Part shown: piece after piece, positions 1 through 64,000 of the stretch | Layout: each line of letters opens with the position of its first letter | How positions within the stretch are numbered: position 1 is the stretch's first letter | NCBI GenBank assembly: GCA_963664115.2 | Contig: CAXWPJ010000012.1 | Span: 128,001-192,000 of the forward strand | Direction: 5' to 3' | Length of the DNA: 64,000 nt | Source of the DNA: Terriglobia bacterium | Lineage (GTDB): Bacteria > Acidobacteriota > Terriglobia > 20CM-2-55-15 | Notes under the pieces: generated by a model | Database searches by the model: none | What the model saw: the letters and a program-made list of their open reading frames with translations, nothing else | What the model was told of the DNA's origin: nothing | Made by a program: the position numbers and the translations under genes

Positions 1-213
1 ACCAACGATCAACCCGGCATAGAAAACCAGTCCTTGGCGGGTGATCCCCCCGCTCAGGCTGTCGATGCCGTATCGAATGACCCAGGGATTGGCCAGAGCC
101 AGGCCGGAGGTCGCAACGACGCAGACCAGGCCCGCGAACATCCGGGCCTTATATCTTTTGAGATAAACGATTAACCGGGCTAAAGTACTAGTTTGAGGCG
201 TCTCAGGGGGCAT
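1..213 (-). CDS. ABC transporter permease/ATP-binding protein, N-terminal part (runs off window start)
   Basis: Manual translation from ATG at 213: MPPETPQTSTLARLIVYLKRYKARMFAGLVCVVATSGLALANPWVIRYGIDSL..., typical of the first TM helix of ABC exporters. Confidence 0.6.
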   Translation of the reverse strand, partial: MPPETPQTSTLARLIVYLKRYKARMFAGLVCVVATSGLALANPWVIRYGIDSLSGGITRQGLVFYAGLIVG

Positions 214-348
214 CGGACTACTATTCTACATTTATTGCAGCGCGCTTTTAAACCCAGGCACCGCGGGGAGAGTCCAATAGTACTAGAGGCGTTTCTCGAA
301 CAGGTTCGAGAGGCGGAACGGCCGTTCTACCAGTAACTTCGGAACATC

Positions 349-975
349 ATGGGTCACACCGCGACTACCATCATGCCGGTTGCGACGAAGGTCACACAGG
401 CCGCACAGGACAGAGATGAGGACAAAGACCTTGTCTCGCGATACCTCGCCGGGAACATGGTTGCTTTCGACGAATTGATGACCCGCCACCAGCGGGCGGT
501 CTACAGGCTATGCTTCCGGTTTGTGCAAACTCGCGAAGACGCGATGGATCTGACCCAGGAAGTCTTCATCAAGGCCTTCGAAAACCTTTCAGCGTTTCGC
601 GGGGATGCCCGCTTCAAGACATGGCTGTATAGAGTGGCCGTCAACCACTGCCTGAACCATGTAAAGAAGAATTCCCGGGAGTTCGTCGAAGTCGACGAAA
701 GCATAGGGAGCGTCAAGCCGCACTTCCATAACAGACTCCTCGAAAAAGAACGGCGAGCGATCGTAAAAGAGCTCATGGTGAACCTCCCACCCAAGCAGAA
801 AGCGATTCTCGAACTGCGCATGAACGACAATCTGAGCTACGAGGAAATTGCGGGCATACTGGGACGCTCGGTGTCGACGATCAAATCCAGCGTTTTCTTT
901 GCATTGACGAAACTCAAAAAAATGGTCCAGCAACAGTCAAACACGGGCACCATAAAATCGAATAACGCCGGATGA
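349..975 (+). CDS. ECF RNA polymerase sigma-70 factor
   Basis: Region 2 motif DAMDLTQEVFIKAF...FKTWLYRVAVNHCLN; region 4 LSYEEIAGILGRSVSTIKS. Confidence 0.92.
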   Translation: MGHTATTIMPVATKVTQAAQDRDEDKDLVSRYLAGNMVAFDELMTRHQRAVYRLCFRFVQTREDAMDLTQEVFIKAFENLSAFRGDARFKTWLYRVAVNHCLNHVKKNSREFVEVDESIGSVKPHFHNRLLEKERRAIVKELMVNLPPKQKAILELRMNDNLSYEEIAGILGRSVSTIKSSVFFALTKLKKMVQQQSNTGTIKSNNAG

Positions 976-1631
976 CGTCGGGTCACACAATGTTAAAGTT
1001 CTTTGGAAAGTTCAGGCATCTAAGAGCAGAAGAGTTCATCGACCTTCTGGATGGGCTCGGCCTTGGGACCGAGCGTGGGGCTCATCTCGAGCGGTGTTCC
1101 GACTGCCGGACAACGCTGGCCGCTATCACCGAGTTGCGTCAGGACATTTCGAACGTCGAATTAATTGACGCTGAAGCTGCAGATGCCGCGGTTGCGAATG
1201 CGGATTGGCTTGAACTCGGTTCCTCAGTCAGGGACAGTCTGCTTTCACGCTCAGTAAAGCGTTCTTCGATTCTACAGCGATGGACCGGTTGGACGCCGGC
1301 ACCTGCCCCGTCCTGGAGCGTGGCGCTCATGATCCTTGTTTCAGCAATGACCGCGGCTGGTCTGTGGCACTACCAGACCGTACATCTGACAAATGAAACA
1401 ACGGGCAGTTCACTGACCGAAGGCATAGAATTATCTTTACCGGATTCCGGATTTGAGTTCGAGCTGTTTGCGGAGGATTCTGAAGCCGTCGAGGCAGAAG
1501 CTCTCGCCTGGTCTCAAACCGAAATATTCACAACCCTGAACGAACTCGAAGTGGGTGAAGAGGAAGTGCTCCGCGAATTAATCGCCTTGGCTGTTGCCGA
1601 AGATTCGATCTTCGAGCCCTCAGTGCAATAA
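972..1631 (+). CDS. Putative anti-sigma factor (zinc-binding HxxxCxxC, one TM segment)
   Basis: HLERCSDC motif, hydrophobic segment, overlaps sigma stop codon (ATGA). Confidence 0.7.
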   Translation: MTSGHTMLKFFGKFRHLRAEEFIDLLDGLGLGTERGAHLERCSDCRTTLAAITELRQDISNVELIDAEAADAAVANADWLELGSSVRDSLLSRSVKRSSILQRWTGWTPAPAPSWSVALMILVSAMTAAGLWHYQTVHLTNETTGSSLTEGIELSLPDSGFEFELFAEDSEAVEAEALAWSQTEIFTTLNELEVGEEEVLRELIALAVAEDSIFEPSVQ

Positions 1632-1647
1632 TGGAAGCAGTGCAGCA

Positions 1648-2205
1648 ATGAAAGCTAGATTCGCCACAATCATAATTCTGATGCTGCTGGCAACGGGTGT
1701 GTCGGGGGAACCCCTGCTCCGACAGGGCCCGCGTGAGATTGGCCGTGAGATTGGCAAGATCCGACCCCAGAGACCGGGACCGAGGCGAAACCTGCGCGCC
1801 CCCGATGTCAGCACGATCCAGGAAATGGTCGAGGGTTTCTATGTCAGCCGTTTTCAACAGGAATTGGATTTGGACGACGAACAGTTTGCACATGTTCTTC
1901 CGATGCTGCGAGACTCGCTGAGGGAAAGAAACGAACTGGGACAGAGGCGGGTACGAACTCGCAATCAGTTGCGGCAAGCAATGCAGGACAACGCCTCTGA
2001 CGACGAAATAAACCGGCGGATCTCGGAACTTGACGCAAGCGATCGCGCGCTGTGGGAAGCCCAGGCAAACCTGCTGCGTTTGGTTGACCCCGACCTGTCT
2101 CCGGGCCAGAGGGCACGGCTGCGCTTCGTCCAACCTAATCTTGAAGAACGCATTCGAAACATGATCGAGCGTTCCCGCGCTCGGCCTACCCAGCCACAAC
2201 GATAG
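1648..2205 (+). CDS. Periplasmic Spy/CpxP-like helical protein
   Basis: Signal peptide, LDLDDEQ and LSPGQRA (LTxxQ-like) motifs, third gene of an ECF operon. Confidence 0.6.
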   Translation: MKARFATIIILMLLATGVSGEPLLRQGPREIGREIGKIRPQRPGPRRNLRAPDVSTIQEMVEGFYVSRFQQELDLDDEQFAHVLPMLRDSLRERNELGQRRVRTRNQLRQAMQDNASDDEINRRISELDASDRALWEAQANLLRLVDPDLSPGQRARLRFVQPNLEERIRNMIERSRARPTQPQR

Positions 2206-2345
2206 ACCGCGGCGACATCATCAAGAGAGGCATTGCAGAAACTGCGATGCCCGGAAGCAACGACTCGGAATTGGGGCCGGGAAACATCCTCGCGACCAAT
2301 AACGCGGTATTCAACCGAGCACTACCCGAACGGTTTTTTTCCAGT

Positions 2346-4676
2346 TCAGAACCGTAATTTCGTCTGAACCGTAAACTGGCGACCGGGACCCAGGGCAGTC
2401 CCTGAAAACACGCCGCTGAAATTGATCACGTTGAGGTGGTCCGTTGCGTTTCGAAGGTCGAACTGCATCGTTACGGACCGGCCCTGGTCGCTCCACAGCC
2501 CAAGGCCAACAGACAGGTCAAGGCTGAAGACTGACCGCAGACGGCTCCGCTCAAAATTTACGCGCTCAATGATTTCGGGTGGGATCGCCTCGGGGTTGTC
2601 ATCGCCGGCATCGTCATAATCGTCCTCGAACTCGACTGGCAGCCCGCTACCGTAGTGGATTCCGCTCGCGAACCAGACCCGCGCGTCCGGCTGCAGGCGG
2701 ACCAGGGCCGACAGTGTGTTGCGTTGATCCTGGCTGATTGAAAAACGCTCTCCGGGTGCCCGCAGTTCGTCTGCCCCGGAGCCTTCGATGAACAACCCCC
2801 CCGTAACCGGAGTTGTCGCATATCCAATCATATTCGAGTAACTGAGGGAGGAAGAAAGCCAGCCCCAGCCGGGAAGATCGATCCGAACCTCGGTCCCGGT
2901 GATCCGCGCGGTGTCGAAACTGATTGGGAACGACAAACCCGTGTTCAGGAAGACATCGTCGTCCATGTAGTTGCGGAATGTCCGCCAGTAGTGACTCACG
3001 TCCAGCCGGAACGTGTCGAGGAAAGGCTTGCTCAGACCAAGTTCAAAAAAATTACCGCGCGAGGCAGGAAGAGGGATGGATTTTTCGACCTCATCCACAC
3101 CCAGATCTGCGGCCCCACTGCTGAGCAAGAGGTTCTCTGCAGGCGGCGGCTGGAAAACACGGTCATATGCCGCTCGGAGTTGGAGATTTGCCGCTGGAAT
3201 CCAGTAGCTCAAAGCGATCCGTGGGCTGAGGGCGTCGGCTTCGATCAGAAAGTCGTAGTGGTCATAGCGGAGCCCGATATTTGCAGCAAAATTGCCCAGG
3301 CGAATGTGATCCTGAACGAAAAACGAAACCTCGTTGCTCTGCCTTTCGTCGCGAAAGTCCAGGTCGACGCCGGGATAGGCATCGGTTTCAGCAAAGCGAA
3401 ACATCTCGCGCACGCCGCTGACTCGAAGGTCGCCACCTAACTTCAGCGTATGGCGCTCGCCCTCAACGCTAAGGTCTGCGACCAATACCGACTCGCGGAA
3501 GCCCCGGTCCTGTTCAACCCGCACCGGTGTCGATTGGGGATTGCTCCAGAGTTCGGCTGTCAGATCGCGATGCATGAATCGAACTCCCCCCAGGATCTTT
3601 GCCGAAAGGATGCGCTGGTAGTGCACCTGCATTGAGGTCTCGCCTGAAAACCTGTCCTGCCGCTGTCCCCGGTCCTGTTGCACCAGGTCGTTGGGCACGA
3701 GAAACCGGCTTTCATCAGTCCGCACAGAGAACGCAATTCGATCCTGGCTGGTCAAATCATGGTCCAAGCGGAAGTTGATGCCCGCCGCCGTAGCTTTATT
3801 GGTGAAATTTTCGAGGGATGGTGGATCCAGGTAACGCGCTGTGTAACCGGCGTGGCTACCCAGAGAAATCGAGGTGGCTCCAGTCCGGAACTGGTACCGA
3901 ATGGATCCAGACCGGTTGTCGAAACTGCCGATTCGGGAATTGAACTCCACGCCGTGCCCGGGCGTGGCAACCCTGCGCGTGTCGAGAGCAATGACACCAC
4001 CGAGACGGCGACCGTATTCGGCGGGAATACCACTGGTCATCACGTTGACGGTTTCAATGTCAGCGATCTCGAATGCCGGAGCAAAACCGATTGAACGATT
4101 GTCGTACACCGGCATCCCGTCAACGACGTACTGGGTGTCGTACTCCGATCCCCTGGGATGCAGAACACCGTTGGCCTCCAGCAACCAACCGGGCAAGGTA
4201 GTCACAACATCCACCCCACTGCGGCCGAGTGTATTGCCCGCGATATCATCCAATTGCGTCCGGCCGATCCGCATCACCGGGGCGGGCTGCATCACGTCCA
4301 ACAAAGGCACAGAGTCGCTCACGGTGATCGCCGTCGTCGTCCCCGCCACTTCGAGCGTGATCGCAATATCGCGCGGCACCGGGGAACGGACTTCAACAGT
4401 GGTGCTGAACTCGGCAAATCCGCTCTGACGAACGGTGAGGCGGTATGCGCCTGGAGGCACCCGCAGCAACCGCGCCCGGCCCTCCAAGTCAGTCCGGGCC
4501 TGGGCTTCAAACAGTGGGCTCCGGCCCGTCAACTCGACTGCAGCGAGGGCGATCCCCAGTCCGTCCGAATCGCGGACCGCAATCCGCAGTTCGCCCTCCG
4601 TGACCTGGGCCACAGCAACGCTGGAACAGAACAGAATGAGTGAGAGGAGTTGGAGCCTAAAGCCAAATTCTTTCAT
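2346..4676 (-). CDS. TonB-dependent receptor with N-terminal carboxypeptidase-regulatory-like domain
   Basis: Signal peptide from MKEFGF, plug motif GIPAEYG, C-terminal Phe (TKLRF). Confidence 0.85.
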   Translation of the reverse strand: MKEFGFRLQLLSLILFCSSVAVAQVTEGELRIAVRDSDGLGIALAAVELTGRSPLFEAQARTDLEGRARLLRVPPGAYRLTVRQSGFAEFSTTVEVRSPVPRDIAITLEVAGTTTAITVSDSVPLLDVMQPAPVMRIGRTQLDDIAGNTLGRSGVDVVTTLPGWLLEANGVLHPRGSEYDTQYVVDGMPVYDNRSIGFAPAFEIADIETVNVMTSGIPAEYGRRLGGVIALDTRRVATPGHGVEFNSRIGSFDNRSGSIRYQFRTGATSISLGSHAGYTARYLDPPSLENFTNKATAAGINFRLDHDLTSQDRIAFSVRTDESRFLVPNDLVQQDRGQRQDRFSGETSMQVHYQRILSAKILGGVRFMHRDLTAELWSNPQSTPVRVEQDRGFRESVLVADLSVEGERHTLKLGGDLRVSGVREMFRFAETDAYPGVDLDFRDERQSNEVSFFVQDHIRLGNFAANIGLRYDHYDFLIEADALSPRIALSYWIPAANLQLRAAYDRVFQPPPAENLLLSSGAADLGVDEVEKSIPLPASRGNFFELGLSKPFLDTFRLDVSHYWRTFRNYMDDDVFLNTGLSFPISFDTARITGTEVRIDLPGWGWLSSSLSYSNMIGYATTPVTGGLFIEGSGADELRAPGERFSISQDQRNTLSALVRLQPDARVWFASGIHYGSGLPVEFEDDYDDAGDDNPEAIPPEIIERVNFERSRLRSVFSLDLSVGLGLWSDQGRSVTMQFDLRNATDHLNVINFSGVFSGTALGPGRQFTVQTKLRF

Positions 4677-5105
4677 CGCTGAGTGTCTTCGGTTCCTGCC
4701 GGCTATCATCAGCAGAAAGCCGCTTTCCGCTTTAAGGCTACACCAATGCTTTCCGAGAGCGAACGTCATCATTGCCCCAACCCTGTTGCTTACACTTAGA
4801 GCCTGGTGGCAGAGATGCAGTCTCGACCTGCCATCCCACTCCGGATACCTGCATCACGCTGAATGAAAACTATCGTTAGCTGAAGAAATCGGAAGGACTG
4901 CAGTTGCGCTCTATGAGCGCACGATAACCTTCTAAATCGTGCGGCCACTGACCGCACCTACCGATCAGTGTTCTTTAATCGATCCAGAACATAAGATTCT
5001 GGTGCCTCTGGTTTTTGCGGTAGTTGTGATCGGCAAAGTCTATTCCTGCAGCTCTGATCCTTAAGACAAGAACCTTGCACCTTCCGGGTGAAGTCCTGTT
5101 TCCCT

Positions 5106-6425
5106 CTATCCCGCCAAAAGAATCTGCAAATCCATCAGATTCGTCTGGGTCGGACCCGTCGTGATCAGGTCGCGCACAGACTGCAGGAAGGTGAACGAAT
5201 CGTTGTCCCGAAGAAACTTCGTCGGTTCCATATCCATCGCGATTGCGCGGGAACAGGTGTAAGGATCGACGATGCCGCCGGCTGCCGTAGTCGGCCCATC
5301 CGTGCCGTCTGTTGCCACGCTGGCGAAACAAACGGGTTTCCTCCATGACTGCATTTTCAAGGCCCACGCGAGCGCCATTTCCTGATTGCGGCCGCCGCGG
5401 CCCGCCCCTCTGACCGTTACCGTCGTCTCCCCCGCTGCGAGCACACATGCCGGGGGCGCGACCGGCTGCCCACTGGAACCTATCTCACGCGCAATGGACG
5501 CAAAGAAACGCCCGACGTCCCGCGCTTCGCCTTCGATCTCCGAGCTCAGCACCAGAGTGTTGAAACCCAATGCTCCGGCCTTGTTGGAAGCCGACCGAAG
5601 TAAAAGCCCGTTATTGGCTATGATGTGATTGCTGACGCGCTCGAAGAGCGGGTCACCCTTCTTGGGAGTTTCCGGAATCTCTCCATGGGCACCCCTCTCA
5701 AGGCGGCTCCTGACAGCAGTGGGAACCGGGATGCCATATTTTCCGACGATCTCTAAAGCATCGGCAAAGGTCGTCGTGTCCGGTGCGGTCGGACCTGAGG
5801 CGATGAAATCGAGCGGATCGCCGATCACGTCGGACATGATCAACGACACGACGCGAGCGGGAGCCGCCCAACGGAGTAACTGTCCACCTTTGATCGAGGA
5901 GAGATGTTTTCGAACTGCGTTAAGTTCGCGAATCGCAGCTCCCGCTCGAAGCAGATTGGATGTTACCTGTTGTTTTTCTCCCAGCGTGATTCCATCAGCC
6001 GGTGAAGGCAGGAGAGCCGAACCGCCACCGGAAAACAGGCACAAAACCACATCCTGCGGATTCAGGTCACGCAGGATTTCCCGCATTCCCTCCACGGCCA
6101 GTTCCCCGGATCGATCCGGTACAGGATGTCCCGCCTCGAATACCTGGATGTGATCGGTCGGCAGCCGGTGACCATATTTTGTTATCACAAGTCCAGCGGA
6201 TATGCTGTCGTTAAAAAGACGTTCGACAACCTGCGCCATGCCGGCGCCAGCCTTTCCTGCACCGATTACGACAAGACGCCCGTCGACTGCAAAGGTCTCA
6301 TCGCCGACCGCAAATCCGTCGCCGGTGACCCGGATCGCCCTCGGGATACAGACCTCCGGACGGGCGGCATCCAGGGCCGATTGCCAGATCTCCTGGGCCG
6401 CTTCACGTAACTGGGAAATCGTCAT
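5106..6425 (-). CDS. Glycerate 2-kinase / hydroxypyruvate reductase (MOFRL family)
   Basis: GAGKA, EAGHPVPD, SGGGSAL, GETTV, GGRNQE, GPTQTN motifs. Confidence 0.92.
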   Translation of the reverse strand: MTISQLREAAQEIWQSALDAARPEVCIPRAIRVTGDGFAVGDETFAVDGRLVVIGAGKAGAGMAQVVERLFNDSISAGLVITKYGHRLPTDHIQVFEAGHPVPDRSGELAVEGMREILRDLNPQDVVLCLFSGGGSALLPSPADGITLGEKQQVTSNLLRAGAAIRELNAVRKHLSSIKGGQLLRWAAPARVVSLIMSDVIGDPLDFIASGPTAPDTTTFADALEIVGKYGIPVPTAVRSRLERGAHGEIPETPKKGDPLFERVSNHIIANNGLLLRSASNKAGALGFNTLVLSSEIEGEARDVGRFFASIAREIGSSGQPVAPPACVLAAGETTVTVRGAGRGGRNQEMALAWALKMQSWRKPVCFASVATDGTDGPTTAAGGIVDPYTCSRAIAMDMEPTKFLRDNDSFTFLQSVRDLITTGPTQTNLMDLQILLAG

Positions 6426-6525
6426 ATCAGTGAATGCTTCTATCACGAGGCCGATTGATGTGGAAACGTTTCCTGCAGCCAAGGGTCTCGAACAGGTAAA
6501 CTATCATTTCTTTATAGCCGGGCTA

Positions 6526-7059
6526 ATGCATTCCAAATCACAGGACACCGTGTTGATCTCGGAGTCACAAATTTCGGAACGAATTTCCGAAATGGCACGG
6601 GACATTGCTAGCGATTACTCGGGAACTGAACTTCTGGCCGTGGTCGTCCTTCGCGGCGGCTTCATATTTGCCAGCGATTTGCTCCGCAAGATAGATTCAG
6701 CTGTGAGCGTGCGCCTGGATTTCGTTTCGGCGAGCATTTATGGCAGAGAAACGGTTTCGACCGGACAAGTGCGAATCCTTCACGATCTCCAGGATTCGGT
6801 CGAGGGCGCGAACGCACTGATCATCGACGACATTCTGGAAACTGGAGAAACATTGACCCGCATCCGGGAGCTGATTGAAGAACGCGGCGCGGCTTCGGTC
6901 CGTGTGGCCACACTTCTCCACAAGGAGGGAAAACTGAAGCGTCCGCTCACGGCCGATTACGTCGGATTTCAAGTTCCGGACGCATTCGTTGTGGGCTACG
7001 GTCTGGATTTCGCCGGACGCTATCGAAACCTTCCCGACATTAGAATTCTTGATGCATAG
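6526..7059 (+). CDS. hpt: Hypoxanthine phosphoribosyltransferase
   Basis: VLRGGFIF, PRPP-binding LIIDDILETGETL, FVVGYGLD...RNLP; ATG 6526 chosen within the longer ORF. Confidence 0.93.
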   Translation: MHSKSQDTVLISESQISERISEMARDIASDYSGTELLAVVVLRGGFIFASDLLRKIDSAVSVRLDFVSASIYGRETVSTGQVRILHDLQDSVEGANALIIDDILETGETLTRIRELIEERGAASVRVATLLHKEGKLKRPLTADYVGFQVPDAFVVGYGLDFAGRYRNLPDIRILDA

Positions 7060-7116
7060 ACCACTAAAGATCGCTCCTACGAAAGCTCCGAAAGCATTGA
7101 TGCGCTGGGCGGTGGC

Positions 7117-8874
7117 GTGAGCCAGGAACTCAGTCTGCGATTCTCCGATACCCGTTTTCTTTCAGATGTCATGGAAATCAACCATGAGATCACCGCGATC
7201 CTTGATCTGGATCCCCTGCTGAAGAAAATCGCCGAAACTACTCGAAGATTCATTCCATACCAGGTGTTTGCGATCTTGCTGGTCGATGAATCGACCGACG
7301 AACTCTACTATCGCTTCTCGATGGGCCATCCCGAAGAGGTTGTCACACATTTAAGGGTTCCGATCGGTCAGGGAATCATCGGTACGGCGGCGCGGGAAAA
7401 ACGCCCGGTGGTTGTCGACGATGTTTCAAAAGATTCCCGATACATCAACGTCGTGGCCGGAACCCAGTCGGAACTGGCGGTACCCCTCATCAGCAAAGGG
7501 CGCGTCCTGGGTGTCCTCGACATCGAAAGCCCGGAGATCGGTTACTTCAGAGATGCGCAGGTACGGATGCTCCACTTGCTCGCCAGCCAAATTGCAATCG
7601 CGATCGAAAACGCCAATCTATACGAAAGTGAGAGACGCAATCACGAGATGTTGTCCTTGCTTCACGACATCAGCCACGAGATCGCATCCACTCTCGACGT
7701 CGAACAGGTGATCAACAAGATCGCCGAAGCGGTCAAGCCCACTGTTGATTACCATATTTTTTCTGTCCTTCTCCTGAATGATGCCGACAAGGTATTGCGT
7801 CCACGCATGGTTTTCCGGCACGCGGTCGAGGCATACGAAAAATTCGATGTACCTCTCGGCCAGGGCCTGATCGGCACCGCAGCGCTCCAAAACCAGCCAA
7901 TCCGTATTGGGGATGTGAGTCACGATTCCCGCTACATCAACGTGCACAGCGAAACCGTATCTGAGATGGTCATTCCCCTGGCATACAAGGGGCGTGTCAT
8001 CGGTGCCCTCGATTTAGAGAGCACCGAGCCCGATCACTTCACCGAGTATGACGAGCGCCTCCTGATGACCTTGGCGACACGCATCGCGTCGGCTCTGGTA
8101 AACGCGGAGTTGTATGAAAAAGTCGCGGAAAACGAAAGACGGCTGGAACACGAGCTCGAGATTGCCCGGGAAATCCAGCGGCAGCTGTTACCGGAGGCAA
8201 TACCCCCGATCGGCGGGCTGGAAATGGCTGTGTCGTTTACGCCCGCCGCGCATCTGGGGGGTGATCTCTACGACCTGATCCACTTCGATGACGGACGCTT
8301 CGCTATTGCCGTCGGAGATGTTTCGGGCAAAGGAGCCCCGGCTGCGCTCTATGGCGCACTTGCCAGTGGCGTGATCCGCACACGGGCCACGCGAAAATAC
8401 CCTCCGGCTCAGATGCTGGAACTGGTCAATCAGACGCTCAAGCTGCGCCCCATTGGAACCCAATACATTGCCCTGGTCTACGCAGTGTATGAACCCGATA
8501 CAAAGCGGCTGACCTTTTCCAATTCCGGACTGCCATACCCGATATGTGCACATGGAGATGGCAGCGGCGTCGGTTTTCTGGATGTCTCGGGAATCCCTTT
8601 GGGCCTGCTTCCCGATTCGAAGTACGAAGAACGCGTCATCGAAATCCAGGAAGGAGACCTCATCGTCTTGTACACGGATGGCATTGCCGAAAGGCGTGAT
8701 CCCGAGGGCGAAGAGTTCGGACTCAAGCGGCTTTCTGAACTTGTTCTCGAGAACAGGGACAAGACACCCGATGAAGTTATCAAAGCGATGACAGATACAT
8801 TGGATCGCTACAGCGGGGGCAGTCCGGCCCATGACGATCAGACGCTGCTCGTCATGAAGATGACCGCAGATTGA
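7117..8874 (+). CDS. Two-GAF-domain SpoIIE/PP2C phosphatase (RsbU-like)
   Basis: Two GAF repeats (SELAVPL, SEMVIPL); GGDLYD, DVSGKG, YTDG, DDQT motifs. Confidence 0.9.
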   Translation: MSQELSLRFSDTRFLSDVMEINHEITAILDLDPLLKKIAETTRRFIPYQVFAILLVDESTDELYYRFSMGHPEEVVTHLRVPIGQGIIGTAAREKRPVVVDDVSKDSRYINVVAGTQSELAVPLISKGRVLGVLDIESPEIGYFRDAQVRMLHLLASQIAIAIENANLYESERRNHEMLSLLHDISHEIASTLDVEQVINKIAEAVKPTVDYHIFSVLLLNDADKVLRPRMVFRHAVEAYEKFDVPLGQGLIGTAALQNQPIRIGDVSHDSRYINVHSETVSEMVIPLAYKGRVIGALDLESTEPDHFTEYDERLLMTLATRIASALVNAELYEKVAENERRLEHELEIAREIQRQLLPEAIPPIGGLEMAVSFTPAAHLGGDLYDLIHFDDGRFAIAVGDVSGKGAPAALYGALASGVIRTRATRKYPPAQMLELVNQTLKLRPIGTQYIALVYAVYEPDTKRLTFSNSGLPYPICAHGDGSGVGFLDVSGIPLGLLPDSKYEERVIEIQEGDLIVLYTDGIAERRDPEGEEFGLKRLSELVLENRDKTPDEVIKAMTDTLDRYSGGSPAHDDQTLLVMKMTAD

Positions 8875-8877
8875 AGA

Positions 8878-9663
8878 TCACTGCTCCACACCCGCAATCA
8901 CCCGCTCCATTTCCGTATGAATGTGGCCATTGGTGGCAAGAATCTCCTTGGAATCGACGTAAAACCGTCTCCCGTTAAAATCCGTGACACGGCCACCGGC
9001 CGCCTCCAAAATTACGGTTCCCGCAGCGGTGTCCCAAGGCTGAAGATCCAATTCCCAAAAACCATCGCATCGACCCGATGCGATGTAACACAGGTCCAGC
9101 GCTGCGGATCCGGCGCGACGTACGGCTTGCGATTCGATGAGAAACGAACGAAACAGTCCCAGGGCCCGGCCCACTTTCTCACGAAACTCATATGGAAAAC
9201 CCGTCAGCAGCAATCCACCTGAAAGACTGGACACATCGGACACCGATATCGGTTCGCTGTTCAGGAAAGCGCCTCCACCACGGCTGCCGCTAAACATTTC
9301 GTCCCGCACGGGGTCGTAAACAGCACCGCACAACAATTCACCGCGGCGTTCAAAGCCGATCGAAACCGAGTACATGGGAAATTGGTGGGCGTAGTTGGTC
9401 GTACCATCGAGCGGGTCGATAATCCAACGGTCCGATGAATTTGGGGTCGAGACCGCGACCAGGCCCGACTCCTCAGCCAGAATCCCATGGTCCGGATACC
9501 GCGCACGGATTTCACGAACAATCAGTTCTTCGCTTTCGCGGTCCGCCACAGTGACGAGGTTGGCACGACCCTTGAACTCCACACGCTTGTCCCGCGACGC
9601 GTAGTACTTCAGGATCTCACCGGCCGCACGGGCCATGTCCTCGGCAAAACTTAGGAATTCCAC
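8878..9663 (-). CDS. suhB: Inositol monophosphatase family protein
   Basis: WIIDPLDGTTNYAH, GSAALDL, WDTAAG motifs. Confidence 0.9.
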   Translation of the reverse strand: MEFLSFAEDMARAAGEILKYYASRDKRVEFKGRANLVTVADRESEELIVREIRARYPDHGILAEESGLVAVSTPNSSDRWIIDPLDGTTNYAHQFPMYSVSIGFERRGELLCGAVYDPVRDEMFSGSRGGGAFLNSEPISVSDVSSLSGGLLLTGFPYEFREKVGRALGLFRSFLIESQAVRRAGSAALDLCYIASGRCDGFWELDLQPWDTAAGTVILEAAGGRVTDFNGRRFYVDSKEILATNGHIHTEMERVIAGVEQ

Positions 9664-10050
9664 TTCAAAGTCTGGCCTGTAATTCGATCCATATCAGTTC
9701 GCAAAGGTGAGACAAACATACGCTGGCGCCCCATCGGTCGTGCTCATCAAATCGGACCGTGGCTTGGACGGATCGCAGCTTGTTGGTTTGAGCCGACACC
9801 GCACAAAACTCCAGTATAAACAGCCTGCCGAGATATCGGTACAGACGCACTCAGATCTCGAGGCCACCAGCAAGGTCGGGCCCGGACCTTGGGTCCGGAA
9901 CAGGAACTTGGAGTCCACCGGCTCGAAGCTTGACATGAAACCAGCTCCAAGCGAAAATCGGGCACCCGAAACTGAATTCTCCAGGCGGCCTGCAAACGCA
10001 CAAGCAGTCGGCGGCGTGGGCAGTGTATATAGGATGAAAAACCAAATCGA

Positions 10051-11610
10051 GTGAGGGTTTATTCCATGTTACGAAGAGTTTCCGATTTCATCATTATTTT
10101 CGTGTGTGTCATGGGTTTGTCCGCCTGCCAGTCGGAGCTGCCCGCCACAACGGCGATCTGTGCGGAATTGACGTCGCTGACGCTGCCGAACACGACCATT
10201 ACATTGGCCGAAGATGTTGCGCCGGGGGCCTTCAGCCCGCCGGCAGGAGGAGCGGATGGTTTCCAGGATCTACCTGCTTTTTGCCGCGTCGCAGTAACGC
10301 TCACACCCAGCGCGGATTCGAACATCAAGGTCGAAGTCTGGCTCCCGACCGAGGGTTGGAACGGTAACTATCAACCGACTGGAAACGGGGGCTGGGCAGG
10401 TTCGATTGGCTTCGGCCGGATGTCGGACGTCCTTGCCGACGGGTATGCAACGTCCGGAACGGACACGGGCCATGAAGGCTTCACAAGTGAGTTCATGATG
10501 GGTAACCCGGAGCTGCTGACGGACTTTTCCTACCGCGCATTCCACGAAATGGTCGAAACATCGAAGGCCGTGATTGGAGAGTACTACGGCGACGGTCCCA
10601 CTCTTTCGGTGATGAATCAGGCCGGTGGCGCCGGTCGCCAGGCCATCTTGATGGCGCAGCTTTATCCAAACGATCTGGATGCAATTGCGGTGCCCGGAAC
10701 GCTCGACCTGTGGAAGACGCGGTACCACTTTGCACAAATGGCAACATTTCAGTCCGTCCACAGGAGTTCCGAGAGCCCTATTTCTGAAGAAAAGCGAGCC
10801 ATGGTCCATGAGGCGACGCTGGGTGCGTGCGATGCCCTGGTCGATGGTTCTGTGGATGGACTGATCGAAGATCCGCGCAGCTGCGACTTCGATCCAGGCG
10901 TGCTCCTGTGCCAGGGTCCGGACGGTCCCGATTGCCTGACCACAGCCCAGGTCGAAACAGCACGCTCCATGTACCGCCCGGTGATCCATGCCTCGACCGG
11001 CGAAGTCATAACGACCCACTATCTCCGCGGCAGCGAGCTGAACTGGGATTCACCCGAAGAGACACCCGCTACCATCAATGCATTGGAATTCTTTAAGGCC
11101 GCCGTGTTCGAGGACAGATCCTGGGACCACCTGGCGAGGCCTATCAACTTCGACACCGACTTCGAACGAGCGAACAGACCGGAGATGATCGAGGCCCTCA
11201 ACGCGACAGAGGCGGATCTCGGAGCATTCATGGGACGGGGCGGTAAGATCCTGATCGTTGGCGGTTGGGCAGATGCCAGCACGACCTGGTCCGGCAGCGT
11301 GGACTACTACGAGGCCGTTGTAGCCGAGATGGGTGAGTCCGCGCGCGACGGAATCCGCTTGTTCATGATTCCCGGCATGGGCCACATCATGAGTCCAAGG
11401 GGATCCATGGGCTTCAACTTCGACAGTCTTGGAGTTCTCCTGGATTGGAAGGAGACAGGCACCGCACCCGACCAGGTCGTCGTCAACCGCTACGCGGACG
11501 GTACGGAAGTGGGCACACGGCTCGTGTGCGCCTATCCACAAACGGCCAGGTATCAGGGCGCGGGCGATGTGAATGACGCTGCAAATTTCTCGTGCGTTTC
11601 GCCCGAGTAA
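10051..11610 (+). CDS. Tannase/feruloyl-esterase family alpha/beta hydrolase, probable lipoprotein, with non-canonical nucleophile elbow
   Basis: GNGGWAG, TDTGH, CDALVDG..DGLIEDPRSC, PGMGH, LVCAYP motifs; lipobox-like LSAC. Confidence 0.85.
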   Translation: MRVYSMLRRVSDFIIIFVCVMGLSACQSELPATTAICAELTSLTLPNTTITLAEDVAPGAFSPPAGGADGFQDLPAFCRVAVTLTPSADSNIKVEVWLPTEGWNGNYQPTGNGGWAGSIGFGRMSDVLADGYATSGTDTGHEGFTSEFMMGNPELLTDFSYRAFHEMVETSKAVIGEYYGDGPTLSVMNQAGGAGRQAILMAQLYPNDLDAIAVPGTLDLWKTRYHFAQMATFQSVHRSSESPISEEKRAMVHEATLGACDALVDGSVDGLIEDPRSCDFDPGVLLCQGPDGPDCLTTAQVETARSMYRPVIHASTGEVITTHYLRGSELNWDSPEETPATINALEFFKAAVFEDRSWDHLARPINFDTDFERANRPEMIEALNATEADLGAFMGRGGKILIVGGWADASTTWSGSVDYYEAVVAEMGESARDGIRLFMIPGMGHIMSPRGSMGFNFDSLGVLLDWKETGTAPDQVVVNRYADGTEVGTRLVCAYPQTARYQGAGDVNDAANFSCVSPE

Positions 11611-11631
11611 TTTAAGGACGGAAGGGGACGG

Positions 11632-11703
11632 GAAGGGGACGGACAGTTCATGCAATATTGTGACTTGGCGAGTGTATTTCGCCTGAAGTGTCCGTCCCCT
11701 TTC
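11632..11703. repeat. Intergenic inverted repeat (REP-like dyad or bidirectional terminator)
   Basis: AAGGGGACGGACAGTTCA ... TGAAGTGTCCGTCCCCTT between convergent genes. Confidence 0.6.
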
Positions 11704-11710
11704 CAGTATC

Positions 11711-12766
11711 TTAGCTGCGGATTTTTGGAATGACCTTCTCGCTGAAAAGGCGGATGGACTTCTCGGCTTCGTCGATGGAGAGATCGTTGAAGTTGACCTG
11801 AAGCGAAGCGACATCGAAACCGCCGGTGATTTCCTGGTATTCGCTAATGCGATCGGCGATGGATTCAGGGGTGCCGATAAAGGCGGCACATTTCTCCATT
11901 TGGGTCTCGATGGTCTCCTTGGCCAGCATCTCGATCACCTTATCGTAACCGGGATAGTCGACAGAGCTCTTGCCCTCAAGCCACCCGGCAGCAGCTACGA
12001 CAATCGATTTCAGGTAGCGGTTCAGTGGCCCACGCGCTATTTCCATGGCCTTGGATTCGTCCTCGTGACAGAACAAATGGTGCGCGAGCATGACCCGACC
12101 CTCGCCCGGGTGGCCGGCCCCCTTCCAGGCATCCCGGTAAGTCTTGATCAGATCGCCCATCATGCCGCCGGTGAGCGGGATGGCCATCACGTTGTAGCCC
12201 ATCCGGCCGGCGAACTCGAACGACGCGGGCGTTATAAGAGCGGCGACCCAGAAGGGCGGCCGGGGTTTCTGAGTGGGGCGCGGCAGGATGGTCACGTTAC
12301 GGAAGCTGTAGAATTGCCCCTCCTCAGTAACGTTCTCCTCTTCCAGAAGCTGTCTGACCTGCTCCATGCCCTCGGTGAACCGGGCCTTGCTCTCGTCCAG
12401 GCTGCGACCGAAGATTTCGAACTCGATCGGGAGGAAGGCGCGGGCGAAGCCACATTCCAGGCGCCCACCTGATATGGCGTCGAGCATGCCGATCTCACCG
12501 GCGATCTTCAGAGGGTTGTTGAAGATGGGTAGCACCGCACCGGTGACCAGGCGCGCATTTTGTGTGCGCTGGGAGGCGGCCGACAGGAAAAGGTGTGGGT
12601 TGGGCGAATAGCCCCCATAGGGCTGGAAATGGTGCTCGACCGTGCGGATATGGGTGAAGCCGAGTTCGTCGGCGAGTCCGGTCAGATGGAGGCAGTCGCC
12701 CCAGTAATCTACGCCCGATTTGAGGTCGGGACCGACGTCGGGAAAAAATTGAAGACCGAACTCCAT
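11711..12766 (-). CDS. LLM-class flavin-dependent oxidoreductase (luciferase-like)
   Basis: EHHF, LDAISGGRLECG, PRPTQKPRPP motifs. Confidence 0.9.
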   Translation of the reverse strand: MEFGLQFFPDVGPDLKSGVDYWGDCLHLTGLADELGFTHIRTVEHHFQPYGGYSPNPHLFLSAASQRTQNARLVTGAVLPIFNNPLKIAGEIGMLDAISGGRLECGFARAFLPIEFEIFGRSLDESKARFTEGMEQVRQLLEEENVTEEGQFYSFRNVTILPRPTQKPRPPFWVAALITPASFEFAGRMGYNVMAIPLTGGMMGDLIKTYRDAWKGAGHPGEGRVMLAHHLFCHEDESKAMEIARGPLNRYLKSIVVAAAGWLEGKSSVDYPGYDKVIEMLAKETIETQMEKCAAFIGTPESIADRISEYQEITGGFDVASLQVNFNDLSIDEAEKSIRLFSEKVIPKIRS

Positions 12767-12905
12767 GACAAACCTCCACCACATCCACAGGCCAATGCTT
12801 TTAGACCCCAAAACTCAGCAACATTCCGCATCCCACGCGGACCGGACAATGGGACCGCACATTGGAGGGTAGCGTGTTTGCCTGAAGGTTTCCAAACCTC
12901 CGACT

Positions 12906-13985
12906 TCAGTTCCCCGTTGGCTCCCCTGCCAATCGAGCGGCAGCACATTCACCAAGAATAGTCAGGTGGCGCAGCGGGGCTTCGAGGTCGACAAACGGGT
13001 GAGGATCTCCGGGATTCCGAAACCGCAGGGCATTGATCTTGTCCTTGAGTCTGTCCTGCGCAATATGACTCGTGATCAGAACATCTACGCGGGCATCAGA
13101 CAAAGTCTCCGAATAACGCTGGGCTGCAGTTCTGTAAGTACCGAAAGCGTCCGCACGGTCCCGGAAATACCGGAAACCAAAATTATTGCCACCCCAGATT
13201 GTCCCAAGATGGTTTCGGTTTCCATCCTCGAGAGGAATCAGCGCTGAGATCGTACCCGGGGTGTGGCCTGGAGTGATGTACAAGCGCACGGTCGTGTTGC
13301 CGAGGGTCACTTCCATCCCGTCGGTCGCCACAATGTCCCTCCGGGGTTTGAGGTCTTCAGGAGCACGATCCTGTTCGATCAGATCCCAGTCGGTCGCAGA
13401 CAGGATGATGCGCGCGCCGTAGGTATCCTGGAGGTGCCGGGCGCCTCCGAAATGGTCGGTATGTCCGTGGGACACGATGACATACTTGATATCGGCCGGA
13501 TCCAGACCGAGTTTCCTCAATCCCGCATCAACGGTCTCCTCGACGCTGTAATCGAAAGTAGCGTCGTACATGATGATGCCCTCAGAAGTCGTGATGGCCC
13601 AGGCCACCACACCCTCCGCAATGGACGCCGTCCGCGTACCGAGGTAATACAGATTGTCGAATACCTTGGCGGGTTCGTCGTACCACACCGAACGCGGCGG
13701 CGGGCCCCGTCGGACGGGAGCCCCCCCAGCTGGGGCAGCCTCCGCACGAGGCGCGGCGGGCGGCGGCTCAAAGCAAAGCCTGTCATATACCCAGCTTAAA
13801 TCCTGCCCCGGCCGGTACGCAGCATCACGGGCAATATCCAGATGGGCCTGGACCTCATCGCTTGGTGGGCTTTGTGGGGCCGCTCGCACACCCGCGACGA
13901 GGTTCACCTGGCCGGCAACGGCCAGAACCGCGATGCCAAAAAATAGCTGCGCCAGATAACGCTCCAAAGTTCCCTCCCCCTTCAC
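12906..13985 (-). CDS. Secreted MBL-fold hydrolase (B3 metallo-beta-lactamase-like)
   Basis: FDNLYYLG, SHGHTDH, TPGHTPG, signal peptide. Confidence 0.88.
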   Translation of the reverse strand: MKGEGTLERYLAQLFFGIAVLAVAGQVNLVAGVRAAPQSPPSDEVQAHLDIARDAAYRPGQDLSWVYDRLCFEPPPAAPRAEAAPAGGAPVRRGPPPRSVWYDEPAKVFDNLYYLGTRTASIAEGVVAWAITTSEGIIMYDATFDYSVEETVDAGLRKLGLDPADIKYVIVSHGHTDHFGGARHLQDTYGARIILSATDWDLIEQDRAPEDLKPRRDIVATDGMEVTLGNTTVRLYITPGHTPGTISALIPLEDGNRNHLGTIWGGNNFGFRYFRDRADAFGTYRTAAQRYSETLSDARVDVLITSHIAQDRLKDKINALRFRNPGDPHPFVDLEAPLRHLTILGECAAARLAGEPTGN

Positions 13986-14295
13986 AAAGACCGGGTCCGG
14001 TAATTGAGGTCGCCAGACTCTAGCAGATCCGAAAATCGATCTCTACCGGAAATCCGGAGGATTGCTCCCGACTCCCCCACGCCAGAGCTGATCAAAGCTG
14101 CCTATGAGGGATGGCCAGAATCACCGGGAGACATCAATAGGATGCAAACTTCTGACCGAAGCTGCTGCTGTTATGATAGTACCCGCCTTGACAATATCGT
14201 CTAGCGCCCGGTAACCGTGGGCATCCGCGTTGCCGTAGGTGCGGGGGGTGAAACGAATTAACTGAGGGAATGTCTGAACGAAAAAGGGGTCTGCC

Positions 14296-15198
14296 ATGCG
14301 AATCTACGCTTTGATTGGATTGATTGGAACGCTTCTGTTTGCTGGCCTCGGCGCGCAGCAACTGCCGGCACAAACGGTACCGGCACTGACCGTCCAGGAA
14401 GTCCTCTCCCGGAACATCAACGGGACGAGAGAGCAGCAAATGCGACCGATTCCACATAGGATCATCGGAAACCTCTACTACGTCGGCAGCGAAACACTCA
14501 GTTCCTTCCTGGTTGCCACGCCGGAGGGTCACATCCTGATCAACAGCACCTTCGAACGCAACGTTCCACTGATTCGACAGTCTGTCGAAAGACTGGGGTT
14601 CAACTTCGAAGACATCGAGATTCTTCTTGCGAGCCACGGTCACACCGACCATGTCGAGGGCGATGCGATGGTTAAGGAACTGACCGGCGCCGAAGTGATC
14701 ATGATGGCCGAAGACGTGCCGGGGGTCGAGCGCATAACGCCCGGCGGCAAGCCGCATCCCGTCGACGGAACGCTGCGGCATCTGGACGAAGTCTCCCTCG
14801 GTGGCACGACGCTTGTCGCGCATCTCACTCCCGCGCACACGCCAGGCTGCACGACCTGGACGATGACAATGGAAGCGGGCGGGGAGAACTATAACGTAAT
14901 GATTCTCGGTTGCGGGTTCGGCACCGGTTCTCTGGTCGACGAGGACGGAAGGATGACCGACCCGGTCGACCAGTACATCGCCAGCCTGAAATATCTGCGA
15001 AATATTCCCTGCGACGTGTTCCTCGCCGCCCACGGCCCGCAGTACAACCTGATGCCCAAATATGCCAACGTCGGCCGGACACCGAATCCTTTCATTGACC
15101 CTGAGGGTTGCAGAAACGAGCTGGACAACTGGGGGAAGTTGTTGATCGCCCGTATAGGTCAACAGGTGGAGGCAGCGCTCAGCCAAACGCCCGAATAG
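14296..15198 (+). CDS. Subclass B3-like metallo-beta-lactamase
   Basis: IIGNLYYVG, TPEGHILIN, SHGHTDH, HLTPAHTPGCTTW, CDVFLAAH. Confidence 0.88.
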   Translation: MRIYALIGLIGTLLFAGLGAQQLPAQTVPALTVQEVLSRNINGTREQQMRPIPHRIIGNLYYVGSETLSSFLVATPEGHILINSTFERNVPLIRQSVERLGFNFEDIEILLASHGHTDHVEGDAMVKELTGAEVIMMAEDVPGVERITPGGKPHPVDGTLRHLDEVSLGGTTLVAHLTPAHTPGCTTWTMTMEAGGENYNVMILGCGFGTGSLVDEDGRMTDPVDQYIASLKYLRNIPCDVFLAAHGPQYNLMPKYANVGRTPNPFIDPEGCRNELDNWGKLLIARIGQQVEAALSQTPE

Positions 15199-15318
15199 GG
15201 AGCGATACACTCAAACCAGAGCTGTAAGGAATTTCCAGGATTCGGCTGCAGCGCTTCAGTGAAGCCCCCGACTTCGTAGCGCCGCAACGCATCTGTCCCA
15301 ACTATTGTTACCGTCCGA

Positions 15319-16218
15319 CTATTTCTTCACGACTTTCTTGATCTGTCCCGGTTCGTCGGAGTCGACCATGTAGATTTCGCCGGTGCTCGGATCCCTCGTG
15401 ATATTGTGCGGCGCAGCTTCCAGCCCTGCAATCTCTTCGATGATCCTTCCGTCCTTCACGACGATGAGCTTGGTACCTCGTGTGTCGCCGATGTAAAACG
15501 TGTCGTTGTCATCCATCGTGAATCCCGAACCCATCGTAAGACCCAGCCCGGCCCATTCTTCGATGAACGTGCCGTCCTGGTCCCACACCTGAAGGCGCGG
15601 GTCATCGGAATGACGGTCCAGAACGACCAGGCGACCCATGGAGTCGATTTTGATCCCATGCAACTCTTCGAATTCGCCTGGGCCAGTTCCCGGAGTGCCG
15701 CCGATAATCTTGATGAACGCACCATCTCTGGAAAAATGCACGACGCGATTGTTCTCATAACCGTCCGCCACGAAAATATCGCCATTCGGAGCAATGACAA
15801 TATCGCTCGGGCGGTTGAAGGCATTCCTGGAGCTGTTGTCGCCGGCGACACCTTTCGTTCCGAGGGCCATCAACTGCTGGCCGTCCATGGTGAACTTGTA
15901 AACCATGTGGGCCCTTCTGTCCGTGACCCAGACGAAGCCTTCATGGTCAACATCAATGCTGTGTGTATCCACGAACATCCCCTCGCCCCAGGCACTCTGA
16001 AGTTCCCCTGAACGGTTGTAAACGAGGACGGGCGGTTCCGCTCGTCGAAACACGAGTATTGATCCCTTTCCGTCGGCAGCGACCGATATCGTGTCGCCCC
16101 ATTCCTCACCCGGGGGAGGCGCACCAAAGTTTGTTACTTCGTAGTTGCTGTTCGTTGTCTGTGCGGAAGCAGTCGCGACCAGAGCAAAGATCGCCAGGAC
16201 CTGGATGCAAAATTTCAT
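15319..16218 (-). CDS. NHL-repeat beta-propeller (PAL-like) secreted protein
   Basis: FNRPSDIVIAPNGDIFVADGYENNRVVHF repeats, signal peptide. Confidence 0.85.
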   Translation of the reverse strand: MKFCIQVLAIFALVATASAQTTNSNYEVTNFGAPPPGEEWGDTISVAADGKGSILVFRRAEPPVLVYNRSGELQSAWGEGMFVDTHSIDVDHEGFVWVTDRRAHMVYKFTMDGQQLMALGTKGVAGDNSSRNAFNRPSDIVIAPNGDIFVADGYENNRVVHFSRDGAFIKIIGGTPGTGPGEFEELHGIKIDSMGRLVVLDRHSDDPRLQVWDQDGTFIEEWAGLGLTMGSGFTMDDNDTFYIGDTRGTKLIVVKDGRIIEEIAGLEAAPHNITRDPSTGEIYMVDSDEPGQIKKVVKK

Positions 16219-16518
16219 TGATAACCTCCGTCGTTCTGCGCTTGGAACGAAAAAGCCTGTACTGGCCACAATATGTGGCGCTGTGATTCATGGCCGTGGT
16301 TCCCGAGTAGACATGCCCAGTCGGAAGCTGTCAAGAAATAATCCCTAGCCGATGCAATCACGAACGAGTTCTCGATGGGATGTCCGTCTCCGGGCCGGAT
16401 GTCCGACGTCGACCCCGGCAGCGGCGCAGCTGTCCGAACATTGAGAGGCCGCAAGACCCGGCTAATCCCCTCCCCTTGGGGTATGATCGCCTTTCGCCGC
16501 TATTGGAGGATGAGACAA

Positions 16519-17715
16519 ATGAAAAGATTGCTAACTTTAGGGTTTCTCGCTGCACTTTTGAACCTCGGCAACGGTCAGGAACTGGTCGCCCAGGATCTTC
16601 TGATCACCAACGCACGCATCATTGATGGCAACGGTGGGACGATCGAGCAGGGCTCCGTCGTGGTCCGGGACGGGCGTATCGCATCGGTTTCCGCAGGGAC
16701 CACGGCGGCGCCCGGGCTGATGGAAATCGACGCCCAGGGCATGACCCTCATGCCGGGATTCATCGACGCACATCGCCACATCATGCGGGGCGACGCGGAT
16801 CAATGGTTCAGTGAACAGGCATCCGACCGGATGCAGGAGTTTCTTGACGCCGGTTTCACAACGATACTCTCCGCCGGTGACTCCATTGAAGGCATTCTCG
16901 AACTTCGGAGACGGCTCGCCGAAGGCGAACTTGCCGGCCCCCGTCTCCTGACCTCAGGCCGCGCCAGTACCACAGGTAGCGAGGAGGAGGCCCGGGCCCA
17001 GGTCCGGACGGCTTCCGAAGCGGGAGTCGACGTTATCAAAAGCAGAATAGAAATTGTCCTGGAAGGAGAGCGTGCCAAGGAAATCCTGATGGCTATCACG
17101 GACGAGGCCCGGAAGGTGGATATACCGGTCATGGTCCATGCTGCAACACCGATCGATATGATCGCGTCTGTCGAAGCGGGCGTCGACCGGCTGGTCCACG
17201 TACCGCACGGGGGTTGGTTGGACGACACCGATGGCGCACGTATGGTGGCCGACGCCGGCATTCCGATGACGTCAACGATAGGATTCGGCGTTCCGGTGTT
17301 CGGGGTGTACGGGGACGACAATGTGCCCCGCTTTCGAAACGGCGGTCCGTGGCCGGACTCAATCCCCAGGGGCGGGATGATCCGCCCGGCCGGAGAGAAA
17401 GCGGTCAACGCCCGCTACCTCTGGGAGGCCGGGGTCACGATCGGCTTTGGAACCGACACCGGGTTTCACCCGAAGGATTCCCTCGCCCACGAATTGCGGC
17501 CGCTCACTCTGGTGTTTTCAGCCCAGGACATCATCGCGATGCTGGGAAAGAATGCTGCGGTCTTTCTCGAAATGGAAGACGAAATCGGGACCCTCGAGGC
17601 CGGCAAGGCTGCCGACATGGTGATCCTGGACGGTGATCCTCTGGAGGATATCTACGACGTGTTACATATCGGAATGGTGATCCAGGGTGGAAGAGTCGTC
17701 GTCGACAACCGATAG
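16519..17715 (+). CDS. Secreted amidohydrolase family protein
   Basis: MPGFIDAHRH, GTD, GTLEAGKAADMVILDGDP. Confidence 0.88.
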   Translation: MKRLLTLGFLAALLNLGNGQELVAQDLLITNARIIDGNGGTIEQGSVVVRDGRIASVSAGTTAAPGLMEIDAQGMTLMPGFIDAHRHIMRGDADQWFSEQASDRMQEFLDAGFTTILSAGDSIEGILELRRRLAEGELAGPRLLTSGRASTTGSEEEARAQVRTASEAGVDVIKSRIEIVLEGERAKEILMAITDEARKVDIPVMVHAATPIDMIASVEAGVDRLVHVPHGGWLDDTDGARMVADAGIPMTSTIGFGVPVFGVYGDDNVPRFRNGGPWPDSIPRGGMIRPAGEKAVNARYLWEAGVTIGFGTDTGFHPKDSLAHELRPLTLVFSAQDIIAMLGKNAAVFLEMEDEIGTLEAGKAADMVILDGDPLEDIYDVLHIGMVIQGGRVVVDNR

Positions 17716-17764
17716 GATGGGATAGCAAAGGGGCGGTTTGGGCCCGCCCCCTGTGTCGACGAAA

Positions 17765-18730
17765 CTAGGGCAACGCAACGCCGGCCCGGTCGCGATCGCT
17801 TCTCCCTTGACGGTGCCACACAACCTCGCCGCTCGTGATCCCGCCGTTGCTGATCGTGAAAGCGTAGCTCTGTTCTTCTCCAGGACCGAGTCTCGGAACT
17901 CGCCAGACTGCGCGACTACCGTCCTCAACACCCGAATACCCATCGGCAACTGCATCCGCTACGGTGGTCCCCTGTTCAAGGTTCAGCGTCACGGCAATGT
18001 TCTCTGCGGTCAGTCCGAGTCCCTCTTGCCCTCCATTTGCGACAACGAGGTTGTAAGAACCGGGAGCCGGTCCCGCCGTCACCCGCGACGAGATACTCAC
18101 ACGATATCCAAGCGTGTCCTTTAGATAGACATATATCTCTTCCAGGACACTCTCCGGCAGCCGCGCACGCGAATAGTTGCCCATTCGAACGGGTCCGGGG
18201 TTCTCTCCCAGATCGACGCGTAGCCCGTTCATGGTTGCCGCGTGATCGTAGACCAGGTCCTTCCACCACTCGAAATCGGCACCGAGCGAACCGGCATCCG
18301 CGCGAGGCCCTCCCAGTCCGTCACCGTGGCACTGTGCGCAGCCCACACCAGCGATGAGCAACTCCTGGGCGCGTGGTGCGTTGGCTGGAAGCGGTGTACG
18401 CCAGGGACCCGGTGCCGCCACCCGGGGCAGACCGCTCAAGTAGGCATGAAGGTTGGCCACTTCCTGATCGCTGTAAAGGACCGGGGGATAGGCGGGCATG
18501 ATGCCCCAGGGCTGCCTCACGGCTCGCGTGAACTGTTCCAGGGTCAACTGACGTCCTGCCAGATCCGGCCCGAATGCGCCCTCCCCGTTCGTGCCATGGC
18601 AATCGACACAACGGTTCAGACCCCGGTTTCCCCAGAGAACTCTGCCCGCCTCGGCATCGCCCTGAGCCGAAGCGTCTATGGCAAACGACAAAGGAAACAA
18701 CAGCAGTATCGCGATAAAGAATTGACGCAT
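17765..18730 (-). CDS. Di-heme c-type cytochrome with C-terminal beta domain
   Basis: CVDCH and CAQCH heme-binding motifs, signal peptide. Confidence 0.82.
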   Translation of the reverse strand: MRQFFIAILLLFPLSFAIDASAQGDAEAGRVLWGNRGLNRCVDCHGTNGEGAFGPDLAGRQLTLEQFTRAVRQPWGIMPAYPPVLYSDQEVANLHAYLSGLPRVAAPGPWRTPLPANAPRAQELLIAGVGCAQCHGDGLGGPRADAGSLGADFEWWKDLVYDHAATMNGLRVDLGENPGPVRMGNYSRARLPESVLEEIYVYLKDTLGYRVSISSRVTAGPAPGSYNLVVANGGQEGLGLTAENIAVTLNLEQGTTVADAVADGYSGVEDGSRAVWRVPRLGPGEEQSYAFTISNGGITSGEVVWHRQGRSDRDRAGVALP

Positions 18731-18830
18731 GTCTGGACCTCCTAACATGAAAAATGACACAACGCGACGGTTCTTGCAGACAGTCAAAACGGTGGCCGCT
18801 CGCGCGTGCTGTACCTAAATAGAACCCAAG

Positions 18831-19841
18831 TTACTGTTGCGATTCGAGGAACAGTCCCAGCTGTGCCTCGGCGCACTGACCGACAACCGTCAGATGACGC
18901 TGGACGGCCTCGGCGTCAACAAAGGGATGCGGTTCGCCGGGCTGTCGGAATCGCAAGGCGTTGATCCGCTCCAGGGTCCTGTCGTGGTTCGTATGGCTAG
19001 CCAGAAAGACATCCACCCGCGCCCTTGCCGTGATCTCCCGAAAGCGCTCGGCAGAGGAACTGTAGGTGGACAGGGCCTGGGAACGCTCAGGAAAGTGCCG
19101 GCCGCCGAGGGCGTTCCCTCCCCAGATGCTTCCCAGATGCCACCGGTCTCCATCCCTGAGTGGGATCAGCGTCGATATCGTGCCCGGTGTGTGACCGGGC
19201 GTGACATAGAGCGTCACGGTGGTATCACCCAGCGTCAGTTCCATCCCGTCGGTGGCCACCATGTCTTTTCTGGGTTTGATCTCAGACGGGTTGGCGTCGT
19301 TGGCTACGAGATTCCAGTCGGCCTCAGACATAATGATGCGCGCGCCGTACCTGTCCTGGAGTGTCTTGGCACCGAAGTAGTGGTCGGAATGGCCGTGGGA
19401 GATGATGACGTACTTGATGTCGGCCGCATCGAGCCCCAACTGTCGCAGCCCGTCGACGATCTCGTCTTCGACCATGTAGTCGAAGGCTGAATCGTGCAGA
19501 ATGATTCCCTCCGACGTCGTTACCGCCCACATGGAGTGCAGATAGCTGCCGACGTAATACAGATTGTCGAAGATTTTCTCTGGCGCCGCATACCATTCTT
19601 CGCGCGGTGGAATCGTTCTGGAGGCCGGCCGCGGTTCCGGATCCGGCGCGTTGATGACGTTAGTAGAAAACTCTCCGCAAAGCCTGTCGTATATCCATGT
19701 AAAGTCATGTCCCGGTGTATATGCCGCAGCCTTGGCTCGAGCATCGTGAGTTTCAGACGTGACGGTCTGGGCATTCGATACAGTCGAAATCCATCCACCC
19801 AGCAACATGACTGAGAGTAGCGACGGCAAGCAGATCTTCAT
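18831..19841 (-). CDS. Secreted MBL-fold hydrolase (paralog of 12906..13985)
   Basis: FDNLYYVG, SHGHSDH, TPGHTPG; shares YDRLC and HPFVD segments with 12906..13985. Confidence 0.88.
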   Translation of the reverse strand: MKICLPSLLSVMLLGGWISTVSNAQTVTSETHDARAKAAAYTPGHDFTWIYDRLCGEFSTNVINAPDPEPRPASRTIPPREEWYAAPEKIFDNLYYVGSYLHSMWAVTTSEGIILHDSAFDYMVEDEIVDGLRQLGLDAADIKYVIISHGHSDHYFGAKTLQDRYGARIIMSEADWNLVANDANPSEIKPRKDMVATDGMELTLGDTTVTLYVTPGHTPGTISTLIPLRDGDRWHLGSIWGGNALGGRHFPERSQALSTYSSSAERFREITARARVDVFLASHTNHDRTLERINALRFRQPGEPHPFVDAEAVQRHLTVVGQCAEAQLGLFLESQQ

Positions 19842-20086
19842 GATTCCTCCCGAACGTGAATTCTGATTCGATGATGGGTTCCAGAAGACTATCAGATAGG
19901 GAATGAGCGATAAAGCGAATGGTATTCTGACCCGTCAGAGACAATCGATCCTTTTCCTGTCAACCCGGAGGTCGCCGATTCAATCACGACCCGATAGCGT
20001 GCCCCTGCAAAGAACCCTATGATGGTGCAAGTTTGACGTGAGAGTCGTATCATCGGGTTCGTCCCAAACCGCGGAAGTGATTTCGA

Positions 20087-20680
20087 ATGCGCATAACTGC
20101 AAAGCGTCTTCTCCCTGTGCTCCTGTTCGCAGTGGCGACTCCCGCCCGTGCGCAGCTCGAGACCACCGAACCCGCTCCCGGCGTGTTCCTGGTTGCGAAA
20201 CCCGGGATGCCCGACCCGCGCTTTCAGCAAACTGTCATTCTCCTGCTCACCCACGACGACGGCGGCACAGCCGGGCTGGTTTTAACCCAGCCCTCAGGCA
20301 TGGCGCTAGCCGATGCGGACGAACCCAGGCATCCTGTTTACAGTGGCGGGCCGGTTGCCCCAAATCAGGCCCAGGTGCTTCTGAGGGGTGAACGGCCCAA
20401 CAGCACCTTCCGGAAAGTATGGGACGACGTGTGGTGGTGTACGGACATCGACGCCATCGAAGCCTTGCTGGAAGAGAACCCAGGTCCCGATGTTTTGCGC
20501 GTATTCGTGGGTTACGCAAGTTGGGCTCGGGGCCAGCTCGATGACGAACTCGCCGCCCCCGACGCCTGGGCTCTGTTCCAGGCCGAGCCCGACGACGTAT
20601 TTCTTTCGGATCCGGACGCCCTGTGGGACCGCTTCATGGGCCGCAACCGACGTCTCTTCGCGTCGCGCAGTTTAAGATAA
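20087..20680 (+). CDS. YqgE/AlgH family protein
   Basis: DPRFQQTVILL, GGPV, GYASW..GQL motifs. Confidence 0.88.
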   Translation: MRITAKRLLPVLLFAVATPARAQLETTEPAPGVFLVAKPGMPDPRFQQTVILLLTHDDGGTAGLVLTQPSGMALADADEPRHPVYSGGPVAPNQAQVLLRGERPNSTFRKVWDDVWWCTDIDAIEALLEENPGPDVLRVFVGYASWARGQLDDELAAPDAWALFQAEPDDVFLSDPDALWDRFMGRNRRLFASRSLR

Positions 20681-20755
20681 GGGTCAATTGCCTTATTCCT
20701 TCATTCTTAACAGGAACAGCAGCAGAGGAAAATTCGGGAAATAGGGCTCTGACCC
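20681..20755. repeat. Intergenic imperfect inverted repeat (REP-like)
   Basis: GGGTCAATTGCCTTATT ... AATAGGGCTCTGACCC. Confidence 0.4.
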
Positions 20756-20877
20756 CATTTTCCCCAACAGGTCTTCTTGCAGCGCGATCCCTCGTTTCCA
20801 GCTGGAATGTGGTTTATACTGCCGCGAATTTCAAACCGCACCTGTGCCCATAGCCTCCAGTTGTCGGAGAAAACGAA

Positions 20878-21633
20878 TTGAAACGCAGAAGGATCCTACA
20901 ATTACTAACGGCGGCCGCAGCGAGCCTTTGGACCCGGGTGGTCCCCCCTGGAGCCTCACTGCTCGAAGCCGCAATTCCGAATCGACCATCCCAGGAGCCT
21001 CCTGCAGACAACGCCAACCTTCTGCTCCCGCTGTTCCCTTTAGACCTCGTCCTGTTTCCGGAAACGAATCTGCCGCTGCACATCTTCGAACCGCGATACA
21101 AAGAGATGATTCAGGATTGCCTGGACAACCGTTGGGAGTTTGGAATCCTGCTGGACCAGGAAGGATCCATCAGCAACACGGGCTGCACCGCTTCCATTTC
21201 CGAAGTGTTAGCCCGTTTTCCGGACGGCCGATCAAACATTCTGGTTCGAGGTGAACAGCGTTTTGAAATCTCGCAGCTCGACGAAGAAAGAGCCTATCTA
21301 CGGGGCACGGTGGAATTCCTCGGAGACGATGCTGCCGAATCAGCCGATGAATCACTGCGACAACGCGGCATCGAGCTTTATGGCCGTCTGAGCGAATTGC
21401 TGCAGTTGGAAAACCAGCCGTTTCTCACGCCCGCTCCCATATGGACCGATACGCAACTGTCCTATCGGATGATGGCCGGCATCCCAGCGGCGGCGGATTG
21501 GAAGCAGGAATTACTGGAACTTCGATCGGAACCCGAGCGTCTCGTTCGCGTCATCGGTTTTTTCGATGAGTTGATCGAGTATCTGGAGAGCCTTCCGAAC
21601 GAGTCCTCGGATCCCGGTCAGCAGACTGTCTGA
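20878..21633 (+). CDS. Lon protease substrate-binding-domain protein
   Basis: LPLFPL..VLFP..LPLHIFEPRY motif; start uncertain. Confidence 0.85.
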   Translation: MKRRRILQLLTAAAASLWTRVVPPGASLLEAAIPNRPSQEPPADNANLLLPLFPLDLVLFPETNLPLHIFEPRYKEMIQDCLDNRWEFGILLDQEGSISNTGCTASISEVLARFPDGRSNILVRGEQRFEISQLDEERAYLRGTVEFLGDDAAESADESLRQRGIELYGRLSELLQLENQPFLTPAPIWTDTQLSYRMMAGIPAAADWKQELLELRSEPERLVRVIGFFDELIEYLESLPNESSDPGQQTV

Positions 21634-21986
21634 TTCCGGCGCCCAAAATCTTTCGTTCGGGCTAATCTGAATCCAGCTTAGAAACATATGAGAACAGCGC
21701 ACCCCACACCCTAGGTGTCGGGCTCTTAACCTCCGATTGGTTTCCCGAGCCGGAGATCCCCGCCCTCTTCGCTATTGCATCCTATTAGCATCAGACACTT
21801 ACATCCATATTTTTCCGCCAATGGTTGCCTTGATCATCATCCACCTGTTGAAGTCACCCACCTTCGCGGACATTGAGATTTTCACCGAACGAAAACTCTA
21901 CTCTCACCTGCCATTCCTCGATTGGCCTCCAACTGGATGTATCTACCATTGTTTCAATGGATTACTGCGACACTCGAAGCTCGCCA

Positions 21987-22027
21987 ATTCTCAGTGTCCG
22001 ACAATGTCGTTAACAGGCGTTGAGAAT
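21987..22027 (+). repeat. dif-like palindromic site, copy 1 (5-bp spacer variant)
   Basis: ATTCTCA-GTGTCCGACAA-TGTCG-TTAACAGGCGT-TGAGAAT. Confidence 0.7.
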
Positions 22028-22102
22028 TTAATAGCGCCTAACTCACTCCTCTAGTATCTTTTACCGGGTTTTTCTCGGTTCTTTCAGCGACACACTATAA
22101 CG

Positions 22103-22220
22103 ATGGAATCTGGCACCAAACTGGGCCGCTACTAACTCCTGAGCCTCCTTGGTAAGGGTGAAATGGGTGAATTGTGGCGTGCTCGGGACACCAAGCTCGG
22201 GCGTAAAGTTGCCATCGAAG
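22103..22220 (+). pseudogene. Ser/Thr protein kinase 5' stub
   Basis: MESGTKLGRY*LLSLLGKGEMGELWRARDTKLGRKVAIE: subdomain I-II with an internal stop. Confidence 0.85.
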
Positions 22221-22397
22221 GTAAGCGTCCAAGCTAAACCGTGTAGCGCGGCAGTCAAGAAGGCGTCATTCTTGGCGGATGGAAGCGAATCGGAAGAAGC
22301 GGCCCCAGAAGGTCGAAGCAGGAACGGCAGCGGATCGTCGAGGAGTCGCTACAAAGCGGGAACATCGGTGGCCGTCGTGGCCCGGGCTCATGCGTAA
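22221..22397 (+). mobile_element. IS66-family left-end remnant
   Basis: Starts with GTAAGCGTCC (IS66-type IR); GTSVAVVARAH resembles the IS66 TnpA HTH. Confidence 0.55.
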
Positions 22398-22449
22398 GCT
22401 TCCCCATCTGAGAGGCATGTCATAAGTGGAGCTTTCTGGCAGTTGAGGT

Positions 22450-22512
22450 TCACCCGACGTTGGATGGGTCGCTTTTGCATCCGATCGTGCAGAAGGCCTT
22501 GAGGTCTATGTA
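22450..22512 (+). pseudogene. PD40/TolB-like repeat fragment of the kinase gene
   Basis: Translates SPDVGWVAFASDRAEGLEVYV. Confidence 0.55.
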
Positions 22513-22548
22513 AAATTAGATTCGATGAATTGAAGAGTGAACGAATCT

Positions 22549-24168
22549 ATGGCCAAAAAAGAACGAGTTTGTGTGATTGGAGCGGGCCTGTCGGGCCTCA
22601 TTGCACTGAAGGAATTGCTTAAAAAAGGACATGACGTCACTTGCTATGAAAAGGAACTTCGCGAAGGAGGAGTCTTTAACTTTCCAACTGGTGTAGCTTA
22701 CGACACAATGCGTCTTACCGTCTCCCAGCACTTCATGTGCTTCACTGGGATGCCTGCGCCACCGCAGGAAAAGCGAGAGCTCTGGACACGAAGACGGTAC
22801 GCCCAGTATTTGCAGTCCTTCGCAGAAAGATTCGACCTTTTTAGCTACATTCAATTTAGCACCGAAGTAAAGGCGATCGAACTGTGTCAGGGAGGCCAAG
22901 TTCGGGTTACTTGTCGTCATAGCACCGAGAGTTACGACCGAAAGTTTGACGCAGTCGCGATTTGTCAGGGTGCGTTTCGCGCAGACGCCCCGCGAATGCC
23001 AAACATCGATGGTCTGGATAACTTTCCAGGAAGAGTGGTTCACAGCGGAACTTACAACGGCCCGGAGTCCTTTAAGGGTATGCGCGTATTGTGCGTAGGA
23101 ATGGGCGAAACGGCCGCGGACATTACTCTGCACATTTCTGAAGTAGCTGCGAGCTGCACATTGAGTATGCGGACCTTTCCCGAAATAATAAAAAGATACC
23201 GGGGTCCTAGCCAACGCACCACCGACGTCGACTCTACGCGACTCTTTCACTGGATGTCGCCGGAACAGCGAAACGATTTCTACGCCTTCAAACGGAAGTT
23301 TAGGGATACGAGGAAGCTTAGCGATCACGATCGGTTGGTTTACGAATGGAATCGAAAATCAGGTGGACGTCGCTCCCTCCAAAAGAACGACGATTTCGTA
23401 GGCAACGTCATTAATGGACGAATTCAGGTGCTTGCTCCGTCGGAGCTTAAACGTATTGAAGGCAATACGGTGATCTTTGACGATCATTCAACATTGGAAG
23501 TGGACGCAATCGTATTCAGCACAGGATACGAGGAGAGCTCCATTCCCAAAAATTGGATCAAGGACGTCGAGATCTCTGATGTTCGTCAGCTATACAAGCA
23601 TGCATTCCATATAGACCTGGGGAGGCAGGTTGCTTTTTTTGGTTGGGCACGACCTCGGCAGGGAGGGGTTCCTGTAATCTCTGAATTGTTAGCCAGGTAT
23701 TTCGCACTACTTTGCAGCGGTGAACGAGAGTTGCCTGCGAAAAGTGAAATGAAACGTGTAATTGCTGAAGATTTTGCGCGCGAGGAGGAGTGGTTCGCCA
23801 ATTCAAAATCTACACGTACGCTAGTTCACTACACACGCTATTTAGATGATCTTGCCGAACTGATTGGATGTCTTCCCCATCTGGAAGATTATCTGAATGA
23901 TCCAGAGCTGCTCACACACCTGATGTGTTCATCAAACATTGGAATGAGCTATCGGTTACAGGGCCCAGACGCCTTCCCCGAGATACCCAGAGAGGCTTGC
24001 GTGTCGGCGCCCATCGCTGATCCATATGAAGCTATCGATAAGTTTTTGGACTACTCTCTTAGACAGAGACTGAATCTTGACCTGGCAAACCGGGTCGCTG
24101 AGATCATTCGCACATATCTGACCACACACACGACGGACATGCCTTCGACGGAAACTTGGGGAAGCTGA
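22549..24168 (+). CDS. Flavin-containing monooxygenase (FMO-like)
   Basis: GAGLSG FAD motif, FPGRVVHSGTY (FMO signature), GMGETA NADPH motif, STGY; visibly more AT-rich than flanks. Confidence 0.88.
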   Translation: MAKKERVCVIGAGLSGLIALKELLKKGHDVTCYEKELREGGVFNFPTGVAYDTMRLTVSQHFMCFTGMPAPPQEKRELWTRRRYAQYLQSFAERFDLFSYIQFSTEVKAIELCQGGQVRVTCRHSTESYDRKFDAVAICQGAFRADAPRMPNIDGLDNFPGRVVHSGTYNGPESFKGMRVLCVGMGETAADITLHISEVAASCTLSMRTFPEIIKRYRGPSQRTTDVDSTRLFHWMSPEQRNDFYAFKRKFRDTRKLSDHDRLVYEWNRKSGGRRSLQKNDDFVGNVINGRIQVLAPSELKRIEGNTVIFDDHSTLEVDAIVFSTGYEESSIPKNWIKDVEISDVRQLYKHAFHIDLGRQVAFFGWARPRQGGVPVISELLARYFALLCSGERELPAKSEMKRVIAEDFAREEEWFANSKSTRTLVHYTRYLDDLAELIGCLPHLEDYLNDPELLTHLMCSSNIGMSYRLQGPDAFPEIPREACVSAPIADPYEAIDKFLDYSLRQRLNLDLANRVAEIIRTYLTTHTTDMPSTETWGS

Positions 24169-24283
24169 GACTGGCCGGTGCCGTGATTTTCGAGGTCAAG
24201 TCCTGAGAAATCATCTTCTCGGACTGTACGTCGTCAGAATAATTCGGACAAAAAGACCATTTAGCTAAGAGACGGTTTTGAAG

Positions 24284-25308
24284 TTATACCACTCCAATCC
24301 TAAGGTTCTCGATTTTGCGTCGAGCCAGCGTTTTTCTTTTGATCTGGTCACGACGTGCAAGGATCTGCTGATCCCTCCCGAAGAACACGTCAGCCGGTGT
24401 CACGTTGTTCAGAGATTCGTGATACCGATGGTGGTTGTAGTGTTCGACCCATTGCGCGATCGCCTGCTCAAGTTCCCACGGATAATAGTAGTGTTCCAAC
24501 TTGACCACGTTCTTCATCGAACGGTGATAGCGTTCGATCTTGCCCTGTGTCATCGGGTGATAGGGCGCACCCCGGGTGTGTTCCATACCACGACGTTGTA
24601 AATAGTCTTTGAGTTCGTGCGATACGTAGCAGGGGCCGTTGTCGCTCAACAATCGCGGTCGGTGCCGGACTTGTACTTGTCCGACATCTGTCGCCTGTAG
24701 TGCAACGTCCAGCGTGTCCTGAACGTCAGATGCGGCCATGGTTTGAAAGAGCTTCCAGGCGATGATGTAGCGAGAGTAATCGTCCAGCACGGTCGACAGG
24801 TAGTACCAACCCCAACCGACGACCCTGAAGTAAGTGAAATCAGTTTGCCAGAGTTCGTTCACACGCCGGGTTGGCTGCTGGAAGTGATCGCTGGCCGTCA
24901 TCACGATGTATGCGGGACTGGTGATCAGGTCGCATCTCTTCAGAATCCGATACACGCTGGATTCGGAGATGAAGTAGTCCTGGGTGTCGGTGATCTGCCA
25001 GGCCAGTTCCCGCGGTGAGGCTTCCGGGTGGTTCAACGCGGTTTCGACCACCTGTTCCCGCACCGGTCCCGGAATCCGGTTCCAGCAGAAGCCGGGGCCG
25101 GAATGCCGATCTAACAAGCCGGCTGCGCCACGCTCTTTGTATCGTCGATACCAACCGTAGAACGTGCTGCGGGGGACGCCCAGCTCCCGGAGGGTCGCTG
25201 TCACCGACAACTCCGAGTCTTCCACCACTCGGATCGTCTCCAGCTTCTCAGATCCCGATTGCCTCATATATCGATGCTCTCGGAGTCCGTTACGTTCAAC
25301 GTTTTTTT
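24284..25308 (-). CDS. Transposase OrfB (rve/DDE)
   Basis: WQTDFTY, LDDYSR, SDNG, QGKIERYH motifs; start set at the frameshift site. Confidence 0.88.
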
Positions 25309-25629
25309 CAGAAAACGATTCTTTAGCAGTATTTCGGCCACGACCTGCTTCAACTGATCGTTTTCCTGCCGCAACTCGGTGACTTCGCTCGATGTCGCTT
25401 CCCGCTTCGTGTCCCCAGCCAGCCGTTTCTTCCCCGCCTCCAGGAAGTCCTTGCTCCACCGGTAATACAGATTTGACGGAATCCCTTCGCGTCGGCACAG
25501 TTCTGCGATGCTCTCTTCGCCTCGCAACCCTTCCAACACGATCCGCACTTTCTCCTCAGACGAGTACTTCTTGCGCGTCTTTCGACGAATCTCTCGTACC
25601 CGATTCTCTGCCGACACTTTCTCACTCAT
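25264..25629 (-). CDS. Transposase OrfA (HTH)
   Basis: RKKYSSEEKVRIVLEGLRGEESIAELCRREGI HTH plus leucine zipper. Confidence 0.88.
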   Translation of the reverse strand: MSEKVSAENRVREIRRKTRKKYSSEEKVRIVLEGLRGEESIAELCRREGIPSNLYYRWSKDFLEAGKKRLAGDTKREATSSEVTELRQENDQLKQVVAEILLKNRFLKKTLNVTDSESIDI

Positions 25630-25819
25630 TCGATCCTCCTTCAGATCGTTCTGATTAGAAAAGTGTCTCTTAGTTTTTTAGGGTATTTCGTACGAAATGC
25701 TCTGACGGGCTACACTTCTCGGACCTTGAGAATTGATCCCACCACTTTCTGATAAGCCGAGTAACCTTCGATTGGGGCATATGGACGGTTTGCCGACTAT
25801 ACGGCAAGTGTAAGCTCGA

Positions 25820-25854
25820 CTGATGTGCCAGATGGCTTCTGAGGACTTGAGAAT
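25820..25854 (+). repeat. dif-like site, degenerate left arm
   Basis: ...GATGGC-TTCTGAGGACT-TGAGAAT. Confidence 0.5.
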
Positions 25855-26029
25855 AGATCGGTAAACGAAACGGCGTTTATCGCGGGTAATCCCACGCAGC
25901 TTCCCCAACGACCCGTCCCCACAAGCGGAAGTACGGTTTGGCGGTTAGACAGGCATGTGACCATTTCATTGACCTCAAGTCGTATTATTTAGCCAGAATT
26001 TCGCTGTTCCTTTTGGCGACAGACGAAAT

Positions 26030-26113
26030 CATGCAATCCGGCACTCAACTCGGCCACTACACGATCCGTTCTGCCCTCGGTAATGGTGGGATGGGCCAGG
26101 TGTATCGGGCTCC
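26030..26113 (+). pseudogene. Ser/Thr protein kinase 5' stub
   Basis: MQSGTQLGHYTIRSALGNGGMGQVYRAP. Confidence 0.85.
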
Positions 26114-26206
26114 TGAGTCATTATTTTCGATTGACGGTAACTTGGCTCCCTCTTAATATTGAGCAAGCATTTCAAATCGTTTGGGCGGAGCCTGAAGTAG
26201 CCCTTT

Positions 26207-26308
26207 GCGGATAAGCGGTTCAAACAGGGTCCGACACCTATTGCAGCGCTGTCGATGTCGCCGTATGGGCGTTATGTCAACCCACGCGCGGCCGAAGGCC
26301 GTCGCGCG
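26207..26308 (+). repeat. Left copy of ~100-bp inverted repeat containing two 11-6-11 sites
   Basis: Reverse complement matches 28426-28527; includes ATGTCGCCGTA-TGGGCG-TTATGTCAACC. Confidence 0.85.
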
Positions 26309-26654
26309 GATCTGCCTCTGATCCTGAACCTCTGTCCATCCACTGTCGGCACAGGAGCGTCAACGCGGTGAAGGCGGAAGCCAAGGAAGGACGGCGGGCC
26401 GAGGAACCACTGTACTTGAAACGTCGTGCATTAGCGTCCGCACGCATTGCGAAATCTAGAAAGTACTTACCTGAGTTCCAGTTACCCCCGTGGGTTCTTA
26501 CATGACATGCCCTCAGAGGTCGAACGACCCGTCGATCTGCGGCACCGCTCAAGATTTGTAAGATGCCTCATGTAAAGATGAATGACGCCACATTTTCATT
26601 GGCCCGCCTCAAGAACCTGAACGGCAGCCGACCGGGCCCAAGGACATAGACTCC

Positions 26655-28355
26655 ATGTCTCAAGACCTTCGCGCTGAGCTTTCAACGTCGTTAGCCGCAT
26701 CGGTCTTTCTTGCCTCGACATTGACCGTTTTTGGTCCGTATCACTCCTATGTAGCGAACTATACGGAATTGCCGGTACTCCTGAGGCACATCGTGCCGTA
26801 CCTTGCCGCACTATTTGGGCTCGTTGTCGTGGTGGTGTTGTCCGCTTTGTTTATCACGATCAAGCGCTCATGGCACCCTCGATTCGTCACCTTTGTATTT
26901 GCTCTGGCCCTGTTGATGTGGCTTCAAGGAAACATTTTTGTTTGGGATTACGGCGTCCTCAATGAAACCAACTTAAATTGGGAAAGATTCCGGATCATTG
27001 GCCTTGCCGAACTTGCCGCCTGGTATCTCGTGGCCAGGACGGCGTTCGTGTCGCTGGTTACGAGACAGAAGCTTATACGTGATCTCAGCATCGCCCTGAT
27101 CGTGGTTCAAAGCGTGGTGGTTTTGGCGGTTCAAATCCAGGGCGCACCGGATCCATATTGGCTCCGGACTGAGCTTGATACGGACCATGAATCAGCTTTC
27201 AGATATTCGCCGGATCAAAATGTGGTTCTCGTGGTTCTCGACGGCTTCCCATCCTTTGTATTTCAGCGCATTGTTGAAGAAGACCCAAGTTTCGGTGAAA
27301 TCTTTAATGGTTTTACCTACTTTCGGAACGCCGTCTCCGGCTATCCGTTTACGATGGGATCGGTTCCAAATATATTGACCGGACAGTTCTTTGATAACTC
27401 CCAACCGTACCCGGACTTCGTCCGTGCCGCTTATGTCAATGACTCCCTCCCTTCAACGTTATCCGAACACGGGTACCAGGCCGACGCGTTCGAATTTCAG
27501 CTCACGACCGTTTTCAATCCTGTGTTCTCGAACAGCGTTCCAAGGCAGTTTTCTTCTACTCGTCGCGTCGAAAGTGTTGATCTTCTGCTCAGGATCACGG
27601 CGTTCCGGTCCCTTCCACATTATTTGAAGAGCATGATTCCGATATTCGATTTGCAGAATCCGATGGGGTTGAGTGAGACTGAGGCGCCGCTCGACCTGAT
27701 TAATTCTGTTGTCGACCGACTGTACGTGGATGGGCCGGGACCCACCTTTAAGTTCTATCACCTCCTGATTCCCCACGAACCATTCAGCCTTAACGAAGAT
27801 CTTGAGCTTGAGTCATTAGAGAACGATACTCTCGGCTTCGTCAGACACTCGACTGCAGCACTCAGGCTGATGGAACGTTTGCTGGATGTCCTGCAGAACT
27901 CTGGTATCTATGACAACACGTTGTTGTTGATTGTGGGGGACCACGGCTACCCAACAGAACTGGGTCCGCCGCTTGATTCTCTGGAGCCCGCCATCGGTGA
28001 TTTGAATCCTGCGTTTTTTCGGGCGCTGCCTTTGGTTCTGGCAAAACCTTTAGGGTCCACCGGCCCGCTCAAAGTGTCGGACGCACCAGTGCACCTTATG
28101 GACATTCCCAGGACGGTGCTTACAGCAGTTGGAATTGAGAACGACGCTCCAGGGTTATCGATGTTTCAGTCTGACGTAGTAGACGGTCGAGTCCGCCGGT
28201 TTCTCCTGCACGACTGGGAACCGGGGACAACTGGAAGGCACCGCGAATGGGAGTCACGGCTTTATATGCCCCCACTCAGGGAGTTTTTCGTTGACGGGTT
28301 CAGCTGGTCGGGTGCTGCCTGGAGGAGTTCGGGGTCGACGTTTGAGCGTGATTGA
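26655..28355 (+). CDS. Membrane-anchored sulfatase/alkaline-phosphatase superfamily protein (LTA synthase / phosphoglycerol transferase-like)
   Basis: About 5 N-terminal TM segments, VLVVLDG, Thr in GYPFT, PHEP, YDNTLLLIVGDHG. Confidence 0.8.
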   Translation: MSQDLRAELSTSLAASVFLASTLTVFGPYHSYVANYTELPVLLRHIVPYLAALFGLVVVVVLSALFITIKRSWHPRFVTFVFALALLMWLQGNIFVWDYGVLNETNLNWERFRIIGLAELAAWYLVARTAFVSLVTRQKLIRDLSIALIVVQSVVVLAVQIQGAPDPYWLRTELDTDHESAFRYSPDQNVVLVVLDGFPSFVFQRIVEEDPSFGEIFNGFTYFRNAVSGYPFTMGSVPNILTGQFFDNSQPYPDFVRAAYVNDSLPSTLSEHGYQADAFEFQLTTVFNPVFSNSVPRQFSSTRRVESVDLLLRITAFRSLPHYLKSMIPIFDLQNPMGLSETEAPLDLINSVVDRLYVDGPGPTFKFYHLLIPHEPFSLNEDLELESLENDTLGFVRHSTAALRLMERLLDVLQNSGIYDNTLLLIVGDHGYPTELGPPLDSLEPAIGDLNPAFFRALPLVLAKPLGSTGPLKVSDAPVHLMDIPRTVLTAVGIENDAPGLSMFQSDVVDGRVRRFLLHDWEPGTTGRHREWESRLYMPPLREFFVDGFSWSGAAWRSSGSTFERD

Positions 28356-28425
28356 ACTATCGGTGCTCTTCTAAACCAAGCAACAACTTGGTGCCACAGA
28401 ACCAGGCAAAGCCGGGGCAGTGACT

Positions 28426-28527
28426 CGCGCGACGGCCTGCGGCCGCGCGCAGGTTGACATAACACCCATACGGCGACCATGCCCGTGCTGCAATAGATCT
28501 CAGACACTGCTTAAACCGCTTATCCGC
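28426..28527 (-). repeat. Right copy of ~100-bp inverted repeat
   Basis: GGTTGACATAA-CACCCA-TACGGCGACCA and GACACTGCTTA-AACCGC-TTATCCGCCAC. Confidence 0.85.
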
Positions 28528-28729
28528 CACCTGACGTCAGCCCTCTGCAGGCATTGCCAGCACGCAGGAATTTCTATTGACGTTGGACAGCCGGGGTCAC
28601 TTGGCCGTATTAACGTCAGTTTTGTATCGGAGATGGTCCGGCACCGACAGTGACAAAAAATGATGCCGGGGCATGTCGGATAGAATGGTTTGAAGTGAGG
28701 CGCAGGCGCGGCCGGGAACGAGAAGACCT

Positions 28730-28877
28730 ATGGGTTTTCAATCCATGGATTGGAGGCTGAATCGGGGAGACGCAGTGATGGTGGGGGGTGGTTGTAGCGG
28801 AAGAATGGGTTTTCAATCCATGGATTGGAGGCTGAATCGGGGAGACGCAGTGATGGTGGGGGGTGGTTGTAGCGGAA
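28730..28877. repeat. Tandem duplication, 75-bp period
   Basis: ATGGGTTTTCAATCC...GTAGCGGAA starts at 28730 and 28805. Confidence 0.92.
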
Positions 28878-29016
28878 AATCACTGTCGATCGCCCGAGTG
28901 GGGTGGGTTGGATATAGCGAAAGGGCACTTGAGCACGCGTGTTTTTGGCGTCTGGACACACTTCGGCGATGCAGTCTGGACGACCGCGTTGGGCTGGAAT
29001 TGTTGAGTGTCGATGG

Positions 29017-30201
29017 CTACGCACTATCCTGAATTGGAACCTCCTTTGATTCGAGAGCGGCGAGCTGTGCCGCGGTTAATCGCTCGACCAGACGCATCGG
29101 TCCCCGGCAGATCGGACACGGTGCCGGTGGGGTAGCACCCGCCTCGGACTCCGGCTCGGTGATGGACTCCTGACCTAAGAGGTGCCGACAGAGTTCCAGC
29201 ATCGTCTTGCGTTTCCGATTTGCCATCCATCCGTAGTACCGGATGCGGGGAAAGCCTTTCGGTAAGACATGCAGGAGGAATCGACGGAGGAACTCTTCGG
29301 GTTGGAGTGTCATTGTTCGTGGACGGCCATTGTGGCGATAGTCCTTCCAGCGGAATGTAACGCCGGATTGGTTGACATCGAGGATGCGATGATTCGAGAT
29401 GGCCACCCGATGGGTATAGCGGGCCAGGTACTGAAGGACGTGTTGGGGTCCGCCGAATGGTTCTTTGGCGTACACCACCCAGTTCCGATCCTTCAGATCG
29501 TCGAGGAACCGCTCGAAGGTGGATTCGGTGGCCAGTTCCAGACACTCCCCATGGAAAACGAGCGTCTTGTTTCCGAAGGCTTCGGCTAAACCGTCGAGAA
29601 ACTTTTCTCTGAAAACGTAGCTGAGCTTCTGGACCGGGAGGAAGAAGTCGGTCCGGGAGGAGTGGATCCACCGGTCGTGATCCGGGGACAGTCCGCCACC
29701 GGGAACCACACAGTGGATATGGGGATGGCGTTGCAGGGTTTGTCCCCAGGTATGCAGGATGCTGAGGAATCCGATCTCGCCGCCCAGATACCTGGGGTTT
29801 CGGGCCACTTCGATCAGCGCCGCCGCACTGGTTCGGAACAGAAGCGCATAGAGCACCTTCTTGTTCTGCCAGATCAATGGGATCAACTGATGGGGCAGGC
29901 TGAAGACCAGATGGAAGTATCCGATCGGTAGCAGTTCCTGTTGCCGTTTCTCGACCCAGGTGTTCCGCGCATTGGTCTGGCACTTCGGGCAGTGGCGGTT
30001 CCGGCACGAGTGGTAGACCAGCGTTTGGTGGCCACAGTGGTCGCATCGTTTCCGGTTCCCGCCCAGTGCGGCGGTCCGGCAATGGGTAATCGCGTTGAGG
30101 ACCTTGACCTGGGGCCAGGCCAGCGCTTTCAAATACCGTTGTCGGAATCGGTCTCCGACGATGCGAATCACGTCAGCCACCTCAAAGGGTGGCCGGCTCA
30201 C
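29017..30201 (-). CDS. IS91-family (Y2 HUH) transposase
   Basis: Zn-binding SCRNRHCPKCQ, HTWG, HPHIH (HUH), YLARY. Confidence 0.92.
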   Translation of the reverse strand: MSRPPFEVADVIRIVGDRFRQRYLKALAWPQVKVLNAITHCRTAALGGNRKRCDHCGHQTLVYHSCRNRHCPKCQTNARNTWVEKRQQELLPIGYFHLVFSLPHQLIPLIWQNKKVLYALLFRTSAAALIEVARNPRYLGGEIGFLSILHTWGQTLQRHPHIHCVVPGGGLSPDHDRWIHSSRTDFFLPVQKLSYVFREKFLDGLAEAFGNKTLVFHGECLELATESTFERFLDDLKDRNWVVYAKEPFGGPQHVLQYLARYTHRVAISNHRILDVNQSGVTFRWKDYRHNGRPRTMTLQPEEFLRRFLLHVLPKGFPRIRYYGWMANRKRKTMLELCRHLLGQESITEPESEAGATPPAPCPICRGPMRLVERLTAAQLAALESKEVPIQDSA

Positions 30202-31079
30202 TTCTTTGGATCCTTAACCACAGGTGAAAGCTTCAACTGATCCAGAGGATTGCGCGCGGTTCGAAGATGGCGCCGGGACAGTTGCAGGTAGAGCGTGGTA
30301 TCGCTGAGCCGACTGTGTCCCATCAAGAGCTGGATCGTGCGCAAGTCGGTCCCGGACTCTAGCAGGTGGGTCGCGAAGCTGTGCCGTAGCGTGTGCGGAC
30401 CGATCCTCTGGGTCAGACCCGCACGCTGGGCGGCCCCATGAACGGCATGCCAGACCACCTTGTCCGAGATCGGAGCATCCGTGCCCCGGTGTCCTGCACT
30501 GCTGTGAAACAGATAGACCTCGGGCTTTTTCAATAACCAGTACCCCCGTAACGCTTCAAGCAGATTGCGACTCAACGGGACATCCCGGTCCCGACGCCCT
30601 TTCCCGTCGCGGATATGCACCAGCATCCGTTCACTGTCGATGTCGGCCACCTTCAACACGGCGGCTTCGGCCCGTCGCATCCCGGTCCCGTAGAGCACCA
30701 TCAGGATGGCCCGGTGCATCGGACTCAATGCGGCTTGGATCAACCGGCGGACTTCAGACGGACCCAGGATCGTGGGTAGTTTCCGCGCACTCTTGGGCAT
30801 GGGCAGATCATCCAGTTCCAGATCCGCACGTCGCAGCAGCACCTTCTTGTAAAGGAATCGTATCGCCGAGGTCCGCATCCCGACCGTACTCGCCGCCAGC
30901 TTCTTTTCGGTCAGTAAGTACAGCTGAAAACGCCGTACCTCCTCGGCTCCCATCAAGGCCGGAGACTTGCCGAAGTAATTCGCGAATTGTTCGACTGCCA
31001 GAATGTAGCCACGACTCGTGGCCGGGGAATAGTTCCGTCGCTGGAGTTCCTCCAGCATCCGTTCTCGTAGTTGGGTCAT
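30198..31079 (-). CDS. Tyrosine recombinase/integrase
   Basis: YGTGMR, GKGRRDR, HTLRHSFATHLLE, LMGH, TTLY. Confidence 0.92.
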   Translation of the reverse strand: MTQLRERMLEELQRRNYSPATSRGYILAVEQFANYFGKSPALMGAEEVRRFQLYLLTEKKLAASTVGMRTSAIRFLYKKVLLRRADLELDDLPMPKSARKLPTILGPSEVRRLIQAALSPMHRAILMVLYGTGMRRAEAAVLKVADIDSERMLVHIRDGKGRRDRDVPLSRNLLEALRGYWLLKKPEVYLFHSSAGHRGTDAPISDKVVWHAVHGAAQRAGLTQRIGPHTLRHSFATHLLESGTDLRTIQLLMGHSRLSDTTLYLQLSRRHLRTARNPLDQLKLSPVVKDPKK

Positions 31080-31187
31080 AAGACACCTCCTTATGACCGC
31101 TACTTTATGGGACAGACTCTATCTGCTGTACGCCGACTCCGAGCGCCTGCGGCTTAGTTCAAACCGGCTATACGAAGAACCCTCGCC

Positions 31188-31227
31188 ATTCTCAACGCCT
31201 GATAAATCATTGTCGGACACTGAGAAT
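31188..31227 (-). repeat. dif-like palindromic site (4-bp spacer variant)
   Basis: Reverse complement reads ATTCTCA-GTGTCCGACAA-TGAT-TTATCAGGCGT-TGAGAAT. Confidence 0.7.
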
Positions 31228-31328
31228 TGGCCGTGACCGAACAGGATCACAACTTCCTTGCTTATAACCCCTACCTGTAGTTAGATTTATCCAACTTTTT
31301 CACGTTTCGTTTCGGTAAACAATAATTT

Positions 31329-31350
31329 ATGGAATCTGGCACCAAACTAG
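31329..31350 (+). pseudogene. Ser/Thr kinase 5' stub truncated by IS1380
   Basis: ATGGAATCTGGCACCAAACT is identical to the starts of the 22103 and 46452 stubs. Confidence 0.7.
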
Positions 31351-33199
31351 GCCCTGAACAAGCGTGATTGACGAGGAAATGATAGTGCAATAAGAGCGGA
31401 AGTACCCGAAATGCCCCCTCTCCGTGCGAAAAAAACCTTGAACAGATTCTTCGGAAAAGGAGGCATTTCAGATGAACGATTATACGCGCAAGAACATGAG
31501 GAACCGCAAGCGGCGAATCGAACGTCGGCTTGGGGACCGGCATTGGACGGATCAGGTAGAGCCGATGTTTTCGGCGAGCAACATTCAGTACGAGATGGGA
31601 GAGCGGACGCGGGGCACATCGGTTGGTGGTATCGGGACGATGCAACTGGTGGCGCGGCGGACCGGGCTGATCGAAGCCATCGACAAGGGCGTGCATGTGT
31701 TGAAGCGGCACCTGCCGTATCACGAGTCGGATCACGTGCTGAACATCGCCTACAACGCCTTGAGCGGAGGAACGTGCCTGGAAGACATCGAACTGCGGCG
31801 CAACGATGCGGTGTATCTGGATGCGCTGGGAGCGCAACGGATTCCGGATCCGACGACGGCGGGAGACTTCTGCCGGAGATTCGAGGCCGACGACGTGGAG
31901 TGTCTGATGGAGGCAACCAATCAAGTCCGGCTCGGAGTCTGGCGACAGCAACCGGCGGCGTTTTTCGAAGAAGCGGTGTTGGACGCGGACGGGACACTGG
32001 CCGAAACCACGGGGGAATGCAAGCAAGGGATGGACGTGGCCTACGACGGGACGTGGGGATATCACCCGCTGATGATCTCGCTGGCCAACACCGCCGAACC
32101 GCTGTATCTGGTCAATCGTAGCGGCAACCGGCCGTCGCATGAAGGAGCCGCGGTCCGGTTCGACCAAGCCATCGCATTGTGCCGGCATGCGGGGTTTCGC
32201 CAGATCCTGCTGCGCGGGGACACGGACTTCAGCCAGACCCGGCATCTGGACGGATGGGACGACCAGCAGGTGGGTTTCATATTCGGGATTGACGCGATGG
32301 CGAACCTGAAGGCCCGGGCCGATGAACTGGAGCCGCGCCAGTGGAAGCGCCTGGAACGGCCCGCGAAATACGACGTGGCGACCGAACCGCGCCAACGTCC
32401 CGACAACGTGAAGGAAGAGATCGTTCGGCAGCGCGGTTTCGACAATATCCGCTTGCAGGGTGAGGATGTGGCCGAGTTTCGGTATCGACCCGGAGCCTGC
32501 GATCGGGACTACCGTGTCGTCGTGGTGCGGAAGAATCTGTCGGTGGCCAAAGGAGAGCAGGTGTTGTTTGACGACATCCGGTACTTCTTCTACATTACCA
32601 ACCGTTCGGATCCGGCCGACCAGATTGTGATGCGTGCCAATCAACGGTGCAATCAGGAGAATCTCATTGAGCAGTTGAAGAACGGCGTTCAGGCGTTGCG
32701 GATGCCGGTCGGAGATCAGACCAGCAACTGGGCCTACATGGTGATCGCGTCACTGGCCTGGACACTGAAAGCGTGGTTTGCATTGCTGCTTCCCGAAACC
32801 GGACGTTGGGGCCAAAAATATCAGGCTGAGAAGCAAACCGTGCTGCGCATGGAGTTCAAAACCTTCTTGAACGCTTTCATGCTTGTGCCGTGCCAACTCG
32901 TGCGCACCGGGCGGCGCATTCTGTTCCGGATCCTGGCCTGGAACCGGTGGTTGCCGGTCTTGTTCCGCGGGGTGGATGTGTTGCGTCAGCCTCTGCGATG
33001 TTGACCCGATCATGACTCTGAGCCCGGGCGATCGAGGTCCCGGTTTCTGTCAACCGTCCAACACCAGCGAGGCTGAACTGAAACAGATTCAACAGAAACT
33101 CGATACCTGGAACAGGCCATCCGGGAACGGGATTCTATGCCTCGAATTCTATCGGCGCGAACTGGGCCTCGGCGGACTGGTTATGCGCTTGTTTTGGGT
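31351..33199 (+). mobile_element. IS1380-family insertion sequence
   Basis: IRs CCCTGAACAAGCG / CGCTTGTTTTGGG, CTAG on both flanks, transposase inside. Confidence 0.85.
31472..33004 (+). CDS. IS1380-family DDE transposase
   Basis: LDADGT, GYHPL, LRGD, RCNQENLIEQLK, NWAYM motifs. Confidence 0.9.
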   Translation: MNDYTRKNMRNRKRRIERRLGDRHWTDQVEPMFSASNIQYEMGERTRGTSVGGIGTMQLVARRTGLIEAIDKGVHVLKRHLPYHESDHVLNIAYNALSGGTCLEDIELRRNDAVYLDALGAQRIPDPTTAGDFCRRFEADDVECLMEATNQVRLGVWRQQPAAFFEEAVLDADGTLAETTGECKQGMDVAYDGTWGYHPLMISLANTAEPLYLVNRSGNRPSHEGAAVRFDQAIALCRHAGFRQILLRGDTDFSQTRHLDGWDDQQVGFIFGIDAMANLKARADELEPRQWKRLERPAKYDVATEPRQRPDNVKEEIVRQRGFDNIRLQGEDVAEFRYRPGACDRDYRVVVVRKNLSVAKGEQVLFDDIRYFFYITNRSDPADQIVMRANQRCNQENLIEQLKNGVQALRMPVGDQTSNWAYMVIASLAWTLKAWFALLLPETGRWGQKYQAEKQTVLRMEFKTFLNAFMLVPCQLVRTGRRILFRILAWNRWLPVLFRGVDVLRQPLRC

Positions 33200-33243
33200 C
33201 TAGGGGCGTCCTTTCATACTGCGATTTAACAGGACTTGAGAAT
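33199..33243 (+). mobile_element. Solo IS1111-type end fused to the right half of a dif-like site
   Basis: TCTAGGGGCGTCCTTTCATACTGCGAT-TTAACAGGACTTGA is identical to 41134-41174. Confidence 0.85.
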
Positions 33244-33258
33244 CATTTTCACCGTCGT

Positions 33259-33657
33259 TTAGGGCACCGGCACCCGTTCAACCGCCAAAGTAAGACGACC
33301 AACAGCACTGACGACTTCCACCGTGCTTCCTCTGGGCACGGGCCCTGTTGGGGCCGTCGCACGCCACAGCTCGCCGCGCACGCGGACGTAACCCTTTGGC
33401 GTGAGGTCGGTGGTGACGACTCCACGGAGGCCCACCATACGCTCAACTCCCGTCCGTGGATCTTCTTCGTATGACTGTCGGAGGAACGGATAGAGAGCAA
33501 GGTCTTTCACAACCCAGCAACCGAGCAGCGTGCCGGCGGCCCAGGCGGGCATTTCCACTCGACGCCACAGCAAAAGCAGCACGCCTACCAGCCCGAGCCA
33601 GCCCGGAATCTGAATGACGATGTATTTCAGAAACGTCCGAGTTGGCGGCCAGTACAT
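33259..33657 (-). CDS. Short NfeD-family membrane protein with a kinase-type C-terminus
   Basis: Two TM segments, OB-fold GYVRVRGELWRA, ends ERVPVP*. Confidence 0.8.
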   Translation of the reverse strand: MYWPPTRTFLKYIVIQIPGWLGLVGVLLLLWRRVEMPAWAAGTLLGCWVVKDLALYPFLRQSYEEDPRTGVERMVGLRGVVTTDLTPKGYVRVRGELWRATAPTGPVPRGSTVEVVSAVGRLTLAVERVPVP

Positions 33658-33892
33658 GACGCCACTATCTCATAGGACGGCACTGAACCGACTCTTTCAA
33701 TCTGGCTTTGAAAATCTCGATAAAGAAACATGAAAGCAAGAGGTCGCGCGACGGCCTGCGGCCGCGACGATTCGTCCTCGGCAACGCCGAATGGTAGAGC
33801 TATTCACTTCCGCAGGATAGGTAAACCCTTGGCGACTTATCGTTAGTAATCCGGCGTTATTTCAGTTCCTAGGCACTTCTCCCCGAAGTTCA

Positions 33893-33927
33893 ACGTCCGA
33901 GAAGATGATTTGTCAGGACTTGACCTC
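33893..33927 (+). repeat. dif-like palindromic site (intact 11-6-11)
   Basis: ACGTCCGAGAA-GATGAT-TTGTCAGGACT-TGACCTC. Confidence 0.8.
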
Positions 33928-33932
33928 CAAAA

Positions 33933-34030
33933 TCAGGGAACTGGCACCCTCTCCTTCAGTTCTTCAAACCAATTCAGGACGATGTTGATTCCGGGGGCGG
34001 GCGGCCTCGCCAGTACCGGTCTTCCGTCTA
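33933..34030 (-). pseudogene. Kinase 3' stub
   Basis: INIVLNWFEELKERVPVP* on the minus strand. Confidence 0.8.
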
Positions 34031-34085
34031 CCTGGAAATCCTGATTCGGACAAGGGCGGTTTGTCCGCGTCTTTCCATTCCAGTG

Positions 34086-35072
34086 TCAAAATACGGCGAT
34101 GGGGTTCAATGGTGAACCGGTTCCCCCGCGGAACGGGAGCGGTGCGGCCATCAGCAAAAACTCCCATCGATTTCGCTCGGCTGCTGCGTCGCCGAGCGCC
34201 TCCAGATCACAGTTGTCGAACATGTGGATGCCCAGATATAGCAGCGCAAAGTCGTGAACGGCTCCGGGCAGGTTCGACGGCGCAACATACGTTGGATGAT
34301 CGCTTCCCAATAACGCAACATCTCGCTCCTTCAACCACGGAATTACGGACGGGTGGAGACCCGCCGATCGGCCACCCTCGGCTCGGCCGCGAAGCCAAGG
34401 TCCTTCGGCCTCACGTCGAGCCCACACACCGGTACGAATGAACAGCGCGTCACCGGAGGAGACGCGCACGCCGGTCTGCTCTTCCCAGGCTTCCAGATCT
34501 TCCACGTAGATTGGAGTACCCGGCTCCAGATACGGAACGCCCTTGACCCTCGGAATGTCTATCAGGACGCCACGGGTCAGGATCCCGTTCTTGAGGTTGT
34601 GGATCGAGTTCTGCTCGTGTCCAGTTTCGAGGACGGTGTCCGCGTCAGGAGTGTACCCGTTGTAGAAAGTCCCGTTCTCGTTCACATGCGCCAGGGCGTC
34701 GAGGTGCGTGTGCGCGATGCCATGGTAACTGACCCCAAACCGATCTGCGCTGATCCGGAGCATCTCGTGTTCATACGGATTGGGATTGTCGATGGCCTGA
34801 ACGGTATCCGCATCACCAGCCAGGGAAACGGAAAATCCTTCTTCAACCAGGGCCACCGCCTCCAGCCGCTTCTCTGGCGTGATCAGGTTCAGGGCTCCGA
34901 TCTCATCGTCCACTCCCCAACGCCCCCAGTTCGACAACTCCGTCTTCCACTGTTCGTACTGGGCTGTGGTCACATCCCTGTCGCCCTCCTGAAGTGGTTC
35001 GAGGGCGGGTCGAGACAACGCGATAGTCGCGCTCATCGCTACTATGAAAAACCCGGCGAGCAATTTTTTCAT
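34086..35072 (-). CDS. Cyclase family (kynurenine formamidase-like) secreted metallohydrolase
   Basis: NWGRWG.DDEIGALN, THLDALAH, RGVLID, IRTG, GGTGSPLNP. Confidence 0.88.
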   Translation of the reverse strand: MKKLLAGFFIVAMSATIALSRPALEPLQEGDRDVTTAQYEQWKTELSNWGRWGVDDEIGALNLITPEKRLEAVALVEEGFSVSLAGDADTVQAIDNPNPYEHEMLRISADRFGVSYHGIAHTHLDALAHVNENGTFYNGYTPDADTVLETGHEQNSIHNLKNGILTRGVLIDIPRVKGVPYLEPGTPIYVEDLEAWEEQTGVRVSSGDALFIRTGVWARREAEGPWLRGRAEGGRSAGLHPSVIPWLKERDVALLGSDHPTYVAPSNLPGAVHDFALLYLGIHMFDNCDLEALGDAAAERNRWEFLLMAAPLPFRGGTGSPLNPIAVF

Positions 35073-35089
35073 GGATCCTCCGCGTTTTG

Positions 35090-35137
35090 GTCGGTGATTC
35101 GATATGGGCTGAGTTCTGTACCTGAACTGAGTGCCAC
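35090..35137 (-). pseudogene. Kinase 5' stub (short)
   Basis: GTG start: MALSSGTELSPYRITD; upstream region resembles 46470-46545. Confidence 0.55.
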
Positions 35138-35206
35138 AAAACACGCTGTTTGTTTTTTCGAAAATCTCGGTAAATTTAATCACAGGAGGGAATTGGGGAC
35201 AAAGAG

Positions 35207-35246
35207 AATCTCAAGTCCCCAAAAACGTTAGATTCTTATCGGAAGT
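35207..35246 (-). repeat. dif-like site with enlarged spacer
   Basis: Reverse complement reads ACTTCCGATAA-(11 nt)-TTTTGGGGACT-TGAGATT. Confidence 0.55.
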
Positions 35247-35558
35247 AACCCGGTGAGAGCAGCGCAGGACAAGTGGTGATGTGTGGCCGGGTTACTTTCG
35301 ATGAGGGCGTTTGAAGAAAGCTGCCCACAGGTCAGGCGTCTACGTAGTTTGACAGCGGTTTCGGGTATCGACAACGTGAAGACAGGCCAAGTGTAAACGA
35401 TATTGTAGGACACCGTGAAATGCCCTGTTTAGAGCAAGTGTCACATTGACGGTTAGGCGACAATACAGGACTTGGACAATCGGCGAGTTTTCATGCCGTC
35501 ATTCTGCTGCGTGCAGAGTCAACCTGACGTTGCCGTTTCAAAGGTCGTCGATAAGATG

Positions 35559-36362
35559 CTACCTGGCGCAGCGGAAGCCGATGTTATGGTGACCGGAGTC
35601 GAACTCACGCGAAAGATTCCGGCCGCGCTCGGTCGACCGGATCTGCCGCGCCGGGGTGTCCTGGCCGCCGCCGCGGGTTCCCCGCACCGGTCCCGGCTCG
35701 AGGCTCTCGCGGCCGTCCGAGGCGTCATAGGGGTAAGGCGCGTAGGCGCTGCTGACCCACTCCCAGACGTTGCCGGCCATGTCCAGGACGCCGTATGGGC
35801 TGGCGCCGTCCGGAAAGCGCCCCACCTGGGCGGTCTCCCTCCAGCCTCCGTCGAACTGCGCTCGCGTCCGGTCGGGAGCCTGACTGCCCCAGGGATACAT
35901 CCGGCCGTCCCTGCCGCGTGCGGCCTTCTCCCATTCCGCCTCCGTGGGAAGGCGCTTGTTGGCCCAGGCGCAGTAGTCTCGGGCCCCGGCCCATGAGACC
36001 TCCAGTACCGGATGGTCTTCGAAACCCGGCTCCACAACCCACGAGTTGCCGCTCCGATCGATGCGCGCATCGGAGTCGTCGTCCTCGTAATAGGTTTCCC
36101 GCCGAGGACCTACCGGTCCCACGGCTTCCAGAAACCTGGCGAACTGGGCCTTCGTTACGGGAGTCCGGTCGATCTCGAAAGTGGCCAGCTCGACAGTATG
36201 CGCGGGTCGCTCTTCGGCCGGACCGGTGTTCGTCCCCATGATGAAAGGCCCGGCCGGAATTGTGACCATTTCAGTCGTCGACTGGCTCTGGGCTTCGCAT
36301 AAGCAACCTGCGATTAGAACGATTGAAGATATCGCTCCAAGCGTATTGAGACTTCTGAACAT
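35559..36362 (-). CDS. Formylglycine-generating enzyme (SUMF1/FGE-sulfatase) domain protein
   Basis: RLPTEAEWEKAARG, DMAGNVWEW, IGFRCA. Confidence 0.9.
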   Translation of the reverse strand: MFRSLNTLGAISSIVLIAGCLCEAQSQSTTEMVTIPAGPFIMGTNTGPAEERPAHTVELATFEIDRTPVTKAQFARFLEAVGPVGPRRETYYEDDDSDARIDRSGNSWVVEPGFEDHPVLEVSWAGARDYCAWANKRLPTEAEWEKAARGRDGRMYPWGSQAPDRTRAQFDGGWRETAQVGRFPDGASPYGVLDMAGNVWEWVSSAYAPYPYDASDGRESLEPGPVRGTRGGGQDTPARQIRSTERGRNLSREFDSGHHNIGFRCAR

Positions 36363-36881
36363 TGGAAACCTCTTGATTGGCTGGACTGGTTGATGCTGCC
36401 ACATGGCCCCGATTCAATGAGACTACAGGCAGGATTTCAGGTCAATCAAAGAATCACATGGAAGCATAGGCGACTTCACATTCTTGTGGAATTTCTACAG
36501 TCCGATTCAGGCTCACTCGGAGAAGGCTTGTGGGCTTAGTGAAAGGTGTTCGGACAAGCCAGTTCAGAAACCCTCTACGGGCAGGAGGCGCCGCAGCTCT
36601 TCGTCCAGACCGAATCCAGATCGACCGGGGCTATTGTTTTTCCTATGCCCTCTCGGTTTCAACCGGATAAAGTATGTGGCGATGATTTCGATCCGGTTTG
36701 GGCCGTTCTAGGGCCCGAACGGATTGCTTTCTACTCTTGGCCGACTATCGGAAACGGGCGAGACGCGCACGCCGCGGCTCGCGAGGCCAGAGTAGGGCTT
36801 TGGAGGGCCGCGTAGTGCCCGCGGCGGTTCGGGGCGAAGCCCCGTGTAGTTTATTAAGTTCGGCTCACGAGCGAGGTTTGC

Positions 36882-38087
36882 ATGAGAATCAAACGTTCCA
36901 TTCGGTGCGCTGCGGCGTTGCTGCTCGGCATTGTCGCGCTCAGCCACGCTCGGCAGCAACCGCCTATCGGCGTACCGGTACCGCCGTTGGGTGCGGGACC
37001 ATGGGTGTTCGATACGGGCGAGCAGCACAAGATCCGCGTCAGCGTCGTGACCAAGGGGCTCTCACATCCATGGGCCATCGCCTTCATGCCCGGTGACGAG
37101 ATGCTGATCACCGAGCGGGACGGTCGCCTGCGCGTCGTTCGAGCCGGAGTGCTCGACCCACAGGCCATCTCCGGCTTGCCCCAGGTCCGGACCGACGGCA
37201 ACGGGGGTCTCATGGATATTGCCCTCCATCCCCGGTTTGCCGAGAATCGCCTGGTCTACCTCACGTACACCAAACCGGTCAGAAGCGGCATGGGTGCTCC
37301 GGCGCTGGCGCGGGGCCGGCTCGAGGGCGACGAACTCGTCGATGTCCGAGACCTTCTCGTCACTGAGGCGCACGAGGGCAACTCGGGTCTCAACGGCCGC
37401 GTCGTCTTCGGAAGTGACGGCAAGGTCTACATGTCCACAGGCGGCAGGTCCCAAGACGACATTGAGAACCTCGCGCAAGATCCCATGAGCTTGCGCGGCA
37501 AGATCCTGCGCCTTAACGACGATGGCTCCGTACCGGCAGACAACCCGTTCGTGGGCCACGCGGGCTATCGGCCGGAAATTTACAGCCTGGGGCATCGAAA
37601 TACGCTGGGCCTCATCGTCCACCCCGAGACCGGGATGCTCTGGCAACACGAAAACGGCCCCCTCGGCGGCGACGAGATCAACATCATCTTGCCGGGGCGC
37701 GATTACGGATGGCCGCTTCTGAGCTTCGGACGCGATTATTCAGGCCCGCGCATTTCCGAACATCCGACCCGCGAGGGATTAGAGTCGCCGCTCGTCGTGT
37801 GGCTGCCCAGCATCGCGGTCGCCGGCATGGCCGTATACACCGGCGACCAGTTTCCGGCGTGGAGAGGCAACGTGTTCGTCGGTGCGATGCGCGAGGGCCG
37901 CATCCCGGGCACGGGCCACCTGCAGCGCATCGTGTTCAACGACAGGACAGAAGAGCTGCGACGCGAGTCGATGTTGAGGGAGCTCAGGCAACGCATCCGG
38001 GAAGTGCGCGAAGGGCCCGACGGGTTCCTGTACTTGCTCACGGACGAAGACGAAGGCGCGCTCCTGCGTATCGAGCCGGCCCCGTGA
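36882..38087 (+). CDS. PQQ-dependent sugar dehydrogenase (GSDH/YliI-like)
   Basis: GLSHPWAIAF, GKILR, YSLGHRN, GGDEINII, GWP motifs. Confidence 0.88.
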   Translation: MRIKRSIRCAAALLLGIVALSHARQQPPIGVPVPPLGAGPWVFDTGEQHKIRVSVVTKGLSHPWAIAFMPGDEMLITERDGRLRVVRAGVLDPQAISGLPQVRTDGNGGLMDIALHPRFAENRLVYLTYTKPVRSGMGAPALARGRLEGDELVDVRDLLVTEAHEGNSGLNGRVVFGSDGKVYMSTGGRSQDDIENLAQDPMSLRGKILRLNDDGSVPADNPFVGHAGYRPEIYSLGHRNTLGLIVHPETGMLWQHENGPLGGDEINIILPGRDYGWPLLSFGRDYSGPRISEHPTREGLESPLVVWLPSIAVAGMAVYTGDQFPAWRGNVFVGAMREGRIPGTGHLQRIVFNDRTEELRRESMLRELRQRIREVREGPDGFLYLLTDEDEGALLRIEPAP

Positions 38088-38288
38088 GCGTCCCGGACGG
38101 CCGTCTCACGGGAAGTGGGCGGGTTTGCCGTCACCCATCGTCCTTCGATCACACCCGTAAATAAAACTACATAAGGGACTTAGCGTCAATCTGCAAGGCA
38201 CATCCCTGTCACCCCCTAACCGGAATAGTGGCTTGTACTCAAGGACCCATTCACATTTGGGAAACCTGAAATGTTCCTGGAAACGATT

Positions 38289-38382
38289 ACTCCCGAAAAA
38301 CGCCGTTGTCGGAAGCTGAGAAACCCCAGTAATTTGCCCAATTCTCAAGTGACGCGAAGATGATTTCTCAGGACCTGAGAAT
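38289..38382. repeat. Two back-to-back dif-like sites
   Basis: Minus strand TTTCTCA-GCTTCCGACAA-CGGCGT-TTTTCGGGAGT (38289-38323); plus strand ATTCTCA-AGTGACGCGAA-GATGAT-TTCTCAGGACC-TGAGAAT (38341-38382). Confidence 0.7.
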
Positions 38383-38545
38383 CATTTTCGACTGGCCAGA
38401 CACAAACTTAGAGCAGTTCATTGCCAGATGTTGCGGACACGTTCTTTAGCGTCGAGGGAAGCAGTCTTGCCAGCTTGATCTATCTGAATCCACACGCCCT
38501 CAGATCGGACCGGCGATGCTAAGTTGACAGTGCCTTCCTGACATC

Positions 38546-38980
38546 CTATGGCTGGCGCTGGGCAGCTACGAGTTCCAGGATGGCGATGGCGCCGCGAGCA
38601 GCGAGTTGAAGCGACTCGAGGTCCCCCGCTTCAACACCGTTGACAGCGATGTCGTTGGCTGCCTGGACAAGGATCGCGATCCCTCGGTCAGCATCGCCCA
38701 TGTCGTTGAGAATTCCATTTCCCTCCTGCGCGGCACATGGGTAGCCCGCACTGACGTCGAAATTCGACCCGTTCGGACCCTCGATGCAGTTCACCGCGTG
38801 GTGGAGATGCCTCATCGCACCCTCAACTGCCTCCTGGTCGGCCGACAAGCCTGCGTGCTGAATGGCCGTCGCGATCTGGCTCGCCGCCTTGCCCTGGTCT
38901 TGTTCTGCTGCCGCCATGGGCGCAAGGGCGACCATCACTACAACCATCATTATCACTATGTGTCTGACTGATTTAATCAT
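38546..38980 (-). CDS. Hypothetical secreted protein (His/Cys-containing)
   Basis: Signal peptide, HAG and HLHHAVNC, GGAGG RBS upstream. Confidence 0.65.
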   Translation of the reverse strand: MIKSVRHIVIMMVVVMVALAPMAAAEQDQGKAASQIATAIQHAGLSADQEAVEGAMRHLHHAVNCIEGPNGSNFDVSAGYPCAAQEGNGILNDMGDADRGIAILVQAANDIAVNGVEAGDLESLQLAARGAIAILELVAAQRQP

Positions 38981-39268
38981 TTGAGGCCCTCCAGCCTGTG
39001 ATTGAAACGCCCCGGATAGAAAGAATAAGAGGCCCTTTCCTGCTAGAAATGGGGTGAGTCTGTGGCAATTCTTTCGCTCCAGCAAGGGAAATGCAAGGAA
39101 AATACGGTCCGCAGCACGAACTGAAGAACCAAGCATCGGTTGAGGTAACGAAAAGTGATGTCGATGGTGGTCTCCTCAGGGCTGGGAGGCGCCGCGCTGT
39201 GGCACCTCGTTGAGTGACCTAACCCACAAGAATTGGACCGAGAACAGTCCAATCACAAGGAGAGAGAA

Positions 39269-39556
39269 GTGAAGAAATTTGTGCTGCTCCATTACGGATT
39301 CGAGAAGCCCACCCCAGAGATCATGAAGGGATGGGAAACCTGGTTCGAGTCAATCGCCGACAGGACGGTTGATAACGGTGGTTTCAGCGGCGGGCGAGAG
39401 ATCTCCGCCTCTGGGACAAAGGACCTCCCATGGGGAATGGAGTCCATCACTGGCTACACGATTATCCAAGCCGAGAGCCTTGACGAGGCAGAGAAGATCG
39501 CTCAAGACAATCCCTATATCGCGAGCATCCGAGTCTACGAGGTCAGGGGGATGTAG
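39269..39556 (+). CDS. YciI/DGPF-like small protein
   Basis: ITGYTIIQAESLDEAEKIAQDNP...IRVYE, AAGGAG RBS. Confidence 0.75.
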   Translation: MKKFVLLHYGFEKPTPEIMKGWETWFESIADRTVDNGGFSGGREISASGTKDLPWGMESITGYTIIQAESLDEAEKIAQDNPYIASIRVYEVRGM

Positions 39557-39789
39557 CGTGCCTGACTCACAAGGAGGCACCAACCCACTGGCGGGATTCT
39601 CAACGTCCGAGAAGATGATCTATGAAAGGGGATGTCAAGAGAAACAGCTCCCCGATGGCCGGCCAGACGGACACTTTTGTCGTGACAGCCAGCCCCTCTA
39701 CCGTTATGTGAAGCCCTGGTTCCGGCAATCCGCAGCGAAATCGTACATCTTTAAGACGGTCGATTCAGAAACTGAACAGCATATGGGAC

Positions 39790-39985
39790 GGCATGTGCCG
39801 ACCATGGATCTATCTGAGCCTCGAAGGCTATCGCTGTTTCAGGTCGTGCGAGGGGGGATAGAGATTTAAAAGTGTCCTCTGGACGTATCCAGGGACCACA
39901 TCTTGTGCAGATCCTCACCCTCGATCCTCAGTTGTTCCGACTCCGTCTAACGACTCAGTACGGCTCTACCGGTCACGGATCGAAA
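39790..39985 (-). ncRNA. Putative bridge/seek RNA of the IS1111-type element
   Basis: Two closed stem-loop units whose internal loops match the target (GATTTAA, CATCTTGT) and the donor junction (GATCTAT, ATCGC); ends approximate. Confidence 0.6.
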
Positions 39986-39989
39986 CGGC

Positions 39990-41054
39990 TTATGTTGTCA
40001 TCCAGCTCAGTTTCTTTGGATCGAACGATTCTCCTTTCTTCCAAAGCGTCAGCACCAGTGCGGCGATCTTACGGGCCAGAGTGACCCGCGCCATTTCCTC
40101 CCGCATCCCACGCATCTGGAGACTCTCCAGATAAATCCGATACGGCTCGCTTTGTTTTCCCGATGCCGCGGCTGAGAAGAACACCGACTTCAATCGCCGG
40201 TTGCAGTTCGCATTCAATCCGCGTGTGGCCACCGGTTTCCTCCGTCGCACCACACGTCCACTCTGCATCTCATACTCCGCGCTCATGTGGGTCACCACAC
40301 CCAGGCCACTGTAGCTCCAGAACTGCGGTGTCGTGCGGAATCGGTACGGCGTGTCCACGATGGCGACGATCTGTGCCGCCCGAACCGGTCCCAGTTGTGG
40401 AATGGTCTCGAGCAGTTTCACCGCCTCATGGTGCCGGCCCTCCACTCGCACCGCTTTTCTGGATTGTTTCCGCAGCAACTGGACCTGGTCCAGTTCCGCA
40501 TACAACCATCGGGCGCGCTGCCTCATCCCCGGCTCGGTCAGCTTCTCCAACCACTGTTCGCGCTGACTCGGCCGATAGACTCCGTCCTTCGGTGTCGGGA
40601 TCCCCCGTCCCCGGTATATCGCTTTGATCCGCGACATCACCCGTTGCGTGTCCAACTGGAACGTGTCATAGGCCTGCACCAGTTGCTTCAATTCTCGCGT
40701 CGCTTCATGGCCGTGATACACCGAGCGCAACAGTCCCACCCGCAACAGCTCGGCCAGCTTCCGCGCATCCGGCTTATCCCCCTTCGACCCTTCTTGCATC
40801 CACTTGTTCTGTCGCGGATCGCACACCACCACCTCGCTCACCCACGGCCGGATCACTTCCGATAACCAGCCCGCTTGCGTGGTCTCCTCCAACCCCACGT
40901 GCATCGGCCCACTCAATCCCTCCAGCAGCCGTGTGATACTCCCCGCCTCGGTTTCCACGATCGTTTCAAACACCAGTTTGCCGCTCCCGTCTCTCACCGC
41001 AACCACCGTCGTTGCCTGGTGCACATCCATACCCATATACTTGTCTTGTTTCAT
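39990..41054 (-). CDS. IS110-family DEDD recombinase/transposase
   Basis: YMGMDVH, GLEET, KGDKPDARKLA, TIPQLGP, YSGL, catalytic Ser candidate in HMSA. Confidence 0.9.
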   Translation of the reverse strand: MKQDKYMGMDVHQATTVVAVRDGSGKLVFETIVETEAGSITRLLEGLSGPMHVGLEETTQAGWLSEVIRPWVSEVVVCDPRQNKWMQEGSKGDKPDARKLAELLRVGLLRSVYHGHEATRELKQLVQAYDTFQLDTQRVMSRIKAIYRGRGIPTPKDGVYRPSQREQWLEKLTEPGMRQRARWLYAELDQVQLLRKQSRKAVRVEGRHHEAVKLLETIPQLGPVRAAQIVAIVDTPYRFRTTPQFWSYSGLGVVTHMSAEYEMQSGRVVRRRKPVATRGLNANCNRRLKSVFFSAAASGKQSEPYRIYLESLQMRGMREEMARVTLARKIAALVLTLWKKGESFDPKKLSWMTT

Positions 41055-41183
41055 CTCGAACGCTCCTTTTCTGGGATCAACGCTGTATACGTTGATCAGG
41101 TTGTTGAGTGAGTCTTCTCTCAACAACCCCCAGTCTAGGGGCGTCCTTTCATACTGCGATTTAACAGGACTTGACCTCGTAAA

Positions 41184-41297
41184 TCAGGGCACCGGCACCC
41201 GTTCTTTCAGTTCTTCAAACCAGTTGAGGACGATGTTGATTCTTGGGCGCTCGGTTTCTTCCAAGTCGGCCCGCTACTCGGGAGTTGGCACGACGAT
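41184..41297 (-). pseudogene. Kinase 3' stub
   Basis: ...PE*RADLEETERPRINIVLNWFEELKERVPVP*. Confidence 0.8.
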
Positions 41298-41471
41298 TCA
41301 GTAAACATTACGGCGTTGGTGGGAAGTAATAGGCTCGATGTCTTGAACGTCGACTACGCCACAATGAATCGCTTGCAGTTGCCGGACTAACGGGCGAGAC
41401 TAAAAACACACGAGCGTCGGCAGACAACCTGGCGTTCTTGCCTGCTTAACAAATCATCGGAGGTAAGTATC

Positions 41472-41954
41472 ATGCGCGGAGCAATGCTGTTTGCGGCCGG
41501 ACTCTTCGTTGGGTTGGCCGTAAGTGTGGGGATGGCGCAAAACGCCAACAGTAATGTCGTGATGATGAATCACGTGGGCATCAACGTGCCGGACATCCCG
41601 GATGCGATGACATACTACACCGAGACAATGGGCTACCGGGAAGCGTTCCGTCTCAACGACGACAACGGGCAGCCGAGGCTGGTCTACATGCACATCAGCG
41701 AAAACACGTTCCTTGAGCTCGGGCAGGCGAACGCGCAACGGCCTGCAGGTTTCAGCCATTATGGGCTGCACGTCGAGAACGTGGCAGACGCCGTCGCACG
41801 GTTCAGAAGGGACGGCGCAACTGTCAGTGATACCCGCACCAGCGATACCAAAGCGATCCTCGCCAACATCACTGATCCGTACATGGGCCGCATCGAATTG
41901 GCCGAACTCCCTCCGGAGTCCCTGCATTACAAGGCCATTCAGAGCTGGAATTGA
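41472..41954 (+). CDS. VOC/glyoxalase family secreted protein
   Basis: NHVGINV, FLEL, SHYGLHV, DP..GRIEL. Confidence 0.85.
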   Translation: MRGAMLFAAGLFVGLAVSVGMAQNANSNVVMMNHVGINVPDIPDAMTYYTETMGYREAFRLNDDNGQPRLVYMHISENTFLELGQANAQRPAGFSHYGLHVENVADAVARFRRDGATVSDTRTSDTKAILANITDPYMGRIELAELPPESLHYKAIQSWN

Positions 41955-41968
41955 GAAGGAGCATAGAC

Positions 41969-43081
41969 ATGAAAGTTTCAGGTTTCGTGAGGTTCTCGTC
42001 GATGGTGGTGATCGCTGCCGTCGGGATTGCCCTGCTGGCAACGAGTGTTCAAACACAGCAGCGGGCAGGCACGGTTGAGACGGACAGAGTTCAACCCGTC
42101 AACAGCGGCGCCAATCCTTATCGCGTCTTCCGGGACTGGGCACAGCTCAATTTAGAGGCGAGACCGTGGGGCGGCTCCAACGGCGTCGCCATCGACCCCG
42201 ATGGCCGGTCCGTGTGGGCCGTCGACCGATGCTCACCCGGGACGACTCCGGGCTGTGTCGACAGCCCAGGGAACCCGGTCCACCATTTCGATGAGTCTGG
42301 AAATGAGATCCTAAGCTTTGGCAGCGGGATGTTCGTCTGGCCGCACGGCATCCATGTCGATCGAGACGGAAATGTGTGGGTTACCGATGCACGAGCCGAG
42401 AGCAACAAGGGAAGCGTCGTGGTCAAGTTCAGTCCCGAAGGCAGAGTCCTCATGACGCTTGGGACGCCGGGTGTGAGCGGAAACCCTCCCGAAGCTCTGA
42501 CTGACCCGACCAGCGTCGTGACCGACCCGGGAAATGGTGACGTGTACGTGGCGGAGAGCCATACGAACGTAACCGATCCCAATCTGGTCGGCCGCATCTC
42601 CGTCTTCGACAGAGACGGGAACTTCCTCAGAGTGATCGGCAAGACCGGAACGGGGCCGGGAGAGTTCCGGACGCCGCATGCGCTCGCGTTCGATTCCCAG
42701 GGCCGGCTCATCGTCGCCGATCGCCACAACCATCGCATCCAGATCCTGACGAAGGACGGTAGGTTCATCCGTGAATACGCCGACTTCGGGCGCGTCAGCG
42801 GGCTGGCCATCGACAGCAACGACGTCATTTACGCGGCCGACTCCGAGTCGAACGAAAGGGTTCACCCAGGCTGGAGGAGGGGAATCCGGATCGGCAGCCT
42901 CCGAGACGGGGAGGTGACCATGTTCATTCCGGCACACCCGACGGATTCTCCGGACGGTGCGATGGGCGAAGGCATCGCGATCGACCCCGAGGGCAATATC
43001 TACACGGCGGAAGCACGATTGAGCGACACGCCGGAAGCACGAGTGAGGGGCGTGACGAAGTACGTCAAGAACGAGAATTGA
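41969..43081 (+). CDS. NHL-repeat (PAL-like) secreted protein
   Basis: PHGIHVDRDGNVWVTD, GPGEFRTPHALAFDSQGRLIVADR. Confidence 0.85.
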   Translation: MKVSGFVRFSSMVVIAAVGIALLATSVQTQQRAGTVETDRVQPVNSGANPYRVFRDWAQLNLEARPWGGSNGVAIDPDGRSVWAVDRCSPGTTPGCVDSPGNPVHHFDESGNEILSFGSGMFVWPHGIHVDRDGNVWVTDARAESNKGSVVVKFSPEGRVLMTLGTPGVSGNPPEALTDPTSVVTDPGNGDVYVAESHTNVTDPNLVGRISVFDRDGNFLRVIGKTGTGPGEFRTPHALAFDSQGRLIVADRHNHRIQILTKDGRFIREYADFGRVSGLAIDSNDVIYAADSESNERVHPGWRRGIRIGSLRDGEVTMFIPAHPTDSPDGAMGEGIAIDPEGNIYTAEARLSDTPEARVRGVTKYVKNEN

Positions 43082-43344
43082 AGCGCGTCAATCATCGCGC
43101 TTCGCTGATCTGAACCGGAGAAGCCCCGCTTCGATCTGCCTGCACAAGGAGTTGCGGTCAATCAGAAGGTCCAGTCCCTGAGATACCGCGGACACGAAAA
43201 AGTGGAATGCCCTAACATGGAGCCCTTCAGGCGCGATCCACTTTGGAGCATAGGCGACTATACGTCCGTGTGGATTGCCTCATCTTCGAATCTGGATACT
43301 TGAGAGTAGTTTAGTAGGCTGTGGGTAGCGAGACTTGATGATCG

Positions 43345-43443
43345 CTACGGGACCGGCACCCGTTCCTTCAGTTCTTCAAACCAGTTCAGGACGATGTTGA
43401 TTTGGGGTCATGCGACCTCGCCGCTATCGGCCTGGTCGGCGGG
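43345..43443 (-). pseudogene. Kinase 3' stub
   Basis: PADQADSGEVA*PQINIVLNWFEELKERVPVP*. Confidence 0.8.
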
Positions 43444-43575
43444 CCGAAACGGGTTGAGACTCGACACCGCCTCGGTTCACCGCCTCGAATCTACACTGGG
43501 GATGACTCGACGGACTCGGCCTACTTCGCCACAGATCCCAGGAGGGCGACGTCACGGGGCGCACTCAAGTTAAAT

Positions 43576-43870
43576 GACCCCCGGCAAAGCCGGGGGCTTA
43601 GTTTTGTTAGCCCCTCAAAAGGGCCGGTCAAGAGCCGCCTGAAGGCGGCGAATTCGCCCACGGTATGTTCAACTGCTCCACAATTCTTCGTCCGTCGGTA
43701 CTTCGGTACGGACACCGCGTGACACTAGCAATCCCATGTCGTGTGCAATAGGCTTTGGCAGTCTTTCGTTACGTCCTCCTTGTTCGAAAGTTGGCGCTTC
43801 CAAGGAGGAGTTCCTTATTTACTGCCGCTTTCGGTCAAACCTCTGCGAGTCGCCCCGGCAGAGCCGGGGC
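43576..43870 (-). mobile_element. Internally deleted IS200/IS605 (tnpA) remnant
   Basis: Hairpins CCCCCGGCAAAGCCGGGGG and GCCCCGGCAGAGCCGGGGC at the two ends; decayed QSLLHTTWDC*CHAVSVPKYRR resembles the TnpA N-terminus. Confidence 0.7.
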
Positions 43871-43890
43871 TTTACCTGTTGGAATTAGCC

Positions 43891-44760
43891 CTAGCTTCCA
43901 CTGCCATCCGTTGTGCTGCCACCACCAAGGTCACTCACAAAGGACTGGAGCATGGTGGTGAACTCCATGGGGAATATGAACTTGGTGGCGGCACCTTCTC
44001 CGAGTCGCTTCAGCGTCTCAAAGTATTGCAGGCTCATAGTTCGGGCGTCTGCGGTCCGGGCAACCGTGTTGATCTGAGTGAGGGCGTTGCTGAACCCTTC
44101 CGCGTTGAGAATAGCGGCCTGGCGAGTCCCCTCAGCACGGAGCATGGCGGCCTGCCGCTCACCCTCAGCTTTAAGGATGGCCGCCTGCTTTTCCCCCTCG
44201 GCTCGGTTTATTTGGGCCTGGCGTTGTCCTTCCGACTCTGTGATATCGGCCGTCTTGATGGCCTCCGCCGACTTCTCCCTCTCCATGGCGTTCTTCACCC
44301 CGTCGGGTGGGTCGATCTCGTTGATTGCGGCCCCGCGGACCTTGACCCCCCAGCGGCCCGTATTTTCGTCCAGCGCAATCTGGAGCTGACTTTGTATCTG
44401 CTCCCGTTCGCTTAGCGCCGCGGCCAGAGTTATATTGCCAATGATGGACCTGAGCTCTGCCACGGCCAGGTTCCGCACCGCCAGGCGGTGGTTCGCCACC
44501 TCGAGGACCGATTTCTCCGCTTGATCCGGTAGGACGCGGTAATAGAGTACAAAGTCCATGTCCACAACCACGTTGTCCTTGGTGATGTACTGCTGCGTTG
44601 GGACTCGCTCCGGCACCTCCCGGGTATCTACGACCCTACCGGAATGGAAGAAAGGTATGAGGAAATGAAACCCGGCGCCCTTGAGACTCCCCGTGTACTT
44701 TCCCAAGGAAAACACCACCATCTTCTCGTACTGTTTGACGATCACTATGCCTGTTGCCAT
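43891..44760 (-). CDS. SPFH/stomatin (band 7) protein
   Basis: ITKDNV, RWGVKV, EIDPP, AEG-repeat coiled coil. Confidence 0.9.
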   Translation of the reverse strand: MATGIVIVKQYEKMVVFSLGKYTGSLKGAGFHFLIPFFHSGRVVDTREVPERVPTQQYITKDNVVVDMDFVLYYRVLPDQAEKSVLEVANHRLAVRNLAVAELRSIIGNITLAAALSEREQIQSQLQIALDENTGRWGVKVRGAAINEIDPPDGVKNAMEREKSAEAIKTADITESEGQRQAQINRAEGEKQAAILKAEGERQAAMLRAEGTRQAAILNAEGFSNALTQINTVARTADARTMSLQYFETLKRLGEGAATKFIFPMEFTTMLQSFVSDLGGGSTTDGSGS

Positions 44761-44855
44761 GGTAGCCTCCTGAATGTCTTGTGCACTGGTAACCTAGTCA
44801 CTCCACTAGTCTTATAGTTACGCCGTACGCCTCTCCATACGGGTTCAACCCGAGA

Positions 44856-46235
44856 CTAGTGAGCTGATTCCAGAGGTTGATCACTCTGCTCTAGCCGGAT
44901 CACGGTGAGAATGATGCCGTTCACCTTCACCACCTCTACCTTTTCTCCAGAGCCTATCTGGTCGCTGCCCTGGGCCACTGCGGTCCAAAGTTGGTTTTCC
45001 AAGCGCACCGTACCCCGGGGTGCAAGATCAGTGGCAACCTCCGCCATTTGGCCCACCAAGCCAGCCACACCTGGATCGAGCGGCCCTCTTCGCGACCGTA
45101 CGATGGTGGTGATCACCCATCCTCCACCACCACTCAGCACCAGCGCCGTGGACACTAGGAACCACGGGCTCACACCTATACGCGGCATTGTGGGTGATGG
45201 CGCACCCGTATGGAAGAAAAGGAAAACCCCTCCCAAGATGAAGCTAACGATGGCCCCAACACCCAGGATACCAAAGCCCGCCACGTAGACCTCCAGCGCC
45301 GCTAGGACCACTGCCATGAGGATGAGCACCACACCCGCCCAGTTGACCGGCAGGTTCCCCAGGGTGACGTAGGAGAGAATCAAGAGGATGAGTCCAGTTA
45401 CTCCCGGCACGATCAAACCTGGATTCAGTAACTCCAAGAAAATGCCCAGACTGCCGAGAGACAGGAGCAAATAGGAAACGTTGGGATCGGAGAGGAAGCG
45501 CAGGAATCGCTCGACCAGGCTCATCTCCATGGTCTGCACCGCCACCCCTTGCGTTTCCAGTACCAGGCGTGGGCCACCAGGGGGCCGTACCGTGGCCTCC
45601 CGGCCGTGGAGCTGGGCCAGGAGGTCATCCAGATCACCAGCCAGAAAATCCACCATGCCGGACTCCACCGCCTCTTCGCCGGTGAAAGACAGTGCCTGAA
45701 GCACGGTGGCCTCCAGCTTCTCCTGATTCCGACCCCGTAGCTCGGCGATGGTCCTCATCTCGGCCGCGGCGTCGTTGGTGACCTTGGACCTGAGGGTCTC
45801 TGGAAGCTCCTCACCGTCACCGCTAACCGGGCTGGCAGCACCGACGTTGGTCCCTGGCGCCATCACAGCGAAAGTGGCGGCAGCAGTGATGAAGGTACCC
45901 GCCGAGGCAGCCCTCGCCCCACGAGGTGCCACGTACACCACCGACGGCAGCTCTGCGTTGAGCAAGTGTTGGGTAATCTTCCGCGTAGAGTCCAGAAGAC
46001 CACCAGGGGTATCCAAGTGAACTATGATCAGGCTGGCACCCTCGGCCTCGGCCCGCTCCACACCCCGGGCAATGAACCCCTCAGTAACGGGGCTGATGAT
46101 GCCATCCACTTCCAGGAGTAGGACGTGGCGCTGCTGCGCGTGGCCAAGATTCAACAATCCTCCGGCCATGGCCACAGCCGACAGCAACCCCACCAGCAGG
46201 TGAGGCTTACCCCTGATCCTTGCTCCACTCAGCAT
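44856..46235 (-). CDS. Long NfeD membrane-bound serine protease (ClpP-class)
   Basis: LDTPGG, AASAG, GAASP, TM block, C-terminal OB fold; paired with SPFH. Confidence 0.9.
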   Translation of the reverse strand: MLSGARIRGKPHLLVGLLSAVAMAGGLLNLGHAQQRHVLLLEVDGIISPVTEGFIARGVERAEAEGASLIIVHLDTPGGLLDSTRKITQHLLNAELPSVVYVAPRGARAASAGTFITAAATFAVMAPGTNVGAASPVSGDGEELPETLRSKVTNDAAAEMRTIAELRGRNQEKLEATVLQALSFTGEEAVESGMVDFLAGDLDDLLAQLHGREATVRPPGGPRLVLETQGVAVQTMEMSLVERFLRFLSDPNVSYLLLSLGSLGIFLELLNPGLIVPGVTGLILLILSYVTLGNLPVNWAGVVLILMAVVLAALEVYVAGFGILGVGAIVSFILGGVFLFFHTGAPSPTMPRIGVSPWFLVSTALVLSGGGGWVITTIVRSRRGPLDPGVAGLVGQMAEVATDLAPRGTVRLENQLWTAVAQGSDQIGSGEKVEVVKVNGIILTVIRLEQSDQPLESAH

Positions 46236-46371
46236 GTTCCACGAATCCTGATCCTAGTAGCATCCCTCAACTCCGCCCCAGGCAATGCTCAATCTTGTGA
46301 AGCTCGTTTGAGTCGTTAGCGGCTGAGCGTTTACGACTGCTGGCCTTTGAGAGCTTTGAGTTTTTCCAGGG

Positions 46372-46452
46372 TGCGCGCCACACTTCACCCATTCCACCCT
46401 TACCTAAAAGCGTTGAGATCTCGTAATGACCGAGTTTGGTGCCAGATTCCAT
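46372..46452 (-). pseudogene. Ser/Thr kinase 5' stub
   Basis: MESGTKLGHYEISTLLGKGGMGEVWRA. Confidence 0.88.
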
Positions 46453-46527
46453 GTTCAAAGTGTGTCGCTGAAAAAACCGAGTAAATCTCGGTAAAAGATA
46501 CTAGAGGAGTGAGTTAGGCGCTATCAA

Positions 46528-46569
46528 ATTCTCAAGTCCCTGCAAATGACCTTGGCGGACAGTCAGATA
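46528..46569 (-). repeat. dif-like palindromic site (11-6-11)
   Basis: Reverse complement reads CTGTCCGCCAA-GGTCAT-TTGCAGGGACT-TGAGAAT. Confidence 0.7.
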
Positions 46570-46885
46570 GCCGAGTCTTTCATCCAAATCCGTAAGGATC
46601 TCAATGGAACACAACTGGACCTGGCAGGAGTTGACTGTTCAAAACGAAGCAAACGAAGGTGACGAAGGGAGAGATCTGAGAGAATGAACTAGGAAAGGTG
46701 CAGAGGAAGAAATCAGTGGTCATCAGTCAGGAATTATCAGTCCGAAGGTGAGAAATCGTGTCGGCCGGATTTCTCTAAACCCATAACTATTAACTCTTAA
46801 CATTCCTTACCGCACCTGTTCTTTTAAGATCACAAGTGTCCCTGCCGCTGCAGGACCGCAACCCGTGCGGAACGGAAGTTCACGA

Positions 46886-48133
46886 ATGAGCGCCAAACGT
46901 GTTGTCATTGTCGGTGGTGGAGTGATTGGGACCGCCTGCGCTCATTACCTCAAGAATGCCGGCTTCGACATTACGATTATCGACAGCGGAAGCATCGGCG
47001 GCGGCTGTTCCCATGGCAATTGCGGATACGTCAGCCCCAGCCAAGTCCTTCCACTGACCGAGCCCGCTGCAGTCGGTAAAGCATTCAGGTCGCTTTTTAA
47101 AAAGAACGCACCGCTACGCATCAAACCCCGCTTCGATCCGCAGTTGTGGAGTTGGCTCATAAATTTCGCTCGACGCTGCAATACGCGCGATATGCTGCAA
47201 GCGGCCGAGGCACGTCACGCATTGCTGGCTTCCTCAAGAGAGCTTTACACCGAATTGTTTGAGACAGAAGATGTTCCATGCGAGTGGGAAGAACGCGGCC
47301 TATATTTAGTGTTCAAGACAGCCGCCGCGTTCGAGAAATATGCTGAAACAGACAGGTTGATTCGCGACAACTTCGGCATCGGGGCGACACGTTTCGGTGC
47401 GAGCGAAGTAGTGAAGCGTGAACCTGCCTTGTTGGATGATATCTCGGGCGCGTGGTACTACGAGGGCGACGCGCACCTACGTCCGGACCGGCTGTTGTCG
47501 TCCTGGCGAAAACTGCTTGAGTCGCGCGGGGTGGCGATCATCGAACAGTGTAAGTTCACACATTTCGTCCAGAGCGGTGACCAAGCCGTCGCAATCTCAA
47601 CATCAATGGATAAGCTGGAAGCTGATTGCTTCGTTGTCGCCACCGGTGCCTGGACGCCCCAGTTGAATTTTGAAATCGGCTGCCGGATTCCGGTTCAGCC
47701 TGGCAAAGGCTATTCCATCACGATGCCTCGCCCCGTGCTGTGTCCCGGGACTCCGCTCATTTTTTCTGAAGACAAAGTAGCTGTGACTCCGATGCAATCT
47801 GGATATCGGCTGGGTTCCACGATCGAGTTTGCAGGCTACGATACAACACTCAACCCGACGCGACTCGAGATGCTCAAAGAGTCCGCTAGACACTACCTCC
47901 GCGAACCGTACTCCGAGCCTGTGGAAGAAGAGTGGTACGGTTGGCGACCGATGACCTATGACGGCGTTCCCTTTATCGACCGCAGTCCACGCTTCTCCAA
48001 CGTCTTAATCGCCACCGGCCACAACATGCTCGGCCTCAGCATGGCCACTGCAACGGGCAAGCTGATCGCGGAATGGCTCAGCGACGAAACGCCTCACATT
48101 GATCCGAAGCCATATCGAATTCAGCGGATTTGA
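46886..48133 (+). CDS. D-amino acid dehydrogenase-like FAD oxidoreductase
   Basis: GGGVIG, CSHGNCG, PGKGYS, GWRPMT.DG.P, ATGHNMLG. Confidence 0.88.
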   Translation: MSAKRVVIVGGGVIGTACAHYLKNAGFDITIIDSGSIGGGCSHGNCGYVSPSQVLPLTEPAAVGKAFRSLFKKNAPLRIKPRFDPQLWSWLINFARRCNTRDMLQAAEARHALLASSRELYTELFETEDVPCEWEERGLYLVFKTAAAFEKYAETDRLIRDNFGIGATRFGASEVVKREPALLDDISGAWYYEGDAHLRPDRLLSSWRKLLESRGVAIIEQCKFTHFVQSGDQAVAISTSMDKLEADCFVVATGAWTPQLNFEIGCRIPVQPGKGYSITMPRPVLCPGTPLIFSEDKVAVTPMQSGYRLGSTIEFAGYDTTLNPTRLEMLKESARHYLREPYSEPVEEEWYGWRPMTYDGVPFIDRSPRFSNVLIATGHNMLGLSMATATGKLIAEWLSDETPHIDPKPYRIQRI

Positions 48134-48444
48134 GTTCGGTGTTCCGCACACTCCAGACGGTACTGTCAACTTGGGCTCGCTGAAGTTGTTACAGGTCGTT
48201 CAGTCAGAACTTCGGCGTGACGTTCCGTCTTCATTACCAATGAACTACGTCCGTTAGATCAGGTGCTGCGGCGATGAAACAAAGCAATGAAGCTGGCACC
48301 CGCAAACGTGACAGTTGCCCCGCATAACCTCACCACTCCACCAACTCCTTCTCCGTAAGCTCCTGGAAGCACCTCGGACACTTCGCAGCCGCTGACAGGA
48401 GGCCACGCCCAATTCTTTGAAGTTTTCAGGAATTACAGATGTCA

Positions 48445-48472
48445 ACTTCCGACAAGATGATTTATCAGACTA
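48445..48472 (+). repeat. dif-like palindromic site (11-6-11)
   Basis: ACTTCCGACAA-GATGAT-TTATCAGACTA. Confidence 0.75.
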
Positions 48473-48641
48473 ACGACAATAAGCCTCAGGCTTTCTAACG
48501 CAAGCTGTTTAGAGGCTCCCTGGGAGTTGTGCAATCTACCGATTAATGAGCGCTGATTTGAGGTCTATTTAGAAGCTGACGGTCGCTGTAAGCCTTTTGA
48601 AAGGATCTTGTGACGAGTACAACGTAAGCAGAAATGATGTC

Positions 48642-48932
48642 TCAATTCGGCCGCGTTGAATCTGACCAAATTGTGGGAGGCATTCCGGGTAACGGCTTGG
48701 GGTCTTGCGCTTCTTGTTGTTTAGGTTCCAATGGCAGATAGATGGTTTCACCAGTTGTCTTCGGTCTCCCTTTCCCTTCTTCCAAGGTCTTCGGTCTCCC
48801 TTTCCCTTCTAGCTTCTCCTCCAATGCCCTCCAACACTGCAGGCAAATATCATGTTCTCGATTCTCGATCTCTTTTTGCACGCATTCCCGGATTTCTCCG
48901 CAGAGATCACACTTGTAGACAATCATACTCAC
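48642..48932 (-). CDS. Small CxxC...CxxC protein with a 30-bp internal duplication
   Basis: CDLC/CLQC; EGKGRPKT twice (48757-48810). Confidence 0.6.
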   Translation of the reverse strand: MSMIVYKCDLCGEIRECVQKEIENREHDICLQCWRALEEKLEGKGRPKTLEEGKGRPKTTGETIYLPLEPKQQEAQDPKPLPGMPPTIWSDSTRPN

Positions 48933-49366
48933 CTTCGCCTGAAGCGCCTATGACCGCTGATGAAGTTCCTTGGGCTTCGGAACCTCCGACCAGGCGTGAC
49001 GAATCCTGGTCCACGTGTAACCACCCCTCCACGAACAATTACCGTGGGAAAGGTATGGGCAACCACGTGCAGGTGTGAAAACCCAAACGTGTGAAGCTGC
49101 CTATGGATGAAAGGGTCCGAGAATGGCGTCACCAGGCCGGTGTTCAGAAACACTCTCGGAGTTGTCACGATTACCGGCACTTGAGTTGAAAAGCCGGAAC
49201 CTGAAGGAACGTGGCCGAAAGGACGCAGGGGGTTTGTCATGGGAGCGACAGGATTCGACATCGGAGCAATGCCGGTGATGAAACCCGCCCGTTGCGCTTG
49301 AGCTGCGGAGTCAGTGAAGAAGAGGAAAAGGGTAATTACGGCGAAAACTATTACGACTTTTCGCAT
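48929..49366 (-). CDS. Hypothetical secreted protein
   Basis: Signal peptide, GGAGG RBS, overlaps the next gene. Confidence 0.5.
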   Translation of the reverse strand: MRKVVIVFAVITLFLFFTDSAAQAQRAGFITGIAPMSNPVAPMTNPLRPFGHVPSGSGFSTQVPVIVTTPRVFLNTGLVTPFSDPFIHRQLHTFGFSHLHVVAHTFPTVIVRGGVVTRGPGFVTPGRRFRSPRNFISGHRRFRRR

Positions 49367-49532
49367 AATCCACCTCCACCTGAAACTGTGCGCCTGACCG
49401 TCACGTATTTCAATAAAAATGGCGCTATGGCTGGTCCACTCGGCACAAATTCTTCTTGGAGGCTAGCATCGAGTTGGTTGGGATTCTTACGCTTCTTTTA
49501 ATTCAAACAGGTCTGTCATTGCTGGCCTGCAA

Positions 49533-49751
49533 TTAATGTGAAATTTGTTCGAGGCGGTTGAGGATGCTGGCCTTCTGTTCGTCGGTCAGATTGAGGTTGT
49601 ATTTTTTGTCACACAGGATGCAGCGGAAAGGGACATTTCCGACATCTACGAACCATCGCCATTGAAGATCCGTGTACTGAGGGCTCGGCCTGCCATTGCA
49701 GTCGTCTTTCGGGCAATCACCGATCGACAGCGGTATTCTCGTTTCATCCAT
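49533..49751 (-). CDS. Small Cys-containing hypothetical protein
   Basis: CPKDDC...CILC; starts 3 bp after the upstream ORF stop. Confidence 0.45.
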   Translation of the reverse strand: MDETRIPLSIGDCPKDDCNGRPSPQYTDLQWRWFVDVGNVPFRCILCDKKYNLNLTDEQKASILNRLEQISH

Positions 49752-49753
49752 CT

Positions 49754-50104
49754 TCAGGCTACCCCATTCTCTTGAGCCTGATGGATAGAACAGAGGCTGC
49801 CCTGTAGTTCGACCCATCGTTTCGGATCGTCTACGTTGGATCCGCCAGGCACGGCAGCTTGGCATCGCCGCCCTCGTTTAGTGGTGCCGGCACAACGAAC
49901 CGAAAAATTAGATTCCCAGGCCTGAAAGTCGTTCTTTGAGGCGCCGTAATGTTTCGCCAGGACCGCATCAGGATCGCGGTCATAAGCGACCACCTGGGAC
50001 CATGAAAGGGTAATGTACTCGCATCCGGCCGGGTGCGGATGCCAGCAGTCGAAACCGACGTTGAGTTCCGCAAGCTGCTTCAGTGATTGTGCGAGATCCG
50101 ACAT
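49754..50104 (-). CDS. Hypothetical protein with C-terminal C3H zinc-finger-like motif
   Basis: CAGTTKRGRRC...CSIH. Confidence 0.55.
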   Translation of the reverse strand: MSDLAQSLKQLAELNVGFDCWHPHPAGCEYITLSWSQVVAYDRDPDAVLAKHYGASKNDFQAWESNFSVRCAGTTKRGRRCQAAVPGGSNVDDPKRWVELQGSLCSIHQAQENGVA

Positions 50105-50647
50105 GCCTTCGATTATATAGAACGTAAAGCACCGGGAAATCCGTTCGTGCTATCTATATAGGTAAGTCGCTTCTTAAGGGATCCCGACCGAAACGTGATG
50201 GCGCGAGTTTCCGCCTGATTAAGCTCAGGGATGGTGAAACACTGCGGGAGAAGAGGGTCACCGGCACAGCGAAGGCTCAGCGCGAACTAGCGGCCTTGCG
50301 ATCGATGCTGGCGAAGGACGAGATTGAAGAAGACGTCGAATGGATCATCGAGCCATGCTCGGCCGTGGGGAGACGCCGGCTCATCTCTGGTTTCGACCGG
50401 CAATAGCGACTGGGCGCATTCAAACGATGAAATCTACGGGAAATGAGTCCAAGGGAAGGCAGAAAAAAGCGACTGGGTCAACCGGAGCAGCAATTCACAT
50501 CCCCAATGGTTGGTTGCAAAAAGCCCACAGCCGGTTAATGGCCAATCCTCAGATCTGAGATTCTTTCTTCAATGTCTCGACGGCCTAGGTTCCGTATGGA
50601 GACATCGTGCCGATAACCGACTCCGTTGCGACCAGATCGACCCAATC

Positions 50648-51442
50648 GGTATTGTCAACTTACGGTGCGAAGGTCAAACTTGTGCCGAATGAGTGCAGTT
50701 CGATCAGGCTGCCGTGATCGCTTCCCAAGTCGCAAAAGAACGTGACCGCAGCATCCTGTGGTGAACCGCTTTTAGTCTGTGCCTGGACAACCGGAAAAGA
50801 TTCAGAACGACGCCATGCACCGAAAGGAAGAGTTGAGCTTGTCGTGGCGACTTGAACCGTCGCATCTGTCGTTCGCGTTGTCGGGTCGGTTGGTGTGAGA
50901 CTTCGGCTCGATTGTTCGCGTACTGTTCGGTGTCATGATTCACCGAAGGCATGATCGTCCGGAGTGCCGCACTGTAACTCTTCAACTTGTCTGTGACCAG
51001 GCGGAACGGAACCTTTCCTTGCCCCTTCAAGAGCTTGCGAAAGAACCGCTCCGCTGCATGACGGTTGCGTCGCGACTGGACGAGGATGTCGATCACGTCG
51101 CCGTCTTGATCCACGGCACGCCACAAATACTGCCGCTGACCATTGATGGTCACGAACACTTCGTCCAGAAACCATGTATCTCCGAGGCGACCTTGTCGTC
51201 GTCTGAGACGCCTGACATATTCGAGACCGAACCGAGCGCACCACCGGCGGATCGTTTCGTAGGACACTACGATTCCTCGTTCGGCAAGAAGATCCTCAAC
51301 ATTCCGGAGGCTGAGGCCGAATTTGTAGTAGAGCCAGACGGCATGACTGATGATTTCGCGTGGGTAACGGTGCCCGTAATAGAGGGATCGCGTGGATTTC
51401 ATCACGCAAGTCTGCCAGTAACGGGCTCAAGTTGACAGTCAG
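50648..51442 (-). mobile_element. IS6-family insertion sequence
   Basis: IR GGTATTGTCAACTT at left and AAGTTGACAG at right (right end degenerate). Confidence 0.85.
50704..51405 (-). CDS. IS6-family DDE transposase
   Basis: WFLDEVF, YLWRAVD, VTDKL, NNRAEVSHQP. Confidence 0.92.
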   Translation of the reverse strand: MMKSTRSLYYGHRYPREIISHAVWLYYKFGLSLRNVEDLLAERGIVVSYETIRRWCARFGLEYVRRLRRRQGRLGDTWFLDEVFVTINGQRQYLWRAVDQDGDVIDILVQSRRNRHAAERFFRKLLKGQGKVPFRLVTDKLKSYSAALRTIMPSVNHDTEQYANNRAEVSHQPTRQRERQMRRFKSPRQAQLFLSVHGVVLNLFRLSRHRLKAVHHRMLRSRSFATWEAITAA

Positions 51443-51585
51443 TACGGTCTACGAATGGGCGAGGTTTGGTAGGCACAGGAAAGAAGAAACCGTGCATCCG
51501 GTTCGACCCCGTAGAGATCAAATGCTGGTTGGATGAGAGGAAGGTCCACGGGCGAATAAGTAGAGTGCCCACCTTATCAGATTGA
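51443..51585 (+). pseudogene. Excisionase-like (HTH) gene remnant truncated by IS6
   Basis: TVYEWAR...PCIRFDPVEIKCWLDERK fragments. Confidence 0.5.
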
Positions 51586-51629
51586 TCGATAACGCTTATT
51601 AGTATATAACTTCTATTAGGATATATCGC

Positions 51630-51875
51630 ATGACTCAGAGCAGAACAATCGGCAAGAGTTCAGCCAGACGAATCAAGGGCATCAGGAAACAGTTAGGCAT
51701 GAGTCAGGCACAGTTGGCCAACGCTCTCAGCGTGAACAAGAACACAGTTTCACGATGGGAGCGTGGGGATCTGGTGCCACCAAAGCTGGCTGAACTCGCG
51801 GCCAAGTATCTGCTCGTCACTGCGATCAACAAGGAGCAAGCAAAACATGGGCAAACCAAAGGGAAGAAAAGTTGA
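51630..51875 (+). CDS. XRE-family HTH regulator
   Basis: IRKQLGMSQAQLANALSVNKNTVSRWERG. Confidence 0.88.
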   Translation: MTQSRTIGKSSARRIKGIRKQLGMSQAQLANALSVNKNTVSRWERGDLVPPKLAELAAKYLLVTAINKEQAKHGQTKGKKS

Positions 51876-52889
51876 CAGTCCAGCGTTCGGGCTCCTCGAT
51901 TCGATTTGCCGACCGTAATGGGCGAATCTGCCGGGAGAGCACAGGCACAACACAGAAGAAGCTCGCCCAAGCAATCCTCGACAAGACGGACCAGTTGCGG
52001 CCACTTGGATGTTAAGAAGGTTTCTAAAATGTTTTATGAACCTGCACCCAGTATTGGGGCACCTACGGGAACATCTCCGCATGAAGGGCCTCTCCATGAT
52101 CGAAGTTTCATCGGCAATGCCCTGAAAGACATCATGCGATTTCTGAATACCCGGATCGAGCGAGACGAACTGAGCCCGGCGACGAGAAACCGTCATCTCG
52201 TCATGCTACGAGCCTTGTTCAATCGAGCAATCAAGTGGGGGCTGTTGGGAACCAATCCAACGGCGGGAATTGGACGATTGAGAGAAACGGGAGCACGTAC
52301 ACGGTTTCTCGATCAGGACGAGATCAAGGTGTTGTTGGAAGCCGCAAACGATCGATTCCATCCCATCCTGATAACAGCCCTGCACACGGGCATGAGACGT
52401 GGAGAAATTCTCCGACTTCAGTGGCCCGACGTAGACCTCAAAAATCGGACGATTACGATTCAGGAATCGAAGAGCGGAAAGAAACGCATGATCCCAATCG
52501 ACGGCACACTGTGCACAACACTACTGGCGCTCCCTTCCCGCTTTCAGAAGGGCTACGTCTTCCCTTCCCCGCGCAAGGAAAACGCTCCGTACACCGATAT
52601 CAACCATACGTTTCGACGGATCGCCGACAAGGCCAATATTGAAAATGTGCGCTTCCACGACCTGCGCCATACGTTTGCCAGTCATCTGGTCATGAATGGT
52701 GTGGACATTAGAACCGTTCAGGAATTGCTGGGTCATGCCAACGTAACAATGACGATGCGCTACTCTCACCTCTCGCCTGTCCATCGGACACGGGCCGTAC
52801 AAATCCTCGATACAGCCCTCCGAACTGACACAAAAACTGACACAGTGGAAAATCAGACGCAGGCGGGTTCCGCTAACTCATTGAAATAA
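51847..52889 (+). pseudogene. Phage-type tyrosine integrase with frameshifted N-terminus and intact catalytic domain
   Basis: TGMRRGE, SKSG, FHDLRH, LGH, MRY; N-terminal IRFADRNGRICRESTGTTQKKLAQ and CTQYW lie in other frames. Confidence 0.8.
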
Positions 52890-52892
52890 CAA

Positions 52893-52965
52893 TGGGACCG
52901 ACCGGACTTGAACCGATGACTTCCTGCGTGTGAAGCAGGCGCTCTTCCAACTGAGCTACGATCCC
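52893..52965 (-). tRNA. tRNA-Val (anticodon CAC)
   Basis: GGGATCGTAGCTCAGTTGGAAGAGCGCCTGCTTCACACGCAGGAAGTCATCGGTTCAAGTCCGGTCGGTCCCA folds as a cloverleaf; CCA not encoded. Confidence 0.95.
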
Positions 52966-53172
52966 GCAATCGACGTAACAGCGCCTATTTTATCAGTTTG
53001 ACGCTTCGTTGGGCCGTGTGGAGCTGTGTGTTTTTCGTCTGCTTTCCTGGCACCGTAGCCATCCTGAACAACTCCTGCCCGGTCTTGCCTGTAGCTGTTC
53101 CCGGACTTCCAGTGTTTTGAAGGCAGGCTTAGGACCGGCACTGAAGCGGCTGGCTAAACGCCGACACAGAAT

Positions 53173-53328
53173 TCATTCGGCGGTCTTTATCGTTTTCTTC
53201 TTCTTTTTCGGAGGTTCTGGTGGGGGTGCCAGCGCCTCCGCCCGTAGTTCCCGAAGCAGAACTCTCTTGCGAAGTTTTTCTTTCCGTTGGCGATTGTGGC
53301 GCGATTTATCACCGTTCAACTGCGACAT
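53173..53328 (-). CDS. Small basic hypothetical protein (51 aa, below the ORF-track cutoff)
   Basis: MSQLNGDKSRHNRQRKEKLRKRVLLRELRAEALAPPPEPPKKKKKTIKTAE*, GAGG upstream. Confidence 0.55.
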   Translation of the reverse strand: MSQLNGDKSRHNRQRKEKLRKRVLLRELRAEALAPPPEPPKKKKKTIKTAE

Positions 53329-53662
53329 TGCTTGGCCTCACGTGGTTGCGTCAAATTATAGATTGCAGCGACTTCTAAAAGTATCCCGGTTTTCGAGAGT
53401 GGCGGTTTCAGGAGACTCGAAGCTGCGCCAATCTCGTGAAAGAACTCCTCTATTGTACGCAATTTTACGATTTCGGATCACGAACGGCATACGCGTGGCA
53501 AAGGACGGGTTGGACTGGCAACGAGGATGACGGGCCTTGTGGTGCGTGCTTTGTGGCTTGCGATTCGAACGCAGCGTGGTAGTAATTGAGCGCGCCTGGC
53601 CACCGTCCGGCTAGACTGTTCCTGTCACCCGGCATGTCGACGACACAGCATGAAAGATCAAT

Positions 53663-54598
53663 ATGAGCGCTGAGCTCTACGTCAAGCAGGATCCCCACCC
53701 GGCGCCACTCGTTTTCCAGATGCCGGAAGGAGCGATTGATGCCCACATGCACGTGATCGGGCCGTTCGACCGGTTTCCCCTGTCGCCGAAGTCGAAGTAT
53801 CAGCCGTTTGCTGCACCCTGGGCGGAACAAAAAGAAATTCTCATCCAACAGATGGGTTTCTGGGGTTTCGTCGTGGTGGGGGCGACCTGCCACGGCACCG
53901 ACAACGGTGTTGTTGTCGACGCACTGGAACACATGGCCGGGAGGGCGGCGGGCGTGGTTGCCGTTACGGAAGATGTGTCGCCAGAGGAACTCAGGCGCAT
54001 GCACGAAGCCGGGGTACGCGGCGTGCGCTTCGCTTTTCTGCCGCACATCACGAGCGAAGCGCCCGGGCCGGACGTGATCCGCCGCATCGCGGAAAGGATC
54101 GCACCGCTGGGTTGGCACACCGATCTCTATTTTCTTCCGGACACCTTTGACGTCATGGAACCCTTGATTCGGTCGCTGCCCACACCCGTCATTATTGATC
54201 ACATGGGACGACCCGATGTGAATGTGCCGGTCGAAGAAAATGATTATTTCAAACGCCTGCTCGACCTGGGTGGGAGCCGGGACGGGATTTTCTGGAAACT
54301 GACTTCTCCGGACCGGCACACGCGGTCCGCGCGCCCCGAAGACTGGACCCCCGCCCTGGGGTTCGCACACGAGTTGCTGAAGCACTTTCCGGGAAACGTC
54401 ATCAGCGGTACCGACCGGCCGCGCCCGAATATGAACACGGTGATCCTTACCCCCAGAGGGGACCCGCCGAACAAGATGCCCAATGATGGCGACATTGCCA
54501 ACCACTGGATCTGGCCCGTGGCGCACAATGATCCCGGCATATTGGAGAGAATCATGGTGGTCAATCCGCGCAAGCTTTACGATTTCAGGGAGCCCTGA
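53663..54598 (+). CDS. 2-pyrone-4,6-dicarboxylate lactonase-like amidohydrolase (LigI-like)
   Basis: DAHMHVIGP, ATCHGTDN, GVRGVRF, IDHMGRPD, MPNDG. Confidence 0.82.
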   Translation: MSAELYVKQDPHPAPLVFQMPEGAIDAHMHVIGPFDRFPLSPKSKYQPFAAPWAEQKEILIQQMGFWGFVVVGATCHGTDNGVVVDALEHMAGRAAGVVAVTEDVSPEELRRMHEAGVRGVRFAFLPHITSEAPGPDVIRRIAERIAPLGWHTDLYFLPDTFDVMEPLIRSLPTPVIIDHMGRPDVNVPVEENDYFKRLLDLGGSRDGIFWKLTSPDRHTRSARPEDWTPALGFAHELLKHFPGNVISGTDRPRPNMNTVILTPRGDPPNKMPNDGDIANHWIWPVAHNDPGILERIMVVNPRKLYDFREP

Positions 54599-55116
54599 TG
54601 CCGCATTTGAGACTGGAAGTACCGGAAGAATGGATGGGGGACGATTTCATCGAGGCCACAGGCTTCGATGCGAGAAAACTACTGGATCACCTTGTTGAAG
54701 TCGTGGTCGGTCTCCGTATGGAGAAAAACCCCGCCGAAGAACCTCCGCAGGAAGGGCTTGCTGTGCCGGACGAAGCCAATGCAGGGGAATCGGTTCCAAT
54801 GATCAACAAGCGCAATCTCAAGCACGCTCTGATCCCTGTGCATCACTCAGGCGTCGGAGGAGACCGCTCCAGGGGGTTCCTTCACCTCACCCTTGCGGCC
54901 GGCAATGACCAACCCGGTCGCACGGCTCCGGTTCGCAGACGCGCAGCCCGAACCCTCGGCGATGCGATCGACAGCTTTGTGGGCGATCTGCCGGCATTGG
55001 AGTCGGCAACAGTTCACGTTGTGGACATCGACCGCGAACGGGGCTATTCCACGACTGCCGAACGGAAGAAGAAGCGCGAGGAGTCGCCATCAGTTGCCGG
55101 ATCAGCGCGCGGATGA
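54598..55116 (+). CDS. Tautomerase-superfamily (CHMI-like) protein
   Basis: N-terminal MPHLRLE (Pro-1), FLHLTL..G...GRT; translationally coupled to the upstream gene. Confidence 0.55.
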   Translation: MPHLRLEVPEEWMGDDFIEATGFDARKLLDHLVEVVVGLRMEKNPAEEPPQEGLAVPDEANAGESVPMINKRNLKHALIPVHHSGVGGDRSRGFLHLTLAAGNDQPGRTAPVRRRAARTLGDAIDSFVGDLPALESATVHVVDIDRERGYSTTAERKKKREESPSVAGSARG

Positions 55117-55130
55117 CTTCTGATTCACAA

Positions 55131-55167
55131 AAAGCCTTCCGACAGGGAGGCCCTGCCGGAAGGCTTT
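55131..55167. terminator. Bidirectional hairpin terminator
   Basis: AAAGCCTTCCG-CAGGG...CCCTG-CGGAAGGCTTT between convergent genes. Confidence 0.7.
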
Positions 55168-55194
55168 CTATTGTATTGTTCCAGGGCGGCTGAC

Positions 55195-56094
55195 TTACGC
55201 CGCTACCTGGGTAGCTGCTTCGGATTCAATCATCCGACGTGCAAAACGGATAAAGACCAAGGCCGTCACCGGCATGATCGCTGCGTAGATCAAGGCCGCG
55301 ACTGCGAGATCCGGATTCTGGAGGATGTTAAACGTGATCGCAAATGCCAGAGCCAGGTTCTGGACACCCACCTCGTAAGTGATCGTCACGATCTGGGGAG
55401 CGGGCAGCTTAAACAACTTGCCCAGTCCAAAACCTAATCCCATCGTCAGCAAGTTCATCGTGAGGACCATCACCCCCAAGGTCGTGAACTCGGCCACGAT
55501 GGTTTCCCAACTTGTAATCACACCGAAAGCCAACACGACGTAGAGGAGATAAAGGACCATTTTCCGGATGGGTTCCTCGGCTTGCTTTGCGCGCTCCGAC
55601 CACTTGTGTCGAATGAGCATACCTGCAGCAATTGGGAACAGCGTCAGTGTCGCCAAATTCAAGAGCATGCCCAACACCGGTAATTCGATTTCTGCCGCGG
55701 TCATAAATGTCCGAAGCGCCAGCGCAATCATGAACGGAATCGTGAACACGGTAATGACGCTTGTAACCGCAGCCAGTGTGACGCACAGCGGGACGTCCCC
55801 TCGCGCCGCAAAGGTGTAGGCATTGGACGTCACCCCACTGGGGCATACCGCCAGAATGACCAGGCCAACTGCGACCATCGGCGCCGGGTCAAAGAGCCAC
55901 GCCAGGGCGAAGGCCGTGACCGGCAGTCCGATCAATTGAGCCACGAGTCCAATCCCCGCGGCCTTCGGAAATATAATCACCCGTTTGAAGTCGGCTAAAG
56001 TTAACGATAGGCCTAATCCCAGCATGACGAGACGGAGCACCCAGGGCACCGCCGTAGCGTTGATGAACTGAACCTGATCGGCCAGAAATTCCAT
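55195..56094 (-). CDS. Bile acid:sodium symporter family transporter
   Basis: MLGLGLSLT, CPSGVTSN, EVGVQN. Confidence 0.9.
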   Translation of the reverse strand: MEFLADQVQFINATAVPWVLRLVMLGLGLSLTLADFKRVIIFPKAAGIGLVAQLIGLPVTAFALAWLFDPAPMVAVGLVILAVCPSGVTSNAYTFAARGDVPLCVTLAAVTSVITVFTIPFMIALALRTFMTAAEIELPVLGMLLNLATLTLFPIAAGMLIRHKWSERAKQAEEPIRKMVLYLLYVVLAFGVITSWETIVAEFTTLGVMVLTMNLLTMGLGFGLGKLFKLPAPQIVTITYEVGVQNLALAFAITFNILQNPDLAVAALIYAAIMPVTALVFIRFARRMIESEAATQVAA

Positions 56095-56315
56095 AGTCTT
56101 AATTAACTCCCCGAAAAGAAGCGGACGTGCTCACAGACTGTAATTTGCGCTCGTTTCCCCACGGACACAGCCAGCGCCAAAAATCGAATCACTCAGTTCC
56201 GGGCCGTAGACCGGAGTTGCAGCAATTTAAAACCACGTGAAGTCTATTAAATTGGAGGAGTTAAGGTCAATCAAAGCCTTAAAAACGGAACCAAGTTCAT
56301 CAAAGGGCGTCGACC

Positions 56316-58760
56316 GTGGCAGAATGGATTCCTCAAGTTATGTCCCTCGAAAGCCCATTCAAAAAAGGACCGGAGGCGCTGACATGGAACCGGGATTCCG
56401 TTCTGCGGGACTATCGCGTCGGCATCCGAAGCCGCCACTGCAGTGTCCTGGGACGCAAGGAAGTGTTTTCAGGAAAAGCGAAGTTTGGAATCTTTGGTGA
56501 CGGGAAGGAAGTTGCCCAGATGGCCATGGCTTACGCTTTCAAAAAGGGTGATTTCCGGGCGGGCTACTATCGGGACCAGACGTTCATGTTTGCCTTGAAT
56601 CTCCTGACTCCCCAACAGTTCTTTGCCCAACTCTACGCCCATGCGGATCTCGCGGCGGAGCCCGCTTTCGGCGGCCGATCGATGGCTGGTCACTTTGCCA
56701 CCCGGCTATTGAATGACAAGGGAAAGTTCGAACCTCAGGTGGATCGTTATAACTCGTCCGCCGATCTCTCTCCCACAGGCGCCCAGATGCCCCGGCTTGT
56801 GGGACTCGCCTATGCATCCAAACTTTATAGGGAAGTGGACAGCCTGAAGGAATTAGGAGCATCTTTCTCCAACAACGGTGACGAAGTCGCTTTCGGAACC
56901 ATCGGAAACGCCAGCTGCGCCGAGGGCGTGTTCTGGGAAGCGGTCAATGCAGTGGGCGTTCTCCAGGTCCCGATGTTGCTGTCGATCTGGGATGACGGTT
57001 TCGGAATTTCCGTCCCCAACTCTTTTCAGATGACGAAAGGAGATATCGGCCGGATACTGGAAGGCTTTCGCCGTCGGCCGGGCGGACGGCCAGGGCTCGA
57101 CATCTATGTGGCCAAAGGATGGGACTACCCTGAACTTTGTGCCACCTATCTGGAAGCGTCCGCACGTATCCGGGAAGACCATGCACCCGAAATTATTCAT
57201 GTCACTGAGCTGACGCAACCGCTGGGCCATTCCACCTCGGGAAACCATGAGCGCTACAAGTCGCAGCAACGGCTTGAGTGGGAGAAGGAACACGACTGCC
57301 TGCCCAAGATGCGTGAATGGATTCTGCAAAAGGGCTTCGCTGATTCAGAGGAGTTGGACGCACTCGAAGAAGTGGAGAACCAGAACGTCCTGGCCGCACG
57401 CGACAAGGCGTGGTTGGAATACCGAACCCCAATCGAAAATGAGCGACAGTTGGTCCTGTCGATGACGCAGACACTCGAAACAACATCCGGGAAAAAGGAA
57501 AAGATAGCCGGTCTGAGGCGATCGCTCGAGAGCAAGACCATTCCCCTGCGGAGGGACATTATGGCGTCCGTCATGGAAACTCTTCTCACCGTGAAAGACG
57601 AAGATTTAGACACCGTGGCATTGCGGAAATGGAAGCGGGAGCAGGACAGTGTGAACCAGCGGCGTTACAGTTCAGATCTTTATAGCGAAACGTCTGAATC
57701 CGCGCTAACGGTCCCGATAGTACCGGCCCGGTATTCAGGCGATCCGGCTGTTGTCAAAGGCTTCGAAATTATGCAGGCCTCTATGGACGCCGCTTTTTCA
57801 CGATATCCAAACCTGATCGCACTCGGAGAAGATGTAGGCCTCCTCGGAGGCGTCAACCAGGGTTGGGCGCACCTCCAGGAAAAATACGGTACGGAAAGAA
57901 TTACAGACACCGGAATCCGCGAGGCCACTATTGTCGGACAGGCGATTGGAATGGCCTTGAGGGGCCTTCGCCCCATCGCGGAAATTCAATATCTGGACTA
58001 CATCCTGTACGCGCTCCAGATTATCTCCGACGATCTGGCGTCGCTACGATGGCGCACGCGAGGCGGGCAGAAAGCGCCAGTCATCATCAAGACACGAGGC
58101 CATCGGCTCGAGGGTATTTGGCATTCGGGCTCGCCCATGGCGGGGATCATCAACCTCGTTCGGGGCATCTACGTTTGTGTCCCCAGAAACTCTGTCCAGG
58201 CTGCAGGGTTTTACAACACGATTCTCCGTTCCGATGACGCGGCCCTGGTTGTCGAAGTTCTGAACGGCTATCGCAGAAAAGAAGCGATGCCGGAAAATAT
58301 CAGCGACTTCACACTCCCGCTGGGTGTGCCCGAGATTTTGCGGGAAGGCGGGGACGTTACCGTAGTCACCTATGGCGCATGTTGTCCGATCGCCGAAGCG
58401 GCGGCGACTCTACTCGCAACTGTCGGTATCGAGGTCGAGATCATCGACGTGCGCACGTTGCTCCCGTTCGACCTCGATGGAGTCATCGTCAATTCACTGA
58501 AGAAAACCAATCGAATTCTTTTCCTGGACGAGGACTGTCCGGGAGGCGCAACTGCATACATGATGCAGGAAGTGCTTGAGCGCCAAGCGGGCTATGAGTG
58601 CCTCGACAGCCCGCCCAGAACACTGACCGCCCAGGCCCATCGTCCCGCCTATGGTTCCGATGGAGACTATTTTTCCAAACCCAATCGAGAACAGATCGTC
58701 GAGGCGGTCTACGAGCTGATGCGCAGCCACGATCCTGTAAAATTTCCCCCGTTCGTCTGA
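56316..58760 (+). CDS. Fused E1 alpha/beta 2-oxoacid (branched-chain type) dehydrogenase
   Basis: TPP-binding region, GEDVG, DTGIRE.TIVG, RPIAEIQ, transketolase C-terminal domain. Confidence 0.9.
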   Translation: MAEWIPQVMSLESPFKKGPEALTWNRDSVLRDYRVGIRSRHCSVLGRKEVFSGKAKFGIFGDGKEVAQMAMAYAFKKGDFRAGYYRDQTFMFALNLLTPQQFFAQLYAHADLAAEPAFGGRSMAGHFATRLLNDKGKFEPQVDRYNSSADLSPTGAQMPRLVGLAYASKLYREVDSLKELGASFSNNGDEVAFGTIGNASCAEGVFWEAVNAVGVLQVPMLLSIWDDGFGISVPNSFQMTKGDIGRILEGFRRRPGGRPGLDIYVAKGWDYPELCATYLEASARIREDHAPEIIHVTELTQPLGHSTSGNHERYKSQQRLEWEKEHDCLPKMREWILQKGFADSEELDALEEVENQNVLAARDKAWLEYRTPIENERQLVLSMTQTLETTSGKKEKIAGLRRSLESKTIPLRRDIMASVMETLLTVKDEDLDTVALRKWKREQDSVNQRRYSSDLYSETSESALTVPIVPARYSGDPAVVKGFEIMQASMDAAFSRYPNLIALGEDVGLLGGVNQGWAHLQEKYGTERITDTGIREATIVGQAIGMALRGLRPIAEIQYLDYILYALQIISDDLASLRWRTRGGQKAPVIIKTRGHRLEGIWHSGSPMAGIINLVRGIYVCVPRNSVQAAGFYNTILRSDDAALVVEVLNGYRRKEAMPENISDFTLPLGVPEILREGGDVTVVTYGACCPIAEAAATLLATVGIEVEIIDVRTLLPFDLDGVIVNSLKKTNRILFLDEDCPGGATAYMMQEVLERQAGYECLDSPPRTLTAQAHRPAYGSDGDYFSKPNREQIVEAVYELMRSHDPVKFPPFV

Positions 58761-58875
58761 CTGTCTTTTTTTAGATTGGTGTAGTATCCGGACGCGTGGG
58801 CCTCTATTCAGTCGAGTCAAAGGATTAGCAGGTCACAAAAAAACACCGAGTCAGGTATCAAGGCAGGAAATCCGA

Positions 58876-60159
58876 GTGAGCCAATCAGAAGCCGCTATCC
58901 CAACACAAATGCACTGGTACTCGACCATTACGCGATACCAATGGAAAATCTTGCTTGCAGCAAAGCTCGGTTGGATGTTGGACGCGATGGATTTCATGCT
59001 GTACGCGATAGCGGTCAGCGAACTCGCAGCCTACTTCGGGTTCAGCGACGCCACTGCGGGCATCCTGGGGACCGTCGCTCTCGCGACCTCCGCCCTCGGA
59101 GGCATCACTTTCGGTTTCGTCGCAGACCGCGTGGGCCGGACGCGCGCACTGATGTTCACGATCCTCATCTTCTCGCTGGCGTCACTCGGGACCGCGACTT
59201 CCCAATCTTTACTCCAGCTGTTGCTGTGGCGCGCCTTGCTCGGAATCGGCATGGGTGGCGAATGGGCTACAGGCGCGGTGCTCATCAGCGAGACGTGGCC
59301 ACCAGCCCATCGCAATAAAGCAATCAGCATCATGCAGACGGGTTGGGCACTGGGGTACCTCCTGGCCGCGGTTCTCGGGGCCATCATACTGGGCTCGGCC
59401 TGGCTGGGTGCCGATTCGTGGCGGCTGTTGTTTGCCCTGGGAGCGGCTCCGGCCTTGCTGGTGCTGTGGGTGCGTCGCAGCGTTGAAGAGCCGGCTGTCT
59501 GGACCGAACAGCGTGCCACTCCCCGGAGCCAGCGCCCAAACCAGTTCGCCGTGATATTCGGTCGAGACCTCATTGGCCGGACGCTGTTGATTATCCTGCT
59601 CAGCTCCACAGTCCAGTTCGCTTACTGGGGCGTGTTCTTCTGGCTGCCGGCTTTTCTCGCCAGACCCATCGCAGACGGGGGCGCCGGTATGGGCATTGTC
59701 GGCTCACTCGGGTGGATCATTCCCGTGCAGGTCGGGGCGTACTTTGGATACCTCACCTTCGGATTTATCGCAGACAAGATCGGACGGCGGCGCACCTTCG
59801 TCATGTTCATGCTCGCGGCGGCGGTTCTGGTTCCGGTCTACGGACAGATGGCGCGCAGCCCGCTGATCCTCTTGCTGCTTAGCCCTCTTCTGGGCTACGT
59901 CGGCCACGGTTACCTTTCAATGTTCGGCAGCTTCATCTCCGAACTGTTCCCGACATCGGTGCGTGCGACCGGCCAGGGAACCAGTTTCAGCATCGGCCGT
60001 CTGATCGGCGGTCTGGCACCCTTCGTCATTGGTTATCTCGGGGCCTTGCCGGGAGTCGGTATCGGCCTGGCGCTCGGCATCACCTCGGGATTCTTTTTGT
60101 TGGCAGCTCTTTTGGTTTTCACGCTTCCCGACAGGAGCGGCCAGCCGCTCGAAGCTTAA
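58876..60159 (+). CDS. MFS transporter (sugar/aromatic-acid type)
   Basis: ADRVGRTRAL, GMGGEW, SELFPTSVRATG. Confidence 0.92.
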   Translation: MSQSEAAIPTQMHWYSTITRYQWKILLAAKLGWMLDAMDFMLYAIAVSELAAYFGFSDATAGILGTVALATSALGGITFGFVADRVGRTRALMFTILIFSLASLGTATSQSLLQLLLWRALLGIGMGGEWATGAVLISETWPPAHRNKAISIMQTGWALGYLLAAVLGAIILGSAWLGADSWRLLFALGAAPALLVLWVRRSVEEPAVWTEQRATPRSQRPNQFAVIFGRDLIGRTLLIILLSSTVQFAYWGVFFWLPAFLARPIADGGAGMGIVGSLGWIIPVQVGAYFGYLTFGFIADKIGRRRTFVMFMLAAAVLVPVYGQMARSPLILLLLSPLLGYVGHGYLSMFGSFISELFPTSVRATGQGTSFSIGRLIGGLAPFVIGYLGALPGVGIGLALGITSGFFLLAALLVFTLPDRSGQPLEA

Positions 60160-60303
60160 TTACGAAGACGGTGGCAGAAGAAGATCTGCCAGGTGTTTCC
60201 CAATACGGAATTTCGGGGACAACATTTGGTTGACAGTGCAAATGCACGGCTCGATGATGACGGTTATGAACAAACGGATCATGGCGGCAGGTCAATCATA
60301 CCG

Positions 60304-62115
60304 ATGACACGCGCTAAGCTTTCGAGAGCTGCAATTTTCCCGCTCCTGTGCCTCGCTCCATTGTTAGGTGAGGCGGCTGGTGCCGATCTGGACCTGCCGA
60401 CGCCACCCGCGCATTACGCAAGTTTCGACGCTGACCTGGCCGGCATCCGTCTGCTGAACACATTGCTGCCGGAAATGGATGTCGAATCTCAGCGGATGGT
60501 TCAGCAGTTCCTGAGTCCCCGCCCAGCTGGGACTATGCCTGCCCTACCCCGTTCTGACGCCTTGACCTTGCTGCGTTCACTCAACCTCGAACCGTTCCGC
60601 AGCGAGGTTCTGGAATTGCTGATACACCATTCCAGTGTTCTCGACGTTGTCCCTGATGGCGCATCCGACTGGATTCCCGTCGTCCACGATTCACTCTTGT
60701 TTTTCCTGGATGGATTGGGCGAGGAACGGCTTTTCGAACGGATTCTGAACTTGACCTACATGCCCGCAGGTACGGGTCGGGGGGACCGCTTACTCAAGTT
60801 CACGGACAGAACAGCCTCCCTGCAGAAGATCGGCCAGATTCTGGCTCGCAACCCGAACCTGTCTCCCGACCTCCGCTTGTCTCTCCAGACGCTCGAGAAC
60901 GGCATCGCCACTTCAGACGCCGATGAGATTACCGAATTCATTAAGGAGGACATCGGTCAGGAAGCTCTCGATACGTTTCAGGTCCGATTCGCTGAAGGTA
61001 TCCTGGCTGAGGCCAGCGTCGGAGCGGTCATGCGTGCCACCCTCGTACAGACAGCAGAAGACGGAGAAGAAGATATCGTTTTCAAGGTCGTCAAGCCCTA
61101 TGTCCTGGAGTCTCTGCCGCGTGAACTCGAAATACTCGATCAACTCTCCCTGTTCTTCGAGGAAAACAGCGGTGCCTACGGCCTCGGTGACATTCCGCTC
61201 TCCGACACCTTTCGGGATGTCAAGACGGCGCTTTCGAGTGAAATCCGCATTGTGGACGAGCAGCGCAACCTGGTCCTGGCTGAAACCTACTACGCCGATG
61301 ACGACACGATTCGGGTACCTCACCTGTATTCGCTTTCGACACCGAACGTTACAGCGATGGAGTTTGTGGTTGGAGACAAAATCACGGATGCGCATCTGGG
61401 CCAGCCGGCCGCACGGCAGAAGATGGCCGAGCGTCTGAGCGACGTTCTCACCATCGATGTCATTTTTTCCCCGGCGGAAGAAGCCATATTCCACGGCGAT
61501 CCTCACGCCGGCAATGTCTTCCATGTTTCTGAAGACGCATCGGATCCGTACCAGATCGCCCTGTTGGATTGGGGACTCTACGGCAGTTTTCCTCGCGCGC
61601 AGCGTGAACAACTCGTCCAACTGGTGCTCGGCGTCCATCTCGGAAACACCAAGCGCATAGAAAATAATGTGGGGGCGCTGATTGAGGAATGGCCACCGGC
61701 CTCGGCCGCAGAATACGACACGATCAGAGAAATCGTGGGCGAAGTGGTGCGGCAGAAGTCCACGATATTCCCCACCCTTCAGAACCTCATCGTTCGTCTG
61801 GCCACGGCCGGATTTCAAACCCGCTTCAACATCGCGCTCTTCATCAAGTCACAAATAACCATTGCGGGAATGCTGCTGGAACTGGATCCCGAATTTGATC
61901 AGGATGACTATATGCTTGATCGGGCAACCGGTTTGGTCTGGAAGGAATTTCCCAGGCACTTGCTCAACGTCGTTTGGTTTCCCGCATGGAATTCGCACAA
62001 TTACCGAAGCATGCTTTCCAACGAGGACATCCGGGACATGTGGACCCGACAGGTCGGCAGATTCTTCAAGAGAGTCGGTGGCGGCCTGGCCCGGGTTGTG
62101 ACTGCTCCCTTCTGA
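60304..62115 (+). CDS. ABC1/UbiB/AarF atypical kinase
   Basis: KIGQILA, EASVG, VFKV, FHGDPHAGN, LLDWG. Confidence 0.88.
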   Translation: MTRAKLSRAAIFPLLCLAPLLGEAAGADLDLPTPPAHYASFDADLAGIRLLNTLLPEMDVESQRMVQQFLSPRPAGTMPALPRSDALTLLRSLNLEPFRSEVLELLIHHSSVLDVVPDGASDWIPVVHDSLLFFLDGLGEERLFERILNLTYMPAGTGRGDRLLKFTDRTASLQKIGQILARNPNLSPDLRLSLQTLENGIATSDADEITEFIKEDIGQEALDTFQVRFAEGILAEASVGAVMRATLVQTAEDGEEDIVFKVVKPYVLESLPRELEILDQLSLFFEENSGAYGLGDIPLSDTFRDVKTALSSEIRIVDEQRNLVLAETYYADDDTIRVPHLYSLSTPNVTAMEFVVGDKITDAHLGQPAARQKMAERLSDVLTIDVIFSPAEEAIFHGDPHAGNVFHVSEDASDPYQIALLDWGLYGSFPRAQREQLVQLVLGVHLGNTKRIENNVGALIEEWPPASAAEYDTIREIVGEVVRQKSTIFPTLQNLIVRLATAGFQTRFNIALFIKSQITIAGMLLELDPEFDQDDYMLDRATGLVWKEFPRHLLNVVWFPAWNSHNYRSMLSNEDIRDMWTRQVGRFFKRVGGGLARVVTAPF

Positions 62116-62164
62116 GCTCTTTCGTTTCCGGCGGGTGTCTTTTCAAGCGGTGCCTGGTGAATTG

Positions 62165-63559
62165 CTACCGCTTCATGGACATGAACAAGTTGTTCAGGGA
62201 CTCGGCGAGCGTGGGATGAGCGAAGACGCCATCGCGGATCGCGGTATAGCTTACACCTCCCAACATCGCCATCTGCAGCAGGGACATCACTTCGCCGCCC
62301 TCGATTCCGAGAATGGCGCACCCTAGGATGCGGTCCGTGTCGGCATCGACAATCGCTTTCATAAATCCCCGCGTTTCGTCCATCTCGATGGCACGCGCGA
62401 CATGGGTCATCGGCAGCTTTGCGACACGAATATTGCGTCCTTCCCTGCGGGCTTCGGTTTCGGTGAGACCGACCCTGCCAAGCTGAGGGTCAATGAATAC
62501 AGCATAGGGCACCAGCCGGCCTTCGGTCGTGGCCGAACCACCTTTGAGCAAGTTCGTTTCGACGATGCGGTAGTCATCGTATGAAATGTGGGTAAATGCG
62601 GGTCCGCCTTTTACATCGCCCAGGGCGTAAACGCCTTGGGCGCTCGACTCGAGTCGTTCGTTGACCTTGACGAATCCTCGCCCATCGGTTTCGATACCTG
62701 CGGACGCCAGATTGAGGCGGTCACTGTTCGGCACACGGCCGGCCGCAGCGAGGAGGTGGGAACCGGATTTGATGCGATCACCTTCCCTGGTCCGCACGGC
62801 CAAGTCAATCTGTCCATCAGCACGTCGCGACACGGCAATTGCCTCGGTGTCGAGCAGGACCTCTATCCCCTCTCCGCGAAGTATCGTTGCGATTTCCCCG
62901 GAAACGTCCGGATCTTCGCGATTCAGCAGCTGCGTGCCACGTTGAATAATGGTGACCTCGCTGCCGAAGCGGCGAAACATCTGTCCAAATTCCAATCCGA
63001 TATAACCGCCTCCGAGCACGAGGAGATGCTCGGGAACCGCGTCGAGTTCCATGATCGAAGCGTTGTCCAATATCGTCACGTCCGGAGTGTCGATGTTGGG
63101 GGGAATCGCAGGACGAGTGCCGGTGTTGATAAAAATCTTAGCGGCGTTCAATATCCGTGTCTGACCCTCCAGAGTCGTCACTTCAACAGCATGGGGACCC
63201 TGGAAGCGCGCCTCTCCGCGTAGCAGTTCCAATCCTCGGGTGCGATCCAGACCCTTCTCACTACCCACTCGAAAACTTGTCACGACATCCTGCTTCCGCT
63301 GGCGCACCCGAGCGAGGTCAACCGTTACGGGACCGGAAATGATGCCGTAGTCCGGGCCACGACGGGCGAGGTGTGCGATTCGGGCGCTCGCGACCATCGT
63401 CTTCGTAGGCGTACAGCCAACGTTGATGCACGAACCACCAACCGCATCCCGTTCGACTACGGCGGTCTTCCATCCGGCCTTCGCCAGACTGACGGCCAAT
63501 GGCTTCCCGGCCTGGCCCGTACCGATGATCACCGCATCGTGTGTATCGTTGTTGGACAT
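62165..63559 (-). CDS. Pyridine nucleotide-disulfide oxidoreductase (mercuric-reductase-like)
   Basis: [13 protein letters not shown] redox disulfide, [11 protein letters not shown]; no C-terminal CC pair. Confidence 0.88.
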
Positions 63560-63665
63560 CTTGCCTCACGCCGGCCAGCGGCCAGCCTCTAAAATGATGG
63601 TGTCTTTTGACTGCTCTGTGTTCTGCCGGTGATCTGCCATCTCGGTGAGCTGAGCTTTCGAATCG

Positions 63666-64000
63666 CTACCAGTATTTTTCGACGTGGATCTGGCCCGGCT
63701 CCTTCTTTTTATGTTCCCGGAATCCGTCCCTTTCCAAAATCTTCACCACGTCCTCGATCATGGCGGGATTGCCACAGACATAGACGTCCGTGTCTTGGGG
63801 AGACGGATTGAAGCCCCAGGCGTCTGTTAGCTGGGTGCTTCCCCAGAGGTCCTGAACATAGCCGGCCGTACCACTCCAGGGAGCGACTTCTACCTTGGGA
63901 CGGCTGATGATGGGCATGTAGGTAAAGTTGGGGCAAATCCTGTCCAAGGTCATCAGCTCACTTCTGTAACCCAGATCGTAGGAATGACGCACACCGTGTA
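63666..64000 (-). CDS. Ferredoxin--NADP+ reductase, C-terminal part (runs off window end)
   Basis: HGVRHSYDL, ISRP, GYVQD, YVCGNPAM, terminal EKYW. Confidence 0.85.
   Translation of the reverse strand, partial: HGVRHSYDLGYRSELMTLDRICPNFTYMPIISRPKVEVAPWSGTAGYVQDLWGSTQLTDAWGFNPSPQDTDVYVCGNPAMIEDVVKILERDGFREHKKKEPGQIHVEKYW

Follow-up and report, generated by a model that had tools for sequence, protein, structure and literature searches.

How do unrelated accessory genes come to lie between the severed ends of a kinase gene, and what role is played by the palindromes that accompany those ends? The question is raised by a 64,000-nucleotide stretch of a contig from a Terriglobia bacterium (hereafter the window; the genome is denoted G000, and other genomes carry similar handles), in which the initial annotation had proposed kinase cassettes flanked by inverted dif-like sites, hollowed out by gene capture, and moved by a site-specific recombinase. 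We lean toward the view that the window holds one of 29 arrays in which 28-bp Xer-like sites mark the joints between modules, and that host XerC and XerD are likely to swap modules there. Each site comprises an 11-bp arm (the C arm), a 6-bp spacer, and a second, D-like 11-bp arm, and there are two spacer classes that face in opposite directions, the common class A and class B. The parts of the window's array from 21863 to 48475 are listed below, with cargo calls drawing on Pfam searches of 23 window open reading frames (ORFs).

21863-21878 (+): decayed class-A site, C-arm half only; forms a back-to-back pair (148 bp) with the site that follows
21986-22029 (-): class-B site whose spacer lacks 1 bp; its D-like arm points to the kinase leader
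22103-22222 (+): kinase 5' stub with in-frame stop; leader 22030-22102
22537-24168 (+): cargo, flavin monooxygenase; 91% match in G001, other context
24175-24186 (+): kinase tail remnant, PVP and stop; 5-bp microhomology with the cargo's native flank
24196-24224 (+): class-A site, spacer ATCATC, C arm broken by an IS
24225-25715 (-): multicopy DDE (rve) IS without specificity for the site; C arm continues at 25716-25734
25837-25850 (-): D-like half site preceding the second stub
26031-26114 (+): kinase 5' stub
26655-28355 (+): cargo, sulfatase-domain protein, between 102-nt inverted repeats (26207-26308, 28426-28527)
29017-31079 (-): IS91-family transposase and tyrosine recombinase, the latter present in 6 identical copies genome-wide
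31192-31225 (+): class-A site with a 3-bp deletion
31329-31352 (+): kinase 5' stub, cut by an IS1380-type element (31347-33203)
33226-33239 (-): D-like half site, then an IS110 end
33259-33657 (-): NfeD-like ORF, fused in frame to kinase tail ERVPVP and stop via 6-bp microhomology
33886-33923 (-): intact class-A site; breakpoint relative to G002
33933-33996 (-): kinase tail INIVLNWFEELKERVPVP, then stop
34086-35072 (-): cargo, cyclase-family hydrolase; G002 has it at 96% in a different locus
35087-35137 (-): divergent kinase 5' stub
35211-35227 (+): class-B D-like arm joined to an IS91-type end
35559-38087: cargo, FGE-sulfatase (-) and GSDH (+); G002 has both, at 94-96%, but in two separate places
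38286-38378: back-to-back pair, decayed class-B 38286-38323 (+) and class-A 38341-38378 (-)
38379-39597: site-to-site cassette, hypothetical gene and YCII gene
39598-41174 (-): single class-A site into which a site-targeting IS110 has inserted, leaving the C half at 39598-39617 and the D half at 41161-41174
41184-41262 (-): kinase tail
41472-43081 (+): cargo, glyoxalase and NHL-repeat genes that run against the polarity of the array
43298-43415 (-): kinase tail 43345-43415 and 8-bp site remnant 43298-43305
43891-46235 (-): cargo, SPFH and NfeD; 89% in G004, other context
46372-46452 (-): kinase 5' stub
46532-46569 (+): decayed class-B site
46865-48133 (+): cargo, DAO-family oxidoreductase
48440-48475 (-): class-A site, D arm decayed; last site of the array

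The inventory of kinase ends drawn up in the initial annotation stands. There are five 5' stubs, the second starting at 26031 rather than 26030, and five 3' ends (24175-24186, 33259, 33933, 41184, and 43345), with no full-length kinase in the window as judged from the ORF list and those Pfam searches. The stubs at 22103 (+), 26031 (+), 31329 (+), and 46452 (-) translate as MESGTKLG-type kinase starts; the one at 35137 (-), which reads VALSSGTELSPYRITD, is a divergent head missed by the PWM and was accepted on account of its resemblance and of a leader 71% like that at 46483. Every one of the five stubs has a full or half copy of the site ~70-180 bp upstream, and four tails are followed by a site after 10-20 bp, the fifth by the 8-bp remnant. 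Only 33886-33923 is a clean full site, most others being decayed or IS-split. The supposed copies at 39598-39617 and 41161-41174 do carry site sequence but are two halves of one site, and an apparent hybrid site at 39600 is actually an IS110 end. Long contigs from four public runs, belonging to four studies, match parts of the array with 0-5 differences (none, for example, over 38360-39641), and no contig spans the whole array; the repeats are thus not an assembly artefact at module scale. Contigs of one RNA run also cover part of the region, which is not proof of transcription.

Genome-wide, the site occurs in 183 copies, and the 29 arrays, amounting to 11% of the genome, hold most of the sites, kinase 5' stubs, and 3' tails; at the working thresholds, shuffled genomes gave no sites, heads, or tails. 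The kinases belong to a Ser/Thr kinase-PD40 family with conserved 5' and 3' ends, unalignable interiors, and tandem arrays, represented in G000 by 69 stubs, 137 tails, and 4 intact genes. A site centre lies within 80 bp of 89/137 tails (background 0.5%), co-oriented in all 89 and at exactly 26 bp in 64, and a site lies within 220 bp of 55/69 heads (background 1%). In this genus, kinase tails are followed after 26 bp by class-A sites, and kinase starts are preceded at ~96 bp by inverted class-B sites, so that both B-kinase-A and A-kinase-A cassettes exist; full-length site-kinase-site cassettes were found elsewhere in G000, and one kinase is present at two loci (93.7% identity) with differing upstream sites.

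Whether such cassettes were hollowed by gene capture is another matter. The cassettes are there, but tandem kinases and hollow kinase units also occur in sister genera with no site, and the hollow junctions carry microhomologies, so that hollowing looks separate from the sites; microhomology-mediated deletion or illegitimate recombination would account for the junctions as well as true replacement would. (The scripted check of three head junctions was mis-anchored in one case, C10:248328, which was judged from separate junction evidence.) The proposed tie between sites and kinases does not extend across the class, in other families of which the site family is present mostly without kinase tails; in family f6, the same site design mostly adjoins ordinary DNA. 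A further 91 matches in G282 appear to belong to another repeat, located in the CTAG-flanked end of a mobile element.

Across these families only the 28-bp core is constant, while spacers and flanks vary. In G000, the class-A spacer ATCATC is exact in 131/183 sites, and it also dominates in G002 and G003; 23 of 24 class-B sites oppose the nearest class-A site. The description of inverted, dif-like flanking sites therefore survives in its 11-6-11 design with a conserved 6-bp spacer, and inverse flanking holds for B-A modules, but inversion is the minority arrangement, adjacent class-A pairs being direct in 87 of 91 cases and otherwise in the remaining 4, and the arm assigned to XerD is non-canonical. 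Near-single copies in G007 and G017 had suggested that the site is the chromosomal dif itself, an identification we reject because the G017 copy follows a kinase tail and because G000 has a separate, single-copy canonical dif at C2:108116-108143, opposite dnaA. A canonical dif match was obtained in 29/35 genomes of the family, the site spacers differ from the dif spacer, and the arrays are dispersed over the chromosome. The C-arm consensus agrees with G000's own dif at 8/11 positions (mean 7.0) and with the C arm of Solibacter dif at a mean of 8.3/11 (best variants 10/11, none identical); the T at position 9 of the own dif C arm is missing from all 164/164 strong sites. Against dif XerD arms the second arm scores 5.0-5.9/11, failing the canonical-arm test, with five consecutive positions deviating in nearly all copies. 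It is nevertheless strongly conserved class-wide, a pattern that would suit either another protein at this arm or XerC at the two arms alike (compared with an inverted C arm it scores 7.1/11).

Two readings of the palindromes depend on hairpins. The lack of stem covariation in 207 unique sites, with pairing as expected at each of the 11 positions, speaks against attC and REP identity alike, and Rfam gave no match in 21500-49000 at gathering thresholds. It is scarcely credible that these are integron cassette arrays (CALINs) whose atypical attC sites are served by the genome's IntI-like integrase. Like chromosomal integrons (superintegrons), the arrays are long and polarised, with direct repeats after genes, one- or two-gene cassettes, mixed accessory cargo, and 133/197 cargo ORFs co-oriented; and there is a protein at C9:714590-715759 that, from its sequence features, we take to be IntI-like. 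However, attC sites have RYYYAAC/GTTRRRY cores and structure-based conservation, whereas the site here is shorter, lacks attC geometry, varies at the base corresponding to the G of GTT (G in 48%), and has a second, inverted class. No intI is adjacent, the IntI-like gene lying ~190 kb from the nearest array, with no comparable match listed for G003.

That the palindromes are REP/REPIN-type selfish hairpins spread by RAYT, with rearrangement at them incidental, is very unlikely. More than 100 copies, inverted doublets spaced 58 or 148 bp, a position just past stop codons, IS110 targeting, and Y1 transposases in 5/5 genomes searched all recall REP, REPIN, and BIME families (PMC3337134), which are likewise abundant imperfect palindromes with some inverted doublets. 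Yet hairpin selection is missing here, common variants fold weakly (-2.7 to -7 kcal/mol), and most sites lie outside doublets; they are confined to accessory arrays (253/269 within 10 kb of another site), and in place of RAYT linkage, 1 of 10 Y1-transposase loci has a site (one) nearby. Arrays lie at tRNA genes no more often than by chance (8/29 versus 8.4 expected). Site orientation is mixed on both sides of dif; GC skew and KOPS signals were weak.

Comparison with relatives points to the sites as module joints. Modules recur in congeners at ~96% identity beside other neighbours, and, as anticipated for breakpoints at palindromes, 0/57 shared segments contain an internal site against 21.9 expected (minimum 10 in 1000 placements), while 22/114 segment ends fall at a G000 site against 2.5 expected. 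The other 92/114 ends lie away from G000 sites, so that most visible joints arose otherwise. All 19/19 cross-species site pairs share one flank only, and two cassettes are site-bounded at both ends; the window's 38379-39597 cassette matches G002 at 97%, the similarity stops at the spacer on either side, and the neighbours there differ. Arm alleles show no clean co-segregation with the shared flank, and crossovers are accordingly not mapped to the spacer. Neither excised circles nor inversions were seen in contigs of the public runs, whose listed joints are short-sided: those skipping, for example, 33924-39596 have sides of <30 bases, and other site copies account for them.

RecA recombination alone, between repeated kinase ends and a palindrome that is a protein-binding element and no crossover site, could generate some of this. 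Paralogous ends are 75-92% identical, ~7/23 aligned junctions have kinase tails on both sides, tandem kinases and hollow units do without the site in sister genera, and homology-driven shuffling in tandem paralogue clusters is a precedent. The S. aureus lpl cluster (PMC2568036) and the HFIR-built T6SS arrays of V. cholerae (PMC5361080) share with these arrays a unit running from a 3' end through the intergenic region to the next 5' end, orphan gene ends, and an anchor plus illegitimate junction, but contain paralogues or immunity genes and no recombinase site, in contrast to the unrelated cargo and the site at the joint here. We consider RecA alone improbable, since ~13/23 junctions, judged by eye, share only the ~40-bp site at the break, since an operator needs neither a fixed spacer nor the fixed opposite orientation of spacer classes (23/24), and since f6 repeats the design mostly without kinase ends.

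If site-specific recombination is at work, host XerC/XerD are the best enzyme candidates, judging by co-occurrence with the sites: among the recombinases compared between G000 and G003, serine resolvases (present in 5/5 genus genomes) left out, they are the only close orthologues, and G651 has only 3 recombinase matches. The earlier proposal of a recombinase-driven array gains from modules re-joined at sites in relatives but loses its island integrases, which are absent from site-rich genomes. A hypothetical dedicated tyrosine recombinase from passing mobile elements, acting alone or with XerC, seems to us unlikely, although the class-wide conservation of a non-canonical arm and the full symmetry of some sites (L214) speak for it. 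A 316-aa integrase (C5:52189-53139) between two inverted B sites has homologues in G587 arrays, but it was not found in G002, G003, or G004, and 3/63 homologue loci have a site within 500 bp; IS91-linked recombinases are often near sites, but that recombinase was not found in G003. Neither was retained as the cognate enzyme, and since G003 is 95% complete, a dedicated recombinase could be missing from it. Three IS types are specialised on the site and split many copies, with ends at the site in 8/8, 11/12, and ~13/16 cases; IS1202 targets xrs likewise.

In the account by host XerC/XerD exchange, the starting point is the lineage's large kinase-PD40 family with its conserved ends and tandem arrays. 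In this genus, A sites after tails and inverted B sites before starts make B-kinase-A and A-kinase-A cassettes, and microhomology-mediated deletions or illegitimate insertions would then have fused foreign genes to kinase ends, yielding hollow cassettes whose stubs may persist because they adjoin sites and offer homology. Recombination between same-spacer sites, the pattern of which is visible in relatives, would move cassettes between arrays and species. By analogy with the gonococcal genetic island and TLC phage, a second arm that is non-canonical would hold down excision driven by FtsK, and ~150 direct repeats would on that account be tolerated.

The closest known systems are the pdif/dif modules of Acinetobacter, including a chromosomal "dif module island" (PMC13141974, PMC11705084, PMC12907356), where, as here, dif-like 11-6-11 sites distinct from the main dif enclose accessory genes, unequal arms give orientation, sites with matching spacers rearrange, fused modules occur between direct sites, and IS families target sites. 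Acinetobacter sites, however, have canonical XerD arms, varied spacers, and mostly alternating C/D modules. The arrays here differ in their non-canonical second arm, in the dominance of a single spacer, in the excess of direct repeats (87:4), in C modules that are for the most part tiny linkers, and in having modules built on the ends of kinase genes; full sites number 183, compared with 22 in the reported chromosome. Tested Acinetobacter xrs cassettes, a directly repeated pair included, showed no excision. IMEX with a degenerate XerD arm (gonococcal genetic island, TLC phage; PMC9226527, PMC5357621) likewise combine a XerC-like arm with a divergent XerD arm on the chromosome and are stable against FtsK-driven excision, but they integrate at dif and share its central region, whereas the sites here lack the dif spacer, are chromosome-wide, and have no exact match in viral contigs.

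More tentatively, Acidobacteria of this class could possess, besides dif, an independent family of Xer sites, which XerC would read by itself or together with a partner bound atypically, and which would run an integron-like cassette platform without a dedicated integrase; in this genus, kinase ends would serve as universal cassette adaptors, and accessory genes would be exchanged between species across 11% of the chromosome. If exchange at these sites is borne out, Xer-driven modules would not be a peculiarity of Acinetobacter plasmids and could be a chromosome's main store and trade of accessory genes. Three questions would open to testing: how ~150 directly repeated Xer-like sites can be tolerated by a cell, by what route dif-type modules first acquire their genes (in this case through microhomology joints with a gene end that is repeated), and which factor recognises the conserved non-canonical XerD arm. 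The site would also provide three IS families with a new target and offer a sequence signature delimiting the flexible genome of uncultured Acidobacteriota.

Re-inspection of the window bore out the positions given in the initial annotation for five kinase 5' stubs (heads), five kinase 3' ends (tails) and the palindromes beside them, and a genome-wide scan confirmed that the feature is real and of greater extent than first described. The palindromes are copies of a 28-bp Xer-like 11-6-11 repeat, here called the site. In the source genome (4.9 Mb, 12 contigs, 97% complete), a position weight matrix of the arms only recovered 183 sites at a score of at least 21, and the triplet-shuffled control returned none even at 17 or above; by spacer, 147 were ATCATC-type (class A), 28 were ACGAC(A/C)-type (class B) and eight were other. 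Half sites included, the count was 269, compared with one in a shuffled 1.29-Mb contig, and most of these sit in 29 arrays of at least three sites each that occupy 554 kb, or 11% of the genome. Near-identical long duplicated array segments at contig ends (C9 end and C5 start; C11 start and C6; C2 start and C2:162-167 kb) may be assembly overlaps, raising site counts slightly.

Within the window, which spans C12:128001-192000, the feature resolves into two convergent arrays, one of + polarity (21.9-31.3 kb) and one of - polarity (33.2-48.5 kb), with numerous IS elements across both. To the left, core genes show 75-84% identity to those of congeners, which are without such an array at the corresponding place. 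The concern that the repeats were an assembly artefact is answered for the modules by near base-for-base copies in independent runs; pieces of the region occurred with 0 differences in a run labelled sponge metagenome. A placement of the source genome in Acidobacteriota is indicated by one of its integrases, whose named related loci were acidobacterial in 55 of 55. Several smaller features were also seen. Inverted repeats of 102 nt (84%; window 26207-26308 and 28426-28527), possibly another non-autonomous element, lie on both sides of a sulfatase-domain gene, and similar sequence recurs next to other cargo, including at window 33744-33766. A remnant of a phage-type integrase (window 51906-52965) adjoining tRNA-Val (52893-52965) probably marks the right-hand boundary of an older island, and exact tandem duplications of 73 nt and 24 nt occur at window 28730-28877 and 48757-48810.

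Genome-wide, 69 heads were counted against 137 tails. In five cases a head and a tail enclose a complete gene: four of these are intact open reading frames of 877-902 aa, and the fifth is interrupted by an internal stop; a domain scan of one of them returned Pkinase and PD40. Where unrelated paralogues are compared, alignment is confined to the first 650 bp (~75%) and the final 55 bp (85-92%). A co-oriented site lies just 3' of 89 of the 137 tails, and 55 of the 69 heads have an upstream site, inverted in 28 (mostly at 93-110 bp) and direct in 27 (mostly at 94 or 121 bp). Of the 269 sites, 136 touch a kinase end; the remaining half do not. Neighboring class-A sites are in direct orientation in 87 of 91 pairs, class-B sites with class A within 12 kb are opposed to it in 23 of 24 cases, and back-to-back A/B pairs, separated by 58 or 148 bp, are frequent. 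ORF calling over 20 array stretches yielded 329 ORFs, including 197 single-copy ones close to a kinase end; of the latter, 133 were co-oriented. An NCBIfam scan of 145 ORFs found dehydrogenases, hydrolases, transporters, propeller proteins and kinase fragments, many ORFs being without a match; the array in one fetched locus (L181) holds a ribosomal protein S1-like gene at 3969-5411.

Loss of the kinase interior also occurs away from the site: two sister genera (g4 and g10) carry tandem intact kinases and, besides these, cargo joined to short remnants of heads or tails, with a site lacking in nearly all cases. Where the native flank is known, cargo and kinase overlap at the junction by 5 bp (FMO), 6 bp (NfeD), 8 bp, ~9 bp and up to 15 bp. 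These five hand-picked cases are suggestive of hollow junctions that would have arisen by deletion or illegitimate recombination. The HFIR model is set out in PMC5361080 and tandem-paralogue units in PMC2568036. In three further genomes (G047, G048 and G017; L161-L178), intact kinase-PD40 genes stand in tandem with overlapping stop and start codons, at >50 kinase domains per genome.

The site is not the chromosomal dif: a single canonical dif, separate from it, maps to C2:108 kb, at a sign change of a weak GC skew, and resembles the Solibacter dif (Kono et al., PMC3025954). The canonical pattern matches 29 of 35 family genomes, usually in one copy; in two single-contig genomes its distance from dnaA is roughly half a chromosome. 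One arm of the site consensus is 8/11 like the XerC arm of the genome's dif; the other averages 5.1/11 to the XerD arm of that dif. Across 207 unique sites drawn from five genome groups, the frequency of Watson-Crick pairing between the arms was as expected at each position, so it is the duplex sequence that is conserved, not a hairpin. The features of REPINs used for comparison follow PMC3337134.

At one mismatch, the five genus genomes hold 140, 90, 38, 12 and 3 copies, a sister genus 0-4 and the rest of the family 0-1. A scan of 301 genomes of the class at two mismatches (controls 0-8) found one other genome with 63 and several with 12-16. These genomes keep the arms, the two opposed classes and the back-to-back pairs with new spacers; kinases are nearby in one (G587), and the arm mostly adjoins ordinary DNA. 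In G282 (L216, L217), the pattern was matched by a seemingly different palindrome, present in 91 copies within a CTAG-flanked repeat. A further motif near sites, a G(C/G)CGAC core plus a XerC-like arm (window 25738-25815, 36466-36500 and 43250-43280), also follows kinase tails in g4 and g10 and may be a third site class.

XerC and XerD are present in all five genus genomes and are 79-85% identical between the congener G003 and the source genome, compared with at most 38% for other tyrosine recombinases (six of the seven remaining G003 matches, one of them broken). In the source genome, XerC is encoded at C9:863231-864193 and XerD at C2:150455-151351. XerC/XerD are slightly more likely than not to be the enzymes that act on the site. 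An integrase between two class-B sites, which had no match in G002, G003 or G004, and an IS91-linked recombinase, which had none in G003, each failed a co-occurrence test as candidate enzymes. The first of these, an acidobacterial integrase at C5:52189-53139 (L003), is captured between class-B sites in inverted orientation, accompanied by divergent kinase stubs; an integron-integrase-like gene lies distant from arrays at C9:714590-715759. GGI and TLC provide known cases of a divergent XerD arm evading FtsK (PMC9226527, PMC5357621). The pdif modules (PMC13141974, PMC11705084, PMC12907356) work alike, but the arrays here depart from them in two defining respects, having neither the canonical D arm nor the alternation, and are therefore not filed as pdif members. 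PMC12907356 reports 22 chromosomal sites. A literature search, largely confined to papers outside subscription, turned up no account of arrays like these from Acidobacteriota.

Three IS types insert in the site at fixed positions (8/8, 11/12 and ~13/16 ends) and are candidates for new target-specific IS groups. One is IS110 by Pfam, another is assigned by resemblance, and the third we take from its ends to be IS30-like. Elements of the rve and IS1380 types are mostly not site-targeted. The ends of IS91-family elements with a tyrosine recombinase often lie at sites or next to them, in the genus and in another family (f6); at C12:570253, such an end takes the place of one arm in exact 11-6-11 register.

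Insertion sequences at or beside sites (C, contigs of the source genome)
Window 39620-41160: site-targeting IS
C12:332441-333880: site-targeting IS
C2:317951-319195: site-targeting IS
Window 29017-31079: IS91-family element
Window 35225-35330: IS91-family element
C12:567700-570250: IS91-family element
L251 and L267 (fetched loci): IS91-family elements

A precedent is IS1202, which targets xrs (bioRxiv 2022.12.17.520857).

Module movement was assessed against 884 kb of site-rich stretches from three congeners (G001-G003), a sample thus chosen around sites. Site pairs with a common unique flank shared it on one side only in 19 of 19 cases, which remained from 54 prefiltered pairs after 35 with extension <300 bp were discarded. 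For shared segments (at least 400 bp, at least 90% identity, mostly single-copy; n=111), 31 of 211 ends had a site of either genome no more than 30 bp away, against a background of 1.9%. The 57 segments inside arrays of the source genome had a median identity of 96%, whereas the xer loci of G002 stand at 84-90%. None of these segments had a site in its interior, against a random mean of 21.9 and a minimum of 10; of their 114 ends, 22 lay at a site, against a random mean of 2.5 and a maximum of 9. The other 92 ends fall away from sites, which counts against site-bound exchange. By eye, ~13 of 23 junctions share the site alone, seven have tails on both sides and in three the reading is confounded by insertions of IS30; noise in the arm alleles prevents crossovers from being placed within the spacer. 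The window cassette at 38360-39617 has a 97% copy in G002 amid other neighbors, with IS30-type ends in both spacers there, and in a natural sample a variant adjoins another flank at the site. Overall, these comparisons make it quite likely that modules are exchanged at the sites.

Follow-up and report, generated by a model that had tools for sequence, protein, structure and literature searches.

A 42-base dif-like repeat as a putative XerC recombination site at the joints of gene cassettes in an acidobacterial genome

A 42-base repeat distributed in arrays over the genome of a Terriglobia bacterium (20CM-2-55-15; referred to as G000) appears, on balance, to mark the joints of re-ordered gene cassettes and to be a putative recombination site for the XerC recombinase of the host, with both arms probably bound by XerC and XerD being optional. 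This reading is drawn from the comparison of sequences of G000 and four related genomes (G001 to G004), starting from a stretch of 64,000 nucleotides (the window) of contig CAXWPJ010000012.1. A literature search, mostly outside subscription journals, returned no account of the 42-base site or of the kinase-shell cassettes described below.

The site family in the genome and in the window

The site displays a 7-11-6-11-7 layout (outer-arm-spacer-arm-outer), and its consensus was reproduced by a profile search of the whole G000 genome, which bears out the family of about 42 bp with an 11-6-11 core proposed in a preliminary description of the window. The search yielded 282 copies, 165 of them intact; assembly duplicates account for a few of these copies, and removal of identical contexts brings the intact sites to 157. 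The reversed genome, searched with the same profile, gave no full match, no left-half match and 2 right-half matches. A total of 257 of the 282 copies are grouped in 31 arrays that occupy 12% of the length of G000, head-to-tail cassette arrays being among them, and confident ORFs contain only 3 sites. The arms reach 14 bp in length, past the 11-bp core, and an AAC/GTT pair occurs in a minority of copies only. The preliminary description had missed the spread of the family over the whole genome, its two spacer classes and the shell derived from a kinase gene.

The spacing is uniform at 6 nt across the family, and the spacers of 4, 5 and 11 nt reported earlier each correspond to a single damaged copy. 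This uniformity bears on the suggestion that the repeats are Tn3-type res sub-sites of a serine resolvase, which has only a likeness of half-sites in its favour and is hardly credible: the sites do not form three sub-sites with different spacers, and none of the three resolvase genes of G000 lies inside the 31 arrays.

Within the window, every copy lies between 21.8 and 48.5 kb, as expected from the restriction to the accessory region noticed at first, and the earlier count of five copies with a GATGAT spacer agrees with ours. Among the 14 sites listed at that time, 12 belong to the family by their scores, in whole or in part, whereas those at 26204 and 28503 are negative on both arms. The latter are ends of a separate repeat of about 100 bp, present in 14 genome copies, which delimits a segment (26207-28527) where two inverted ends (26207-26308 and 28426-28527) flank a sulfatase gene (26655-28355). 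The sites at 33886, 38341, 46528, 21987 (1-nt loss) and 31188 (2-nt loss) are intact or nearly so, those at 24192/25692 and 39596/41137 are split by insertion sequences (IS), and those at 25813, 33202, 35207, 38282 and 48438 are halved or damaged. An additional left half-site (21839-21880, minus strand), which was not on the earlier list, has lost its right arm and stands back to back with the 21987 site at a distance of 106 bp.

The B-class site at 21987-22028 (plus), with the spacer TGTCGT and a 1-nt loss in the right arm, opens a kinase shell comprising a promoter-like leader and the broken 5' end of a Ser/Thr kinase-PD40 gene (22028-22216, plus; ATG at 22103), and then a cargo flavin monooxygenase gene, behind which come the final codons of the kinase and an A site (22537-24168, plus). 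The A-class site at 24192-25733 (minus; GATGAT) is split by an IS481/IS3-like element (24226-25715) with a duplication of about 10 bp, and a degenerate site keeping its right arm (25813-25854, plus) precedes a kinase 5' remnant (25980-26107). Further on, an element with an IS91 transposase and an integrase (28805-31165, minus) is followed by the site with the 2-nt loss (31186-31229, minus), behind the left arm of which a kinase 5' remnant (31258-31346) is cut by an IS1380 element (31347-33203). A site-to-site cassette (33202-33927, plus) extends from a half-site after an IS110 end to an intact A site (33886-33927), contains an NfeD-like gene fused to kinase C-terminal codons (33259-33657, minus), and is matched at 99.3% by a copy in a different array (G000 C2:317260-317944). 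The kinase shell at 33929-35248 (minus) consists of a 3' remnant (33929-34023), a cyclase-like cargo (34086-35072), a leader and a degenerate site (35207-35248). In the back-to-back pair at 38282-38382, a damaged site (38282, minus) and an intact A site (38341, plus) are 17 bp apart, and the A site at 39596-41178 (plus) carries an IS110-family element (39620-41157) that interrupts it at the 3' edge of the spacer. A further kinase shell (41179-46527, minus), opened by the B-class site at 46528-46569 (minus; spacer GGTCAT), keeps 3' remnants at 41179-41257 and 43346-43439 and a 5' remnant with leader at 46351-46527; it contains glyoxalase and NHL genes and an SPFH/NfeD pair, and its glyoxalase part recurs, bounded by sites, in G002. 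The last A site (48438-48479, plus), damaged in its right arm, follows a FAD oxidoreductase gene (46865-48133). The array has as a neighbour a phage-type integrase gene (plus) ending at a tRNA-Val gene (52893-52965, minus), both within 51906-52965.

The viral contigs searched with the site gave no match, and Rfam gave none except tRNA-Val. Thirteen of the 31 arrays lie at most 12 kb from a tRNA gene versus 10.4 at random (p=0.20), and a replication-strand bias is absent (33 A sites leading and 25 lagging, with a weak skew and a strand call possible in 9 arrays out of 33 groups).

Spacer classes, re-ordered cassettes and the kinase shell

Two main spacer classes are distinguished, A (e.g., GATGAT) and B (e.g., TGTCGT and GGTCAT). 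Apart from 27 unclassified pairs, direct neighbours in G000 share their spacer class in 122 cases and differ in 4, whereas inverted neighbours share it in 9 and differ in 62; the corresponding figures for the fetched parts of G001 to G003, with 4 pairs left out, are 127 and 0 for direct and 2 and 62 for inverted neighbours. Same-facing neighbours thus share their spacer and inverted ones differ, so that the rule known from dif modules is followed, a pattern that could be due to inheritance from one founder instead of selection.

Cassettes are found duplicated from site to site between arrays, and in other species with new neighbours. In G002, 28 of 153 sites possess one flank orthologous to the flank of a G000 site, and for none of these 28 joints do the two flanks meet at a single G000 site, as against 60 contiguous control points out of 129 (p=5e-7). 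The dif-like reading of the 11-6-11 core stands with respect to the layout, and the sites behave as recombination joints. Contigs from public runs (4 of 22 listed runs, over 19.5 kb) are interrupted at the repeats, being unable to bridge a 42-mer that recurs, and a joint with less than 31 nt on a side carries no information; neither circles nor excision products were seen in them.

With regard to the point of exchange, the outer-left letters of the site move together with the left flank (12/12 pairs at 94% or more), and letters 30-35 go with the right flank (9/10 pairs, or 11/12 in a second count). The inner arm letters 15-16 and 27-28 are alike in 6/15 and 3/12 pairs, respectively, which is the chance level, and being uncoupled from their own flanks they do not follow the prediction of a clean exchange in the 6-bp spacer. 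Confinement of the crossover to the spacer was therefore not found, and repeated events or conversion could have blurred the signal. The Holliday junction would likely move or be resolved over some 20 bp, not strictly within the spacer.

In the founding unit of the arrays, which is intact in G001, an A and a B site stand back to back and are followed by a promoter-like leader, the Ser/Thr kinase-PD40 gene and a further A site. In many units only the ends of the kinase gene are kept: the sites often bracket its promoter and start on one side and its last codons on the other, the middle being replaced by unrelated cargo, mostly same-facing (46 co-oriented versus 16). The kinase 3' end adjoins 78 of 165 A sites and the leader or 5' end 34 of 39 B sites, with a single crossed case of each kind. 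A sigma-70 scan of the first leader of the window gave 0 matches; inspected by eye, the consensus leader agrees with 9 of 12 sigma-70 positions, with an 18-nt gap. The inner junctions between kinase and cargo exhibit scattered breakpoints and no capture motif. A MITE-like end follows the inner junction in about 5 of 60 cases.

A reading devoid of any dedicated recombinase would make the site a protein-binding operator at both ends of a tandemly expanding and decaying kinase family, the shuffling being due to homologous recombination or gene conversion between the repeated ends of site and kinase gene. The scrambled inner letters are expected from conversion, the breakpoints are scattered, the IS density reaches 21% in the arrays versus 6% elsewhere, and the kinase family is expanded family-wide, including where the site is absent; tandem intact kinase genes without a site between them occur in related genera, so that kinase arrays can grow without it. 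This reading nevertheless seems unlikely, since exchange ends inside the site although homology continues into the kinase remnant, flank families on the left associate freely with those on the right (p=0.16), and the 6-bp centre, invariant in each class, differs by orientation. In addition, the core is 93% conserved though about half of the A sites are without kinase remnant, and an operator is unexpected 3' of a stop codon.

Another possibility, far less probable, is that the B...A unit is a non-autonomous transposon with the sites as imperfect terminal inverted repeats and a Pack-type gene capture by internal replacement. The facing orientation of B and A on either side of the kinase shell fits, and so do the scattered internal breakpoints. 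However, direct A-A pairs form the majority of neighbours, the outer flanks belong to conserved families that often include another site 16-17 or 106 bp away, and a change of the right flank leaves the left flank joined to the left arm, which places the break inside the site and not at its outer edge.

Two IS110 types and one IS30 type share the same insertion point at the spacer edge, with 7/7, 6/8 and 8/8 of their copies at sites, the first figure being that of the type inserted at 39620-41157. The IS481-like (1/18) and IS1380 (3/75) copies reveal no targeting, whereas 5 of 6 copies of the IS91-integrase element end 37-48 nt from a site centre. Between the IS110 guide and the site only matches of 6-8 nt occurred, not above chance.

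Arms, host dif and candidate recombinases

The repeat is not the host dif. The true dif of G000 is a different, single site (C2:108118) at the GC-skew terminus, conserved in 22 of the 27 family genomes searched, and the comparison suggested at the outset separates the two. The likeness of the left arm to XerC arms was recognised correctly, 8-9 of 11 bases matching the family dif XerC arms in 126 of 165 intact sites. The right arm departs from the XerD arm (6/11 bases in 104 of 165 intact sites and at most 7 in 164) and is closer to a second XerC arm, so that both arms are nearer the family XerC arm than the family XerD arm. It is also devoid of the G at position 5 which matters for XerD (PMC9226527).

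Close tyrosine-recombinase orthologues common to G000, G002, G003 and G004 (95-97% complete) are limited to XerC and XerD, with 79-92% identity to those of G000. Since XerC, XerD and an ordinary dif also occur in family members without the 42-base site, the assignment proceeds by elimination and is not a proof. A sensitive search with own profiles in all six frames gave no candidate recombinase common to all carriers. Between the integron integrase (IntI) gene of G000 and the nearest array lie 193 kb, and searches of G003 and G004, which both carry sites, did not detect an IntI; the IS91-linked integrase element was not found in G003, which has 62 sites. The integrase at tRNA-Val has no close orthologue in G002 to G004, and the two local tyrosine recombinases of the window, once proposed for binding assays, are thus no good candidates. 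No counterpart of a 316-aa integrase with a B site on either side was detected in G002 to G004, and the relatives of a P4-like integrase reach 70% in G003, 51% in G002 and only 29% in G004.

It is rather unlikely that the same cassette system depends on another tyrosine recombinase acting in trans, either a missing or visiting enzyme or an IntI-like integrase (IntI or IS91-borne), on a duplex or a folded single strand. The 14-bp arms, the right arm unlike that of XerD, the presence of IntI in G000 and the IS91-integrase elements ending at or near sites argue for it, as does a consensus that fits a hairpin drawing with an additional base in each arm. Against it stand the patchy distribution of the integrases just mentioned and the fact that no recombinase family recurs at the arrays apart from the IS-borne ones. 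As for the hairpin, whether taken as attC-like or of the REP type, the arms are devoid of covariation: positions 16 and 27 are able to pair in 47 sites out of 118 versus about 50 expected, the G-to-T change at position 10 is compensated in 0 of 10, and folding is no better than that of shuffled sequences (z-scores from -1.5 to +0.7).

Under the favoured reading of a host XerC site, recombination of A by A would excise cassettes and re-insert them at any of the 31 arrays, and the mismatched A and B spacers would block the inversion of single units. The likely origin of new cassettes would be a replacement of the middle of an existing unit by foreign DNA, to which the sites and promoter of that unit are passed on. 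A more specific version, in which XerC without XerD runs genome-wide cassettes on symmetric sites and a hollowed, self-spreading kinase-PD40 module makes new ones, is proposed tentatively.

Known systems and biological meaning

Sedentary chromosomal integrons and CALINs contain long head-to-tail attC arrays of one- or few-gene cassettes, and their attC sites, with core motifs and a length of 57 nt or more, are targeted by IS110-family elements. The present arrays resemble them by the shuffling of cassettes between arrays and species, the lack of an adjacent integrase and the IS110-family targeting. They differ by a 42-bp site without attC core motifs or hairpin covariation, by cassettes carrying a promoter-like leader and an inner inverted site, and by an IntI which, besides being distant from the arrays, was not found in two genomes with sites.

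The closest likeness is to the pdif sites and dif modules of Acinetobacter plasmids and to chromosomal dif module islands (PMC13141974; PMC12907356), which have 11-6-11 sites with a XerC-like arm, are bounded by inverted sites with alternating arm-in and arm-out orientation, sort partners by spacer identity, and are shuffled and hit by IS. Differences are the right arm, which here is not a XerD arm, the scale (about 280 chromosomal sites in 31 arrays versus 22 sites and one 36-kb island in an Acinetobacter strain), the two main spacers with mostly direct A-A cassettes often built on a kinase-gene shell, and the IS110/IS30 insertions at the spacer edge, compared with an IS1202-type insertion 5 bp outside in Acinetobacter. 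With a right arm that is not a XerD arm and an exchange reaching beyond the 6-bp spacer, the system works like chromosomal dif-module arrays but is not established as such. One study of Acinetobacter describes xrs cassettes as exchanged through cointegrates and not excised (PMC11705084). IMEX sites with a degenerate XerD arm and the TLC phage attP with XafT likewise keep the XerC arm and depart from dif in the XerD arm, but TLC attP recombines with dif, whereas the spacer is here unlike that of dif and the sites are genome-wide (PMC9226527). The IS1202 family offers a parallel of IS specialised on Xer-type sites (10.1101/2022.12.17.520857), the IS families and the insertion point being different here.

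Should a host Xer recombinase cut and rejoin the site, as is likely, the bacterium would possess an integron-like gene-shuffling system, the cassettes of which are often hollowed copies of a kinase gene. Shuffling of the dif-module kind would then not be confined to Acinetobacter plasmids but would also concern an acidobacterial chromosome, over about 12% of its length, through a site that existing definitions of dif and attC would miss. A site with XerC-like sequence in both arms, together with IS110 and IS30 elements homing to one bond, lends itself to simple assays and could provide a new recombination tool and new rules of IS targeting. The kinase remnants offer a visible route of cassette creation, a long-standing open question, and this route is testable because a single genome contains the founder together with its ends and derivatives. 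If the hollowing reading is true, more than 100 snapshots of cassette birth, a step unexplained for integrons and dif modules, would be at hand.

Size and distribution of the repeat family

The 42-bp repeat, organized as 7-11-6-11-7 with the consensus ATTCTCA ACGTCCGAGAA GATGAT TTCTCAGGACT TGA followed by four variable letters, was searched in the 4.89-Mb source genome (G000) with a profile built on two of the window copies. This profile yielded 282 sites: 165 are intact, 63 are left halves and 51 right halves, and 3 are weak matches. In the reversed genome, taken as a control, it matched no full site, no left half and two right halves. Removal of assembly duplicates reduces the intact sites from 165 to 157. 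Thirty-one arrays spanning 597 kb take in 257 sites, and confident ORFs contain 3 of the 282. Near-identical segments occur at contig ends and in two arrays (C6:19099-46165 and C11:1-63536; C2:1-14093; C5:1-11221), and would correspond to assembly overlaps or strain variants differing in cassette content.

The window comprises one array of about 13 sites. Twelve of the 14 sites listed in the preliminary description belong to the family, those at 26204 and 28503 being the ends of a separate repeat, and every window copy lies within 21.8-48.5 kb. Since the two halves of the array are opposed in direction, meeting at an IS1380 element, and the core genes flanking it on either side are separated by about 1 Mb in the related genomes G001 and G002, two arrays were probably fused by rearrangement. 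Inverted MITE-like repeat ends (26207-26308 and 28426-28527) surround a sulfatase gene, the whole (26207-28527) looking like a small composite transposon nested within a kinase shell, i.e., the ends of a Ser/Thr kinase-PD40 gene bracketed by sites around cargo. Outside the array, the window contains, at a distance of about 5.9 kb from each other, two related genes of the metallo-beta-lactamase fold (12906-13985 and 18831-19841) and, between the array and the tRNA-Val integrase, an IS6-family transposase (50704-51405) and a small HTH gene (51699-51875).

With a looser pattern, the five genomes of the genus show 152, 113, 62, 17 and 8 copies, four of the five genomes of a second genus show 1-6 copies, and 0 copies occur in the other 25 genomes of the family and in 400 further genomes of the phylum. 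Exact matches across 185,579 species genomes come exclusively from records titled Terriglobia. Fifteen short metagenome contigs bear the repeat, most of them with the same flanks; it was not found among the viral contigs searched, and the literature searched yielded no published description of the site.

Arms and spacers of the site

The comparison with dif called for in the preliminary description distinguishes the repeat from the true dif of the genome, ACGTCGCATAA TGAGTA TTATGTCAAGT, a different site located on contig C2 at the plus-to-minus turn of the GC skew. A site resembling this dif, mostly single, is present in 22 of 27 family genomes searched. The resemblance of the left arm to XerC arms is borne out, with 8-9 of 11 bases matching the XerC arms of family dif sites in 126 of 165 sites, and the predicted dif of Solibacter is listed with a XerC arm close to it (PMC3025954). 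In the right arm, 104 sites agree with XerD arms at 6 of 11 bases, versus 138 sites agreeing with the reversed XerC arm at 7-8 of 11; of the innermost TT and the fifth G, reported as crucial in the XerD arm (PMC9226527), it keeps the TT and not the G. Three sites (C2:111514, C2:750682 and C9:952936), two of them inside arrays, combine the XerC arm and spacer of the true dif with a non-XerD, XerC-like right arm, and are possibly scars of elements integrating at dif.

According to their spacers, the sites can be subdivided into A sites (GATGAT) and B sites (TGTCGT or GGTCGT). In G000, neighbours separated by less than 10 kb share a class in 122 direct pairs and differ in 4; inverted neighbours differ in 62 pairs and share a class in 9, leaving aside 27 pairs whose spacer could not be classified. 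In 42 fetched stretches of G001-G003, the corresponding counts are 127 and 0 for direct pairs, and 62 and 2 for inverted pairs (4 pairs excluded). This pattern follows the logic of the Acinetobacter dif modules, which are described as alternating, with spacer identity setting which sites recombine (PMC13141974). The rule may also be mere inheritance from one founder. A third class (18 copies in G000, e.g., C12:544094 and C2:332367; also L074:5958 and L235:4676) has the spacer GTCGGC and two XerC-like arms, and an A site is often found at a distance of 53 or 85 bp. Some A spacers are lineage-specific, CCGGAT in G004 (L074-L077) and GAGGAT in several G026/G029 copies.

The single-strand hairpin of the attC type, also envisaged earlier, is not supported by the arms: positions 16 and 27, the possible partners, form a pair in 47 of 118 A sites, versus about 50 by chance, a G-to-T change at position 10 was never seen compensated in the covariation test across A sites, and six folds gave z-scores from -1.5 to +0.7. 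Duplex recognition is favoured.

Kinase shells and the exchange of cassettes

In 78 of 165 A sites, the right flank consists of the reversed final codons of a Ser/Thr kinase-PD40 gene; in 34 of 39 B sites, it consists of the leader and start of that gene, with one crossed case of each kind. The whole unit is kept in G001: A and B sites back to back 17 bp apart, the leader, an 881-codon kinase gene and an A site. In G000, the four intact kinase genes that passed the filter all end at a site; a further 60 5' and 124 3' remnants are present, their inner breakpoints being scattered. Within 40 closed shells, 46 cargo genes run with the leader and 16 against it (p=0.0002), and some, such as the NfeD-like gene of the window, are joined in frame to kinase ends. 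Related genera possess intact kinase genes in overlapping tandem arrays that contain no intervening site, which counts against a special role of the site. These genes overlap by their stop/start codons (L223-L224 and L228-L229 in G026 and G029; L231-L232 in G021 and G013), share nearly identical last ~35 nt of DNA, encode proteins about 48% identical to the query and, in G013/G021, are separated by a REP-like palindrome. The end of a small CPNC zinc-finger-like gene recurs directly behind the B-site left arm (C9:934270, C10:221186; L190, L192), window 48929-49366 being a candidate further place.

Among 153 G002 sites, one 450-nt flank is orthologous to a G000 site flank in 28. None of these has both its flanks at a single G000 site, and two combine flanks from different G000 contigs, versus contiguity at 60 of 129 non-site control points from the same stretches (p=5e-7). 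G001 and G003 add nine sites, none conserved, the G003 control being thin (1/8). Several G000 cassettes recur from site to site across arrays, e.g., the window unit 33222-33922 at 99.3%, and left- and right-flank families pair freely (p=0.16).

When the left flank is shared at ≥94%, agreement is seen for letters 1-4 in all 12 disjoint pairs and for letters 39-42 in one of 12; a shared right flank goes with agreement of letters 30-35 in 9 of 10 pairs, and of letters 1-4 in 3 of 10. Because these outer letters travel with their own flanks, the exchange falls inside the site. The inner letters are uncoupled from their own flank (15-16, 6/15; 27-28, 3/12; with a cut-off of 90% and a chance level of 0.29), and letter 27 tends toward the far, left flank (9/15, p=0.05). 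This pattern is not expected of a clean double exchange in the 6-bp spacer; it would result from a junction moving over about 20 bp or from conversion between sites.

Targeting elements, candidate recombinases and standing of the arrays

Depending on the element, insertion sequences lie at the 3' edge of the spacer in all seven copies of an IS110-family element (one in the window), 6 of 8 copies of a second IS110 and 8 of 8 copies of an IS30 type, the last two labels being a reading of transposases and ends rather than a library call. Elements devoid of site targeting show 1 of 18 (IS481-like) and 3 of 75 (IS1380). Targeting of Xer sites by specialised insertion sequences is known for the IS1202 family (10.1101/2022.12.17.520857). 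An IS91-plus-integrase element occupies window 28805-31165, with a 73-bp direct repeat at its far end (28730-28877); its relatives elsewhere start exactly on the edge of a B-site or A-site spacer.

G000 encodes XerC, XerD, an integron integrase (C9:714590-715759, no repeat copy nearby), IS91-linked integrases and phage-type integrases. Between two back-to-back B sites, both of which open a kinase shell, the interval is taken up by a gene for a 316-aa tyrosine recombinase (C5:52058-53271). XerC and XerD alone are matched by close orthologues in all of G002, G003 and G004: G003 and G004 yielded no IntI, G003 did not yield the IS91 element, and G002-G004 did not yield the integrase between two B sites. 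No non-IS recombinase recurs at arrays. By elimination among genomes 95-97% complete, XerC/XerD would be the candidate enzymes of the repeat; they occur too in relatives devoid of it.

The nearest case in print is an Acinetobacter chromosome described with 22 sites and one module island (PMC12907356), the mode of movement of such modules being presented as disputed (PMC11705084). Although its arrays work like a chromosomal dif-module or integron array, the repeat departs from dif modules in the XerD arm and in the spacer crossover, and from integrons in attC features and in IntI, and is therefore placed under neither.

Follow-up and report, generated by a model that had tools for sequence, protein, structure and literature searches.

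In the Terriglobia genome under study (G000; 4.9 Mb), a gene of the sulfatase superfamily lies between two inverted repeats of about 100 nt, and the question that the locus raises is whether this pair of repeats is a recombination module dedicated to the gene or has another origin. A first-pass annotation of the 64,000-nt stretch analysed (contig C12, positions 128001-192000; hereafter 'the window') proposed that the pair is a non-autonomous, possibly invertible Xer-type module, that each repeat contains an outer and an inner 11-6-11 site followed by a GC hairpin, and that the gene encodes an enzyme that modifies the cell envelope.

Organization of the locus

A repeat finder and alignment place the two arms at 26207-26308 and 28426-28527 (102 nt each, 84% complementary, with 2117 nt between them), an inverted pair far above chance (E = 4.5e-26) and in agreement with the annotation of diverged inverted copies. 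The left copy reads on the minus strand, with its tip at 26207 and its hairpin toward the gene; the right copy reads on the plus strand, with its tip at 28511-28527. The GC hairpin annotated at the inner end of each copy is present, at 26285-26308, where it forms the inner boundary of the left copy and is likely a cryptic terminator, and at 28426-28449. The inner 11-6-11 site, with TTATGTCAACC, is also present, as a dif-like site at 26255-26282 (plus strand; XerC-like arm outward, XerD-like arm inward) and at 28452-28479; of the 22 arm bases of the host dif, the left site shares 18 and the right site 16. The outer site does not hold up as an 11-6-11 site: it matches the dif arms at 11-12/22 bases, which is background.

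The interval between the arms contains a single long ORF, at 26655-28355, that matches the Pfam family Sulfatase (PF00884; E = 7.5e-15). As annotated, no transposase was found inside 26207-28527, and the reading of the locus as non-autonomous is borne out; an IS3/IS481-like element, an integrase+IS91 element and an IS1380 lie outside the arms. No target duplication was found around the pair, and no flanking duplication of 2-12 nt. We rejected a MITE or composite transposon: paired inverted repeats with target duplication do not recur as a unit. The 36 nt directly outside the right copy (28528-28563, plus strand) are common to two other repeat copies, at C2:94013 and C10:407603, that bear other cargo, and a sequence match identifies a hairpin-only remnant of the same 102-nt repeat at 33745-33767 (plus strand). 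No Rfam family was found in 20000-50000 of the window.

The repeat belongs to a dispersed family

An iterated nhmmer profile detects 38 copies of the repeat in the genome, and the arms belong to this family rather than forming a dedicated pair. At 83% identity, the two window copies are only the 4th and 6th best matches of one another among 24. Most copies are solitary or in direct arrangement, and the 14 neighbour pairs less than 10 kb apart comprise 10 direct, 3 inward and 1 outward. The copies are scattered, and a replichore strand bias was rejected (22/38 copies). Mean pairwise identity among 25 near-full copies is 75%, a divergence that marks the copies in this genome as old. Of 34 other genomes in the same taxonomic family, 17 carry the repeat, against 0 of 26 from other families in the class. 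No matches were found in plasmid or phage collections, and a metagenome scan gave one partial locus from 602 candidates; read runs X1-X5, each with a small word share, were left out of habitat inference, and coverage of the cargo gene in X1 was patchy.

Two local explanations of the repeat were discarded. The adjacent integrase+IS91 element (28.6-31.2 kb; seven identical copies, two of them near a repeat copy) is not its parent, the ends of that element falling outside the repeat, and an outward sigma-70 promoter does not explain the TTGACA in the arm of the window copies, in which no -10 element was found, though it may do so in other clades. Folding z-scores for the whole repeat, -0.5 to -1.3, are not unusual. 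RNAalifold finds no two-sided changes, and with a three-helix model the covariation of the hairpins does not exceed that of shuffles, so that the case for the hairpins is one of sequence symmetry only.

The repeat is very probably the ori end of an ISCR-like element

Long genes of the Y2_Tnp class (PF04986) repeatedly end beside a copy of the repeat. Among 21 transposase 3' ends that we aligned, at loci that we chose, many of them after the adjacency had been noticed, 14 run into the repeat about 100 nt past the stop codon, five into a sister version of it and two into another end. After the stop codon the hairpin comes first and the tip last, and every alignment breaks sharply at the tip. Full elements, found in related Terriglobia, are about 2.1 kb long and end in the 102-nt repeat; at the 5' side they all start some 460-495 nt ahead of the coding stretch that was matched, with a boundary unlike the repeat. 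Close relatives of the transposase come from Terriglobia (Acidobacteriota) MAGs, and a separate protein search recovers the same ori end in diverged relatives.

The tip motif forms a continuous series, via other Acidobacteriota elements, to ISCR1, ISVsa3 and a third ISCR, and is in register with the ends of these three plasmid ISCRs (9-12/17 identical). The tip of the left copy, placed by alignment at 26207-26223 (minus strand), is identical at 12/17 positions to the ISCR ori tip in locus L092 and at 10/17 to that of ISCR1, of which a 22-mer is named oriIS in the relevant part of PMC13023784. Because the tip aligns in register with ISCR ends, what had been annotated as the outer site is the terminal motif of oriIS. 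No cognate transposase was found in the genome under study. Its sole ISCR-type gene, of a sister lineage, is 56% identical to the cognate transposase and has a different ori end with two orphans of its own. The sister-lineage transposase is 41-45% identical to the HUH transposases of ISCR1 and ISCR2/ISVsa3, and both it and the cognate transposase have Zn-finger, HUH and single-Tyr RYxxR motifs. In a scan that covered the sister-lineage protein, it scores 390.8 bits on the model for ISCR clade Ia (NF052416), under the cut-off of 925, and is also under the cut-off of NF033538.

Sections of PMC13181058 and bioRxiv 2025.11.21.689736 define the IS91/ISCR family by an ori end and a ter end, by palindromes close to the ends, by one-ended transposition and by the lack of a target duplication. 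A passage of bioRxiv 2025.01.22.634252, citing Yuan 2024, describes the capture of a gene by two sequential oriIS. The Terriglobia element has an Rcr-homologous HUH transposase in relatives, an oriIS 3' of the gene with a conserved tip and subterminal palindromes, and dissimilar ends without terminal inverted repeats or target duplication; it shares the position of the ori end, the tip motif in register and the lack of terminal inverted repeats and target duplication with ISCR1 and ISCR2/ISVsa3. Unlike IS91, IS801 and IS1294, which have a conserved target tetranucleotide next to oriIS, it has no conserved target word outside the tip, and the first four bases of the tip itself are mostly element-encoded (104/125). 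It differs from the ISCRs in persisting mostly as 102-nt orphans and in carrying a dif-like site and a GC hairpin, both absent from the three ISCR ends compared. We conclude that the repeat is very probably the terminal 102 nt of an ISCR-like oriIS end, orphaned without its transposase gene and with a capture junction, and not a Xer-type module. The end of a known IS family is what the first-pass annotation had named as evidence against its own reading, yet here it comes without the terminal inverted repeat or target duplication named with it. Counting against the conclusion are the missing cognate transposase in G000 and the age of its copies, the lack of a target word outside the tip, hairpins without covariation above that of shuffles, the way in which the 21 loci were chosen, and the absence of empty sites among the mini-elements described below.

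The cargo gene and the capture junction

The cargo gene (plus strand) encodes a membrane-anchored, LtaS-like protein of 566 aa in the alkaline-phosphatase/sulfatase superfamily. Hydrophobic helices lie at its N terminus, Cys is lacking altogether, a Thr occupies the nucleophile position, and the best PDB match is LtaS (E = 8e-4). The annotation stands as to superfamily (PF00884), but the formylglycine sulfatase motif Cys/Ser-x-Pro-x-Arg is absent, which rules out a true sulfatase. The protein is probably an envelope-modifying enzyme, as had been proposed, and likely a phosphoglycerol/phosphoethanolamine-type transferase acting on a surface glycan.

Matches to the cargo occur in 14 of 60 relatives, with a close ortholog (78% identical) only in G002, where it lies in a glycan cluster among flippase, family-4 glycosyltransferase (GT4), amidotransferase and aminotransferase (DegT) genes, beside pilin genes; no repeat was found within 50 kb of this ortholog. 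The genome under study has a matching cluster without a cargo ortholog. DNA homology between the cargo and G002 does not end with the stop codon but extends into the adjoining downstream GT4 gene, breaking off at the right hairpin, where the relevant strand reads GCG|G. The segment at 28388-28425 (plus strand) is a 5' stub of this glycosyltransferase gene, codons ~9-22. Its codon ~22 is where the right copy is joined, and in G002 this gene comes directly after the cargo ortholog. The junction at the right hairpin is, as its sequence reads, a capture junction and the best evidence of capture; the right copy likely pulled the cargo gene out of a polysaccharide gene cluster. Upstream of the cargo, at 26407-26502 (plus strand), lies a decayed GT4-like fragment equivalent to codons ~29-61 of that glycosyltransferase gene in G002 (18/32 residues identical), either a circular permutation or a paralog.

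Boundaries of the mini-elements

Inner ends of the orphans, or mini-elements, were placed on a profile of the full 3' end, on which the hairpin ends at position 102. Among tip-bearing copies, 15 of 31 in G000, 17 of 28 in its relative G006 and 17 of 22 in its relative G016 have their inner end at 99-105. The 41 of 71 distinct mini-elements with a clean hairpin end have G (27) or A (14) as the next base and random sequence thereafter, and a second class of stops, at about 136 nt, likewise follows GCGG. In 7 of 9 cases with a site-free homolog, the purine after the hairpin equals the base present in the host. The outer flank of a copy bears no relation to its inner flank, and the junctions often interrupt a gene; several tips lie inside fragments of Ser/Thr-kinase genes. 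The pattern suggests that copies inserted and that deletions or moves from one end came afterwards. A search for empty sites, with outer and inner flank contiguous elsewhere, lends no support to the simple insertion of a free mini-element: none was found for 78 full mini-elements (overlapping loci counted), the power being low because few flanks have homologs. Linkage of the repeat to its flanks is mixed, the hairpin side tending to go with the inner flank and the tip side with the outer flank, as is consistent with crossovers inside the repeat.

The closest parallel is IS801, which, according to the portions of Bardaji et al. (2011; PMC3189936) that treat it, yields right-end minis of 229, 360 and 679 nt; that element also moves adjacent DNA (PMC3189936 and PMC6354349, in the sections concerned). 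Both elements give fixed-length ori-side fragments with preferred internal stops, and the Terriglobia mini-elements may, by analogy, resemble those of IS801 in being mobilisable in trans and serving as recombination substrates, properties described in part of PMC3189936. The Terriglobia stop coincides with a hairpin, whereas the IS801 stops do not; the Terriglobia mini-element is also shorter, outnumbers or outlives its parent, lacks a target word of the CTTG/GTTC type and forms one-way arrays of 100 kb.

One-way arrays in relatives

In G006, 28 same-strand copies span 110 kb, and in G016, 22 span 88 kb, each array with one opposite sister copy. The two arrays are largely syntenic, with one segment start moved and four or more whole segments present in only one genome on each side (including A13, A25 and A26 in one numbering and B01-B03, B08 and B11 in the other). 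Orthologous array copies differ by 6-16% per quarter, while the segments are mostly 93-99% and the flanks of the copies mostly 93-100% alike; the arrays have their own, lineage-specific consensus. The 48 segments are 0.4-15 kb long, are often multi-gene, carry genes in both orientations (99 vs 66) and are cut mid-gene, and their cargo, judged from 82 of 124 called ORFs, is a mixture of accessory genes and other IS. No match to the tyrosine recombinase family PF00589 was found in the G006 array, and no intact cognate transposase was found beside either array.

The dif-like inner site

The true dif of the genome under study is at C2:108145 and has equivalents in 5/5 relatives. The inward-facing XerD-like arm is real and has the geometry of a D module, and the spacers of the two window sites differ by one base. 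The mean XerD-arm match is 9.4/11 in 25 copies of G000 and 7.1-7.4/11 in the largest arrays, in which the arm is altered at two bases. The XerC arm is degenerate (6.8/11). After near-duplicates and 16 rows without a recognisable tip had been dropped, 27 non-redundant ori ends were left, of which 10 are dif-like at p<0.05 (uncorrected; 200 shuffles). In each of the 10 the XerD arm points inward and the protein is at least 50% identical to the query; no dif-like site was found in the three plasmid ISCRs or the more distant ori ends. Because the dif-like site recurs in one clade of elements and in a single orientation, the inner arm is real and inherited.

Alternative origins of the repeats

According to the first-pass proposal, host XerCD would recombine the inverted dif-like sites as a pdif D module and thereby invert or exchange the sulfatase-like gene. 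The relevant part of PMC13141974 describes pdif modules as alternating and recombining at the spacer, and an inverted pair with XerD arms inward as a D module. The window sites fit that description in their 18/22 and 16/22 arm matches, inward arms and near-identical spacers, as the family does in its XerD-arm match in G000 and the constant orientation across ori ends, and they share with the pdif modules of Acinetobacter plasmids a 28-bp 11-6-11 site resembling host dif; but the Terriglobia site forms part of a longer ori end, of 102 nt, whose junctions fall at the tip and the hairpin, outside the site, instead of clustering in the 6-bp spacer. Furthermore, only 3 of the 14 close pairs face inward, there is no C/D alternation, the XerC inner bases are degenerate, and the array copies number 22-28 despite having lost two XerD-arm bases. 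The one informative pair with a common outer flank, C12:331345/544038, ceases to match at position 45, short of the XerC arm, and no half-repeat was found at the true dif. Contigs of three read runs bridge the right repeat, and one just bridges the left, all with the orientation of the reference. Among the joints listed for these contigs, which lose rare forms and whose listing lacks three joints, none at the repeats lies on the opposite strand. We consider the pdif reading, judged on these sequence comparisons, very improbable. Location near dif was also rejected as an explanation, the dif of G006 being at 3.9 kb and the array at 2.19-2.30 Mb. Passive debris, in which full elements in hypervariable islands were trimmed by deletions and the ends captured nothing, is improbable too, if somewhat less so: 21 of 38 copies have kinase fragments or a member of another repeat family no more than 1 kb away (9.8% for random positions), longer remnants of variable length exist, and part of PMC3189936 argues that most genomic IS801 fragments stem from reorganisation, but random deletion does not produce a single prevailing inner breakpoint with a purine next to it in 41/41 cases, nor a junction inside the native neighbour gene of the cargo.

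The arrays raise a further alternative, that the ori end is the programmed site of an HUH-driven cassette system, whose transposase would excise circles of ori end plus cargo and re-insert them into one-way arrays, the window pair being a scattered by-product. The same-strand runs over 110 and 88 kb, the segments gained, lost or moved between G006 and G016, the lineage consensus with repeats more diverged than most of their flanks, the mixed accessory cargo and the lack of a tyrosine recombinase in the array all point this way. The size range, multi-gene content, dual orientation and mid-gene cuts of the segments, and their many other IS, do not; nor do the missing intact transposase beside either array and the scattered copies without strand bias in G000, and RecA recombination between 100-nt direct repeats accounts equally well for gain, loss and homogenisation. 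The arrays likely shuffle in the manner of gene cassettes, yet RecA acting on the repeats may be enough to explain this, and we regard the cassette system as possible but doubtful. Chromosomal super-integrons (attC arrays) are, likewise, long one-way arrays of lineage-specific repeats between variable accessory DNA, but the Terriglobia array has no integrase or attI, its segments do not each consist of one promoterless gene in a uniform orientation, and its repeat is not an end-to-end palindrome. An integron cassette array was rejected on the lack of an adjoining integrase and of single genes in a single orientation.

A model for the mini-elements

The preferred reading, an orphaned ISCR-like ori end, suggests the following model. 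The HUH transposase would start at the tip and, likely, stop early at the GC hairpin, leaving mini-ends of 102 nt (less often about 136 nt) joined to host DNA at CG|purine. In a later round, read-through of the hairpin would carry the adjoining inner DNA, in this case the sulfatase-like gene, to another site. The left copy would be a second, independent insertion, and the inverted pair would therefore be one of several arrangements and not a functional pair. Recombination between copies would homogenise and reshuffle the arrays. The dif-like site would be an inherited part of the ori end, at which host XerCD perhaps resolves dimers of circular intermediates, and would be dispensable for the spread of the mini-elements. 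With transposase supplied in trans, the mini-elements are likely to act as one-ended gene-capture handles and as short blocks of homology.

Significance

ISCRs are tied to the spread of resistance genes, and their transposition and gene capture still lack experimental proof; statements in PMC9376610 and PMC6218425 have it that transposition has not been demonstrated for any ISCR. The repeat family offers a natural 102-nt minimal substrate, and relatives have the cognate transposase intact; the preferred stop has been mapped and the capture junction can be traced, so that the question of capture by ISCRs is directly testable. If the preferred reading is true, the repeats give these bacteria a route for exchanging surface-glycan and accessory genes. 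Among CC-licensed PMC articles and bioRxiv preprints, we found no paper describing a dif-like site in an ISCR ori end or 100-kb arrays of orphan ends. A broader reading, which we think unlikely, is that an ISCR-type HUH transposase and the 102-nt ori mini-end together form an integron-like capture system, a rolling-circle and Xer-exploiting hybrid in which mini-elements would be planted beside genes, lifted as single-stranded circles and re-inserted at existing ends into one-way arrays, the built-in dif-like site recruiting XerCD to resolve or integrate the circles.

Ori ends and associated sequences in the window and in related genomes

The repeat, a 102-nt orphan mini-oriIS of an ISCR-like element, has counterparts next to ISCR-like transposase genes in related genomes. 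At L064 of genome G004 (positions 3824-6411), an intact cognate transposase gene lies between two inward-facing copies of the repeat, the left of which is located outside the ISCR-like element, ~440 nt beyond its 5' boundary. At three loci of genomes G006 and G016 (L071, L072, and L084), a sister ori end, longer by about 10 nt, flanks ISCR-like genes, intact or broken, on both sides as direct repeats, yielding units of ~3.5 kb. In a shorter ori-end clade (L153, L154, L159, L171, and L172), at least four ends have a TAGAAT-like hexamer 19 nt after the TTGAC within the XerD-like arm; this pair may be a promoter that points outward and overlaps with the dif-like dyad.

The ISCR tip class, the terminal oriIS motif, is also matched exactly in the window at 36634-36650 (+ strand) and 39012-39028 (− strand), and the match at 39028 is similar to the end of the ISCR-like element of the genome itself. 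Another inverted pair, 38379-38486 and 50696-50803 (108 nt, 73% alike), is not related to the repeat.

Near-copies of dif and a second 11-6-11 family

Near-copies of dif are present in the genome at three loci (C2:111541, C2:750709, and C9:952936), where 18-19 of 22 arm bases are retained, the XerC arm and spacer are intact, and the XerD arm is altered, the pattern that integrated elements exploiting Xer would be expected to show.

Besides the repeat, the genome carries a second 11-6-11 family, palindromic and with a XerC-like arm, at ~237 loci genome-wide, including, in the window, 21977-22032, 24186-24224, 25715-25736, 31186-31237, 33889-33933, 38331-38388, 39591-39623, 46524-46563, and 48440-48468. 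Genome-wide, Ser/Thr-kinase C-terminal fragments are found upstream of these loci (140 matches) and N-terminal fragments downstream (74 matches). At 22098-24224, an FMO-like monooxygenase gene has a kinase N-terminal fragment on one side and, on the other, the C-terminal end of a kinase together with a palindrome, an arrangement that looks as if the middle of a kinase gene had been swapped for cargo. An integrase-plus-IS91-transposase element at 28610-31165, of which there are seven identical copies, has in its window copy a 75-nt tandem duplication (28730-28877). Of six copies with differing flanks, at least five have a palindromic 11-6-11 locus at their left end. The palindromic family may constitute a separate site-specific cassette system.

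Follow-up and report, generated by a model that had tools for sequence, protein, structure and literature searches.

The window (the whole stretch of Terriglobia DNA that was analysed, 64,000 nt) contains an IS1111-group element of the IS110 family at positions 39619-41159 on the minus strand, with a length of 1541 bp when one 2-nt core is counted. The element carries a gene for a DEDD/Ser transposase/recombinase of 354 aa (P0001; 39990-41054, minus strand) with the domains PF01548 and PF02371, in which the residues D10, E56, D93, D96 and S258 were invariant in all aligned homologues (10/10). The protein has distant PDB matches to IS621 (8WT6, E 3e-5) and ISCro4 (9T56, E 3e-7), and its score against NCBIfam NF033542 was 122 bits, below the cut-off of 140 bits, indicating that P0001 is a divergent IS110 member. 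The non-coding DNA amounts to ~370 nt downstream of the transposase gene, compared to ~105 nt upstream. The subterminal inverted repeats at the right end (39621-39629, TATGAAAGG) and the left end (41145-41153, CCTTTCATA) are recognisable from the sequence, are kept in homologues and form a perfect 9-bp pair, a length inside the 7-17 bp range given in the part of PMC11208160 drawn on here. In the Hall convention, the element extends beyond the inverted repeats by 7 nt on the left and 3 nt on the right if the count starts from their inner 8 bp.

The element lies in the centre of a 42-bp quasi-palindromic repeat, the left half of which (39596-39618, plus strand) ends in the GA core, while the right half follows at 41160-41178 (plus strand). 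The source genome (G000) contains 7 copies of the element with 99.7-100% identity, together with one end remnant. All 7 copies were inserted at the same base of the repeat and in one orientation, with different outer flanks, so the placement in the palindrome centre, as proposed in the first-pass annotation, exceeds chance. The end remnant is the 28-bp stretch at 33198-33225 (minus strand), which is joined to the right half of a repeat beside an IS1380-like element; it sits in the repeat as do all 7 copies, and none of them was found at an unrelated sequence. An empty allele also exists, since the occupied locus on contig C11 has an empty twin on contig C6 that equals the reconstructed site at 798 of 800 bases and holds a single GAT. 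Insertion thus adds no extra bases (7/7 copies; empty allele with a single core). The sequence strings quoted in the first-pass annotation were all recovered at their positions, and deletion of 39620-41160 restored the palindrome. Its reading of GAT at both junctions was revised in one respect, because comparison of the homologues gave a shared core of 2 nt (GA on the plus strand), not GAT. The third base is variable on the target side (G in genomes G001 and G021) and fixed on the element side, which places the element with one core at 39619-41159. These results demonstrate an intact insertion sequence of the IS1111 group whose copies all lie centrally in a chromosomal repeat of 42 bp, and nowhere else.

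The non-coding end encodes a predicted RNA with two loops, both on the minus strand. The predicted target-binding loop (39849-39923) is closed by the stem 39849-59/39911-23 and contains two guides and an inner hairpin. The first target guide (39899-39906, minus strand; RNA ACAAGAUG) equals target positions 1-8 and varies with the insertion site across homologues, and the second (39863-39869, minus strand; RNA UUAAAUC, plus-strand text GATTTAA) is complementary to target positions 8-14 and is supported by covariation and by an occupancy bias. The plus-strand text CATCTTGT at 39899-906 has one mismatch to the occupied copy of the repeat and none to the copy at 48445, just as first described. The predicted donor-binding loop (39799-39846), with the stem CGACC/GGTCG and helices 3 and 4, contains an imperfect left donor guide (ATCGCTGT, 39830-37) and a perfect right donor guide (plus-strand GATCTAT, 39807-13). 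Folding of the single sequence gave both loops, as the first-pass annotation had anticipated, in a fold that was not significant (z -1.03; 31 of 200 shuffles as good); support for the RNA structure comes from the alignment. The 28-pair structure was paired in 96.5% of cells in 34 homologous regions, compared to 37-49% in slid controls. Two-sided changes were found in 12 of the 28 pairs across the 34 homologues, a result matched by 0/500 shuffles, and covariation was present in helices 1 and 2 of the target-binding loop. The stems were conserved and the guide segments hypervariable in the homologue alignment.

On the donor side, both guides had been said to match the circle junction. This held for the right guide: in 78 of 87 records its last 3 nt are identical to the end of the element, and in four variants the two change together. 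The left guide ACAGCGAT agreed with the junction ACTGCGAT at only 7 of 9 positions here (9-nt window), and at ~4 of 9 in AC-core homologues. As the left donor guide is imperfect, the data support recognition of the donor by RNA only in part.

We then compared guides with insertion sites across the homologues, starting from 123 protein hits in fetched loci, from which 24 without a right end or loop and 19 duplicates were removed to leave 80 junction records. For the first (left) guide, 4.82 of 7 positions agreed with its own flank, compared to 2.21 against the flanks of other classes (34 classes; 0/20,000 permutations), in a register that was picked after inspection of an earlier tabulation and that differs by one base between the TC-core and AC-core subfamilies. 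The left guide of the element itself accordingly scored 1/7 in a single fixed register and 7/7 in the shifted register of the TC-core subfamily. The second (right) guide matched its own flank at 4.25 of 5 positions, compared to 1.54 in cross comparisons (19 classes; 0/20,000 permutations). Alternative guide registers scored 2.26, 2.13, 3.27 and 2.14. The target guides thus change with the insertion sites, the covariation proposed as a check at the outset, with permutation values (0/20,000) that overstate the significance because the homologues are kin and not independent.

The same relationship was present inside the genome. C at target position 2 together with A at position 13, the bases that match the guides, occurred in 6 of 7 occupied copies of the repeat, whereas of the 127 empty copies 6 had both bases (Fisher P 9e-7, for copies that are not fully independent). 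The genome contains ten 14-mers with at most one mismatch to the predicted target, and 10/10 lie in repeat copies; the sole perfect empty match is the twin of the occupied locus. Two close relatives carried an identical guide or one that differed by 1 nt: a metagenome element (L145, 94% aa identity), with guides as here and inserted in the repeat, and a fragment in genome G002 (L060, 97.5% aa identity), which also sits in the repeat. Relatives with 64-70% identity in genomes G001 and G003 carried other guides and used other targets, though both genomes carry the repeat. The specialisation therefore lies in the guide setting and not in the protein lineage. The earlier description of a recombinase specialised on these sites accordingly stands as regards RNA-guided targeting of the repeat, and not as regards the protein.

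Public sequencing runs and databases were also searched for the element and its RNA. Positions 30000-52000 of the window had no match in Rfam. Four RNA runs (X17-X20, contigs only) gave only short, low-depth pieces. One low-depth contig of run X19 joins 40064 back to 39863 within the predicted RNA region, and it may be a chimera. The DNA runs X1, X2, X5 and X6 contain the element, and their read depth was not taken as copy number; joints listed with sides of 20-41 nt in repeated DNA were not counted as rearrangement. No circle junction or excision product was present among the joints listed for the RNA and DNA runs. Three runs from one study labelled sponge metagenome contain 58-70% of the words sampled from positions 39000-41800 of the window.

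Copies, occupancy and covariation agree on an IS1111-type element with a two-loop bridge/seek RNA whose target loop is set on the repeat, in line with the first-pass annotation. Insertion into the centre of the repeat very probably proceeds by RNA-guided recombination with the predicted RNA from the 3' end of the element. By analogy with published work on IS621 and ISEc11, the element would excise as a circle, and the circle junction would create a promoter from which both the transposase gene and the RNA are transcribed. An outward-facing TTGACA (39633-39638, minus strand), which is present in aligned homologues and lies 19 nt from the right end, is likely the -35 box of such a junction-only promoter, a function suggested by PMC11187229; the matching -10 at 17-nt spacing is weak. 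The target loop would pair with both strands of a 14-bp stretch over the repeat spacer, and the donor loop with the junction of the circle. Strand exchange at the core would be catalysed by the DEDD/Ser enzyme. The repeat is a multi-copy safe harbour, used in common by insertion sequences of at least three types. A different mechanism, in which the transposase reads the palindrome shape or a bound protein and the loop matches are incidental, appears most improbable. It would fit the absence of detected RNA in the four RNA runs (contigs; short, low-depth pieces) and the insertion of an IS30-family element in the repeat (13/19 ends), which indicates that the repeat attracts elements by other routes; to our knowledge, the IS30 family has no guide RNA. 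However, close homologues with identical ends insert into targets that are neither related to the repeat nor palindromic and that agree with the guides of the homologue concerned, insertion inside the repeat family tracks the variant bases that match the guide, and a second IS1111-type element changes arm together with its guides, all of which argue for guidance by RNA.

We next compared the element with described systems, beginning with the seekRNA IS1111 elements ISEc11, ISKpn4, ISPst6 and ISPa11 as they are presented in the relevant passages of PMC11187229. The element shares with them the DEDD transposase, the long downstream non-coding region, the subterminal inverted repeats with 7+3 nt extensions, the guide order (top-strand complement before bottom-strand match), the use of one target in one orientation, and natural reprogramming in relatives. 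It differs from those described there in its inverted repeat (9 bp, compared to the usual 11-13) and in a target that is neither attC nor a known REP, and its RNA is at the level of a prediction. With the IS621 bridge RNA (PMC11208160, in the part considered; PDB 8WT6) and ISCro4 (PDB 9T56), it shares two internal loops, a 14-bp target around a 2-nt core, the conserved catalytic serine and insertion into a multi-copy palindromic repeat. Unlike these, its RNA is in the right end, its core is GA/TC and not CT, its protein is distant and its left donor guide is imperfect.

The IS1111-attC group was reportedly treated by Tetu and Holmes in 2008 and by Post and Hall in 2009. As that group appears in the section of PMC11187229 used here, it resembles the present case in that an IS1111 element occupies what is putatively a recombination site, repeated within gene arrays, whereas the present target fails the attC features and is entered in its central spacer. 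The pdif/dif modules with IS1202 (PMC13141974, PMC12907356 and PMC10132070, each in part) are similar in having two arms and a 6-bp spacer, and in that clustered sites bound accessory DNA and draw insertion sequences. In contrast to what is described there, the present repeat has no canonical XerD arm, a conserved stretch of ~34 bp instead of 28, a mostly direct orientation, ~170 chromosomal copies, and visitors of the IS1111 and IS30 types instead of IS1202.

The repeat consists of two arms around a 6-bp spacer, 42 bp in total, of which positions 4-37 are conserved. A spacer-blind scan found 169 intact sites in the source genome, for a family of ~170 copies, and none in one shuffled contig strand. 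The spacer was GATGAT at 127 of the 169 sites and [TG]GTCGT at 20, and the rest were scattered. The sites are clustered, with a median spacing of 2.4 kb and equal orientation in 90 of 120 neighbours. Besides the occupied copy, the window contains an empty copy (33886-33927, plus strand), an empty and partly degenerate copy (38341-38382, plus strand), and a copy with an intact left arm and a broken right arm (48438-48479, plus strand), which has one mismatch to the 14-nt guide target. Repeat positions in the window are 24215, 31211, 33904, 38359, 46548 and 48456. The repeat was present in 9 of 61 related genomes, with 126, 88, 42, 10, 3, 2, 1, 1 and 1 matches (reversed control, 0), and these bearers belong to only two genera of one family. 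A scan across species gave 12 stretches, each with Terriglobia in its title, and the viral contigs had no exact match.

The sites are associated with genes for one Ser/Thr kinase family. The 3'-end remnant of such a gene adjoins 64 of the 127 GATGAT sites, and 13 of the 20 sites of the second class ([TG]GTCGT) precede a kinase start. Among the 38 kinase starts found, 4 run for at least 870 aa; most copies are truncated within ~20-220 codons, followed by unrelated DNA. A comparison of 17,578 pairs of sites showed sharing of the left flank only in 31, of the right flank only in 100 and of both in 9, and site-to-site segments of 389 bp and 1289 bp recur with different neighbours. The variable arm bases were linked to neither flank (0.60 and 0.54, compared to a baseline of 0.58). 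When copies in G000 and G002 were considered, the arm bases were not inherited with the flank even for the 1289-bp segment, which is 99.5% identical in two places. In G002, 46 segments from 19 fetched stretches were examined, and none of them was shared as a whole with G000. In the source genome, C6:37000-48400 and C11:1-8000 form a near-identical duplicated array with the element in one only, which may represent strain haplotypes or a true duplication.

Other mobile elements also end in the repeat. For a second IS110-family (IS1111-type) element, 24% identical, 7 of 9 left ends lie in the repeat, and its loop in the source genome reads the right arm of the repeat. In a G002 variant of this element the guides are altered, and insertion occurs in the left arm, at the corresponding mirror position. 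This second element is represented by G000:C5:47876-49346 (L201) and its copies, and in G002 by L090, L091, L098 and L100. IS30-family ends lie in the repeat in 13 of 19 cases; the element at G000:C12:495148-496390 (L200) and related ends are located inside the repeat spacer in either orientation, with a 5-bp duplication in several cases, and also occur in G002. The convergence of these elements marks a long-lived multi-copy target and is not by itself evidence of function.

Further elements lie nearby in the window. A pair comprising a tyrosine recombinase and an IS91-type Y2 transposase is located at 29017-31079; it has at least six identical copies in the genome, several of which start within ~200 bp of a repeat copy. 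An exact 73-nt direct repeat, with two copies 75 nt apart, is located at 28730-28877 by the end of the IS91-type element. The IS1380-like element at 31350-33225 is bordered on the right by the terminal 28 bp of the IS1111 element and on the left by a kinase start. One of the seven element copies is divided by an IS1380-like element; on contig C9, the IS1380-like element found here splits a full copy at that same 28-bp point. This arrangement points to a recombination event involving two IS1380 copies or to a join made in assembly.

We finally considered what the repeat may be. The first-pass annotation had called it a conserved, functional target; a stable multi-copy sequence is indeed present, but a functional cassette site is not established by targeting, and the attC features fail. 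IS110-family elements also target REP repeats (PMC11208160 and PMC11187229, in the parts cited), so targeting shows only that the sequence is stable and multi-copy. We tentatively favour, as a reading that may well be right, a site-specific recombination site at which most likely the host XerC/XerD act outside dif and exchange accessory segments in arrays. The two arms and the 6-bp spacer of two main classes have a dif-like geometry, and the left arm agrees with the XerC arm of the dif of the source genome at 8 of 11 positions. Mirror positions showed no compensatory change (odds ratio 1.14, P 0.84), which fits binding of a duplex and not a hairpin. The oriented neighbours (90/120) at a median of 2.4 kb, the re-assorted flanks (31 left only, 100 right only and 9 both, of 17,578 pairs) and the 389-bp and 1289-bp segments that recur with other neighbours point in the same direction. 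In addition, genome G003 (42 sites) encodes 7 tyrosine recombinases, and close orthologues over the full length (70-85%) are present in the source genome for just three of them, namely XerC, XerD and a 422-aa integrase. Against this, the right arm has no more than 5 of 11 positions in common with the XerD arm and is without TTATGT, the sites mostly do not alternate as dif modules must according to the portion of PMC13141974 used, arm variants unlinked to flanks would not result from simple crossover in the spacer, and no whole segment was common to G000 and the 46 G002 segments examined. The repeat was rejected as the chromosomal dif, since dif occurs once, at a site of its own that relatives also keep. 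It was also rejected as a canonical pdif/dif site, given its XerD arm (5/11) and its orientation (90/120 same).

A REP element forms a single-strand hairpin with compensatory pairing and is mobilised by RAYT. A selfish or structural interspersed repeat, either REP-like or a scar left by the end of an element, which gene conversion or some other enzyme would have spread and which would have no cassette function, seems rather unlikely. Arms that vary independently of their flanks would suit it, as would the 64 of 127 GATGAT sites at a kinase 3' remnant, resembling a repeat placed after a gene, and the known targeting of REP repeats by IS110-family elements (PMC11208160, in part). It is at odds with the lack of hairpin covariation at the one informative mirror pair, the clustering in oriented arrays instead of a genome-wide spread, and the two discrete spacer classes with consistent places around kinase genes. 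Integron attC sites have invariant GTT/AAC ends, a hairpin with compensatory pairing and a linked IntI. An identity of the repeats as attC sites served by the IntI of the source genome is very unlikely: although this IntI scores above the TIGR02249 cut-off and IS1111-attC elements exist (PMC11187229, in the passages used), the repeat is 42 bp long, the base at the would-be invariant G of GTT varies, hairpin covariation is lacking, and IntI lies ~125 kb from the nearest site, is not found in G003 (42 sites) and yet occurs in genomes without the repeat. The integron integrase gene, at G000:C9:714608-715549 and above the family cut-off, is far from the repeat arrays, and IntI was rejected as the recombinase of the repeat since it does not track the repeat across genomes. 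A 316-aa tyrosine recombinase (P0002, L081; G000:C5:52189-53139) lies between two outward-facing sites, each followed by a kinase start. P0002 was likewise rejected as the repeat recombinase, being present in genomes without the repeat and not found at E<=1e-40 in G002 and G003.

The repeat is likely a double-stranded, protein-bound recombination site. Its role as a working cassette site is plausible, with the recombinase at the level of a candidate. It is conceivable, and we put it forward with reserve, that the repeat is the recombination site of an undescribed chromosomal cassette system in one lineage of Terriglobia, with ~170 Xer-like sites in oriented arrays around Ser/Thr kinase genes of one family, most of them hollowed out and refilled by other genes, and stable enough for two unrelated RNA-guided elements and an IS30 element to have become independently tuned to it, one of them reprogrammed from arm to arm.

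The bridge/seekRNA mechanism is already published, so the element belongs to a known kind and leaves the known mechanism unchanged. The literature searched, with supplements and most subscription journals outside its scope, contained no description of the repeat; a relative of the element could be among the targets tabulated in PMC11208160. The target repeat thus appears undescribed and appears to be the more interesting part. The element belongs to a naturally reprogrammed IS1111 subfamily in which 34 guide classes share one RNA scaffold of ~130 nt with TC and AC cores, and which is usable for testing guide rules and as a candidate programmable recombinase. Reading its guides exposes a repeat family without a match in Rfam or in the literature searched. 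If the repeat is indeed a recombination site, it would constitute a large system for gene shuffling, distinct both from integrons and from canonical arrays of dif modules.
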